Source: Azolla caroliniana
Lineage: Eukaryota > Plantae > Polypodiophyta
DNA length: 64,000 nt
NCBI GenBank assembly: GCA_043228905.1
Contig: JBHGNT010000020.1
Coordinates: 496,001 to 560,000 of the forward strand
Direction: 5' to 3'
A program made the translations under genes and the position numbers. Shown here piece by piece: positions 1 through 64,000 of the stretch (position 1 is the first letter of the stretch; each line of letters starts with the position of its first letter). The notes below the pieces were generated by a model. It was given only the letters and a program-made list of their open reading frames with translations. It had not been told where the DNA came from and did not search any database.

Positions 1-802
1 GGTAAGCAAAACCCGAAACTGGCCAGTAAGCAAACCGGAACCGGCGGCGGAGCCAATGAGGCGGTGACAATCGGCGACCGGACGGAACCGGCGGTCGGAC
101 AAGGCTGGACGCAAACCGAACGGATGATAGGATCATGTGGCTAATTAAAGTGAAGTGAAGAAATCTAAAGTAAAGGTCATGTGGACGGTCGCATGCAACT
201 AAAAGAAAAAGCTATGCAACTAAAAGTAAAGGCCATGCAACAAAAAGTGGACATGCAGATGATCAAGGGAGAACTCCATATAAAATTCCATTTTTTTTCC
301 TACACTCATGCTCTCTCCATATTATCTTAATTGTTTTTCTTTTCCTTCTGAGCTCCCTTATCTTATCGAAGCCATAAACCCTAATTTCCTTACGAAAGCC
401 ATAAACCCTAAATTTCCTTACGGAAGTCATAAACCCTAATTTCCTTACGGAAGTCATAAACCCTAAATTTCCTTACAGAAGCCATAAACCCTAATCTTCC
501 CTACGGAAGCTATATCTCTCAAAATCTAAAATATCTTATCAAAGCCAAAAACCCTAAATTTCTATTGAATCCATATTTAGTTTCTTCTAATCTATTATTC
601 TAGTAATCTCCATTAGCTAAACTTTTTGTAATCTCAATCTTGAGATTGATTGTAATCTTTCTTTCCCTTTATTAATGAAATTTGTGAATCTTTCTCATTT
701 TGTATTAATTGTTTAATATAATCATACGAATCTGATATCTTCCGGTCGGAGACCCTAGGGTCCTGCCTCAAGTTCACGTATCCTCGTCGTATTTTCGCGA
801 CA
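1..802 (+). mobile_element. 3' part of a probable gypsy-type LTR (cut by window edge), abutting the Tcn1-like element
   Basis: TATA-like CATATAAAA near 277. Ends ...TTTTCGCGACA, resembling the 3' end of the solo LTR at 2981-4064. Retroelement coding sequence starts right after 802. Confidence 0.5.
368..560 (+). repeat. Tandem array of ~27-28-bp units (GAAGCCATAAACCCTAATTTCCTTACG), each with an AAACCCTA telo-box
   Basis: About 5 near-identical units at 368-510 plus a degenerate one near 541-560, read directly. Confidence 0.9.
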
Positions 803-2757
803 ATGTCCCCCGACACAACGGCCAGTGTAGCGACCAAACCAAACTCGATCGCAACGGAAACAAGAGAGTGTCGTGACCTAGCAAGAATTGGCCTTACTGG
901 AAAAGTGATGGAGCGGTTACATCAATCCATTGTTGGATTGTGTGTCTCCAACCAACATAGCCCCAACACAATCGGATGTCGGGGGTTTGCGATGAGGTAG
1001 AACGTGAGTTCCTCCTGGTGTGCCTTGACTTAAAGTACCAATGGGATAGTGGCTTCGGTAACCGCCCCTGAAGAGAGAAGTCGGTTGTCGATTGCTTCAA
1101 CGGATATGGGTTGTGATGTGTGGAAGGTGGGGATATTATGTGCATGGACAAACAATTTATCGATAAAGCAAGTAGATGCTCCGGAGTCAAGCAAGGCATG
1201 AGAATTTATTGAAGCCGAACCAAAACAAAGACTTACTTGCAAAGAAAACCCTCCTAATGGCGAAATGGACTTGTAGGAGCATGGAGAAGGTGAGTAATGG
1301 GAAGTGTCCAGCGGCATGGCTCCTACTGCAGCCGGACTTGGTCATTTTCCTGTTGTCGAGGAACCTCCGCAAGACGTGCACGATAGAATTGGTGCCGCAG
1401 GCCCCGCATCGGGCAATGGCGGATGACATGGCCGGGGTTGCCACAATAGAGACAGAGTCTATTGTTCCGACGATGTTGGCGTTGGGCTTCAGTTAGTGGT
1501 TGGAACCGAGCATGGTCGATCTCCATCGGGGTATGGAAATCGACCTCCGTCATGGTATGGTTATCATTGAGTGATGGTAAGGTTGGCTTGGGAGACAAGT
1601 AGAGCCTAACGATTGATGTGTTTCAGGAAGAAGCTTGAGACCCGCAAGTCCCCCGTTCTTCTTGACGAAATTCGAAGAGACGATTGTCACACTGAACATC
1701 TTGGGAGATTACTTGAGACAACGATGTGGGCTCTAAGAAGTTTAAGAGAAGGGTCTTGACATCGTTTCAGAGGCCACGACGGAAATGGTCGTATAGGGCT
1801 TGGTCATCCCAACTCACATTGCAGGCAATTTGACGGAACTTTGAGGCGTAGACCGAGGCTAGATGTGAGCTTTGTTGGAAAGAATAAAGCTTTGTGAGTG
1901 CCGTTCTTCGCCGGTCTGTCTCGCCAAATGTCGCTTCGAGCTCCACAATGAAAGCAGTGAAGTTTTCTAAGAGAGGAGATGACGTCTCGATCAAGGGTGC
2001 AAACCACACTTGCGCCGGCCCGGAGAGAAGCGTGCCGACAAGCCCAACACGAGAAAAGTCGCTAGCATACCGATGGGGCTGTAACCGGATGATAAGCCGA
2101 ATTTGGTTGATGAAGCCGCGAAGATATGCCCTCGTGTTGTTGAATTTGTCCAGTAGGTTGATGGTTGGTTCGAGGACATATGGATGGGAAGAGGACGTGC
2201 TCCAGCTAGGTGCCGATGGTGGTTGTGACTCGAGGGGTGGTGGATTTCTTGAAGTGCCGGATTGCAACTCTACGATTCCCGAAGGATTTCATTATCTAGC
2301 TGAAGTTGTTGCAAGGTTGTCATGATTTGGTTTAGGTTGTCGACGGAGCCGGAGATGGTAGCAAGAAGAGGGAAGGTGAACAAACTATCATGGACAAGTG
2401 AAATAGAGCAAAGCGAAGACAAGACTAGAACACAAGAGAGAGGAAAAGAACAAGACCTCAACTTATAGAATCCGTAACTAGTGTTGTTCACCTTGATTAG
2501 AATCAAGGTGCACCTGAGTATTTATACAAGAAGGTAGGGCTATGTAAGCCAGTTAGAAATAGAGTATGCATGAGGATGCATGCAGAATGCATGAGAATGT
2601 GTGCAAGCTAGAAACGTCCAATGTTCAATCTACACTACATGAAGTTGGATTTGATACAAGGATGCATATGTAACTCAATTGGTAGAGTTGCCCAATAGAG
2701 ACCATGAGGTTGATTGAGTTCAATCTTTATCTTCCTCCGTGGCATACGTCTATGACA
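803..2757 (-). mobile_element. Truncated Ty3/gypsy chromovirus (Tcn1/sushi-like): 5' LTR plus degenerate gag-protease
   Basis: Gag capsid-like ORF 1767-2267 (RGFINQIRL...LSGPAQVWF...FRRGL). CCHC knuckle CLYCGNPGHVIRHC in ORF 1323-1598. Protease ALLDSGASTCFID in ORF 1030-1317. Frameshifts present. LTR 2318-2757 bounded by TGTCAT...ATGACA, with TATA at 2519-2526 on the - strand. Confidence 0.8.
2664..2738 (+). pseudogene. tRNA-like A/B-box cassette inside LTR 2318-2757
   Basis: D-arm TAACTCAATTGGTAGAGTT (AACTC/GAGTT stem) at 2671-2689; B-box-like GAGTTCAATCT at 2716-2726; no acceptor stem. Confidence 0.6.
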
Positions 2758-3354
2758 GTCGGAGTGAGTGTAGCCTTCGACTTCAGTTGAGGTTGTCAAA
2801 CCAAAAGTCAGCTGCATACCTCTTAGGTACCTAAAGATGTGCTTGACGGCCTCCCAGTTGATAGGAATACACGCTCCCTAAGCACAACGCTCGGCCACAA
2901 CCGAGCCTAGGATCAAAACACAGAAAACGGGTAAGGTACGCACGACACAGTGAAGAGAAGAGTACACAGGATGTTAACGTTGTCGTGAAGATTTTCGGCA
3001 ATAGTGTGAAAATCCCATAAAACGTACAAAATCGAGTATGAATCATGTAATACAATAATTGTGAAGATAACATTTTTAATATCTAAGTACAAAATGATGG
3101 AGGTTTCGAATGCACTTTATTACACGAGAAATGGACAACTAAATGTCAAGATATGAGGGTATAAAGTTTGTGAAAAGAAAAGAGAAAAATTGTGAGATAT
3201 CCCACATAGGCACGACAAATACGGCTCTCATCATATATAAGGTGGAGCAAAAGATATTATCTTTGTGTCTATGTGTGGAACATAGAGAGTTTCAAGGTAA
3301 CTTGAACTTAGAGTGGAGGTGGCTAGCTACTCGAAAAGGGTTTTGGCCAACCAA

Positions 3355-3560
3355 AACCGGACCGGCGATGGAGCCGGTGATCCGACGGCATCCGACCGGT
3401 ATCCGGCGGCGGCGTCGGTATCCGGCGGCGGCACCGGTATCCGGCATTGGTATCCGGCGTCGACATCCGGCGGCGGCATCCGGCGGCGGCGTCGGCATCC
3501 GGCATCGGCGTCGGCATCCGGCGGCGGTATCCGGCGGCGGTATCCGGCGAACCGGCGACT
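3355..3560. repeat. GC-rich minisatellite (CCGGCGGCGG/TATCCGG motifs) within the solo LTR
   Basis: Directly visible low-complexity repeat; explains the spurious ORFs at 3143-3579. Confidence 0.85.
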
Positions 3561-3597
3561 AGGTAAAATAAATATATAAAAATATATACATATACAA

Positions 3598-3670
3598 GGA
3601 GGGCAAGTATGGATTCAAACCTTGCACCTCCAAGTTAGGAGTCAAATGGCTTACCATTAAGCCATAGTAT
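3598..3670 (-). pseudogene. tRNA-like cassette (Arg-CCT-like loop) inside solo LTR
   Basis: Minus strand reads TGGCTTAATGGTAAGCCA-TTTGACTCCTAACTTGGAGGTGCAA-GGTTTGAATCC: A-box hairpin, CT-CCT-AA loop, B-box, then T-rich runs. Confidence 0.65.
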
Positions 3671-4785
3671 TTAGTTAAAATTATATTTCTATCATTGTAC
3701 TTTTACATGTAAATTCTCATCCATGAGTGCTAAAATGAGTGACATGGTTAGCATGCACCACATGTAATACTTAAGCGCCAAATGGCAAACATGCAATTTA
3801 TGCATGTCTTGTACCCTCACATGCATCATATGCATGAGAGCATCTATAAAAGAGGGAAGGGGGAGGAGAAAAACACGGTTTTTTTTATGAAAATTAAGAA
3901 CAAGAAATTCGTTATCAAATCAATTGTGTAATCTCATCTTCTCTCTTTCCCAATCTATCTTAAGTGCTTTCTCGCCAAAGCTTGTATCGACTCTAAATCC
4001 TTCTGGTCCAGAACCCCGGCGGTTCCGCCTCACGATCCTCGCGTAGTGACGGATCTTCACGACAACGTGGAAAACCCAAACTAGGGAAAAACCACGGCAG
4101 CCCACAGACTGCAAACTATCACTATATCACAATGTACAATGGTAAAGCACCGAGGCAACGACCTTGAGCTTGTTATCTTCAACACAGGCGGCAACGACCT
4201 CTTCCTCTCTCTCTCTTTCTCTGTACACAGTTACGCGCTCAAATCTTGCACCAACAAGAATGACAACAACTCGATACTAAGTTTGCCCTAAGTCATATTT
4301 ATACTAATATGACTTTTCGGCTATTTACAAATATAGCCCCGATGAACTCTCAAAAACATATTTACGAATATGTCCCTTCATCCGGTGAGCACTCCTCACC
4401 GGGCCTGCATCATCCGGCGCTTGTCGGGCACACGTCATCCGGTTCTCACCGGGTCTTCACCATCCGGCTCTTGCCGAGTACTCGTCATCCGGTTCTCACT
4501 GGGTCTTCTGTTGCCGGGTACTCGTCATCCGGTTCTCACCGAGTCTTCCATAGCCAGGAACTCGTCATCCGGTTTCGGCCGAGGCCGAGTTTGCTCATCA
4601 GTACTGTTCTTCTCACTTCCCATCCGGAGGGACTTGTTTCCTAACAAACTCCCCCTTCACTCTGGCATGGGATGTCTTACTAGTCCGATCCGCTTCCGGC
4701 ATGCATCCAGCTTGTCGGGTATCAGTACTTTGGTCAGCATATCTGACCCATTCTCGGCCGTGTGGATCTTTGTCAGTGCGAACTC

Positions 4786-6201
4786 CTAGTCATCTACTCT
4801 TTCCCGTATCCAGTGATACCTTCGCTGGATATACTTCGTCCGGGAATGGTAGGCCGCATTCTTAGCAAGGTGGATGGCACTTTGACTGTCGTAATATAGC
4901 CGGTATTCATCTTGCCGGATACCGAGCTCTCCGATGAAGTCCTTCATCCATAATATTTCCTTGCCGGCTTCCATAGCCGCCATGTACTCCGCTTCCGTGG
5001 TTGACAACGCAACTGTCTTCTGCAGTCTCGACTGCCACGAAACAACTCCCCCTGCATATGTCATTACATACCTAGATGTAGACGGGCTGGTATCCACATC
5101 AGCCGACATGTCCGAATTGGTAAAACCGTCAAGTAGAGGTTTACCGGAGCCGAATCGGAGACACATGTTCGAAGTGCCCATCAAGTACCGGAGTATCCAT
5201 TTGACCGCGTTCCAGTGCTCCTTGCCGGGATTGCTCAAAAATCGGCTCACTACTCCGACTGCGTATCCTATATCCGATCGGGTACACACCATTGCGTACA
5301 TCAAGCTCCCGACGGCAGAGGCATATGGAACCTTCATCATATCAGCCTTCTCTGCTTTCTTCTTCGGGCTTTGCTTACCGGATAATCTGCAGTTTGTCGG
5401 GAGTGTCAATCCGACCGGTTTCGCTTCTAACATGTTGAACCCCTGAAGCACCTTTGTCATGTACTTCTCCTGTGACAGCCACAATTGCTTCGTTGGCCGG
5501 TTCCGGATAATATGCATCCCCTCAGCCCAAAACTTCTTGGGTAATTTTGCATGCGCCAACATACTCCGGACCCTCTCCATTATGGTCCGGTTCATCCTCT
5601 CGGCCAGCCCGTTTAGTTCAGGCTTCTTGGGCACGGTAAATTCGAGCCGGATTCCCTTTGAGCAACAGTACTCCTCGAACTGCCCCCGGTAATCTCCTCC
5701 GTTATCTGCTCGAACCGCCTTCAGCTTCCGGCCGGTTTCCCTTTCCACTCTCGCGCGGAGTTCTTTGAAGATGGATAGCACCTGATCCTTCGTCTTCAAC
5801 GGTGTGGCCCACAACTTCCGGCTGTGGTCATCTATGAAGGTCACGAAGTACTGTGATCTTGCATGTGACTTCGTGTCCACTTGACATACATCAATATGCA
5901 CCAACTCCAGTGGTGCATGACGTCTTATCGGTGGCCTCGATCGGGGGGAGGTCCGGTTTTGTTTACCGGCCAGACAATCAGTGCACTTCTCCAAGTGCAC
6001 GTTCTTCACTGGAATGAGGTTGTCGTCTGCAAGCCTCTTCATCCCCTTCTCGCTCATGTGACAAAGCCTCTTGTGCCACAGCTCACCGGTAGTGTTAGAT
6101 GCCACGTTCACTTCCTCCGGACATAACCGGGATTTCATCAGGTACAACGTGTTGACCTTCCGGGCCCGAGCCACAATCAGGCTCCCTTTGCTGAATTTCA
6201 T
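4786..6201 (-). pseudogene. Copia A pol remnant: GAG-pre-integrase/integrase fused in frame to RT C-terminus and RNaseH
   Basis: LWHKRLCH..CTDC, FIDD, ADNGG, NGLAERMNRT, then KFWAEG joined directly to MHIIRNR..WLSQEKY; no YVDD core. Confidence 0.9.
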
Positions 6202-9200
6202 AACACCGTTCCGGATGCTACCCGTGTAGCCTTCATCATCTAGCCGACCGGTTGATATCAGGTTCAGACGAACCTCCGGAACGTGTCAGACATCCTTCGG
6301 CAGCAGATTGCATCTGGTTGGTGTTGTCAACCACACGTCTCCTATGCTGACAATCCGGCATGTACCTTCATTCCCCATCCGGACACAACCATGATCACCG
6401 GTTGAGTAGGATGAGAAGCATTTCCGGTCCGCGGTAAGGTGGAACGACGCTCCGGAGTCGACCACCCAGGTCATCTCGTCGCCGGCAAGGTTCAACTCAC
6501 TCTCCTCAGTGATGAGCATCAACTCTTCTTCACTTGCCGCGATTACAGTCGTTCCCTTCCGGTCCGGCCCGGCCCCCTCCGGTCTTTACCGTTCCCGTCC
6601 GGTGTCCGCTTCGAATCGGTACCGTCGGTTTGCTTGTCTTTTTGGAAATGCCAACAGTTCTTCTAGAAGTGTCCCGGCTTGCCGCAATAGAAGCAAGTAG
6701 GCCTCCCCCTTGACTTTGACCGTGTCCCCGACTTTTCCCGGTTCTGGGGACTACGGTTCCTTTGTCTTCCGCGTTCCGATTCGGTAAGGAGCGCTTTGGA
6801 GTCGTAGCTCGTATCCTTATCTTTCCGACGCGCCTCCTCAACTAGCAAGCTCGACTTCACTCTTGCTAGGGATAACCGTTTCCCTTCCGGCCCGGCGTTG
6901 CCCAAAGTGACAACCAACGTCTCCTAGCTATCTGGGAGGGAACCGAGCAGGAGTAGCGCTAGTACCTCATCGGCGAGAGGTACTTCCAATGATGTTGCCT
7001 TGTGGATCAGCCCCTGGAAGGCATTCATGTGCTCCGCCATGCTGGAGCCATCTTGGTACCGGAGTCTTACTAGCTTCCGAAATACCGAAACCTGATTAAC
7101 AACATTCTTGTTTTGAAACATAATGTTGATCTTATCCCAGAGCTCATGAGCCTTGCTCTCTTCATTGAAGTTGTTGTATAGGCTCATGTCGATGAAGCAC
7201 CGTATGTAGGCCGTTGTCTTCATGTGCATCACCTCCCATATCGTGGCGTCGATTTTGTCCGGTCTCTTGTCCCCGAACTGAACGGGTAGCCAAAGATCTT
7301 TAACCACGAGCATGTCCCTCATCTTCGACTTCCACATGGAATAGTTGGAGCCAGTGAGCTTGAACATGCCTCCCAATGATTCGTCCATTTTCTGTGTCGT
7401 TTCGCCCTGATACCAGTTTGACAGGAATACACGCTCCCTAAGCACAACGCTCGGCCACAACCGAGCCTAGGATCAAAACACAGAAAACAGGTAAGGTACG
7501 CATGACACAGTGAAGAGAAGAGTACACAGGATGTTAACGTGGAAAACCCAAACTAGGGAAAAACCACGGCAGCCCACAGACTGCAAACTATCACTATATC
7601 ACAATGTACAATGGTAAAGCACCGAGGCAACGACCTTGAGCTTGTTATCTTCGACACAGGCGGCGGTTACAACAGAGGCAACGACCTCTTCCTCTCTCTC
7701 TCTTTCTCTGTACACAGTTACGCGCTCAAATCTTGCACCAACAAGAATGACAACAACTCGATACTAAGTTTGCCCTAAGTCATATTTATACTAATATGAC
7801 TTTTCGGCTATTTACAAATATAGCCCCGATGAACTCTCAAAAACATATTTACGAATATGTCCCTTCATCCGGTGAGCACTCCTCACCGGGCATGCATCAT
7901 CCGGCGCCTGTCGGGCACACGTCATCCGGTTCTCATCGGGTCTTCCGTTGCCAGGTACTCCACATCTGGTTCTCACTGGGTCTTCACCATCCGGCTCTTG
8001 TCGGGTACTTGTCATCTGGTTCTCACCGGGTCTTCCGTTGTTGGGTACTCGTCATTCGGTTCTCACCGGGTCTTCCATAGCCGGGAACTCGTCACCCGGT
8101 TTCGACCGAGGCCGAGTTTGCTCATCAGTACTTTTCTTCTCCCTTCCCATCCGGAGGGACCTGTTTCCTAACACCAGTGCTTCCGTCCTTCCAGATTTGA
8201 CATGTACCGGCTGACCACCCCTATGGCATAGTCTAGGTCGGGTCGGGTCGTCACCATTGCGTACATGATACTTCTTATGACCGATGCGTAGGGCATCTTT
8301 CCGTTAAGCTCTCTCTCCTTGTCTGTTGAAGGAGAGTCTGTTCGATAGTCAGAATCGGTGTGGTGTCGGTTTCACATTCTCCATGTTGAAGCGGTTCAAC
8401 ACTTTGCGAATATAGCTTTCCGATCTCTGCCTGATTGCTCCCTGCAATGAGAATGTCGTTGACATATAGGATCAAATAGATCCTAGACTCGTTGGCCAAT
8501 TGCTGAACATACATACATGGGTCTGAGTAAGATTTGTGATATCCAAGCTGCCTGATGTAGGAGTCAAACTTCTAGTACCACATCCTCAACGCTTGTTTCA
8601 AGCCATAAAGGTTTTTCTTTAGTTGACATACGAGGTGACTTTTCTCCCCCGTTGCCGTGAAGTCTAGCGTTTGAGACATGTAAATGTCTTCTTCCAGATC
8701 TCCGTGTACATTGTCTTTACAGCTAGCTGCTCAAGCTCTAGGTCTTTTGTCGCCACAACTCCTAGTAGGAGTCGGAGGGTGGTCATCTTGACTATGGGTG
8801 AGAATAGCTCGTCGTAGTCAACCTCATGTTCTTGTTTGAACCCTTTCGCGAAAAGCCAAGCTTTGTACTTGGGTTTCTCTGAGTCAAATGCATATTTGTA
8901 TCAAAAAACCCATTTGCAAGGTAGTGGCTTTCTTCTAGCTGGTAGTTTGACCAACTTCCATGTGTTGTTCTCTTTGATCGAGTCCATTTCAGATTTCATG
9001 GCTTGTGGCCATGTGTCGGCATCCGGTGTGACCATAGCTTCGTTGTATGTGCTTGGTTCGCTTGCATCGGTGTACTTTACATAGTCGAGGCCCGGTTGAT
9101 AAAACTCTGTTGGCCTTCGAGCTCGTCCAGTTCTCTTGGGTGCCGAAATGAGTGGTTCGGATCCTTCAATCGTCTCTGTTGGTCAATCAGCATTTGTTGA

Positions 9201-9822
9201 GCCACTTGTGTCAGGAGTCTTGTTGGTTGACCCACCCCCATGTTGGGATTTCGGCGGTGTTATGATGTTCTCCCTTGGGTACTCGGTCGACTCAGATAGT
9301 TTTTCTCTTGAGTCATATTCGGTATTTCAGTCAGTTGGACGAGTCTGTCTCTTTTGACTCTGTCATTTCCGACTCTAGTCGATTTTACTTTGTTTTTGAT
9401 GAGTTTGTCTTCGAGTTTCACTCTTGGACCTCCTACCGATTCGGAGTCGGCAGGTATGTTGTTGGCTTGCTCAAGTTCGACTTTATGTCGAATTGCCGAT
9501 TCAGCTTGGTGGGACAGTCCTTCTACGACATCTCTGTCGGGATCGAAGGATACCTTTTTACCAACTATTTTCTGTTGATTCTGTTAAGAGAAAATAGAGT
9601 CTTCATTGAAGACTACGTCACTGGATCAGTTTCCAGTTCTCCGGGTCCCATAGCCTATAGCCAAAGTCCTCGTTGGTTCCATAACCTAGAAATATGCACT
9701 TCGTTACATGGGGCGCCGACTTGGTCCTTTTCTCCCTGGGCATGAATGTGTAGGCTTCGCATCCGAATATATGGAGCCTATCATAGGTCAGCTATTTGCC
9801 TGACCATAGTGCCTGTGACACT

Positions 9823-10298
9823 TAACAATCGACAACGGTTCGGTTTGAAACCGAACCACGAAACCGCGGTTTCAACAATTTGGTTCAGGTTGGGGTTTTT
9901 TAAAACGGTTCTGTTCAGTTTCGGTTCGGATTAAATAGTCAAAAACCGTGGTTTAACGGTTTTTTATTTTTTATTTATTTTTATTATTATTAAAAATTTT
10001 AAAAATTTTAAAAATTTTAAAAATTGTTTTTAAACAATCTTTTCATTTTTAGACCTTATTCTCACATTTTAGGAACATCTTAAAAAAAAAAAAAAAAAAT
10101 TAAAATGAAATATTATAAATTTTAAAAAATTAAAAGTTTGACCTATATTGAAAACCGAAACCGAACCATGAAACCGTGGTTTTTACGGTTTAATGGTTTA
10201 ATGGTTTGAAAAATGTTTAACGGTTTTGCGGTTTGGTTCAGGTTTCAAAAAAATTTAACTGTTTGGACCCTCTCAAACCAAACCGTTGCCGATTGTTA
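9823..10298. mobile_element. hAT-type MITE
   Basis: TIRs TAACAATCGACAACGGTT / AACCGTTGCCGATTGTTA; 8-bp TSD GTGACACT / GTGGCACT; many subterminal AAACCG/CGGTTT motifs; AT-rich core. Confidence 0.85.
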
Positions 10299-11241
10299 GT
10301 GGCACTTTGAGCCTGATTACTTTCGACGGTGATAGATTTAACATGTATACTGCCATCTGCAATGCCTCGGCCTAGAACTCCAGCTTTAGTCCGGCTTGCT
10401 GGAGCATTGTCGTCACCCTCTCCTGGATCGTTTGATTGATCCGTTCTACCACTACATTCTGCATGGGTGTGTAAGGAATGGTCTTTTGATGCCAGATCCC
10501 TTTGTCGAATAGGTACTGTTTGAAGGCTCTGGAGGTATAAGTTGTGAGTGCATTGGAGGACTACCATTATGAACTACTCTCATATGTAATAGAAAGTTTG
10601 TATTGCCACATATACATATCTATGAGTGTAACTCTATGTGCCTATCTTTTTGGTTCTTAATATTTCTAACAATAATCAACCCCTCTCTTTTTTACCAAGG
10701 TTAAGCTCTAACTATGGGCTTAAATAAATATTTTAGTGTAGAGTAAAATCACTCCTCATAAAAAATCCAACTAAAAAATGTACATTTGTCCCATACAGTA
10801 TGAAACTCCAAACATTGTAATTTTGCCTTTTGAGTGTGACCCTTTATGTATCCATTGTCTAGGCAAGCCTTTCTACACATTTTGGAATACCTTCAAGCAC
10901 TAGCTTTATAAGTTATAGCTTGAGATAATCTACATTTACAATATCCTTTTGAAAGATAGATTTAGAACATTCACAGTATGTCCCACAAACTGAAGAATAA
11001 CATTTTGTTTTAAAAGGCAATGTTAATATTGAAAGAATTACCACCAATAACAATGGCAACAAGTAGTTGACAAGCATACACTTGAACCATGTAATTATTT
11101 GCATCCACAAATCAAAGATAATGATCTCGAACATTGTACTTCAAATTGAACTAGATGCTTTCACATTGGAAAAACAACACAATTGTTTTCTTTGCTCTTG
11201 TAATGGTATATTTGTCTTGAATAGAGCAAAACGTTACCATG

Positions 11242-11480
11242 CCTCTTTTGAGGGATGAATTTCAACATTGTCTTTGAAGACTTTTTATTTAGGAGGAAAT
11301 AGTTACTTAGACCTTTATCCGATGTGGGGTTTAATACAATACCAATGCTAGAAGAATCAACCTCTTTTGAGGGATGAATTTCAACATTATATTTGAAGAC
11401 TTTTTATTAGGAGGAAATAATTAGTTATAACTTCAACCAAGATGGTGTTTAATATGACACCAATGCTAGAAGAATCACCT
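11242..11480. repeat. Tandem duplication of ~119 bp
   Basis: CCTCTTTTGAGGGATGAATTTCAACATT...CCAATGCTAGAAGAATCA occurs at 11242 and 11361. Confidence 0.85.
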
Positions 11481-11638
11481 ATTTAAGTTGGATTAGGAGG
11501 AGAAAGTAAATTGATTTAAAATCAATGTATTGGAATGTGGGTTGAAGGAGTTATTGTCCTTACTTTGAGGTATTTTCTTCCAACCAGTAACACCATTTTA
11601 AGGTTGATTATACAAGAAAGGCCAAAAAAACTTTCAAC

Positions 11639-11758
11639 CTTTTTTTTCCAAAAAAAACTCCTTCCATTAGTTATAGAAATTTACAAATGAGATTGTTATA
11701 TACAAATCCCTATATAGATGTGATAGTAATGAAAGGAGTTTTTTTTGGAAAAAAAAAA
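11639..11758. repeat. Small fold-back with ~30-bp inverted arms (possible MITE relic)
   Basis: TTTTTTTTTCCAAAAAAAACTCCTTCCATTA ... TAATGAAAGGAGTTTTTTTTGGAAAAAAAAA. Confidence 0.65.
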
Positions 11759-12948
11759 GTTTCAGTTTTACTATGCAAGATAAATTTAGATGAGACTAAA
11801 GTTGATTGAACCACAAATGACTATGATATGGTGTATTATGATAATAATATCACAACAAAAAATCAAGACACAAATAGATAAAGCTTGCAACCTTACACCT
11901 AGAAAATTACAAAATAAATCATTTATTTCTGCTTTATATCATATTTGAATATATCCAAGCGTGTAATACATTTGAGTACATTTGCCATCATAAAGTTTTG
12001 GATACATTTTGGAAATATTTGGTAAGGTAGTGATTTTTTTATCTACATTTGCCCTATTTTATTTGTGTCTCATATTATTATGATTAGGTTATTCTTAATA
12101 GTAAGTTGTAAAACACGCACCATGTGACAGAGATGAAAACGAACTAAATCGGGTCATGCATATCTGGCGAGGACTATTCTCATCGTAACTAAATACTATG
12201 AAACAATCATTTGTAGATTTTTCTAGGATGGGTGAAAAACAAATTGTTCCTACTCCAATTATGGCAACTTATTTAAAGCCATCAACATCTAAGGAATAAT
12301 ATACTTGTCAATACAAACCTAACATGTTCACTATGTTCCAAATTTGAAAATACTTCTGGAAATGAAAAGAATAAAGATAACAAGTGAATGTTTATTGCAC
12401 CATATCTTTAGTTGAAATGACGGAATTGTAATTTAGATATCTAATTTTCTAACCATGAATGGAAATAACAAAAGTAGTGCATCTTGTAAAACTTGTGTTA
12501 TTAAACATAGTGTCTTTGGAAGCATGTTATCCAATAGCTTTTATGATGTGTTATGATAAGAAAACTTTCCATTTTTTCAATATAGTCTTACACTATAGTA
12601 GGGTTTTTACACGGTGACCATAATAGGAAAAATGAGGTACTTGATACATGTGTATGTTGAAATCCAACCTAAAGACTTGTAAAATGGATAAAGAAATACA
12701 TTCGAATGTGCTTTTACTTTTCGTAATAATTGAAGGAGGTACCCTAGATGTTTATTGATGTGTCAAATATATTGAGATATGCTTTATATGGGATAGGTGA
12801 AAAGTAAAGCAAGATTCATCCTCTACATTTCAAACTGTGTATGGAGTATAAATATGAGCAATCATATGTGTTTATTGAATTAGAGTTTCCCAACCAAGGC
12901 TTTCATACAATCTCATTAGTCACTTGAACTTCTGTTAAAGGGGTACTC

Positions 12949-13839
12949 ATGGAAACTAGAATGTTCACTACTCAAACCATTTCCATGAGATCCACAATTT
13001 TATTACTAGCCATTACATGGTTTGCCCTTTCCATAAAAAACACAAAGGCCTCACAATATACTGTGGGGGAGTCCATTGGATGGGGAGTTGGAAATAACTT
13101 AGAGAAGTGGGCAAATCAATACACATTCTACGTGGGTGATGAGCTTTGTAAGTCTTTCCTCTCTATAGTTTCTATAGTTTAAGGAAAAAGATCAATGCTC
13201 TTACATTGTTACATTTCTTATGTAAATAATGACACGTTCATATGTACACACTTTTCGTTTATGGAAATGTTATGCTGATAAATATGTGTTGTAGATTTTC
13301 CCTATTCATCGGGACAACATAGTGTGCTATTGGTGCCAGAAGAAGATTACAAGAGTTGCAATATTGGTAACCCGATAGCATCAGACCACGGTGCTGGAAA
13401 CATGGTCATAACACTCGTAAGCTCAGAAACATATTACTTCATTTGTGGTGTTCCAGGACATTGCGAACAAGGCCTTCGTCTTGCGGTTCCCGTAAAACCA
13501 TGGAATGAACCAAGCAATAACCCAACAATACTACCACCACCACCTCCACATGAAGTAACAACACCTATCTATAGTGCACCACCTACTCTAACACCACCAA
13601 CACCTATTTATAGTGCACCACCTACTCTAACACCACCAACACCTATATCATCAACACAAACACCACCTTCTTATAGCCCACCACCTCAATTGTCATCCTC
13701 AACTAAAAGCCCATCATATTATAGTAATAACCCGACTTTCCATCCTAACTCAGCCATGGCATCACAATCAATGAGCATCACTGCACATCTTACAATCATT
13801 GCATTTACCTTTGCATGCGCTCTATTCATCATCTCCTAA
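12949..13839 (+). CDS. Phytocyanin (uclacyanin/stellacyanin-like blue copper protein) with signal peptide, Pro/Thr/Ser-rich domain and probable GPI signal; exons 12949-13147 and 13295-13839
   Basis: YTVGESIGW..WANQYTFYVGDEL|YFPYSSGQHSV..YKSC..YFICGVPGHCEQGLRLAV. The GT-AG intron 13148-13294 keeps frame. Repeated TPIYSAPPTLTPP; hydrophobic C-terminus; TATAAATA at ~12847. Confidence 0.93.
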
Positions 13840-14349
13840 TTTCCACTGATGCTCTATTTATTTATTGTGCATTGTGCTATTACTACTTTCTAGGCATTTT
13901 TAAATGGGGAAATGCTTTGTATGGGAAATTGTTTTATTTGGATTCTTGTAGATAACACTTCTCCAATCGCATACATATATACTACATTGCTCATCATTGT
14001 TTAGAGCAACATTTTGTAATAAGATGAAATTATGAAGCTGGAATAAAGACTTAGATTGTTGAAACACTGTTTTTCTAGATTTGAACTTCATGCTTATAGT
14101 TCAATAATGGAATGCTAAAAACTACGCCCTCCATTTCAAAAGTTACAAAAAACTATCGTTTTATACATATCTTCAATGATTGTAGCTTAATAGTTCAATG
14201 AAAATATGGTTGAAGACTAAATCCCCTTTGAAAGATATGGCTTTATATAATTTCCAAATCCTCAATGCTTTCTGTGTACACAAATATTAACTTTGTATAA
14301 AATTATGATGGTAGATAGAATCATACATACATCATACACCAATACAAAA

Positions 14350-17300
14350 GGCATGGCTGGCACCTAACTCTACAACCTTACGATTAAATAACAAATACTA
14401 GAAGTCTTGTTAATAGTTTGTGCATTAAATTGACATCCATAAAAGAATTCACTTGGTGTCATTATACATATTTCAAGTTATTCAATGCTTTCCTTATACA
14501 TACTCTCTTAATGAGTGAAAAGCTATGATAACTAAGATGTCTATGCCAACCACCAATTGAAACAAGATGACATGTTGATACTCGTTTTTTAGCTGGTTTG
14601 GTAGGTTTAGAGGGCAAATGGTACCTTATGATCCTAGTCCATTCGGATCATTTTGTTGACTTCTCTTTTTAGGATCATTTGTAAGATCTTCTTGTTGGAT
14701 TTTTTTCACAACATTCTTTTTGGGCTAGTATGTTGTACAGAGTGAGTTTAAAACCACATGGCTTATTGTTAAGGTTTCTATGACTTTATTGAAGAAAAAA
14801 CCTCTTGGTTATGAGTTTAATGGGGCATCTATACAACCACTATAAGTTCTCTTAGAGAAACATGCCACGGAAGTGGTTATGTTATTGTTGAGTGCCTTTG
14901 CTTCCACTTAGTTGGTGTAGTTGCTGATGGCAATGAGAATTTCGTGGATCACATATATTTACCAAAGAGTGTAGATGATAATGGACATCCTTGCTTAACT
15001 CCCATATGCTACTTAAAAAGTATTTTGAGAATCTTGTCTCAGGTTTTAGTTGGCATCTAACTTCCACATATGATCATGTAGTAACAACTCAATACTCCAT
15101 GGCATGCGAGTTTCCACCATTCTATTCCAAACAACTTTCATGTTTGACCTACGAAGACGATAATAGAATCGATTTATTTATATGTGGATGAAGTGATTAA
15201 CTTTTCATATGGTTTTGATGGTATGCTACGTTTACTTGGAACATTAGAAGTATTTTGCCAATGTAGTGGACGGTGTAAATGTGGATAATACAAAAATGAT
15301 GGCATTACAACTTGTGCAAACTTTTAAGTATCTTGGTATCCATGTACCCACCGCAAACTAATAATGTCTGCTTTGAGTTTAGGCTTCAAGTGATAGATTT
15401 TACACTCAGCCGTAAACCACAAATATACTGAGACACAAACAAAACGAAAACAAGGAGCACACAATTTACGTGGAGAACCCTGATTTCAGGGAAAAACCAC
15501 GGCGAACAAAAATTCCCACTACGAGACAAGAAGAAATACAAGCATAGAATGATAGAACTTGATTTGGTATGGATGTACTCTCAGGTTGTTATCTGAAACC
15601 ACAGTTTCAGCCGAGTGCACCAAACCCTAACTCGTAGGTATCTATCACTTTTGAAGCTTCCAAAGCTTCTCTATTCTGTCTATGTTTCTTCTCTGTTACA
15701 GTCTCGTTTCTTTGCTTCCTCTCACACTCAGCTTCTGAGCTATGTCACTCGCACAACCACTACTGTGTTAGCTCTCAGTCGCTTTTCACTTGCAACAACA
15801 ACCTCTCTCTCTCGCACTCACTTACTTAAGTTCACTTTCGCGCTTCCCATTTCATTTCGGCTTCTCAGCCGATTTCCCCACAAGGAGGGACAATCTTACA
15901 TAACAAACTCCCCCTTCACTCATGTAGGGGGAGAGTCAACCAGACCTGTCTTTTTCCGGAACACAACAAGTTTTTCCATAGACAAGATTTTAGTAAGCAT
16001 GTCTTATCCATTTTCATCAGTATGGATCTTCGCTACGACAAACTCATTTTCTTCCACTCTCTCTCGCAAACAATGATACCTTCTTTGAGTGTGTTTTGTA
16101 AGAGAGTGATAGGCAACATTCTTAGCGAGATGAATAGCACTCTGATTATCACAATGAAGTAAGAACTTTTCTTGCTTCATTCCTACTTCACTTAAAAAAT
16201 CTCTCGTCCAAATCAATTCTTTTCCGGCTTCCATTGTAGCCATATACTCAACCTATGTGGTTGACAAAGCCACAACCTTTTGTAATCTTGATTGCCATGA
16301 CACAACTCCCCCTAAATAAGTCATCACATACCTTGATGTAGATCGGCTAGAATCTACATCACCCGACATATAAGAATCTATGAAACATTCGAGCATAGGT
16401 TTTCCGGAGCCATATCTAAGGCATACACTTGAAGTACCTTTCAGGTATCTGAGTATCCATTTTACAACAGCCCAATGCTCCTTTCCAGGATTACTCATGT
16501 AGTGACTAACTGTCCCAACAATAAATGCAATGTTCGGCCTTGTGCAGACCATAACATACATTAGGCTCCCAACAGTCGAGGCATACGACATCCTCCTCAT
16601 CTCTACCTTATCTTTCTCAGTTTTTGGACATTGTCCTGAGTTTAGCTTACAATTCACTGGCAATGGAGATCCAACATATTTTGCATTATACATATTAAAC
16701 CTTTGCAAAACCTTTGTCACATATTTCTCTTGTGACAGCCATAACATGTTTTTAGTCATGTCCCGGACTATATGCATTCCCAAAATCTGTTTTGTCGGCC
16801 CTAAATCTTTCATGGAAAAAGATTTGCTCAAAGCTTTCTTCAAGCTTGCAATCTTTTTAGCTTTCTGTCCAACAACTAGCATATCATCCACATACAACAA
16901 AAGGATAAGGAAATCACCTTCATCATACCTCTTCACAAATACACAATGACCGGCTTGTGTTTTGTGAAATCCGTGTTCCAACATGAAGGACTCAAATTTC
17001 TTATACCAATATCGGGGAGCTTGTTTCAATCCATACAAGCTCTTCCTCAACCTACATACAAGATTTTCTTTTCCTTTCACCTCAAAGCCCTCTGGATGTT
17101 GCATATAGATTTCCTCTTCCAACTCACCATGCAAGAATGTTGTTTTAACATCCAACTATTCAATTTCCAGATTCATACTGGCAACCATACTCAAGATAGT
17201 CCAGATGGAGGTCATCTTCACTACTAGAACAAAAATCTCATCAAAATCAACACCCCTTTTCTGTTGGAAACCTTTCACTACAATACAAGCCTTATACCTA

Positions 17301-20300
17301 GGTGTGCTTCCGTCTTCTCCAGTCTTTAGTTTGTAGACCCATTTGTTTCTAAGTGCCTTCTTTCCATCAAGCAGCTCCATCAGCTCATAGGTGTGATTCT
17401 CATGCAAGGAATCCATTTCCTCTTGCATGGCATTATACCACTTCTCCTTATGTATATCAGTCATAGCCTCTTCATAGCATTCTGGTTCCCCTTCATCAGT
17501 CAAGAGAATATATTGACTGGCTGGATACCGAGAGGAGGTCTTCCTTTGTCTTCATGGATATTTTCTTCCTTCAACAACCGACTCAAATTTGGTTTCTTCT
17601 GCCAGCTCATCTTCCGACTCAGATTCATGTGCATTAGTTTGTTGTTGTGTGATGACCGACTCAGATTCAACTTTATCAGCCAATTGTTGTCTGCCAACTG
17701 GTTGTGTGGAAGTGGGATCGACTAATGCCGACTCCATAATAGTAGTCGGTTGGGAAGATGACTCTGGTCTTTGTTGTCTCCAATCTTCAATTGTCTTGTC
17801 TTCCATGAATATAACATCATGACTTCTTATCGTTTTCTTATCAAGGAGATCTCACATCCTGTACCTGAACTCATCTTCCAAGTACCCCAAGAATATGCAA
17901 GGCTTGGACTTACTGTCCAGCTTTGAACTCTGGTCTTTAGCAACATGCACATAAGCCAAGCATCCGAACACCCCTAAATGCTGAGACAACATGCTTCTTA
18001 CCCTTTCCATTATGGTCCTATTCATTCTCTCTGCTAGACCATTCAGCTCAAGTGTCTCCGGCACCGTATACTCAAGTTTGATGCCTTGATTCTTACAATA
18101 CATCTCAAATTGGCCTCTATACTCACTACCATTATTTGTTCGGACAACTTTCAACTTCTGTCCAGATTCTCTTTCTGCCCTTGCATGGAACTTGTTAAAG
18201 ACCGACAACACTTGGTCCTTAGACACCAACACAAATGCCCACACCTTTCTACTGAAATCATCAATAAATGTGACAAAGTATTGTCCACCACAGTGTGATG
18301 GGGCATCCACATAACACACATCTATGTGAACCAGTTATAGGGCATGCTCTCTTCTCATCGGAGGCCTAGAGTAAAAGGTTGTTCTATTTTGCTTTCTAGC
18401 CAAGCAGTCCACACACTTTTCAAGGTGTATTCCTTTCACTTCTAATAGAAAATCCTTTTCAGCAAGGATGTGCATTCCCCTTTCGCTCATGTGCTCAAGC
18501 CTTTTATGCCACAACTCACCATCTGAGTCACCCACTACATTTGCTTCATCTTGGCACAATTTTGCATGCATTACATACAATGTGTTCTGTTTTTTAGCTC
18601 AAGCCACAATTAGGCCCCCTTTACAGAACTTCCATGCACCATTACAGAAACCACCGTTGTAGCCCTCATCATCCAACCGTCTAGCCAATATCAGATTCAA
18701 TCTGACATCCGGAACATGGCATCCTTCAACATTAACCTGTAGCTAGTAGATGTTAGCAAGCACACATTTCCTATGCCCACAATCTTGCATTCACCGTAGT
18801 TTCCCATCCTTACGTAGCCATAGTCACCGACTATGTAAGATGAGAAACATTCTCTTTTGGGAGTTAGGTGGAACGATGCACCAAAATCCAGTACCTAGGA
18901 GCACTCAACATTTGCAAGATTCACATTGGCATGCTCACAAATAAATAACATCTCTTCTTCACTGGTTGCAATTTTTGTCATTAGAAATTTTTCTAGGTTC
19001 GACCTCATCAGGCATGCCTCTATCCTTCCTAAGGTGTCGACAATTCTTTTGGAAGTGACCAGGCTTCCCACAATAGAAGCGTGTAGGTCTTCCTCTAGAT
19101 TTCAACCTTGCATAAAACTTGTCTCCATTTTCAGGACTTATGTGTTTGTTTCTTCCTCTACTAAGTTCTTGGGTCACATTAGCTTCTGATTGAGACAATG
19201 CACTTTTATCCTTTCTTCTTGTCTCTTCGTTTAGAATACTTGTCTTTACTACTTGTAAAGATAGGTTGTCTTCTTTACATGAGGTACTGAGTGTCACTAT
19301 TAGGTTTTCCCAACTGTCCGGTAGCATAGTAGTAGTGTGGCTTGCATAACATCATCTAATGGGAACTTCGCTGATGCTAACAGGTTTACCAGACCCATGA
19401 AAGTACTGATGTGCTCTACGATACTCTCCCCATCTACGTACTTTGGTCTCGCTATTTTTCTCATTAGGGAAGTTTTATATAAGGCATTTTTCCTTTCGTA
19501 GAGGGCTGAGAGTTTGTGCCATAACTCATAGGCATTTGTATCACTTGCTACATGTTGTAGAACGCAATGTCTACACACTGTCTTATGGTTGCAACTGCCT
19601 TTCTATTTAGAGTTTTCCACTCAGATTCTATTACCCTTCTAGGTATGTCTTCCTCTTCTATAGGCTCATACAGATCTTTGACTATCAGAAGATCTTCCAT
19701 TTTGATCTTCCAGTCTGAGTAGTTTTGACAATCATCCCCGGAAAACCACTCACATTCCCTTCCATCTAGAACCTAGGCTCCGATACCAGTTTGATAGATT
19801 TTACACTCATACGTAAACCATAGATATACTGAGACACAAACAAAACGAAAACAAGGAGCACACGATTTACGTGGAAAACCTTGATTTCAGGGAAAAACCC
19901 CGACGAAGAGAAATTTCCACTACAAGACAAGAAGAAATACAAGCATAGAATGATAGAACCTGATTTGGTATGGATGTACTCTCAGGTTGTTATCCGAAAC
20001 CACAGTTTCAGCCGAGTGCACCAAACCCTAACTCGTAGGTATCTATCACTTTTGAAGCTTCCAAAGCTTCTCTATTCTGTCTATGTTTCTTCTCTGTTAC
20101 AGTCTCGTTTCTTTGCTTCCTCTCACACTCAGCTTCTGAGCTATGTCACTCGCACAACCACTATTGTGTTAGCTCTCAGTCGCTTTTCACTTGCAACAAC
20201 AACCCCTCTCTCACGCGCTCACTTACTTAAGTTCACTTTCGCGCTTCTCTCACTGTTTCTACTCTTAGTGAGTTATCCAACATACATACACAGCTAGTAG

Positions 20301-20372
20301 GACTCTCACGCTATATACTAACTCATCTCATATACATGCATATGTACATACATACATACATACATACATACA

Positions 20373-20408
<36 letters not shown>

Positions 20409-20710
20409 TATGTTCGTTCGAACTCGACTTCTATTTTATTGAACCCCATTTTGGCTTTTTGACCGATTTTGACCAGCCGGCTCCCATTTTGGCTTTTTGA
20501 CCAATTTCGATCAACCGACTCTCGTTTCGGCTTTTCGGCCGACTCCCCCACAAGGAGGGACAATCTTACATAACATCAAGTTGGTTGGCAAAATCATTAT
20601 ATGTTGGAAAATTAATACCTCCAAAGTGATACTGGGAAGTAAAATTAAGGTTATTCAATGCTAGGGTAACACAAATTTTGCTTTATGGAGTAGAAATGTG
20701 GGGAGATACT
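14350..20710 (+). mobile_element. Highly degenerate LINE (non-LTR) RT remnant, split by copia C
   Basis: Translatable fragments VNVDNTKMM and FKYLGI (~15270-15340) and RLFNA..ILLYGVEMWG (~20650-20705) flank the 15391-20575 insertion. Left boundary approximate. Confidence 0.55.
15391..20575 (-). mobile_element. Ty1/copia LTR retrotransposon, near full-length but disrupted (copia C)
   Basis: TSD TCAAG. LTRs 15391-15905 and 19792-20575; PBS TGGTATCGGAGC at ~19777-19788; PPT next to 15906. Gag, CCHC, integrase, RT (LLLYVDDML) and RNaseH broken by stops and frameshifts. Confidence 0.95.
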
Positions 20711-21818
20711 ACCTCTCTTGTTATGCATGAATTACCTTATATGATCAAGATGTAATTAATAAGTCAATGATATCCATCCTCGCTAGGTTTTCATTGCATA
20801 CTTCACATATCTTCATATTTGGGTGATGATGCCATGATGCTAAGTTGTATCAATAATTGGCTCTATCAAAACATATCCAATCATGGGCTCTATTTAGCGT
20901 CAATAATTAGATCCACCACTCGCGTATTATTCTGTTTTTGATTAATGGGGGGTCATTCTGTTTTTGTTAGAAGCTACCATTAATATTATGTTTATAGGCT
21001 CAAGATTACTGAATTAATCAATGTGGCATGATATATATATATATTACAATTGCCTCGATACCATCTTTGCAATTAGAGTATTCTCATCATTAGATTTTGT
21101 GTGAATTTTTTTCAAGTGACAACGAAACCACAAGAGAGAAAATCATCTCTAACGTGTCCACAATTATTATTTGTGACTACCACAATTGGCCAAAACATTA
21201 TGGCAGTAGACACTTCTTAGAAGCACAATTGCTATGCATTTCAATGTCCTTAAAATCTTTGGATTCATCAATGCTTCCTACATAAAATCATGACTGAGAA
21301 CTGGAACCTTAACCTCTAAGATCCTAATCCCTTTTTAATAATTATGTTGTTGATCTTACCATCTGCTTTACGGATTGATTCTTTCAACATGTATTGATTG
21401 GATTTATTTTGCTGAGTAGTATATTGGCTAATTTTTGTTCATGAAGATGAGTCCTTAATCTACTTAGGTAGGTTTTTATGAAAGTCTTTGCAGAGTAGCT
21501 TTCATTAAGAGATTATTAGCAAAATTGGATTCTTCAGTGTAGAGAGGAGATTGTTGGCATCATTTTCATTCAGCAAATTGGGTTTTTATTTTCCTATTCA
21601 GCATTGCGGAGGTATGGTAACAAATGGGTTCTTTATGCGTATCACATGCATGATCTTGGAAACCTCGGCGTCGTCCACTTTTGCTCCTACATCCAGACCA
21701 TGAAAATCCAGAAACAAATACTCTCCTATGATGTGCATGGTTCAATTTGGTAGATCAGCATTCCATTTTCTTGAAGTATTAGTCCAAATCCCCGCCATTT
21801 CGATCCAAACATTACACT

Positions 21819-24800
21819 TCACCTCCTCTGAAAGTTCAATGTCTTAAGACAGAATATGAACATTACAGCAAAGAAAGCTGGGAAGATGAGAAGAACCACA
21901 GCTATCACATCAAGGAAGCTTAAATGGAAGCCAAAGGTGGTGTTCAAGAATGCCGATATGCTTTGGCTTGCTGTGCCTCCTGTCGGAGTGTTAACTTGTA
22001 TGAATGTTGTATTGAGGTCAGCATATTGGGATGTGATGAGGCCATTCAATGTCCATGCCGTTGGACATAGCCAATAATACCATCTCCACCATCTAGGAAG
22101 GTTCTGCAGAAGGTGAAAATTTAGGTTTGAGCAGTTTTTTCTGTTTTAATTAATGGTGAAGTTTGAAGCAATAAAGGGAAAATCTTGACTCATTGTTGTT
22201 AGGCCTTTTATGAAACACAAAGGCATATATTCCAGATATGGGGAAAGGTGTGGGGCAGATGGTGCCCGAACCACATCCTAATTAAAAACTCAAAAACTTG
22301 GTATCATTAGAATGTCCTCTTCGATGGACGTTTGCATCCATATATGACACGAAGGGTCCTCGCAAGGTGAATCTAGCTAAAAAGATTCATTCATGTGATG
22401 GGTAGTCCTCACAAGGGAATCTAGCTAAAAATATTTGTTCATGTGATGGGTATTTGTCTCCAATTTGAATCCTTGAGGCATAAAATAAATCCTCACTATA
22501 TCTATCATTATACTTTCCCCATATCCATGAGAAACCCTTGAACAGTATGCCATTCTAAACAAGCACTATATCTACCATTATACTTACCCAATATGCATGA
22601 GAAGCCCTTGAACAGTACACTCTAAATAGGAATGCTCATCAAGTTTTTAGTTAACTACGATGTGATTCCCTTAGATTCTTCCCTCCTTTTCCAGAATTTG
22701 AGTTTCTACTATAATGCAAGGGAATCTAGCTAAAATGATTCCTTTAATGTGATGGGAGTTTGTCCCCCCGTATGGGTCATTCGAGGCATAAAACGAATCT
22801 TCATGGTATCTACTAGATCCTTTCCATTTATCTATGTCAGGCCCTTGAAGAGTACATACTACATTCTAAAATATGTATGTTTCATCAAGAGTTTGAGTTT
22901 AACCACGACGTGATTCCCGTGGGTTTCCTCCTCTTTTTCTAGAATTGGACCTTCTTTAGACAATGCAAGTTCAAATATTTCCTTAATGGGAAACAAATAT
23001 GTTGTGTTGGATATGTGAACTTTACCGGCCTTGGCATCAAGAAACCCGAGAAGAGATTGAAGATGGCATAGAATGCAGATGCAACAACAGCGGCTACTTG
23101 ATTGTTCGGAGTGATCGATACAGCCATCATACCATAGTATGTAAAAGTGAGGAACGTGCAGAACATTGTAAAGAGGAACCATACAAATTTGGAGACTACC
23201 CATTGGAATCCAATCAGTGAGTAGACCAAAATACCATATATTATTGTTTGGAAGAATATGTAGGGAAACTCAATAACCACCTGAAATTGTATGCACACAA
23301 AAGAGGTTCATGAGCATACAACTCTATGAGATATTTCTTAAGTTCTTTTATCAAATACAGGTAATCTGACCTGAGCAATGGCATAGGGCATGGCTGAATA
23401 CATCCCTGCTCCACGCTCTCGGTAGAATACAGTGCGTTCAATCGAGACAACGGGCTGAACTGTAGAGCAATTGTTGATACCCAAAAATAATGTTGCTCCA
23501 TACATGGCTCCCATAACTGTGAGCAAGTCTTGTTGTGTGCTTCTGGTGTCACAACATTCACAACATAAGCAAAACTAGGATAGGCAATAAATAATCCACA
23601 TGGCAATGGTGAAAGTAAATGATTGTTAACAAGACCACTCACATATTGCTTGCTCGTTGCCAAAAGATCGTGCCAAACATGAGCGCCGAGATGAAGGTGA
23701 AGGAAAGACGGACCAGGTTATACCCCGGACTGCGCCAGTATGTCAAGTTTTGCTTCCAGAGAAGGTATGTGAATTGTCCCCATAAGGTTTGACAAAATTG
23801 GGTTGGAAACTCGAGGTCTTTCGTTCCGAGTGCTGGTATACTGAGTTCCTTAACGAGCTCTTTGTTGCATCTTTTACAAACATTTTCACATGTCATGCTC
23901 ATGCACAAATGCACACTTCACTCAGAATTGAAAATGTATATTTCAAGGAGTTTAGGTAATGTGTTTACTGAGCAAGCGAGGATCTTGAATAAAGATCTGC
24001 AAAGTCTATCCCGAGTCGTTGCTCTTGTGCTACACTAGTGACCTCTAGCATCCATGTGGCGGGGTTATACGTAGCAGTTATCCGAGTAATCCCTTGGATA
24101 CTCTGTACATGAGGATTTGCCTTAACTCTATTAATAATGCAGTGTCTAGAGAAAAATACATACACCGCTCTCAAAATGTTTTATGTACCTCGAAATATTC
24201 AATCATCTTCTGTGAGTTCTGGCCTAACGGTCCAGCATAAATTACACGGCCACCTCGCTTCATCAACAAGAGCTGGACAAATAAAAGAAATAAATAATGG
24301 AATCCTCTGGAAAATTATATATATAGCTTTATTAGCATTCATACCCTTACCTCATCGAATGATTCGAATATGTTAATGCTTGGCTGATGGATGGTGCAAA
24401 CAACTGTTCTTCCTGTGTCAACAGTGTTCCTTATAGCACGCATAACAATAGCGGCAGCTCTAGCATCTAGACCAGATGTAGGTTCATCCAGAAAGATAAT
24501 GGAAGGGTTTGCCACTAGCTCAACAGCTATAGTAAGTCTTTTCCGCTGTTCGGTCGAAAGACCAGATACATTGGGCAGTCCAACCAAGGCATCTCTTAGA
24601 TTGTCAAGCTCAACAAGTGTCATTACCTCTTCCACGAATAGCTGAAATATATATACATATAGAAAAAGGCATTGTATGAATAACTGTACTCAGGCTGAAC
24701 TTAAGTTTGAATGTTGGACAAAAACTACTCTAACTTTCTCACAACTGGTACCAGGTAGGTGAAGCGGAGCCATTTGGTTTGCTCTCAAGATGAGACAACA

Positions 24801-27800
24801 TTTTAAGATGTAATCTCTCATTCAGTTATTTTGGCCTCTTCAAAGATGTTAAGATATTTTTCATTCACCCAATGGAAAGCTTACCATTCTTGTTTGGCTA
24901 TCAATGTTGGCTGGTAGGCGAAGCGAAGCCGAGAAAACAAGAGATTCAAAAACAGTAAGCTGAGGAGAATGGATGTCAGTTTGTTCAACGTAGCCAGAAA
25001 TCCTAGCAAATGTGTGTTGGTTTTTCGGATAGCCAGATATCCATACATCTCCCTCAATATAACCGGTTGTCTTACGCCCGGCAAGAACATCCATGAGAGT
25101 AGTCTTTCCGGCACCACTCACTCCCATTAGGGCAGTGAGAACACCAGGTTTAAAAGATCCAGTTACTCCACTAAGTAGTTGCAATCTCTTGTCTGTCACA
25201 CCCTGTGCTATCATCTCCTGTAGGATAAAGCATGAAATCAAAGTCAAAACTACCACATGAAATTATAGTAGTCTTTTATGCGTACAATTTAAAGTATCGT
25301 CTGACACTTTCTTTTTCGTGTTTTGATAAATTTTGGCACGCTAAATTTATAAGAACGTGTGCCATCAACGGTATTAAAAGGATTCTAAGAGCATCTTAAC
25401 CACTAAACATGCTGCCTTTACTGGGAGAAAAGTGAAGTTTTCTATTTTATTCCATTTAAAAGGATTCTAAGAGCATCATTTTTTGGAATATGAGAATGAT
25501 TCAAAAATATCTAGTATTTTTCTCTCATAATGCTGTCAAAATTTAACCCTGACGCTAGCTAGCTAAGCTGGGTTATTTTGTAAGAGCTTACAACAGGCAT
25601 ATCTACAAAATAGTTGATGTTTGCGAATGATATAGACAATGGTTGAAACTGAAGAGCCATTCCCTGCTTCGGTTTAGCCATCTCAACATCTGCAGCGGAG
25701 ATAAGTTTTTTCTTCCTGTTCATCTCACCTTCCATAGGGTTTATTGTATACTTGCCTGCAACGATTGGAAGAAGTGTCAGATGAGCTCAATTTTTGTTAT
25801 CTTCTTTTTTCCTATAAAATTTAAGAACTACTGAAACAAAACAAAATAAAATAAGAGATAGTTGTATACTCTGTTTTTTGGGTCTGCTTAGCATTGTAGT
25901 GCTTGAAACATCATTGCCTTGCATTTCAGCAAGTGCTTCTTCAGATATTACAGGCTGGCTTTTTTGAAATGCTGAAATGGAAAGTAAAGTAGGATAAGCC
26001 ATGAATCAATATTATTTCCAAAAGATGTGTAAACAATGTATGCACTTACGGTGGAAGTAAGACAATGCTATTGTGAAGAGGAGGTTATAGAGTAAAATGA
26101 ATCCAATCAAGCCACCGACTCCAATCCAGTAGTAGTAAGATTGAGTTGGAAAACCTCTACTTTGAAGCACTTTAACCCCTGTTGATACAGTGCTTTGGAC
26201 TGTAGGGGTATTCTGCATTCAAAGATATATGCCAATCTTTACAAAAAAATGATAATATTACATCGGCTCAAGAAAACATTGACGTGGTATAATATAAAAG
26301 CAAGAAATAAGGAAATATGTATCGATATATAGTACTGAAAATATAGTCTTTTCTATGAGAACAATAAAAAGAAATAGTACGAGTATGCCTAGCCATTCTT
26401 CCTAAAGTATGTATACTAAGAGAGACAATACCCATCTAGGATCAAGAAATTCGTTAACATTATTTGCTGATTCCCCATATGCAAGAGGTGATAAATAGTA
26501 CGCCCATATCCACCATTTTGGAATTCTTGCTGTAAGGAAAACATGTGGTTTTCGAGGATTATAGATATTCAAAAGACAAAGAATCATATTTTAGCCTAGA
26601 TTATACAAACCTCTTGGGATGATAAAACCGGCAAGCACAAATATGAGCAACAATATCAAGGAACCACCAGTGTTTGCTAGGATCATGGTCTGGCACAAAC
26701 CACCAATGAGTCGGAAGAGGGATGAAGACATCAGATGTGTAAGAAAAAGTACTAGATATTGCCGGAAAAACCTGAGAAAGAAAACATTCAAAGGACCTTA
26801 TGCAAACTATCATAACCAGGATCATAAAGCAAGCAAAGGTATGAGAAAATGTGCAATCTACCTGGTAGGTTGAGGAGCGAACCCGATGACATAATATGTT
26901 AAAGAGACCCATAAGAATGATTCTACAACAGATTGCGGTATCCGTAAAATGAAGGTTGGGAGTGTGTAAGCCCATGCTGGATAAAATAACAAATCCCGTT
27001 GTTTGAAGAATACAGGAAGCCGAGCGATAGTCAATGATATCTCGGCAAAACCGTTGAACATGATGATGACCAAAGAAAAAAATAATGCCCCCGAGTAAGA
27101 TGAGCCACCCATTAAATTCAGCTGAAGTGTTGTCCTCAGAAATACAGTCATTGTTATGATTGCCAAAAGAATGAGCTGCAATAAAGAACAAATTCAGTTA
27201 TAATCATCATCCATTTGTGCATCAAACAAAACCACCAACACTTCTGCATTTATGCATGTTTAAGAAAGTCCATGTAATCAACTGTGATAAATAAAATAGT
27301 GGATAAATAAATGAATAAAACAAGATAAGAACTGTAATATGATACAAACTATGTGATTGTGAGTATACCTGTATTCCTTTGAAAATATAAACAAATGAAT
27401 TTCTTTTCATGAGAAGCCATTCGCGAACAAAGCAAGCTTTGAAAATATCTATCTTGCTAACTGCGTATTTACTGAAAACTAAAGCTGCTTGATGGCTTGT
27501 CTCTTTTGGGTAAGGATGGGATAGATCCTCAGCCATCTGGACGCCAACATGGAAACTTTTAAACCTGGAAGAGAAGTCTTTCACTGTAACAAATTGATAA
27601 TGCTTCCCTTTGTCAAACCAGTATTGTTCTTGGTCTTTCTGTGAGGTCACCTATGTACATACACCATTTGACAATTAGTGTCTCTTAGACTTCATCCTAT
27701 CTCTTTTCTCCATAAAGAGATTTCAAACATTATTGAAAATGAACATTTTCTTTTAGAACCTGTGTATGATGTACAGTGGTCATTAATATGTATACAGTAC

Positions 27801-30511
27801 CTCTTGCAAGAAGTCTGCGACACCTTTCCTTTCTGGGCATCTGAAACCGCAGCTTTCAAAGAACTCCAACACATATTCTCTTGGGCCTTGGTACACAATT
27901 TGCCCTTCCGCAAGGAGAATCACGTCATCGAAGAGCTCAAAAGTCTCCGGGGGAGGTTGTAAAAGAGACACTAAAATGGTTCCTTTGAGCACATGCACAA
28001 ACTGCCTGAGACATTTCACCACCTGAAAGGTGGTAGAACTGTCTAACCCTGTTGATATTTCATCCATGAAGAGCGTCTTTGTAGGTCCAACAATCATCTC
28101 CCCTGAATGTATAACAATGCCAAACAGTTATTAAATTTGCATATATAAATCATAATAATATAGCAACAAAGATGAAAGTGACAACCACATCCAAATCAAT
28201 GAACAGGATTATGGAATAGTGGAAACAAATTTAAGTCTACCATCTTATATAAGAAAATATGATTCCTATAAGAACCTGTTGTCACTCTCTTCTTTTGCCC
28301 TCCAGATATGCCTCTTCGCAATGGATCCCCTACAATCGTATCTGCGCATATGTCCAGGCCAAGGATCTGTACAATCTCAGTCAGACGACACATATATATT
28401 GCTTTAAAGATTTAATCATCAAGATTCCTATCTCACTTTCAATGTATAATCTGTCTGAAGGCCACTCCAAACCCCCTTCAAAGACGTTGCCTGTCCACAA
28501 TCAACACTCGGGGGTATTATGTCTTTTTCATTTATATTCTCATTCAATCACATGGTTTCAAAGCTTAATTTTGGTTACAAGATGAGTCTAGAACTTGTTG
28601 TTACCTTCATAAAGGCATCGATTTCTGCATCTGGAAAAATGCCAGCCTGCTTTTCTCTTCTTGCAAGCTCCACAAGCAACTCTGTGAGATGAATATGAAC
28701 CATATGTGCTTAGATTATCTCATATGCCAAATCATTTTCAGCTTTGAGTATCTCTTCTTTGTAAACTCCAGTCTTCTTATTCTTTATTTTGAAACTGCAT
28801 GAGTACATCATAAAAGATGCAATCCGGTGCATATTATTCAAAAGACAGATTTTGACGTACCATGTTTTGTTCCAACCCCCTGACACTGAGCAGAGAAATC
28901 CAGTGTTTCTCTCACGGTCAATTCTCCGATGTGCAGATCATATTGACTGATGTATGCCGATGTTTTCTGAGGAACAAACTCATGCAAAGCATGCCCATTG
29001 TATGTGACATATCCTTTCATCTATATGATCAAGAAGAAGAAATTGTTATAAGAAAATGATACCTAGATCGACCCACCATGAAATATAACAAAAAAACATA
29101 GAAAAGCAAGTACACAGGAAGCAAAAAAGAAAACTTAATAACTTACTTTCAAAGAAGGATTCAATTTCCCTGCCAGAGCAAGGAGAAGGCTTGTTTTGCC
29201 CGATCCAGGTGGACCAAGTAGAAGAGTCAGTCTGAAAAATATGATGATAGCATGAAAATCTCAACCACAAATAAAACCATGTTAACAAAAACAAAAGTGT
29301 TTCTTGACGATATACGATACATCAATATATATACATCGTTGAATCACCTGCCAGGTTTGATGATTCCACTAATGCCTCTCAAAATGTTAAGATTTGCTTT
29401 TCTGACCTTAGATAAGTGAAGCATACCCAGCAAGCTCTGATTTGCAAAGAGAATTTGTCATTCAGTACAAATACCCAGTACACTAAAACAAAGGAAAAAA
29501 GGGTCATTTAGTGATAATTATTCTAAAACTAAATGAAAAGATGTCAGTTCACCTCCACAAAGTTGTATATTGTATTCCAGAGTGTGGGTAGTGCACTCCT
29601 CCCCACACGACATTTGGCATTTATGGATAAATCCTCAAATCGAACTTCGACTGTAGGTAACTCTATGCCCACTCTGCACAACACACACACACACACACAC
29701 ACACAATCAACAAAAAAAAGCATGTGACACTTGATGCTCCAGTTTGTTGTGGACAAATGTAAAAAAGACATTGTTGTAGAGTGCAGGTAAAAAAAGAGAC
29801 ATAAAAACAGTTGGTAGAGAACACAAAAAACAGAGCAAGACTGAAGATCTGGAGTCTAATAGTGTGTTCAGGGTTGTTCCAACACTTGGGTCTTGATGAT
29901 GTCTCAAGGTATAAGTAACCTTACCTTAAAGTAGGGAAATTGTTGAATGATTCGGAAAACTACGTCATTCCCAGGTGTATACCATAAATCAAATAAACAA
30001 ATGTGTGCAATTGTGTGTTTTGAACAGAAAAAACAATATATCTAATCTATATCTATATCTATATGTATGTATGCATGCATGCATGCATGTATGTATGTAT
30101 GTATGTAGAGAGAGAGATATACTTGTCAATTCTGTTTCGTAGCCTGGTCAAGAATTTCTCATTATCATCCTCAGTGATCTTCAGGAGCTTATCAATGAGC
30201 AATTTCCGTTGGACGATATTGAGCTCCCTCACATCAACCTTCCTGGTGATGATTTTGCCCTCTTCAGTGTCTGTAAGGATGGCTGCCCGGAGCCGATCAT
30301 AGGTCGGAAGTTTCTCCAATGCCGCCCATTTTAGCGATTCCTCATCACATAATTCGTTCCGATCGCTCCTCGAATGGGCCGAGCGTGTGAACACATCATC
30401 CGGCTCTCGGGATGCATTAGACCAGCTTCTTATGCTATTTTGCCTTCTCAGACTATATCTAAGTTGTGCACCCCATATGTCTGCATTCTCTAGCTCCACA
30501 GATTGTGCCAT
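21819..30511 (-). CDS. Full-size ABCG (PDR-type) ABC transporter, ~23 exons
   Basis: N-term [16 protein letters not shown]; NBD1 [32 protein letters not shown]; TMD1; [10 protein letters not shown]; NBD2 [46 protein letters not shown]; TMD2; C-term LNFQRR. GT-AG introns checked for several exons (e.g. 30511-30123, 29673-29553, 25755-25592, 22104-21819). Orthologue number not assignable by eye. Confidence 0.95.
22360..22960. repeat. Nested tandem duplications in the last ABCG intron
   Basis: GAATCTAGCTAAAA..ATGTGATGGG at ~22369, 22417 and 22722; CACTATATCTA(T/C)CATTATACTT..CCCTTGAACAGTA twice. Confidence 0.75.
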
Positions 30512-30582
30512 ATTGATGTTGTTGTCTATATATGAATGTATATACTGGAGAAATATTCACAGAGGAGAAGATATATCTACAT

Positions 30583-30583
30583 A

Positions 30584-30672
<89 letters not shown>

Positions 30673-30674
30673 GC

Positions 30675-30716
<42 letters not shown>

Positions 30717-30735
30717 GTCTGTCTGCCTATCTGTA
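30583..30735. repeat. Compound (TATC)n/(TGTC)n microsatellite just upstream of the ABCG start codon
   Basis: Directly visible. Confidence 0.95.
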
Positions 30736-31109
30736 TGTATATATGTATACATATATATATCAAGTTCAGTTCTTTTTGTTCTGGAAGTAGTGAATACTTA
30801 GATAATGGAAGCTCATATGCATGTGTATATGATATAATTCATGAAATAGCTCATTTCTTTGCATATCATGCATCCACTTAACACTAGAAGGCACAGAACT
30901 AGTCCTGATGGGTGGTATAGTATATACATATATAAATGATGTATTGATTGGGAGGATGTTAGCTACTATGCTACTGTCATTTGATCAAACATGGATGCAT
31001 CATTCATACATCAAAATCCATTGATGTTTGCTAGTAATACTGAGATGATGGCAATCTTGTGATGAATGGAAACTGCCCATTTTGAAGAACATAAATCAAG
31101 GGAAAGAAA

Positions 31110-31540
31110 CAGGGGATCATGGTTTTTAAAGCTATAAACACACACCCACAGATGCACATATATATATGTACATACACACAACTATAACAGCCTTCCATGC
31201 TACTAACTAACTAACTAACTAACTAACACTTAGAATTTTCCTGTGTGTTAAAAGTGTTTTTTCTTCTCTTAACCATATCCACTCAACCCAAATGGGTATC
31301 TTATTAACTAACATACACACCCACAGGGGATCATGGCTGTTAAAGCTATATGCATATCATATATGTATATATGTATATATACATACATAAATACATAGAC
31401 AACTATAACAGCCTTCCATGCTACTAACTAACTAACTACACTTAGAATTTTCCTTGTGTGTTAAAAAGTGTTTTTTTTCCCTTGTTAACCATATCCACTC
31501 AACCCAAATGGGTATCTTATTAACACACACACACACACAA
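31110..31540. repeat. ~215-bp tandem duplication upstream of ABCG
   Basis: CAGGGGATCATGG...ACAACTATAACAGCCTTCCATGCTACTAACTAAC...CCACTCAACCCAAATGGGTATCTTATTAAC present twice. Confidence 0.9.
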
Positions 31541-34500
31541 TGTCTATAGACTATGGCCATGACTTGAGAGAACATGGGGCCATGGCATTGCATTACAGCA
31601 GGCAGGCAACGATCCTTCTATCAAGGGATTGTATTTTCATGTCTCCAACGATCCTTCTATCAAGGGATTGTATTTTCATGTCTCCTGGATGCATGAATGT
31701 CGAGTTGTGTGTGTATGCATGGTGTTCAAGTCTTTGTGACGAGGACCTGTCTTCATCCCCGAACCAACATGATCTCTCGTATGTGTTTAAGTTTTGTCCA
31801 CAAGCCTAGGTGACACTCCCCCCCCCCCCCCCCCCAATGTTCTGTGAGATCGGAGCCTAAGGATCACATGGAAACGAATTTCTTGTGGAGTTTGTATGTG
31901 TGATTCATCACTCTCGAAATAATAGATAAAGGGCAAAACGTTTATCCATTATATGCTCAATATTGTTGTCATGGTTGGTGTACCCTATGTTTGTAGTGTT
32001 CTTATGAACCCTCATGAGAAAAAAGCATGATGCCTTTTGTTCTCTTCTTTAAGAGGAATATTATGGATAAAGTGGGTTTTTTTACCTAAGACCACACTTT
32101 GACAAAGCAAAAGAAGTGAAAGATGCATTCGAGAACTAAACAAGTAGGATATGAGGCAAAGGCTTAGGCTTAGGCTAGAACAATATATATACATATACAT
32201 ATTTAGACAAAGAGCATTTGAAAATAAAAAGAACAACAAATAAAAGGAAGATCTCAAAGTGAGAGAATAAGAGGAACCTATGTAGTCTATATAACCAGGA
32301 GTTCATTGGGGTAGTTATAATACTTTTATTTTACTCCTTATATTTCTACCATTGGACAACACAATGTTATAACTTATACTTGTGCTTCTAAATGGTGGTT
32401 GGTATCTTTTGGATGTCCTTGTATTCTCCTACATACGAGTGCATGTCCCACACACGCACATGCATCCATGGTGTACATTTGTTTTGGTGAATACATTCAG
32501 AAAGGTAGGTTTCAACACGTGAATATTTCATTTAGGAACTATGAGATGGGCAATGGCAAACTTAATGTGCTGGTTCGGTCATGTCAAACATACATACATA
32601 CCATGTGTGAGAATTTGAAGTGTTGCAAAAGTTTGATGTTATCGGACAAACTGCTTTATGTGAGGAAAATACAAAACACATCAAGATAGGTAGGCTCCGA
32701 CATGCAAACTTTTTCATTTAGGAACTATGGCATGGGAAATGGCAAACTTGATGTGTTGGTTTGGCCGTGTTAAAGTTACATACCATGTATGAGCAATTTA
32801 TTGTTGTAGAAGTTTGATATTATCGGACAACTTGCTTTATACAAGTAAAGTACGTTGGAGATTAGGGTAAAAGCAAACCGCCTCATATTGACAAGGACAT
32901 TTTGTAGGACAAAAACCCTTGAAAACTACATATGGCTAAAATATTAGCTCCAATGGATGGAGCTTGCAAACATATTTTTTGTCACATAATAAGCCTTACG
33001 TATAACTTGCTCTATATTTTGCACACAAGCATGCAACATTCGCTAAACATTTCCCCTTACTAATCAATGTTTCTTTACTAATGGTTTCGTGTTTGTTCTA
33101 ACCAAGTTACAACAAAACTAGTTCCATGAAGTTAATTGACATTCCTTGACTCTTAAAGTATGTCCTATCACTTTATTTTGATGCTCACTTAAATTCCTTC
33201 AAACTTAATTATAATACCGCAAATGATCAAAACAACACATAATTGGACAAAAACATGATACTAAAAGGGAGCATTATATTTCAAACAAAAAGATGGTGAT
33301 GGACCATGGTGATGATAAATGAAGGATTTCTTTGTGATATGCATGTTGCATAATTTATTTAAAATATGTTCAGATGTTGACCGAAAATAAAGAAAAACCG
33401 AATAACATTGTTTGAGAAATGTTGTGATTCGTGTGGTCAAGATAAAGCCCAATCTAGAATTGGCTAATGTGTTGTCAATTAGTGTGTTGACTAGTAAATG
33501 TGCCACAAATAATTTGTTTATATCCATGGGAATCGAAAAGAGATGATGATTATGCGATTATAGACCATAACACAAGCGTGTACAAATGAAGTGCCATTAC
33601 TTTAAACAAATTATGAATAAATTGTTATTGATATATTTGTGAACCATCGCCATGCTACTAGCGTTTTCTCGGGGTGTCTCACTCCATCTCTATATGGTAC
33701 ATGTTGATATGACATGTGTTTGCATGCATGTGGGTGCACGATTCAATTTCATTTTCATGCAATCAATGGTAATAAAGTGTGCCGTGATTTAGTATATATT
33801 CTTTGAAAGAGAATCTTTAGTCACACAATTATTATAGAAGAAAATGTGGTCATTGTTCTTTTGTCTTACTTCCATGCAACTTAGCAAAGCCATTACGGAG
33901 CTTGTGTGGTCACATAAAATGGACAATGCATTCAAGATAACTTCTAAACTAGAATTAACATATTTCTATATCATACATCGTTTCTTGGCAAGCATTCCAC
34001 TTTTTCGCAAAATCTCATAATCAAGGCATTAATATCCATACAAGAAGTGATAGAAATCATTACAACAAGCAATCTAATGTAATTTGTGTTGCAATCTAAT
34101 TGAGGGCTCTCCAATTAAATAGTTTGATTAAATGTGTGCGTGAGTGGAAAAAATCTATGTATGAACATTTCATGATCTATCATATTTGTAAATGCATTCA
34201 CACCACATTCACGTTCCAAGCACTCACCTCTATATTTATAATAAGCCATACTTCGTCATTCAAGAGAACACAAACTTTCTAACTTTATAGGAACAACCCA
34301 ATAACTCTTTGGATTCTATGGACACAACGGTGTAGACATGTCTTCTCCAACCAAACCATTCATCAAGTAATGTTAATGCAAGAGATATGGAGTGAAGTTG
34401 TAGCCATTCTAAAGAGCCAATACAATGACCTCACGGGCAGATCTGTTGGAGTTGAAAGACAACGATTAGTGTTCATCCAACAATGGTCGTCCTCTCCCTT

Positions 34501-36489
34501 TCTTGAGTCAATGGGCATCCACATAATATGTAACTATCGCGTCCCTACAAGGATTTGTATATAACACTCTCATATGTTAAATTGTATAGGAACAACCCAT
34601 CAAAGTTCATGTCATATGTTAAATTTTGGAAAAACAACTTTATAGGAACAACCCGTCAAAGTTCATCTCTATCAAAGATGTCTAAACCACACATGTAATT
34701 TGATATACTTTATATTGATTGCATATAATCGAAAGCTTCTTGATCAATTACATTTTGTAAATGCCTTCGCCAATTCATACTCCACGCGTTCATCTCTATT
34801 TAGGTAAAAACCACACCTTGTCATCCATGAGAGAAGAAACAAATGTTAGCACAACCTATCAAACTTTCTAGAAACAACACATTTTAAGTTAATCTTCATT
34901 CAAGACCACAAAGTCTTCAACATCCCTCAATTTGGTTAATATTATCAATGCAACAATATTGCTCATTGATGTTGATAAATGTGACTGCCCTTCGACCTTG
35001 ATTGAAGGTCACCAAACCATCAACAACTCCGTCAATTTTAACTACTTAATAATATTGCACAATCATGATGTTAGTAATCTAAAACATGATTAAGGGATGC
35101 TTAGAATAAGAAATTACACAAACGACAATTGTTCAAGCATTAAGCATTGAAGAGTTTCACGCTTACAAATTGCCATAGCAAGATGATGTCACAAGTCCTT
35201 TCATCATGTAGTGCATTTATATACATGTAGAGCACATGTTTTACAAGGCAAAGTAGAGAAAATAAATAATCATACCCAACAAGGAACACAATTTCTTCCA
35301 AACGTGTGGTAAACAAAGAGAAGGGCAATGGGTCAAATGAAGGCAACGTGAATGGATGGATAGGATAATTGACATTTTGCTCACATCAAGTGTCGGGCCC
35401 CTAAGAAGATAAGAACGTTGCATGCTAAAAGAAGACCTACTATTTTATTTGCATGAGGAGCTCTAGAAGCTTATAAAAAGGACAAGAGAGCTCATTGTTG
35501 TTGGATCAAAATTTGGAGACAAGGAAAAAGTACCATTGAAACCTAAACGAACATAATATTGCGAACAAAGAGCCCGTGTTCAAGACCGACGACAACAAAA
35601 AGCAATGAAGTTGTCACGTGTGTGTCCTCTAAGGCGAAATTCGAGGATCTCCTCCTAAAGCTTCTTCCTTATCATCTACTCTTCTATCTTATTTAATTAT
35701 TTCCATAAAAGTCACTTCATCCAAAAGGGTTAAGAGTCATCTCATTGTATATGGTTTGGTCAAGAACTTTTATATAGTATGTTCTTTGACATCTTTACAT
35801 AGACTATTGAACAAGGATTTCACTAGAATTTTTGGCTCTAAAATCCAAGATGAGGTTGTAATGTTTCACAAAATTTTGTCCAAAAGAGATATTAAGGAAA
35901 CTTGGCTGAAGGGCTCACCATCAAAATTCAAAGAGGTTGTCACAAGGTGTTGGACTAAAAGTCCCACTCCACCCAATTTGTATTCCTAGTGTGAACACAC
36001 TGTCTTAGTTAGGGCTTAGTTACCCTAACTATAAAAGTGTGTAAATGAGTTCTGGCGGGATTTATAATATGATTGTCTCTTAAGCTCTAACAATGTAATT
36101 GTTATCTTCTTTCTCTTTGTCTCTCTCTCTACATACTCTTCATCAAAGATTGAACAATGCACTATCACATCCTCACTTGTTATCTGTTTGCTTGATTCAC
36201 ACCAAAGATCCTAGTTGCTATTTGTTGAGAATCAAGCTCAACCTACTGCAACGTGTGAACACACCATTTGAGAATCTATGAGCACTCAAAGGTCAAGAGT
36301 CACATCACTCTCTACACATTAACTATGTGTCATAGCATCATATTCTAAGACACATAACTAATGAGTTCCATATCCCCATGACTAATGAGTCTTCACATTC
36401 CTCAAGGTTCTAGAGAGAGAGTGGACATTGTATTGAGTTAATGAAGAGAGAGGGTGACCTTATATAAAGCACCATCCTCCTTCTTGTTG

Positions 36490-36834
36490 CAGTTCTCGGT
36501 GAGGGACGCATGATCGCTCACCTCCGTTCGTGTTCAATTCTCGGTGAGGGCCACATGGTCGCTCACGTCCGTTTGTGTTCTAGTTCTCGATCAAGGCCGC
36601 ATGGTCGCTCATGCCCGTTCGTGTTCAGTTCTTGGTGAGGGTCGCATGGTCGCTCATGCCCATTTGTGTTTTCGATGAGGACCGCACATGGTCGCTCACG
36701 TTCCAGTTCCCGATGAGGGCCACGCATCGTCGCTCACGTCCGTTCGTGTTCTAGGTCTCGGTGAGGGTTGCATGGTCTCTCACGCCCGTTTGTGTTCAGT
36801 TCTTGATGAGGGCCACATGGTCGCTCACGCCCAT
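36490..36834. repeat. ~44-bp tandem array (GTTCTCGGTGAGGGCCACATGGTCGCTCACGCCCGTTCGTGTTCA), probably LTR-internal; resumes at 41573-41745
   Basis: About 8 degenerate units before the 36835-41572 insertion and about 3 after it. Confidence 0.8.
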
Positions 36835-36892
36835 TGTCGTGAAGGATTTGCTTCACGTATAAAAATAAACTTCAATATTGTATTAAGTAACA

Positions 36893-36960
36893 TTTGAGAG
36901 ACTTGAACCCATACCCTCACACACCAAGGACAAAGAATATACCATTAGGATAAGTTACTT
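36893..36960 (-). pseudogene. Degenerate tRNA-like cassette in LTR 36835-37608
   Basis: Minus strand TATCCTAATGGTA ... GGGTTCAAGTCTC with tRNA-like spacing; same position relative to TATA as in the related LTR 2981-4064. Confidence 0.5.
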
Positions 36961-37654
36961 TCTATAGTTATATTTTTATCATCATACTTATGACATGTGT
37001 ATCTTCATACATTAGAGCTTAGATGAGCATGATGGCTATCATGCATCACATGTAAAGCATGTGCGCCAAATGGCGATCATGCATCACATGCACCACCATA
37101 TCATCATATGCATGAGAGAACCTATAAAGAGAGGCAAGGAATTAAGGGATGAATCAAAGGGGAAAACAGGTTAATCAATCAATGAAGAGAAAGTTAGAGA
37201 AATAAGATAATCAAAGAAACAAATAATAAGTTAGCTTGTTAGTGAAGAGGCTTGTGTTTTCAAGTTGGAGTCAAGGGTTCAAATCAAGAGTTGGTAGAGA
37301 AAGGGTTCATCTTGCTATCAAGCATTGTAAAGTTGGTAAAATCTTGTATTCGTAATATACATCATGTTCATATCATATATTTTAATTCCTTAAATCATAC
37401 TTTGTCTCTATCTTGCTTCTTGAATCATACATTGTCTCTATCCTTTATCTATACTAGTCTCTCTCTCACACACATTGCTTTAAACTCTTATTCTTTTTAT
37501 CCTTAATCTTCCTAACATTTGTGTGCAAGCCTTATAAAAGTTCCTTCAACTGGACCCCTTAACCTTAGTCCCTGTGACTTCGCTGCACGAACCACAACTA
37601 CCTCGACACATTTGGTGAACCCGACGTGAAAGCGGCGACAAGGAGAAATGGAGG

Positions 37655-38676
37655 AGCACAACGGATACTCCGGTATTTGAAGGGCACTTCAAATATGTGT
37701 CTCCGATTCGGCTCCGGAAAACCTCAACTGGACGGTTTCACCGATTTGGACATGTCGGCTGATGTGGATACTAGCCGGTCTACATCCGGGTATGTAATGA
37801 CATATGCAGGGGGAGCTGTTTCATGGCAGTCAAGGCTGCAGAAGACGGTTGCATTGTCAACCACGGAGGCGGAGTACATGGCAGCTGTGAAAGCCGGCAA
37901 GGAAATTTTATGGATGAAGGACTTCATCGGAGAGCTCGGTATCCGGCAAGAGGAATATCGACTCTATTGCGACAGTCAAAGTGCCATCCACCTTGCTAAG
38001 AATGCGGCCTACCATTCCCGGACGAAGCATATCCAACGGAGGTATCACTGGATCCGGGAAAGAGTAGATGACCAGGAGTTCGGACTGACGAAAATCCACA
38101 CGGCCGAGAACGGGTCAGATATGCTGACCAAAGTGCTGACACCCGACAAGCTGGACGCATGCCGGAAGAGGATCAGACTGGTAAGACACCCCATGCCGGA
38201 GTGAAGGGGGAGTTTGTTGGGAAATAGGTCCCTCCGGATGGGAAGGGAGAAGCACAGTGCCGATGAACAAACTCGGTCGAGGCCGATAGGACGAGGCCGA
38301 AACCGGATGAGGAGCACCCGGCTACGGAGAGCCGGATGGTGCAGGCCCGGTATGAACCGGATGAGGAGCACCCGGCTACAGAGAGCCGGATGGTGCAGGC
38401 CCGGTATGAACCGGATGAGGAGTACCCGGTTACGGAGAGCCGGATGGTGCAGGCCCGATGTGAACCGGATGAGGAGTACCCGGCTACGGAGAGCCGGATG
38501 GTGCAGAACCGGTGAGAACTGGAGGAAGAGACATATTCGTAAATATGTTTCTGAGAGCCCATCGAGGCTATATTTGTAAATAGCCGAAAAGTCATATTAG
38601 TATAAATATGACTTAGGGCAAACTTTTAGTTGTTGTTGTCATTTTCTATTTTGCACGAGATTAGTGTGCGTAACTG

Positions 38677-38741
<65 letters not shown>

Positions 38742-39013
38742 GTCGTTGCCTCTGTTGTAACCACCGCCTGTGGCGAAGATTTGTGAGCACGAGGTCGGTG
38801 CCTCAGTGAACTCACTGTTGTATATTCCTACATAGTGACAGTTTGCAGCTTGTGGGTTGCCGTGGTTTTTTCCCCTAGTTTGGGGTTTTTCCACGTAAAC
38901 CTCCTGTGTATTCTCTCCTTCTTTGTGTCGCGTTTTATTTCCCGTTTTCTGTGTATCATTCTAAGCTCGGTTGTGGCCGAGCGTTGCGCATAAGGAACGT
39001 TGGGTTCCCGTCA
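37655..39013 (+). mobile_element. 3' fragment of a copia A-family element (RNaseH + PPT + LTR ~38216-39013)
   Basis: RILRYLKGTSNMCLRFG..SWQSRLQKTVALSTTEAEY, nearly identical to 4786-5200. PPT GAAGGGGGAG. LTR TGTTGG...CCGTCA with ~58-bp internal repeats and (GA)n. Confidence 0.9.
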
Positions 39014-39265
39014 AGATATGTAATGAGAGCTAAAGACTGGTGTTGATTCGAATTGATTTGAGAATACATGTATGCCCTTATTTATAGGTTCCTATAGAAT
39101 AGCTTAGGGATTTCTAGAATGTTCTAGAATGTTCTAGACTTAGAATGCTCTAGCTTATTGTTCATATAACAATAAGCTATCTTAATGGTTGAGGTTTTCA
39201 AGTATGGATTACAAGGTTTGAGGTTCAAGTCCGGGTGACGCCATAATGGTCATGTGTTCATGACA
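39014..39265 (-). mobile_element. Partial LTR (same family as 42113-42583) carrying a tRNA-like cassette at 39171-39243 on +
   Basis: Ends CATGACA; TTCTAGAA repeats; TATA on - at ~39079-39086; GCTATCTTAATGGTT ... GGTTCAAGTCCGGGTGACGCCA. Confidence 0.7.
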
Positions 39266-41785
39266 TCAACGATATGTCAAGGATGACAAGGAGAGCTTTT
39301 ATGGAGTAGGTAGAGTCTGATAAACATTTAAGTGTTTTGGAAGTGTTAAAAGAATTTTCAGAAAGATTTGAGCAATTAAATGTTAGAGATAGAAATATAA
39401 TTATAATGCTAGATAAAGTAATATTGTTTCTACAAGCTACTAATATTAAAGACAGGAAGGACTTGGGAATGCTTCTGGAAGATCAAAATAGTCCGAGTGG
39501 ACTTACCGAAGACTGGGAGGAGGTGAAAAGGGCTTGCGCCCATTTCTGTAAAAGAAAGTTATGGTTTATGGAGTTGCCGGAGAGGAAGGGAGATGAAACG
39601 GGAAATGACTCGGGAGAGAAGAAAATAGAAGATTCACTCTTGCATGAGTTGGTGAAAGGCATGAAAGACTTGTCGATCAAAGTGACGAAGCTAGAATCGG
39701 GACAAAGCTCGACTTTATCAAGGCAAGGAGGTGGAATGGTCCGAAGGTGTATGTGGTGTGATAGTGTCAACCACCAAAAGAAAGACTGTCAAGAACATAG
39801 GGATTCTCTTAATCATGATAAAATCTACTATCAAGATGGAAAGATTCACTCGACAAAGACTCAACAACCAATCTAGCTCAACTTTGGGAAAGGTGGAATG
39901 AAAAAGCTAATGGAAGATGCTGAGAGAGAAACGACTCAAGCGATACCATCCGTGACAACCTTAGGGTTGCGTGTAGAAGACTCATATGGTGGATCTGACT
40001 TTTGGCAGGGTGTGATGGAGTATGCAAGAAAAGGGAAGGTTCAAGTGAATGAATTAAAAAGTGTGGGTGATGAAATATGGAACTTCACTGGATGGAATGA
40101 TCAAGTAGACACACTATCAGCATTTGCCCAAGTGAATGTACAAGATGCACTAGTGGAAGAGAAGCAAAAGAGAGTTGAGGAGGCTGATTCGGCAAAGAAA
40201 CATGAGACACAAGAACAACTTCAGAGAAGAGAGATGGAAAAGGATGCCCCTGAGTCAAAAGAAGCTGATAAAGTCAAAGGGAAGACAGACCCAACTTTTA
40301 ATCTTGCTTCGGACACAAAAGCCACGACGGATATAAAACATGTCATGGAAGTAGTTACAAGAGAGTGTGCAACAACAAGTCTCCAAGATTTGGATCATGA
40401 ATCCATCAATGTTGCAGGTGTAAAGAAGATAAATGATGTTCAGATTCATGAAGGGGATAGGAGTCATCATACAAAGAACCATGAGGCTCAAGCAACAACG
40501 GAGGCGCCTACAAAAATTACGGAGCAACAGATTCCTTGTATTGCTTTGATGGATCATGGATCAGAAATTAACATGATGTCGTCGGAATGTTGTGCTCAAG
40601 GAAGGTGGCCAATCGATAAGAATCATGGTTCGAGGAAAAGAGTTACAACAGAGATGATGGAGGATCTATTCGGAGCATGTCCCAGTGTGAAACCAACAAT
40701 GGGAGATGTGTCGGTGGATGAAAATTACTATGTGCAAGATGGATCAACCTACCCCGTCATCCTTGGTCAACCATACAATAGCGTAGTAAGTATGGAAACA
40801 AAGGATGGTGAACCATACATCAATGTAGTAAGGATGGAAACAACTGTGATTAATGATGATTCAGCTTTCGTGAGGATCAAGAGTCAGGATGGAAGGAAGA
40901 GGGGCCATATCTTAACCATGATGCCTAACCATAGCTTAGATAAGTTACTTTCTATAGTTATATTTTTATGTGTATCTTCATACATTAGAGCTTAGATGAG
41001 CATGATGGCTATCATGCATCACATGTAAAGCATGTGCGCCAAATGGTGATCATGCATCACATGCACCACCATATCATCATATGCATGAGAGAACCTATAA
41101 AGAGAGGCAAGGAATTAAGGGATGAATCAAAGGGGAAAACAGGGTAATGAAGAGAAAGTTAGAGAAATAAGATAATCAAAGAAACAAATAATAAGTTAGC
41201 TTGTTGGTGAAGAGGCTTGTGTTTCCAAGTTGGAGTCAAGGGTTCGAGTCAAGAGTCGGTAGAGAAAGGGTTCATCTTACTATCAAGCATTGTAAAGTTG
41301 GTAAAATCTTGTATTCATAATATACATCATGTTCATATCATATACTTTAATTCCTTAAATCATACTTTATCTCTATCTTGCTTCTTGAATCATACATTGT
41401 CTCTATCCTTTATCTATACTTGTCTCTCTCTCTCACACACATTACTTTAAACTCTTATTCTTTTTATCCTTAATCTTCCTAACATTTGTGTGCAAGCCTT
41501 ATAAAAGTTCCTTCAACTCCCCTTAACCTTAGTCCCTGTGACTTCGCCGCACGAACCACAACTACCTCGACACACCCGTTCAAGTTTTCGATGAGGGCCA
41601 CATATGGTCTCTTACTCCCATTCCCGCTCCAGTCTCTTCCAACTCGCGGTGAGGACTGACATGGTCTCTGATGCCCGTTGGTGTTAGTGTTTCCAGTGAG
41701 GACAACACATGGTTTCTCACACCCACCGCTTCCCGTTCACCCTTACACCGTGCTTTCGAAAAGGTGGCCATAAAGGGGAGGATAA

Positions 41786-42746
41786 TGTCACAGACATGAC
41801 AACAATTATGTCAAGATTTAAACTCTTGACCTCTTGTATTATAGTCAAGTGTTATATTTTAACCAACACATCCAAGTACATAATCGTGTTATGTATATCT
41901 TCATAGATTATGGATCACGTTCTAGAACTAGAAGGTTCTAGAGGGTTCTAGAATATTCTCTAAAATATTCTAATGCATGTACTTCAACTCACAGTATAAA
42001 TACTTGTAATGTCCTTCAACTCACAGTATAAATACTTGTAACTTCCTTGGTCCCTTTCAAGGAATTCAACACCAGTCATTGACAAATCAATCTAGTATTC
42101 TCGTTTCGCCTCTATCATGAATACATAAGCATCATGGCTTCATGGCTTCACTTGGGCTTGAACCCAAGACCTTATAATACATAATCAAGAACCTAACCAT
42201 TAAGATAGCATATGATCATATAAAAAATTAAAAGCTACTTCTTGTAATAGACTGACTATTGCAAATGTTCTGGAACATTCTAGAACATTCTAGAATATCC
42301 TAGAACATCTTAGAATATTCTAGGTCTAAAACATTCTAGAATATCCTAGAACTTCTTAGAATATTCTAGGTCTAGAACATTCTAGAACATTATAGAAATC
42401 ACTAGGCTATAGGAACCTATAAATATGGACATATAATTCTTCTCAAACCAATTCAAATCAAACTGTCAGAACCAAGAGAAAAGATAGAGTGGCGGAAGAA
42501 TGATGGAAAGAGATCACAAGAAGAGAAGAATGAAGTGATAAGAGGTGAAGCCATGAAGCCACGATGCTTATGTATTCATGACAACCTCAACTTTGTCTCC
42601 TTGATCTTTATTTCTATCTTCATGCCCTCATGTCGCTCACAACATCTAGAGTTCCTAGCCTCGCCACATCTAGCTCCACGTTCATCCATCGCTCGTACCT
42701 CATCATCTGTGCTCCGTCCTAGTCTACGCTTGGTGTGTCCATGACA
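41786..42746 (+). mobile_element. Gypsy-type LTR (probably a 3' LTR) with tRNA-like cassette at ~41808-41880 on -, interrupted by 42113-42583
   Basis: TGTCA...TGACA ends; purine tract AAAGGGGAGGA just upstream; duplicated GTATAAATA at ~41994 and ~42025; TTCTAGAA motifs. Confidence 0.7.
42113..42583 (+). mobile_element. Solo-LTR-like unit with 39-bp terminal inverted repeats and tRNA-like cassette (42143-42215, -)
   Basis: TIR match 37/39; 5-bp TSD GCCTC/ACCTC; TTCTAGAA array 42265-42390; CTATAAATA at ~42417. Confidence 0.85.
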
Positions 42747-44320
42747 ACAACTCCCAATTTCGGCAACAAGACAGAAGCCATCGAGAAACCTTCGGAAGAG
42801 GGGGGAGCTTCCATTCCGGTCCGAGCCGACAAACATCGATCAAATGCGGATATTGAAGAAAAATCGGCCACCATGAAGAAGAGTGCCAAAAGAAGAAGTG
42901 TGAGTCGGCTTCCACAAACCGACAACTAACCAACTACGCCACTAACTCCAACTATGATGACCATGGCGGAATATTCGTGACGAGACATAGAGCAAATTCT
43001 ATGTTGGCTTCTAGTTCAAATAGTGCCTCTAGTTCGGAAGAGGTATGGTTCATCGACTCCAGTGCCTCGAACCATATGGCGTCTCATCAAGAATGGTTCT
43101 GAGAACTTCGAGAGCCGGACCGACCTGGCTATGTTGAAATTGGAGACGACACTACTCATCCGATTCGGCACATCGGCAATGTAACATTCGGAAAAGAAGG
43201 TAACCAAATTTACATTAAGAATGTCTTGCATGTACCTAACATTACAAAGAATTTGGTCTTCGTTGGCCAAATTGTTGAGCAAGGGATGCAAGTTCGATTT
43301 AATCAAGGCGGTTGCTTCATCGAGAAAGAGTGTTGACTCATCGCCCGCGGACGAAGAGAGGGCCGAATGTTCATTCTCGACTAGCACGAGATGAAATCGG
43401 CCATGTTTGCAAAAGGCACCAAAGTCGACACCGACATAGAGTTATGGCACAAGTGGATTGGCCACATGAACCTCCAAAAGCTCAAGGCAATGCAATTGAA
43501 AGGAGTCATCATCAGACTCCCGACCTTCCAAGAGAAAGAGATTGAAGGCATTTGTGCAACCTACCAATTCGGCAAGCAACACCAAGACCCGTTCCCGAAA
43601 GAGAGGAACGTGAGCAAAGGCCTACTCGATGTAATCCATTCCAACCAATGGGGACCAGCTCAAATGGCTACATTCGGCGTATGCCGATACTACGTGATCT
43701 TCATCGACGACTTCTCAAGGCACACCTGGATCTACCCCATGCGGCAAAAGAGCAAAGTGTTCGGACACTTCCAAAAATTCAAGAGTGGAGTCGAAAAGAA
43801 AACAAATCAACATGTATGATGTCTTCAGTCCGATGGAGGAAAAGAGTACTTCTCCGACGAATTTTCGGATTTTCTTCGAAAAGAAGGAATTCGGCTCCAT
43901 TGCATACGTGCACATCCCCAATGAGAAGCGACAAAAGCTCGACCCTAAGTCAGAGAAATGTATCCTCGTAGGATACTCACTAGAGCAAAAGGGGTACAAG
44001 TGCTATAACCCCTCGACTTGGAAGGTTCGTGTGAGTCAAGTTGTAGTCTTCGACGAATCGACATCATGGTATGAACCCGAGCTGACTCCTCCCGAATCCT
44101 TTCTAGTCGATCCGAAATCCATTGGACAAGAGATAAAAGATGGAGATCGATTCGAAAATATGTTCGAAGAAAGTCTGATTACGACAAGGCTTAGTGGGCC
44201 ACAAGAGCCCCTGAGCGACCAAAGCACATCTCGGCCTAGTCCGAAGATGGACAAGGCAAGGCGAAAATGCCAAAGTATGAAGACGATCAATTCGATAGCA
44301 ACGAATCGACTCACTCCCTG
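42747..44320 (+). mobile_element. Ty1/copia pol fragment (protease, GAG-pre-integrase, integrase; internally deleted)
   Basis: WFIDSSASNHM near 43046; LWHKWIGH..FIDDFSR (43391-43819); FGSIAYVHIP..KLDPKSEKCILVGY (43785-44363). Confidence 0.85.
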
Positions 44321-44329
44321 GCTAAACCC

Positions 44330-47300
44330 TAAATTCAACGAATCAATATACCTTAAACCCTAAATGTTCTTTCCCTCACTATGTACTGGGACCCAATGAT
44401 TTACTGTGTGCAAACGGGTATATCAATGGATCTCCTGTACAAATTTTTTTGATTTGGCAAGCTCACACAATTTTGTGAATGATTGTTTGGTTCAGATATG
44501 GGGAATCCAACCCACCATAAGTGATCACACCTATAGGGTGCACTTAGCTGATGGAAGAGTACAATACATCAACGGGGCGATTCATTCATTAGGAATTTCT
44601 ATTGATACTTATATAGAGGAAGTAGACTTCCATGTAATGAATCTTTGTACCACTGATGTAATACTGGGTTATCCCTGGTTTTATAATAAAAACACTTCTT
44701 TATCTATTGATTGGGTTCACCATTCCATTACCTTTGTACTGAACGATTGGGTTTTATATATTGATGGAGAGGAAACAATCGAAAGAGATTGTTAAATACA
44801 CATGTATTGAATAAAATGAGTATTGTACTCATTTTATTCAATGTGTAAATAAACAATCTCTTTCGATTGTTTCGTCTCCATCAATATTCGAGTTGTCTTG
44901 TTCTTCTTTATTTTATGGTGTACTTGATCCGAATGTTCACGTTTATAATATCGGTAATGTCTCGGGTCAATTATCATATTTTGAACAACAACAACTCGAT
45001 GAAATCTTAAATGATTTTCGTGATGTTTTTTTGAGTGAACTACCACATGGGTTACCTCCTAAACGTAATATATACCATCGTATCGATATTGTACCTGGTG
45101 TTGCACCAATAAGTATACCTCCTTATCGCTTAAGTCAATCCGAAGAGGATGAGGTATCGAAGCAACTCAAGGACTATTTACAAATAGGTTATATACGTTA
45201 TAGTAAATCTCTATGGGGTGCACATGTTCTCTTGGTAAAAAAGAAAGAGTGCACATGGCATATGTGTATTAATTACTGACGCTTGAATAAAGTGACGATA
45301 AAAAATTCAACAAGAAATGAATGACATTTTCCGAGAACAACTTGGAAAATTTGTCATTATTTTCTTGGATGATATTCTAGTTTATAGTCATACGTTAGAA
45401 GAACATGCTAAACACTTCCATTTTGTTTTACAAACATTGTGTGACAAACAGTTTTACGCAAAGATCTCAAAATGCGAGTTCTTCAAGAAACCAATTACTT
45501 ATCTTGGACACCTCATAACCGAACGAGGTGTTGAAATTGATCCTTCTTGCATTGAAAAAGTCAAACTTTGGCCCACTCTTCGGAATATTCGAGAAGTTCG
45601 ATAGTTCCTTGGTTTTGTCGAGTTTTTGCGAAAATCTCTTCGTATGCTCCCAATTGACGACATTGTTTACTGATCTTCTCAAATGTCAAATGGGTAAGTC
45701 TACAGAACCTATTGTGTGGAATGCTACACTAGACCTCGCCTTTAAGGAACTCAAGGACCTGGTGTGCAAGGCTCCTTCGCTTCTTTTACCAGATCCTTCA
45801 AAACCTTTTAAGGCTAAAACCAACACAAGTGATTATGCTATAGGTGTCTTCCTATATCAAGATGATAACGAATAGCATTTGAGAGTAAGAAACTTGATTC
45901 TACTCAGTGTCGGTATACCGTGCAAGAACATGAATTATTTGCAGTTATTCATGCACTCAAGACATGGCACCATTATCTTTATGGAAATCGTTTTGTGGTA
46001 ACTACGAACCATGAGCCCTTGAAATATTTTTGTGACCAACAAGACCTTAAAGGTTGTAAGGCACGATGGGCAAATCTCATCCAGGACTTTGATTTTTCCA
46101 TACGATATTGTAAAGGTTCCATGAAGACTATCGTTAATGCACTAAGTTGCATCCATGAAGTTAACATGCTTAGCTTCACTAAAATAACATCATATCTTTA
46201 TGAACACCTTCGAGGAAAGTATCCAAATGACAGTTATTTTGCGAAATACTGGGCAAGAGTTGAGTCTGGAACAGACACCACCACATCCTCGAAGGAATCC
46301 TTCCACATTGCTAACGGTCTGCTCTACCGTAATGGGAAGGTTTATGTTCCAAATTTTCCTGAGGGTGCATCATGGCATGAATACATTGCACACTCGTTCT
46401 CATCTCCACTCAATTCTATTGGCCTAAGATGCATCCTGACATACATAACTATGTGACTAAATGTCACTAGTGTCAAGTTAACAAAGTCGAGCAACTTAAA
46501 GCCATTGGACTTTTACATCCCTTGGACATTCCCAATAATAAGTGGGAAAGTATATCCATGGATTTTATTGTTAGCCTTCCTCGCACCCAAAAAGGCCATG
46601 ATGCCATTTGGGTTGTGGTTGATTGACTAACTAAAATGACCAAATTTATTGCTACTTAAACCACGGTAACAACTCCTGAATTGGCTTACCAATTAGTTGA
46701 TGAGTTATTTTGTTTTTATGGGTTACCGATGGATATCGTGAGTGATCGAGATCCAAATTTTACTAGCGACTTTTGGATGCAAGTCTTTAAGAAGTTAGAA
46801 ACTACATTGAGCATGAGCACCACGGATCATCCTCAATTTGATGGACAGACAGAACGAGTAAATCAAAGTATTGAGGACATGCTCCATGCATGTGTTGGTA
46901 CAAAACCAACAAAATGGGAACGTTAGCTCCCAATTTTGGAGTTTGCTTATAACAGCTCCAAACATACATTGACAGGATATAGTCCTTTTATGTTGATGTA
47001 TGGTTTTCAGCCACGAGCCCCGATTGATGTTAATATACATCATGATGAGTTGCGAAGTACGTAAAACTTTCTTCGGGATATGAAAGATATGTTGCATATT
47101 GCATGAGAAAATATAAAAACAGCTCAAGATATAGTGTGTTTTTATGTTTATTATAATAGGAAATCTCGTGTATTCAACCCTGGATAGACGATATTTTTAC
47201 GTGTACCTTACAATTCTAAGATATTGTCTACGGGTAACTGTGTTGAGTTAGCCCCACAGTTTTGTGGACCTTTTATAGTCCTTAAACGCATTGGTTCATC

Positions 47301-48062
47301 AACCTATCGTCTCGCTGTTCATGATGGCATTGAAATCCATCCAATTTTTCATGTAAGTCATCAAAAGAACTTCTTGGTTCTGGCGATCATATAGTGACAA
47401 CTGAAACTCTAGTTACTTCTGAAGAATTATCTTCTAAACCAAATGTACCAGAAAGAATTCTCGATGTTAAATCAAAAGATTTGCATTCTAAAATAATGGG
47501 AGAATTTAAAATTAAATGGATGGATAAGTCTATAAAAAATGCCACATGGGAACGCGAAAATATTCTTAGAATTAACTTCCCTAACTTTCCATTGCAAGAG
47601 TGCAATGTTTTAAAAAGGGGGAGTATGTTACGGACCGTGGTGAGAATTGACCATAGTATTCTATACACGTGGATAAAGTGTGAGGGTTAAACGAGAGTGT
47701 AAAGAAGGGGCTGATTACTTTTAATCCTCAGGATTGAGATAACCCATTAGGCCAAGTGTGAACTTTCTTGGGTGCTTAGGTCTGGCTATAAATATGAGGC
47801 CTAACTACCCTCATTTGACACATTATCGACTACGTCGAGACTTTGACATTATGGTGGGTCAACTCTTGTAGCGAGAGCGCCAACACTAGGTACGACTCGA
47901 CGCCATGGCGGTGGTATGGGATGCCGATCAAGGCTCGAGTTCGTCTCGATCCCTTCGATCGAGGATCGGGTGGATTGACACCCTTCTTTCTCTCTCTCTC
48001 CTTTCTTATTTTATATCTATTATATCCTTATCTCATCCTTATATTAGATCATAACTCTAACA
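44330..48062 (+). mobile_element. Degenerate Ty3/gypsy chromovirus pol + 3' LTR
   Basis: Protease FDLASSHNF; RT (PYRLS, IFLDDILVY); RNaseH (ELFAVIHALKTW); integrase (IVSDRD, HPQFDGQTERVN); chromodomain-like ERILD..IKW..ATWE. PPT AAAAAGGGGGAG; LTR 47626-48062 TGTTA...TAACA. Confidence 0.9.
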
Positions 48063-51000
48063 CTGGTCCTCCTCCTCGATGAAGCACCTGAGATGCGTAA
48101 ACTGTACCTGCATCCCCTGATCAACGATTTGTCTAACCGACACCAGATTCTTCATAATTGTTGGAACATGTCGTACATTCATCATCTTTCCCTTTTGTCT
48201 GATGAGACTCAAAGGGACTTCTCTGACATGCTCGATTAGGTGTGGAGTGTCTTCTCCAGTTTCGCAAACTCCCAGTTGCTCCGGCATTTCAAGATATGAG
48301 AACCACTCTTCGTGGCTCGTCATGTGGTTCGACACGCCGGAGTCAACATACCACACTTCCTCTGATTTGGAAGTGGTTTTCTTCATCGTGTTCGCCTTGT
48401 GCTTCATCACAAAGGTTGGCCCTCTTTCGGTCTTTCCGGTTCCAGATCCTTCCGATCCTTCTACGTAGTGCGAGTTGTGCCGATTCCCTTGTCCGGCCTT
48501 ACTAGATCCAGATTTATCCGAATGGGCTCACTTCTTCCAGCACTCGCTTTCTCGGTGGCTTTTCTTGCCACAATACTAGCATTCTGAATCGACTTTCGAT
48601 TGCCGGTTTCTGGTGCCACCTTGACTCCCCCTGCTCGTGGAGGGTTTGGAATTGCTGTCGGCACTATCTCTATGTTAGGAATATGTCTCAACAGTGGGAG
48701 GAGCTAACTGCTCGAAGAGAGCCGACAGTGAAAGACATGGATTAGCCGACTGGTCTAGCCGAGAACCGATAGTCGATGACATGTAGAGTCGACAAGAGGT
48801 GATCGAGGTCGAAGACACGACCAACTAGTCGGGCCGACCCGACAATTGACGAATAAGTCGGCTGATTAGTAAGACTATTATTATTATTATTAGATAATAA
48901 TACTGGTCATGATTGTAAATAACCCATACTATGTATTAGTATAAATACACCTAGGGCAAACAGACATGTGGTGAGGTTGTAGAGCGTGAGATCAAGAGAG
49001 AGTGAGAAAGAGAGTGACACCATAACTAAATGATCTTGGATGTCAAGAGCCCTGTGTGGCTGAGACACTCGGTTTCAGAGTGTTGTATTGTGTGATCTCA
49101 CCTTGTACTTCTCTTTGTATAGTGGAATCTCTATCCACGTGGTTTTTTCCCCCGTTTAGGGTTTCCACGTAAATCATTGTGTATTGTGCATTTGTTGTTT
49201 CCAGGTGTGTTGTGTATTTCCAAGTTAGTCTTTCTAATAGATTTGATGTTTGACTCTCAACAAACTGGTATCAGAGCTTGAGGTGCAAGCATGGAAGGAG
49301 GTGTGAGCGGCTTCCCAAGTATGATAGTTTCGAACTCTCCAGAACTATGCAGACTAGAAGATAAAGGTGGAGGACCTTCTCATAGTCAAAGACATGTACG
49401 AGCCAATCGATAGAGGGGAAATACTCACGGGGGAGTCATAATGGAAACTTCTTAACAGAAAGGCGGTGGCCACCATCCGACAATGCGTCGATGTAAGTGT
49501 CCTTCAACATGTGGCGAACGAGACAAATTCCTACGCGATGTGGCAGAAACTGTTAGGCTTATATGAGAGGAAGAACGCCCTCAACAAAACATCCTTGATG
49601 AGGAAGATCATGAGGTTGAAATATAGGGACGAGGAAGGCATACTCAAGCACGTCAACACATCCATAGGGTATGTGAATCAACTTGCCGCAACCAAGTTTC
49701 CACTTGAAGATGCAATGCAGGCCATCCTACAGTTGTGTACCTTGCCGGACAACTAGGAGAATCTAGTGGTGACTCTCAGCACCTCGTGTCAGGAAGAGAA
49801 CTTGTCTCTACAAACGGTAAATACAAGCATCTTGAACAAGGAGACTAGAAGGAAGGACAAGGTGTCCTGGTCCAGTCGGAGTCAAACTTGACTCAGCATA
49901 CCGGCAAAGGAAGGAACCGACAAAGGAGTCCACCAAGGAGAGAAAAGTCCCATGCTAGATCCAAGTCCAAAGGTAAGCTAACATGCTTTTATTGCGGAAA
50001 ACCTAGACACTTCCAGAAGGACTGTTGACACATGAGGAAGGATAAAGGTGTCGGTAATGGTGTCGAACCTAGGAAGATTCCTGATGAAAAGGGCACTTCG
50101 GCCATGGCTACAAGCAATGAAGAACTCTTGTTCATTTGTAAACAAGCAAGTGCAAACCTTGCAAGCGAAGAATGCACTTGGGTGATCGACTCTGGTGCAT
50201 CTTTCCATATACACCTCAGGGGTATGCCTAAGGTATGGTGTCAGAAATCCCATGCTCAAAGGGTTTACCGACTCTAACATGTTGGGGGATGTAGACTCAA
50301 GACAATCGACATTAGTGTACGTGATGACCTATGCAGGGGGGAGCCGTGTCGTGGCAGTCACGACTGCAGAAGTCTGTGGCCTTATCGACCATAGAGGCAG
50401 AGTATATGGCAGCAGTAGAGGCCGACAAAGAGCTAAATTGGATGAGAAATTTTCTCAGTGAGTTGGGGATGAAGCAAAGGGAGTTCTTGCTTCATTGTGA
50501 TAGCCAGAGTGTCATTCATCTAGCAAAGAATGTCGTGTACCACTCCCGGACCAAGCATATACAGAGAAGGTATCATTGGTTGAGGGAGAAAATCGAAGGA
50601 GAGTTTACCCTCGTGATGATCCATATTGATGACAATGGATCTGACATGCTGACAAAGAACCTATCGATGGACAGACTCAGAGCCTATCAACAGAGGACAG
50701 GATTAACAGACTCCTCGCCACTGGAGTGAAGGGGGAGTTTGTTAGGAATATGTCCCTCCAGTGGGAGGAGCCAACTGCTCGAAGAGAGTCAACAATCGAA
50801 GATAGGAATTAGCCGATTGGTCTAGCCGAGAGCAAACAGTCGATGACATGGAGAGTCGACCAGAGGCGATTGAGGTCAAACACACGACCGACTAGTCGGG
50901 CCAACCGGATGGTCGATGACCAGGCCGACTAGCCGGACCGACCCGACAATTGACGGATGAGTCGGTTGATTAGTAAGACTATTATTATTATTATTAGATA

Positions 51001-52813
51001 ATAATAATGGTCATGATTGTAAATAACCCATATTGTGTATTCGTATAAATACACCCAGGGCAAACAGATATGTTGTGAGGTTGTAGAGTGTGAGAGCAAG
51101 AGAGAGTCAAAAAGAGAGCGGCACCATAGCTAAGTGAGCTTGGATGTCAAGAACCCTTTGCGGTTGAGACACTCGGTTTCAGAGTGTTGTATTGTGTGAT
51201 CTCACCTTGTACTTCTCTCTATATAGTGGAATATCTGTTCCCTTGGTTTTTTCCCTCGTTTAGGGTTTCCACTTAAATCATTGTGTAATGCGGATTTGTT
51301 GTTTCCATGTGTGTTGTGTATCTCCGAGTTAGTCTTTCTAACAAATTTGACATTCGACTCTCAACACTCTATGCCTTTGATTCCGCTCTTGTTGGCCGCC
51401 GCTATTGCATGCCGACCCACCTCATTCTCCATGCCCACAAGGCCGATCCAGCTCCGTGTACAACATCCAATTGTCCGATTGAGTGGTCCTCGACCCACTC
51501 ACGTGGTTTTCTTTGACCATCAACATCGATTGCAAGTTGAAGAAGGACGGTGGATTCTCCCGGGTGCAAATCGCCATCTGGATAGGCCCATATGTCTGCG
51601 TTAGACCACCGAGGCAGATCTGCACCATCTCATCTTCGTCCACCATCACATTGATGGACCCTAGTGCGTCACTGATCTCCTTGATCTTGATGGTGTAGTT
51701 CGTAACTGACATGTCCCTTTGCCGAATGTCGTTGAGCTCTTGCACGAGTTGCAACTTTCGGGCCATGGTATTGGCGACGAAAATCTTTTCCAGATTTTCC
51801 CAGGCTTCTTTCAGTGACTTCATGTCTCTAATGTAGTTGAGCATCTGATCATGCACACAGGATGCGAGGTAGTACAACACCCTGCTCGCTCTTTGTTCCC
51901 ATACCGGGAAGTCCTTTTGTGCCGGCTCCGGCGCTACTTCGTTCGCTCCTTCTATATACTTACACAACTTTCTGTCTATTTACATATGTAGCCCTCATGG
52001 GGCGCACACTTAGACTATTTACAGATATAGTCTCCCGAGTTGGCTATTTACATGATTCCGGTTTCGGCCGAGGCTGACAGGCCTCGGCCGAGTCCCTCAT
52101 CAACTCGGCTCCTCGACTATCGGCTTTCCAGACGGTCGGATCTTCCTCCCACTAGAGGGACATATTTCCCAACACCTTCGAAATAACTTCAGTAACCGTG
52201 CCCCATCGGGTACTGGTGCATCTTGTACAACCAAGATGCATAATTGTTCTTGTCGAGCTTGCCATCCCTCTATCCATATCTTCTTTCTGTTCTTACTGGG
52301 TGTTAGGTTTGGGTTTGTCTTTGACGAATTGCTTGTCGACAACAGAGGATTCTCAACCCTCACGCTCTGATACCATATGAAAATGAATGTGCGGAAGCTT
52401 AGACAAACTGGCTCAGTCGGATAGCAACACAAAATAGAACTAAGGTTTAATTGAAAGCTTAACCTACACACATAGAGAGTACGCAAGAGAGACAGAGCGA
52501 GCAGAAAAGCATAAAACTCATTTAATTACAAAATTCAATCTGTACATACAATGTGCTATGTGAGCACTTTTATACAAGTCCTTAAAAGGACTGACAGAAG
52601 TACTCACAAGCACTTCAATGCTCGTACTGAGCTACTAACACTAACTCTTAGGATAACTACCTAGTCTAGGAGTGTAGGCCTCCAACGGCCTACCGGTTCG
52701 CACGTGGGTCCGGCTCTCCGATCCGGACATCGATCTGACTCTTGGTTCCGGATACCGATCAAGCTCTAGCTTACTCAGTCGATCCGGATCAGGTTGAGCT
52801 TGTCCGCTCAACA
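48063..52813 (-). mobile_element. 5' half of a Ty1/copia element (copia E), interrupted by copia D
   Basis: LTR 52378-52813; PBS TGGTATCAGAGC 52364-52375; UBN2-like gag 51422-51967; CCHC near 48545-48580; protease WYVDSGVSNHM (48057-48410). Confidence 0.85.
48673..51366 (+). mobile_element. Non-autonomous, internally deleted Ty1/copia (copia D)
   Basis: TSD CTCTA. LTRs 48673-49262 and 50740-51366; PBS TGGTATCAGAGC 49266-49277; PPT before 50740. Gag/CCHC and protease WVIDSGASFH joined at ~50210 to RNaseH. Confidence 0.93.
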
Positions 52814-53508
52814 ATCCCCCTTCTAATATATATATATATATATATGTATATGGGTTAGATGCAGATAACTAGGTTAGAAATGACAGGCATTGGTATTGCA
52901 AGAGATCTTCGATGACAACCTCTTCGATTCCGGTGCAGACTGCGCGAGAGTTTTGAAAAGCATGACTCTAAACGATCGTCCATTTTTACAGATCACCTTG
53001 CTGCACGTAATTACTATTTGGTCTGAGATAGAGACACGCATATGTGTAGTATCAGGTAATTTTAACCCTAACCCGAGATATATGTATGGGTGCCCCCCGC
53101 CCCCCCTCCCCCCTGAATTGGCGAGAGAACCCTAAATCGCACAGGGATCCATTAGGTCTGGATCGAAGGGATATATGATAAATTTGGGATTTATGATTAA
53201 GTTTAGGATAAATTTGGGATGTATGATAAACTTGGATGAAATATCTAGTTACAGACTTTACCATTGGTCTGATTTTTTACTGCTCCTCCTGTCTATCCAC
53301 TGCTCTCCATTTGTGTGTGATTCTTCCTTCATCTTTGTAGAAAAGGAAGGAGCCCAGATCGAACAAAATAGAAAGGAAAAGAAACTCCCTCGGTCTGGCT
53401 CTTCTTCCGTATCGCCCAGGTGGAGGAGATGGAGATGGAGCTCCTTTCGCCCATCTCCATATCTTCTCTTCTCCTCTAAACCCTTCCTTATTCATCAAGC
53501 TGCAGAAA

Positions 53509-55387
53509 ATGCATCCATCTCTTCAACCTTTTAAGGTTCTACTCTCTTCGATTCGCTCCTTCAACAAACCCCCCAACTTCCATACATCAGGTAACCCTAA
53601 CCCTAACCCTAACCCTAAATATATGGACCCTAAAATTGGCGACAACCAGAAATGTATAGCCTAATCTTTTACCCTAAGTTTGTAAACCTGTAGACTCCCA
53701 GACGTAATCCTACACCTGCCTCTAAACCAACCCTCAACCCTAAACCAAACTCTAAATTTGTAACCCTAATCCTAACTCTAAATTTATAAAACGAACTCTA
53801 ATACGAAATGTTGCACTTAAACCTACATTTGTTACCAATTCCCTAAATTTATACACCTTAACTTTTACCCTGAATGTGTAATCTTAACCCTAAATTGTTT
53901 TCCTAGGAAGGTATTCAAGGGCTTTTTCACGCATCGGTTCTTCTGATCATCGATATCATGAAGAAAAAGAAGAAGAAGTTGTTATTGCATTGGGTAGCAA
54001 CATGGGTGATCGAGTCTCGAACTTCGACAAGGCTCTCAGGATGATGAAGAAATCGGGTATTTCAGTTATTTGTCATTCAGGTTTATATGAATCTGCCCCT
54101 GCATATGTTACAAATCAACCCAAGTTTCTCAATTCAGCTGTAAAAGCCCGAACCCGGCTCGATCCTGATGCACTCCTCATAGCACTGAAGAATATAGAAT
54201 CTACCCTTGGCCGCGTGTTTGGGACCCTTAGATATGGGCCTAGGGCCATAGATCTAGACATACTTTTCTATGGTGAAAGGGTAGTATGTGAAGAGCATCT
54301 CAAGCTACCACATCCTCTTATATGGGAAAGACCATTTGTCTTGGCACCTTTGATGGATCTGTACAATACGAATGTCGAGCGGACGGACAACGTTTGGACC
54401 AAGCGATTCAAGCGAGCAAGAGATGCGTGGAAACAACTTGGAGATGACGAAAAACTATTACTCAATCCCGATGGCCTCAAACAAGTGATCCCGATCCCGA
54501 ACTCTTCGGGTAATGAGCTCTGGAACTGGCGTGATAAGACCTATCTGATGGGCATTTTGAATATCACTCCCGACAGCTTTAGTGATGGTGGCCGATACTT
54601 TTCGGTCCGAGATGCGGTCCATCGAGCCGAATCATTGGCCTCGGAAGGGGCCCACATTATTGACCTCGGGGCCCAATCTACACGCCCCAATGCCACTAAG
54701 CTTAGTAGCGAGGAAGAGCTCGCTCGCCTAGTCCCCATTTTAGATGCCATTCGAGATCTCCCCTCAATGAAATCTATATGGCTTTCGGTCGATACGTTCT
54801 GCTCTAAAGTCGCGAGAGAAGTCGTAACGAAGCATGGTGTCCATATGGTCAACGATGTGTCCGGTGGAACCCTAGATTCCGAAATGTATGCCACGGTGGC
54901 GGAACTAGGTGTTCCTTATGTTCTAATGCATATGAGAGGAGACCCGAGAACCATGCAAAAGGCATGTAATGTCAAGTATGACGATGTGACGGAAGACGTA
55001 ACAAAAGAGCTATGTGTTCGTCTCGAGAAAGCCGAATCGTTTGGTATTCCATCTTGGCGGATTATCGTCGATCCAGGGTTAGGGTTCTCGAAGACTGCCC
55101 AACAAAACTTGGATTTGCTCGGGAACCTTTCTAAGGTAAGGTCGGGGCTCTCAAAGTGGAGCTTGGCGGCCTCGAAGGCACCTATGCTTCTCGGGCCCTC
55201 GAGGAAGAGCTTTTTAGGTAAAATATGCGGGCGTGAAAAAGCTGAGGATCGTGATGTTGCGACCATTGGTGCGGCGGTTGCCGGGGTTGCCCAAGGGGCT
55301 AATATCTTACGCCTTCATAATATCAAGGCCAGTGCTGATGCTATACATGTGGCTGATGCAATTTTCAAGGCCAAGAGTCTGGAATAG
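53509..55387 (+). CDS. HPPK-DHPS: Bifunctional HPPK-DHPS folate biosynthesis enzyme, probably mitochondrial; exons 53509-53590 and 53907-55387 (~520 aa)
   Basis: HPPK: VIALGSN, FLNSAV, RYGPRAIDLDILFY, LPHP. DHPS: ILNITPDSFSDGG, SVDT, VNDVSGG, LMHMRG, IVDPGLGF, SRKSF, RLHN. GT-AG intron 53591-53906 keeps frame; Ser/Arg-rich N-terminal extension. Confidence 0.95.
53592..53895. repeat. (TAACCC)4 and degenerate telo-box/AACCCTA motifs filling HPPK-DHPS intron 1
   Basis: GTAACCCTAACCCTAACCCTAACCCTAAAT at 53591-53620 plus many ACCCTAA-like copies downstream. Confidence 0.85.
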
Positions 55388-55419
55388 AAATATATAAAAG
55401 AGTTTTCAAATCTTTTTAT

Positions 55420-55866
55420 ACTTCTCAAATCTTTCATAAGAGTTGGCATTATATTTTTTGAGATAGTATTGAGTATTGATAATCTTCTCAAATCTTTCAT
55501 AAGAGTTGGGCATTATATTTTTTGAGATAGTATACTATTGAGTATTGATAATCTTATTCATTCTTGGTATTTGTTGGGATGTGGTATGGCCAAACATGGT
55601 TGCTTTTGGCAATGGATAGGAGATATTTAGGTCGATATATCAATTTGTGTGGCATGCTTGATAACGCTGGGGCCCGATAAAGGTAAGTGTGATGGTTTTC
55701 TCCCTCAACATTCGGTATTTGTTGGGTATGAGGTATGGCCAAACATGGTTGCTTTTGGCAATGGATAGGAGATACTTAGGTCGATATATCAATTCGTGAG
55801 GCATGCTTGATAACGTTGGGACCCGATAAAGGTAAGTGGTGGTTTTTTCACCCCCAACATTCGGTA
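55420..55866. repeat. Two tandem duplications (~63 bp and ~152 bp) downstream of the HPPK-DHPS stop
   Basis: CTTCTCAAATCTTTCATAAGAGTTGG twice; GGTATTTGTTGGG..GGTATGGCCAAACATGG..CAACATTCGGTA twice. Confidence 0.85.
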
Positions 55867-57124
55867 CATATTTAGGTTGATATCAGTTTGTGAGAAGCAT
55901 GAGGTTATTAGTTCAATCCACGGATAAATATAGTAGTAACCTATTATATTGAGGTCATTATGTGTTTATGTGCTAAACAAATTCGGTCACTTAAGAAAAA
56001 GTGTTTCGAAAAGGCCATGTTACGAACTCAGAATATGACGACGTGAGATTGTTGAGAATTGTATAAACTTGTGAATCTAAAGTGAAAGGTGGTCCAAAGG
56101 CCACAATTTCTTGGTACCATTGTACGTTGTGTGCAAAGGTTCACTACAATCGGCAAACTTAAGCTCTATATGTATGTAGGTTAGAGGGTATAAACTCCTA
56201 AGAATGCCATTTTGTACTTGTAGTCATTTTTATGACTGCCAAATGCCTTATTTATAACATGCATTCTCGTCTTCGCACAATCCTTTTGCTTTTGGAATTG
56301 CATAGCTGTTTGAGCTGAAATCAATCAAATCGAAACCATTTAAACCAAATGGTTTAAGGGAGTAAGTAGTTTAAGATATTTACAAACTGTTAACGCTATT
56401 GAGTTAGGGTTTCATGGTTAGGTGCATATCAATATTTTGTATTAATTTAAATTGCAATATTTTTTAACAAAGTTCTCCAAGCTAGTAAAGCAGAAAATAT
56501 TGGATCTCAAATGTTATAACTTATGTTAATAGGCTATAGCTGGGAACCTCATAAAATTAATTCATATTTAATAAATATTACTAACCCTAAATCATTAATA
56601 AAATTAATTCATATTTAATAAATATTTCTAACCCTAAATAATTAAGCCGATAAAGGTTCAAACCGAACCCTTGAATCTCCAACCCAAAGTGAATCCTAAC
56701 CGATATTTTTGCGATATCTGAGACTTGAACCAAACTATTTAAATAGTTAAGCCCGTCAGCAACAACTTTTGTTGTTTGATTAAGCTCATATGGAACTATT
56801 GCCGATTGCTTGGGGCAATATAATTTCGAAGTGCGATACTTTATCCCTTGGTTGAAGAATTACACAAAACGTAATGTTGCTAATCTTTTATTGCATCTAT
56901 GGTTGCTCTAATAAATTTTCACTGCATCTAAAAATATTGAGCAAAGATGACCCTTTTTCTATAGCAATTGTGAGTCACATATTTTTTCATGACAAAAACA
57001 TCGTTGTGCTATGATTGGGTGATGTTGTTAATACTTAAATTAAAAATAACTTAAGAAAGAAGGCAATTTTGAAGAATATCAAAATTTTTAAAATACTATA
57101 ATGTGTTAAGTTGATGGATTGAAG

Positions 57125-57405
57125 CATAGTATGAACCATACGTACCATACGTGCATTCGCGAATGTTTCAATCATTCACGTGAGAAAAACACCCTCAAAG
57201 AATGATAAATACCATACTTTTGGATTAACTATTTATTATGAGGTAAATAAGCCAAAAAATGAAAAGAAAAACATTAAAAAAATGGGGGGGGGAAAAAAAA
57301 CACACACACACACACAGAGAAGAATGTTTGAATAACATTCGCATTCGTTTTCCAACGTATGAAAACGAATGTTATGCCAGGCGAACACGAATTTTACGTA
57401 CTATG
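57125..57405. mobile_element. hAT-type MITE (CATAG...CTATG)
   Basis: Perfect 8-bp TSD GATTGAAG; termini CATAGTA / TACTATG; ends shared with 59908-60963. Confidence 0.88.
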
Positions 57406-59589
57406 GATTGAAGCTTTATTCAAAACACCCAATCACTATATTTTTTATATGTATTACTTTCAAAGATTTAATACATCAATGACCATTAACCAAATTCTCA
57501 ATTACAAGCCACACAAATAGAAACTCCAACGGGAAAATATTTATTGCGCTTATGCCAATGTTTTGCATTAGGTACAATCGGTTTTATTGCATTGAAAGAA
57601 GTGGGAATGTGGCAAAATGTGTACATATTCAAATGTTTGCAATGATTGTATGGTATTATAATTGAAATTAAGTTGGTATAACGGTTACAATGTGAGTATA
57701 CCTAAGTATGATAATGAGGTGATAGAAACCAAGATTTGATGATAGGCAAAATTCAACTTGCTCATAACCTTTCCTAAGCAATCGAAGCTAAGGCTACACA
57801 TTAATTATATACAGTTTCACACATTTCTACATGGTTCAATACAACAAGTTTTCAACGTATTTGAGTGCAACAAGTTTTAAATATTTCAATGCAAATTAGT
57901 TTTAAATATTTCTGAATGTGGGAAATAACCAAACTCACCTAATGTAAGACATTGGCATTGCAAAAGCATTTTTTAAATATGTATGTATGTATATAATATA
58001 TGTGTATATAGTAAAAAATTAAAACGCATAAATAGGCACTCATGCATCTAAATAACATACTTGCTATGCAATCATATCAATAGACCTACAAAAGGTCAAC
58101 ATAAAAATAAATGGGGATGCACTTAGGTAATCCACCTAGCACAATGGTAGTTACTTAGTCATGATGATGACTAAGCTGATGGAATTGAAAGCACTAAATA
58201 TGTTTTGACCTTTTTGCTTCTTCTTTGTGACTTGGGGAATGTTTTCAAATGATTCATCCATTTACTTTAGTGCCTTTTGGGTCTTAACTTCATCATAGCT
58301 TTGCAACTAAACTCATAATTAAGATGGCAATCCAACTACTATCCACAGAGAATAAATATTATATTCAAAACTAAATTCTATTTAATTTCTTATACAAGTA
58401 ACTATTGAATGTTGTCTATGTGAAGCTAATCCAATGATATCACTACATAAATGGTGTGACAATGAGCAAATATCACTTGTGTTCATTTGGTGGATTGTTC
58501 CTCGAGTGGTGTATCGATTCTCCCCCTTACCCTCTACCCTATACAATCATCAAACTTGATCAGGATACTGGCATGTAACAAAGTGGCTAGTGGTAGTGCT
58601 AAGGAAAAAGGGAAAAGTGTCTTTATTTATGAATTTGTAATGCAACAAGTAGAAGGAGAATTGTTACTATATATTGATTCCCTCTTTCAAAACACTATCC
58701 TTCCTTTTTAGTACATTCAGAGTCCATTGAGGAAATGGAATGAGAGAAAGGATACTACTTTTGGTATACTACTATTACCCTTTCACTATTAAAAGGTGTT
58801 AGGAATTAAGTAATTAACTACGGGTTAATTAGTACCTAATTATGTGATTGAGCACTGGAAGATTATGTGATGTGTGTATGTATGTGAGAGGAAGAGAGAA
58901 ATAACACTTATGAACAACAAGACAAGATAGGGGATGATTAACTATATTAAAAAGTATCATCAAATACAAAAATACCCACAATGAGGTATGTATACATCTC
59001 ATGTGTAAAGGTGCACATGTGTGAGTAGAATATAGGTACAAAGGTGCAAGTCCTATATTAAATGAACATGGGAGTGATGGATCTACAATGTATCCCACTT
59101 AAGTACAAAATCCTATTTAAGGCTTTAAGGTTAACACACTAACTAGATTCTATCTAGGTAACTACTAAGTTACGTGTGTTGACTAACTAACTAAACTAAG
59201 TTGAGCTTCATATCTCAACAAAAGGGAACAAGGAAGCGAAAAAGGGGTTCCTTGGCTTTTTTTCGTTTTCATAATTTTGGGAGCTTCACCTATTGAAGAG
59301 AGGAGTGTTTTAGGGTTTTGGGGGGTTTTGGTCTTTCTCCCCTCTTCTAGCTACTTCTCCTAAATTTTAGGGTTTTGAGATTTTGGAGAATTTAGGGTTT
59401 GAGTTTAAGAGTCGAATGTCCTTTATCTTTATTGTTTTTTGTTGTCCTATGAAGGGAGTTGAGGGTTTGGAAAGGTTTGGTTGAATAATAGGAGAAATTT
59501 AGGGTTAGGGGTTGGTTTTGTTTGTGAAGAATTGAAAGAGTTGAACAAAGAAGTTCAAGAGGGAGAAGATCGAAACAAGGAGTGGGAAG

Positions 59590-60073
59590 CAAGGTAGGAA
59601 TTTGATGGGTGTCATACCATCGAAGGCCATTTTGCCCGTAAAAAACACACACATAATAAAAATGCCTGTCAAGTGACATATAAAGTTTAAATATCCATTT
59701 TTCATGCAAAAGACCCCTACAAATTATGCATGTCAAATGACATGTTAAAATTCTATTTTCCATGTCATATATATTATATACATATACATATGTCACTTAT
59801 TATAGATATGAAGTGTGTATTATAATATATTAATACTATATAAAAAAATTTCCAAAAAATTATATGTTTTTTATAACACGCTTAAAATAATATCATTATC
59901 ATGTAATCATAGAACGTAATATTCGTGTTTGTGGAGGCATCCAAACGTTTGAATATGTTTGGAAACGAACACATTTGAAACGGGAAAAATGCGTGTTCCT
60001 TTTTTTCCCCCTTATTTGTATTTTTTTTTTTAAAGTGATGTTGTTTCTCTGTCTCGCTCCCTCCCCCCCCCCC

Positions 60074-60111
<38 letters not shown>

Positions 60112-61460
60112 GACTTTGTTGCAGGCCTTGCCCCAACATCTTCATTGCATTAGCTACATCATACAACTTGCCCAAATATTCCAAAATTGTATGTAAAACA
60201 GACTTGCTTCTGTCTTCATCAGTAAGTCCTCAATTCTCTGTAGCTTTGCTCTACAATTTTTGTGGATTTTAGGTTATCAAATGGGTAGACAAAAGGGTGA
60301 GAGGACAAGGCGTGGAGAAATGTAAACATGCAAGTAATGATGTAAAACAACAAATCAAGAGATTAATGGGGATTGCAAGTGAGGAAGTTGTTTCAAATGT
60401 CGATGCACCTATTCGAAATGAAAATCAAAGTATTGCTTCTGCATTGATTTTTGAAAATGAAATGCATAATGTATCTCAACCTCAAGCATATATAATGTAT
60501 CTCAAAATGAAATTACAATGGAAATGGTTGATAAAGAGGAAGATGCTGAAAGGTTATTGAACTTGCAAAAAGAGCGAGAAATTTTACATACTGAAAATTC
60601 AAATGATATCCTCAATAGTATGCAAGATGAGGATATTGAAGACAATTATGTTGTTGGTAGTAATGAGGCACATTCTAGTGAGAATCATGAAACAAATTAC
60701 TACGTCAATTGAACTAGTAGAATTTTTTGTTAGTGTCATATTTTCTTCATATTCTCGAATATAAGCTTTATGAGTTTTTGAATGTTTGATGATAGTTTAT
60801 AATGACATAGTCCACTTGTTGGGATTGAGAGTAAATCAATATATAATATAGACCATATTCAATCCAATCAAACGTGTCAATCCAATCCAACTTTGAGATG
60901 ATTTACCATACACGTATGATTGAATCATTCACGAATGCGAATGTACGTATGGTTCATTCTATGCATGTAATAATGATATATATTCTCAAATATTTATTCT
61001 TAATTTCTTTACTAATAATATTAGTTGAAATTTGATTGAAATTTTAAACAATAACCTTTATTAAATACATACTTTAAGAGTGTATAACTCTAGGTTTGAT
61101 TTTAATGTTTTAAATTTTAAGTTAAAACTAAATTTTTTTACTTACATAAAATTTTAAGTTAAAAACTAAATTTTTACTAACTTTTTTTTCATACTTATTA
61201 TGTATTTCATTATCTTTGTGAGGTAGTTATGTTTATTTGTGCATCTTTGTGCACTTTCTATAGTAATGAAATGTATAACAGTGAAGCATCATATAGAACT
61301 TTCATTGTTAAAATTGGTAAAGCATCATATAGAACTTTCATTATTAAAATTTGTATGTCAAATGACATGTTAGTTTTTGCACTATTGTGTCATATGACAT
61401 ACATCTTTAAAAAATGCCCGTCAAAAAACTTTTATACTAACCCGTCAAATTCAGGCCCTG
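59590..61460. mobile_element. Non-autonomous hAT-type element, copy 1 (interrupted by 59908-60963)
   Basis: TSD GTGGGAAG (59582-59589 / 61461-61468); TIRs CAAGGTAGGAATTTGATGGG / CCCGTCAAATTCAGGCCCTG. Confidence 0.9.
59908..60963 (+). mobile_element. hAT deletion derivative of the CATAG...CTATG family
   Basis: TSD CATGTAAT; termini shared in reverse orientation with 57125-57405; peptide GVEKCKHASNDVKQQI resembles the tail of an hAT BED finger. Confidence 0.85.
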
Positions 61461-61540
61461 GTGGGAAGATACATTAGGAAAAGGTGTGCAACAATAGGTT
61501 AAAGCTTGGGCCACAAAAACATAACAATCTTTCTCCCAAC

Positions 61541-62362
61541 CAGGGCCTGAATTTGACGGGTTAGAATAAAAGTTTTTTGACGGGCATTTTTTAAAGATGT
61601 ATGTCATATGACACAAGAGTACAAAAACTAACATGTCATTTGACATACAAATTTTAATAATGAAAGTTCTATATGATGCTTTACCAAATTTAATAATAAA
61701 AGTTCTATATGATGCTTTATCGTTATACATTTCATTACTATAGAAAGTGCACAAAGATGCACAAATAAACATAACTACCTAACAAAGATAATGAAATACA
61801 TAAAATTAATATCACGTTAATGTTTTTACTAATAAGTATGAAAAAAAAGTTAGTAAAAATTCAGTTTTAACATAAAATTTTATGTAAGTAAAAAAATTTA
61901 GTTTTAAATTAAAACTTAAAACATTAAAATCAAACCTAGAGTTATACACTCTTAAAGTATGTATTTAATAAAGGGTATTGTTTAAAATTTCAATTAATAC
62001 TATTAGTAAAAAAATTAAGAATAAATATTTGAGAATATATACCATTATTACATGATAATGATATTATTTTAAGCGTGTTATAAAAAACATATAATTTTTT
62101 GGAATTTTTTTATATAGTATTAATATATTATAATACACACTTCATATATATAATAAGTGACATATGTATATGTATACAATATATATGACATGGAAAATAG
62201 AATTTTAACATGTCATTGACATGCATAATTTGTAGGGGCCTTTTGCATGAAAAATGGATATTTAAACTTCATATGTCACTTGACGGGCATTTTTATTATG
62301 TGTTTGTTTTTTACGGGTAAATTGGCCATCGATGGTATGACACCCATCAAATTCCTGCCCTG
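61541..62362. mobile_element. Non-autonomous hAT-type element, copy 2 (inverted relative to copy 1)
   Basis: TSD CTCCCAAC (61533-61540 / 62363-62370); TIRs CAGGGCCTGAATTTGACGGG / CCCATCAAATTCCTGCCCTG; reverse complement of copy 1. Confidence 0.9.
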
Positions 62363-63099
62363 CTCCCAACCTATCTCTTTATATTAGGTTACTTCCACCC
62401 TATGTAAGGGATCCAAATGTAGTTAAATCAACAGATTAGGTTTTCTTGGAACTATTTAATCTTGCTTTGCCATCAAATTTATGTTCTTTTGTTCTTGGTT
62501 GGAGAGGCATGAATGGAAAGAAAGTTGAGAGGCATCGATAAAATGATCTAGAGATGTGCATACTCTAGTGGATTCTAGAATATACAAGAACAACTATCCA
62601 ATGTAATATATAAATTTCTTTTTAATATAATAAATGATTAATAGCCAAATGGTTAAAGTTGTTCCTTGTGTGGGGAAGGGTTTCATTTTGAATATTAGTG
62701 GGTGCATTGTTGTGATGTGGTGAGTGCAAAAGTAAAAAAATGGAATACAAAGGGGATTTGCCACAACATTGGGACATTTGAAGTAGGTAATATGTCGCAT
62801 TTTAAAAATTGTTCGTCAAAAAAGGTACAAAATAGGTTGATTCACAAAAAGGGGTGTTGCATGCGTAATTGATTTTAAAAAAAGACCCAAAAATATATTG
62901 ATTTTTTGCATGTCCAAAATTGTAGGTCTTTCAAAAAATGCCTAAATAATAGACATGCCAAACTTACAAAAGAATGTACAAAATGACTACCACCTATATA
63001 CATATTCGTTAATTGACATTTTGATGTACAATACAATATCTATTATTAGATCATGTGTCAAAACTATTGCTTTCCAAGTCTATGCCATCATTTTCAGAC

Positions 63100-64000
63100 C
63101 CATCCAATGAACTAGAGGAGCTTTGTGAGGTCTCATCCTTATCATCACTGGCAACCAATGGATTGTCTTCATCCAATTGTAATCCAACGTCAATGTGGTC
63201 ATGAGACATGCTTCTTGTTTATCTTTGTGTAGTGGTTGGAGTTGTATTTGGGATCTTCTCTTTTAGTATCTTGATTGGGGTCTGTCTTAGATGGCCTATT
63301 TTGGTCAAGGAGAAGGCATACACTAGTATGTCAACATTATCCAGTGTAAGAGCAGATGTGCTCGGTAGATTCTTTCTTCTTCACTTTCTACTTGTGCCTC
63401 CGACATCCTTAACCATCTCTAAAGAGTACTTTCTAGTGAATGCATCAGGTGAAGAGGTGTGATACCAATGAACCACAATGGACTTAACTTGATAACCCGA
63501 TTCATCCTTCATTATTTCGAAAATTTTTGCAATCCAAAATGGATGACCCAACTCATCATCCCCAGCTAATGTTGCAACCAATATCCCAACTTGTAGCTCA
63601 TGCAAACTGCCTTGCCATCTTGCGTCTATAATACGCGATATTCTTGGTCCCATGTAAATATCTCTCTATTGTGGGTGAACTAGATTATTGAGTTCAACAT
63701 TACCAATTGATTGATGGTTAGCAGGTGAAATTATTGACGGCATACCAATATTCCATGTGAAAGCATTTTGGACTGGCCATACTCCGGCAATGTAGTTTTT
63801 AAAAATTGTATGTTGATGGTTAAAGATGGTATCCCACCAGTCAACATCCTAATCACGAACATACTTCTTGGTGCGCTCAATATTTTTCTGTTTCCCTTCA
63901 AGGCATCACATCCAATATATCTTTTGCTCATCAATTGAGTTAATGTGAACCATTTTTTTATGGTCATCATACGACATTTGTTTTGCACCATGGATTTTTG
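63100..64000 (-). pseudogene. Degenerate protein-coding remnant, probably from a DNA transposon
   Basis: ORF 63381-63653 (GHPFWIAKIFEI..SIVVHWY) flanked by stops; family not identifiable by eye. Confidence 0.4.

Follow-up and report, generated by a model that had tools for sequence, protein, structure and literature searches.

Antisense tRNA-like cassettes and their carriers

In the window, the whole 64-kb stretch of fern DNA analysed here, six LTRs with TGTCG or TGTCA ends each hold a tRNA-like segment antisense to the TATA box; the A-box T8 lies 92-211 nt upstream of TATA, a distance that varies between families (Table 1). The initial annotation had placed all six segments correctly. It was also right that at least two LTR lineages (TGTCA and TGTCG) carry them, with cassettes that differ between the two, and that none shows in the copia LTRs: no cassette was seen in the six copia LTR stretches of the window, nor in a chromovirus LTR (~47629-48062) or a partial TGTCG LTR (1-815). 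It overlooked two further cassettes in sense orientation (37225-37298 and 41190-41263), and its A box and B box in every segment hold for five, the A box of cassette 5 (the 41808 segment) having decayed.

The orientation of the LTRs is supported by a gag ORF for 2318-2757, by the PBS for 36835-37608, which is putatively of the tRNA-Trp type, and by a PPT-like tract for 41786. The ORF at 1770-2288 behind the 2318 LTR matches Retrotrans_gag, DUF4939 and Ty3_capsid in Pfam, and a PDB search with the gag fragment gave no matches. The term gypsy-type, applied earlier to all six LTRs, is a presumptive assignment for the 41786, 42113 and 39015 LTRs, because these have no coding region attached. The last of them, given as 39014-39265, is indeed an LTR but a truncated one (39015-39265), cut by a copia LTR. 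There is no clean target duplication around the 36835-41572 element, and its 3' LTR (40939-41572) has lost its left end, including the antisense cassette. Heat-shock-element arrays lie at 42268-42295 and 42375-42387 in the 42113-42583 LTR.

Likeness to tRNA was scored in two ways, both derived from the same 83 phage tRNAs. A covariance model (CM) trained solely on these gave 13 matches at E ≤ 10 in the 64-kb window, and four of the segments were the top four, namely 41805-41870 (19.5 bits, E 7e-4), 2664-2734 (14.0, E 0.04), 42143-42209 (10.9, E 0.4) and 3586-3668 (10.4, E 0.6); the segments at 36893 and 39171 were not among the matches. By the two-box score, an A-box/B-box matrix, five of the six segments were among the top seven sites in the window and scored above 40 of 40 dinucleotide shuffles of their own LTR. 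The 41808 segment is missed by this score (2.4), yet it alone among the six is found by RF00005, at 25.5 bits and under the gathering score of 29. Shuffled windows held on average 0.5 two-box sites scoring at least 20, with a maximum of 25.6, and because shuffles yield equal single scores the proof lies in recurrence at one place and not in any single segment. At default settings ARAGORN found no tRNA among the six segments, its relaxed setting (-ps80) gave an uninformative 42 matches, and Rfam did not list a tRNA over 2500-3900. None of the cassettes is a tRNA gene, as the acceptor stem is lost and the ARAGORN and Rfam thresholds are not reached. One two-box match, at 21738-21791, falls in no LTR and was taken, on inspection, for chance or a relic.

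Table 1. Cassettes and carrier LTRs in the window (CM, covariance model; shuffles, those of the LTR concerned)
Feature	Position	Strand	Details
Cassette 1	2664-2738	+	A box from 2671; weak B box 2717-2727; CM 14.0 bits; two-box 16.1, 0/40 shuffles
Cassette 2	3598-3671	-	A box from 3664; B box 3621-3611, T-loop C changed; CM 10.4 bits; two-box 24.6, 0/40 shuffles
Cassette 3	36861-36959	-	A box from 36952; B box 36909-36899; two-box 19.5, 0/40 shuffles
Cassette 4	39171-39243	+	A box from 39178; B box 39222-39232; two-box 24.5, 0/40 shuffles
Cassette 5	41804-41872	-	Best cloverleaf score, A box decayed; RF00005 25.5 bits; CM 19.5 bits; two-box 2.4
Cassette 6	42143-42214	-	A box from 42207; B box 42164-42154; CM 10.9 bits; two-box 23.9, 0/40 shuffles
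Sense cassette, 36835 5' LTR	37225-37298	+	B box 37276-37286; downstream of TATA
Sense cassette, 3' LTR	41190-41263	+	B box 41241-41251; two-box 20.9, 0/40 shuffles
Tcn1-like Ty3/gypsy 5' LTR (TGTCA...CATGACA)	2318-2757	-	gag adjoins at 1770-2288
Phygy-like solo LTR (TGTCG...CGACA)	2981-4064	+	4-bp ACGT duplication; nested in copia LTR
Phygy-like element 5' LTR	36835-37608	+	PBS 37613-37629
TGTCA-type LTR, truncated, cut by copia LTR	39015-39265	-	Heat-shock-element array 39112-39134
3' LTR of 36835 element	40939-41572	+	93% identity to 36949-37610
TGTCA-type LTR, split by 42113 LTR	41786-42746	+	PPT-like tract just before
TGTCA-type solo LTR	42113-42583	+	5-bp duplication, one mismatch; terminal inverted repeat ~40 bp

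Lineages, recurrence and conservation

Phygy elements are described as having a 4-bp NCGN target duplication and a tRNA-Trp PBS, and Tcn1 elements as having a 5-bp duplication, no tRNA PBS and overlapping gag and pro frames; in the parts of that report drawn on here both come from moss and club-moss only, with no mention of a tRNA-like segment in the LTR (PMC6317226). The TGTCG LTRs resemble Phygy in the ACGT duplication at 2981-4064, and NCGN is found at 14 of 19 TGTCG junctions (non-PPT, non-PBS), with four more one CpG-decay step off. An identical PBS follows the LTR in the window and at three of the metagenome loci introduced below (L138, L144 and L167), and the PBS pattern had no matches in viral contigs. 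Homologs in liverworts and ferns list neither a chromodomain nor an extra RNase H. For the TGTCA LTRs, tentatively placed with Tcn1, there is a 5-bp duplication at 42113, and at 2318 no tRNA PBS and a gag with DUF4939/Ty3_capsid matches; no RT is attached. Their cassettes differ from the TGTCG ones but share their place and direction. Neither the TGTCA-type LTRs nor the 47629 LTR had a BLAST match among the 42 host loci, so that what is said of the TGTCA lineage comes from four copies in the window and from contig tables.

These loci are what was kept from 113 metagenome loci after 71 without a BLAST match to the window had been dropped as non-host, and they provide 42 further Phygy-like LTR copies picked by an anchor motif outside the cassette; they come from few related samples and hence are not independent. 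An antisense cassette (two-box score at least 12) is present in 29 of the 36 copies having at least 170 nt upstream and a sense one in 1/36. T8 and the anchor motif are 102-113 nt apart in all but one of the 29, and 33 of 35 units have exactly the same distance between A and B box. The cassette is thus a fixed, inherited part of U3 in at least two Ty3/gypsy lineages, as had been claimed, and not a series of independent SINE insertions, against which the initial annotation had also argued, since position and flanks are common to 28/29 copies. It is not universal, because copy L207, whose LTR end is otherwise intact, and one window chromovirus LTR are without it. The carriers include coding elements, with gag behind the LTR in the window (1770-2288), L138, L155 and L179, and an integrase adjoining a cassette-bearing LTR has 87-88% identity to full RT-RH-INT polyproteins.

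Some copies have tandem double antisense cassettes, the outer units of which sit 124-148 nt further off and are conserved too. A sense cassette behind TATA was found in 16 of 34 loci; the 37225-37298 copy alone has a two-box score of 12.4, which 3/40 shuffles reach, and the box-conservation test for sense cassettes is weak (P 0.09). With an antisense cassette and a second, sense one behind TATA, the Pol II promoter is therefore bracketed in some subfamilies. The tandem double cassettes and the sense cassette behind TATA, in some subfamilies, are new here.

Conservation was measured after a homology filter blind to the boxes, which keeps 32 of 39 rows. In the filtered set the ten universal positions required 1.10 parsimony steps per site versus 2.45 in the other cassette columns (permutation P 0.004), and distant pairs share 91% identity at the ten invariant positions versus 35% between the boxes, so that the boxes are, as predicted earlier, more conserved than the surrounding DNA. 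The unfiltered invariant test (3.70 versus 4.55 steps) is not significant (P 0.11), and a score-filtered test (P 0.0006) was set aside as circular. Acceptor pairing (0.36) resembles that of slid controls, and the D and anticodon stems are not preserved. Conserved A and B boxes at tRNA spacing suggest a type-2 Pol III promoter in the TGTCG lineage.

No T4 run occurs inside any of the 35 antisense units, and among non-redundant units the count is 0/10 versus 3.3 expected (P ~0.01). Past the B box T4 runs are in no excess overall (24/32 versus 22.5 in base shuffles). In the 36835-type group a T4-5 run follows ~33 nt past the B box in 15/15 units, tandem units just 72-77% alike included; cassette 3 has a T5 terminator-like run at 36865-36861 and cassette 2 a T5 run 28 nt past the B box. 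For cassette 1 no T4 run was found within 173 nt, and the TGTCA-type cassettes have none inside the LTR.

A putative chromatin boundary and competing readings

We propose, at a little under even confidence, that the cassette is a selected outward Pol III unit in the U3 of fern Ty3/gypsy elements and likely a portable chromatin boundary, in line with the insulator that the initial annotation had named among its possibilities. On this view the outermost part of U3 holds a tRNA-derived type-2 Pol III promoter that is directed away from the Pol II one, and its A and B boxes would bind TFIIIC; TFIIIB would then be loaded onto the AT-rich DNA on the enhancer side, and the assembled complex would block silent chromatin and read-through transcription from the LTR promoter, while the outward direction would keep Pol III out of the Pol II promoter. 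A fence is the likely role because, where many copies can be compared, the Pol III signals were kept while the remainder drifted. The fixed place and direction speak for this reading, as does the look of a readable Pol III unit, with no internal T4 run and, in the 36835-type group, a conserved T-run. The cassette probably arose when U3 captured an ancient tRNA gene or SINE head, which was copied thereafter with each LTR. Barriers formed by tDNAs are reported to depend on TFIIIC and Pol III (PMC2040200), and Pol II read-through to be stopped by Pol III complexes (PMC4228148). In fission yeast the barrier works in either orientation (PMC2040200), with which the fixed direction of the cassette contrasts, and this counts against a boundary, as does the 3' LTR, where Pol II transcribing the element itself would run into the complex. 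The unfiltered conservation test, the T-loop C replaced in 7/32 copies, the lack of an excess of T4 runs past the B box, the LTRs without a cassette, the weak sense-cassette test and, in the TGTCA-type LTRs, the missing T4 run and the decayed A box of cassette 5 also weigh against it. We hold it possible, but doubtful, that in coding LTR elements of ferns, in both deep plant Ty3/gypsy branches, tRNA-gene promoters were repeatedly recruited as self-carried insulators, with two outward Pol III sites bracketing the Pol II promoter in some subfamilies and the outer one doubled.

The product rather than the complex could matter, in the form of a short (~90-110 nt) antisense Pol III RNA acting in trans as a small-RNA decoy, in copy-number control or as a guide, which we regard as unlikely. 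The boxes, the avoidance of internal T4 and the conserved T-run suit a transcribed unit, and simian foamy-virus (SFV) LTRs produce Pol III RNAs whose expression is lowered by A/B-box mutation (PMC3993851). Of the antisense units, 15/35 fold better than shuffles (z < -2), and in the 2981-type group the B box is enclosed by a hairpin of 10-11 bp, a feature that tRNAs lack. However, the hairpin is missing from most 36835-type units, which like the sense units (18/18) are mostly unstructured, no two-sided changes were seen by eye, the groups do not keep a common fold, the DNA between the boxes drifts freely (35% identity), and TGTCA-type units have no nearby terminator. It is quite unlikely that the cassette instead tunes the Pol II promoter of the LTR in cis, whether a TFIIIB/TBP nucleosome-free patch beside the enhancer activates it or a Pol III complex damps it outside stress or germ-line windows as self-restraint. 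Such tuning would fit the fixed direction and distance to the enhancer motif (102-113 nt, 28/29), the RY/E2F-like or heat-shock elements in the enhancer between cassette and TATA, and the de-repression of adjacent genes when TFIIIC is depleted in yeast (PMC4228148). The distance to TATA, though, differs by family, and the outer tandem units are conserved at their greater distance as well.

A neutral passenger, an old tRNA or SINE relic riding functionless in the LTR, is improbable and already weakened. The T-loop C, which is needed by TFIIIC, is replaced by T in 7/32 copies (five tree steps, many in the 2981 subfamily), and this decay, the unfiltered test and the tail-like simple-repeat stretch that follows the cassette in the 2981 group all favour a relic; the contrast in identity between boxes and inter-box DNA, the exact spacing, and the presence of different cassettes at the same place and in the same direction in two deep lineages do not. 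We give very little credence to a landing pad for Pol III-targeting integrases, or to a cassette RNA that primes reverse transcription. Two of 39 copies do break near the A box (L220 and window 40939), but no stacked insertions before a cassette were seen in the window or the 42 loci, and the host-tRNA PBS and NCGN target preference of the Phygy-like elements argue against both. Primer supply, offered by the initial annotation, is not supported, given the ordinary tRNA PBS of the TGTCG elements and the absence of an acceptor stem from the cassettes; at the 2318 element, pairing for self-priming or cassette priming extends over 6 bp at most between the LTR and its PBS region.

Known systems and wider meaning

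The initial annotation named Cassandra as a precedent and missed a closer one, Helenus (PMC10886601), as well as the foamy-virus units (PMC3993851). Helenus (TRIMp3; Kojima, 2024) is a non-autonomous TRIM of 311-1263 bp that likewise has a tRNA-derived part in its LTR, with boxes A and B conserved and neither a functional tRNA nor a primer; its proposed origin is SINE insertion into an LTR, and the tRNA part is presumed to direct transcription of the element itself (PMC10886601). That part is in sense orientation in three complete LTRs of the supplement, including the only plant family, from Selaginella (PMC10886601), whereas the carriers in the fern are coding elements whose LTRs retain a TATA promoter for Pol II and have the cassette antisense. 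Kojima does not expect autonomous partners to share such LTRs, and remarks that "not a few" Repbase LTRs have tRNA-like parts, those of long elements being unanalysed (PMC10886601), which suggests that LTRs of the present kind lie unanalysed in Repbase. Cassandra TRIMs, which occur in plants including ferns, similarly have in their LTRs an internal Pol III promoter that stems from a small-RNA gene, but it is 5S-derived and sense, and drives the transcript of a non-autonomous element (PMC10886601). The foamy-virus LTR units (Kincaid et al., 2014) combine A/B-box Pol III promoters and T-run terminators with an autonomous, Pol II-using retroelement; these are animal retroviruses and the units are known hairpin miRNA precursors, not tRNA-shaped (PMC3993851), whereas an RNA of the fern cassettes is hypothetical and their fold is not conserved. 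At yeast tDNA barriers and ETC sites, too, Pol III complexes affect neighbouring chromatin and Pol II other than via tRNA, but these are host loci not borne by mobile elements and are known from yeasts, not from ferns (PMC2040200, PMC4228148). No earlier account of antisense cassettes of tRNA origin in plant LTR elements with coding regions came up in a literature search that lay mostly outside subscription journals and Repbase.

The proposed boundary touches the open question of how LTR elements hold a working promoter in silenced, nested transposon DNA. If true, retrotransposons would have a device that acts in cis against silencing, and Pol III boundary elements would be scattered in their thousands over fern genomes; it would show tDNA-type boundary function in plants and extend the range of LTR-borne Pol III promoters beyond tiny TRIMs to coding elements. 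The module is short and selection on the known boxes acts at the level of single bases, and it is therefore directly testable by point mutation. The cassettes are also a warning of many tRNA-like false positives in fern genomes.

Segments in the window and their recurrence

All six tRNA-like segments lie at the positions given in the initial annotation and, as proposed there, all are antisense to and upstream of the LTR TATA box (the Pol II promoter), at distances of 92-211 nt. We rejected their identification as tRNA genes, as ARAGORN found none and the sole Rfam entry (41804-41872, 25.5 bits) is under the cut-off. To keep the test of the segments free of circularity, 83 phage tRNAs were used to train two scores, a covariance model and a matrix of the A and B boxes. 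The covariance model gave 13 matches with E ≤ 10 in the 64 kb, and ranks 1-4 are four of the six segments. The box matrix placed 5/6 segments within the best seven window sites. Each of these five scored above 40/40 shuffles of its own LTR. The reported lack of a cassette in copia LTRs holds, since six such stretches do not beat their shuffles with this matrix, and the same is true of one chromovirus LTR and one partial TGTCG LTR. Shuffled windows also yield occasional single sites of comparable box score and the case therefore rests on recurrence. One two-box site outside any LTR and an A-box-like 11-mer in a chromovirus LTR are listed in the table.

Metagenome contigs were scanned with a promoter motif outside the cassette, giving 113 loci, 42 of which match window LTRs (71 were left out). 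An antisense cassette (score at least 12) is present in 29 of the 36 loci with at least 170 nt upstream, and a sense cassette in one. The A-box position T8 lies 102-113 nt from the promoter motif in 28 of the 29 cassette-bearing loci. Truncation, insertion or internal deletion accounts for most of the seven loci with no scored cassette, and in one (L207) the cassette is cleanly absent. Orientation is independently established by a PPT (8 loci), a PBS-like site (5 loci) or a sense gag ORF (3 loci). The spacing between boxes is identical in 33/35 units, and the best phage-tRNA covariance matches in the 42 loci are again the cassette units. LTRs 36835, 41786 and 42113 occur in hundreds to thousands of contig records from four runs (labelled four organisms; three studies). 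Among the rows listed (40 of 175 and 40 of 56), the differences that are frequent in cassettes 3 and 6 spare the universal box positions. For cassette 5, where one T-loop position of the window copy is non-canonical, 79-90% of depth has the canonical base, and the A box remains degenerate. The cassette family is real and multi-copy.

Box conservation, T-runs and fold

The boxes are more conserved than their surroundings when rows are filtered by homology outside the boxes only (32/39 kept, 28 non-redundant), with 1.10 parsimony steps per site at ten universal positions vs 2.45 in other cassette columns (P 0.004); with rearranged copies included the difference is not significant (P 0.11). In the filtered rows, 194 distant pairs have 35% identity in inter-box DNA vs 91% at the invariants. 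The weak point of the case for selection is the T-loop C, which is replaced by T in 7/32 copies, a pattern that CpG decay would give; alternatively, these copies may be a sub-lineage that spread with the changed base. The acceptor stem is absent, and the D and anticodon stems are not preserved. Compared with shuffles, 15/35 antisense units have the better fold, owing mainly to a hairpin that encloses the B box of 2981-type units.

No T4 run occurs inside any of 35 antisense units (0/10 vs 3.3 expected when non-redundant). In the 36835-type group of Phygy-like LTRs a T4-5 run follows the B box by ~33 nt in 15/15 units, although overall the T4 frequency behind the B box (24/32) is not above that in base shuffles (22.5), and TGTCA-type cassettes have no T-run within the LTR. 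A 5-nt AT-rich block ~14-18 nt past the B box is also invariant in all 15 of the 36835-type units, inner tandem units included. From these sequences, the cassette is quite probably a selected Pol III promoter remnant in the Phygy-like lineage; the same may apply, with less confidence, to the TGTCA lineage.

Carrier elements, LTR layout and host sequence

The TGTCG-ended LTRs have NCGN at 14/19 host junctions and are followed by one recurring PBS, which we take to be that of tRNA-Trp. They resemble Phygy, for which the published supplement gives a 4-bp NCGN and tRNA-Trp (Neumann et al., supplement, PMC6317226). An integrase fragment adjoining a cassette-bearing LTR (L179) has relatives in liverworts and ferns and matches full RT-RH-INT polyproteins at 87-88% identity, and hence this lineage includes coding elements. 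The TGTCA LTR at 2318-2757 lacks a tRNA PBS and runs into a gag that matches DUF4939 and Ty3_capsid, consistent with Tcn1. No coding region accompanies the remaining three TGTCA LTRs, whose assignment is by resemblance. If these assignments hold, the cassette is present in both of the deep plant Ty3/gypsy branches. The cassettes differ between lineages, as first described, being only 34-61% alike across families in the window.

Several features of individual elements were also noted. Between the LTRs of 36835-41572 is just a gag-protease-like region, and the homologous ORF of locus L160 continues directly into the PPT, so the element is probably a gag-pro derivative that is not autonomous. In a cassette-bearing element, an unassigned open frame of 536 codons (L155:814-2421) directly precedes the PPT and 3' LTR, and L155 and L179 have a second PBS-like site directly after the LTR and a tandem element structure. 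LTR 42113-42583 has an unusually long terminal inverted repeat (~40 bp) overlapping the 3' end of its cassette.

Two complete tandem antisense cassettes, 72-77% alike and each with boxes and a T-run, are present in four loci (L142, L160, L171, L177), and L228 has a second antisense cassette at its cut end. A second, sense tRNA-like cassette lies behind the TATA in 16/34 loci; over 17 copies the core of its B box barely varies and its A box is weaker (overall conservation test P 0.09). This sense cassette has neither fold nor terminator, and the 2981-type group lacks it. The cassette-TATA interval holds what we take to be RY repeats with an E2F-like site, or else heat-shock-element arrays. Read from the LTR end, the order is a putative outward Pol III unit, the enhancer and the TATA, behind which some subfamilies have a second outward pair of boxes. 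Conservation in the 60 nt directly upstream of the E2F-like site equals that of the A box. Of ten three-unit heat-shock-element matches in the window, nine fall within the TGTCA-type arrays, suggesting that these elements may be heat-inducible. Nested LTR elements are abundant in the window, which is plant DNA and, judging from matches of its HPPK-DHPS gene, most likely that of a fern.

Features of the window, with orientation relative to the LTR TATA box
Feature	Position	Orientation	Remark
Cassettes in TGTCG-ended LTRs 2981-4064, 36835-37608	from 3598, 36893	antisense	
Cassettes in TGTCA-ended LTRs 2318-2757, 39015-39265, 41786-42746, 42113-42583	from 2664, 39171, 41808, 42143	antisense	
Sense cassette, 36835 element, one LTR	37225-37298	sense	box search, behind TATA
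Sense cassette, 36835 element, other LTR	41190-41263	sense	box search, behind TATA
Conserved E2F-like site amid RY (CATGCA) repeats, Phygy-like LTRs	3775, 37063, 41036		40-90 nt before TATA; also in 42 loci
Heat-shock-element arrays (nGAAnnTTCn repeats)	39112-39134, 41946-41958, 42268-42295, 42375-42387		three TGTCA-type LTRs
Two-box site outside any LTR	21738-21791		score 20.5; chance, or old tRNA/SINE relic
A-box-like 11-mer, chromovirus LTR	within 47629-48062	antisense	~45 nt before TATA; lacks a B box at tRNA spacing
~46-bp tandem repeats, both sides of 36835 element	36463-36835, 41575-41740		
Host gene exon	13282-13839		plastocyanin-like domain
HPPK-DHPS host gene	53894-55387		intron-less frame; best named matches Adiantum 69%, Ceratopteris 68%; other land plants 52-59%
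Large nested inverted repeat	59582-62370		probable foldback element; arms with 86-97% complementarity, up to ~1.1 kb

Possible roles and known systems

The promoter signals were kept and the tRNA shape was lost, which argues for Pol III machinery acting on the DNA and against a tRNA-like product. Fission yeast tDNA barriers depend on TFIIIC and Pol III (PMC2040200), and Pol II read-through is blocked by Pol III complexes in budding yeast (PMC4228148). These precedents, together with the retained signals and lost shape, favor a boundary carried by the LTR itself, in which Pol III machinery would sit on the cassette DNA. We tentatively regard the cassette as such a putative boundary, a role that is testable, and rank it ahead of the alternatives. 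A functional antisense RNA made by the cassette is unlikely; tuning of the Pol II promoter in cis is slightly less likely still. That the cassette is a neutral relic seems improbable, and that it is a landing pad or primer very improbable.

No report of such an arrangement in plants was found in a search of the openly accessible literature. The closest known system is Helenus, which also has tRNA-derived boxes within LTRs; as described (PMC10886601), these elements are short and non-autonomous with the boxes in sense, whereas the fern cassettes are antisense and occur in a lineage with coding elements, and identity with Helenus was rejected on these two defining features. Foamy viruses likewise carry Pol III units in the LTRs of an autonomous element, but there the units are miRNA hairpins (PMC3993851). 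The cassettes extend the known Pol III promoters in LTRs by a further form.
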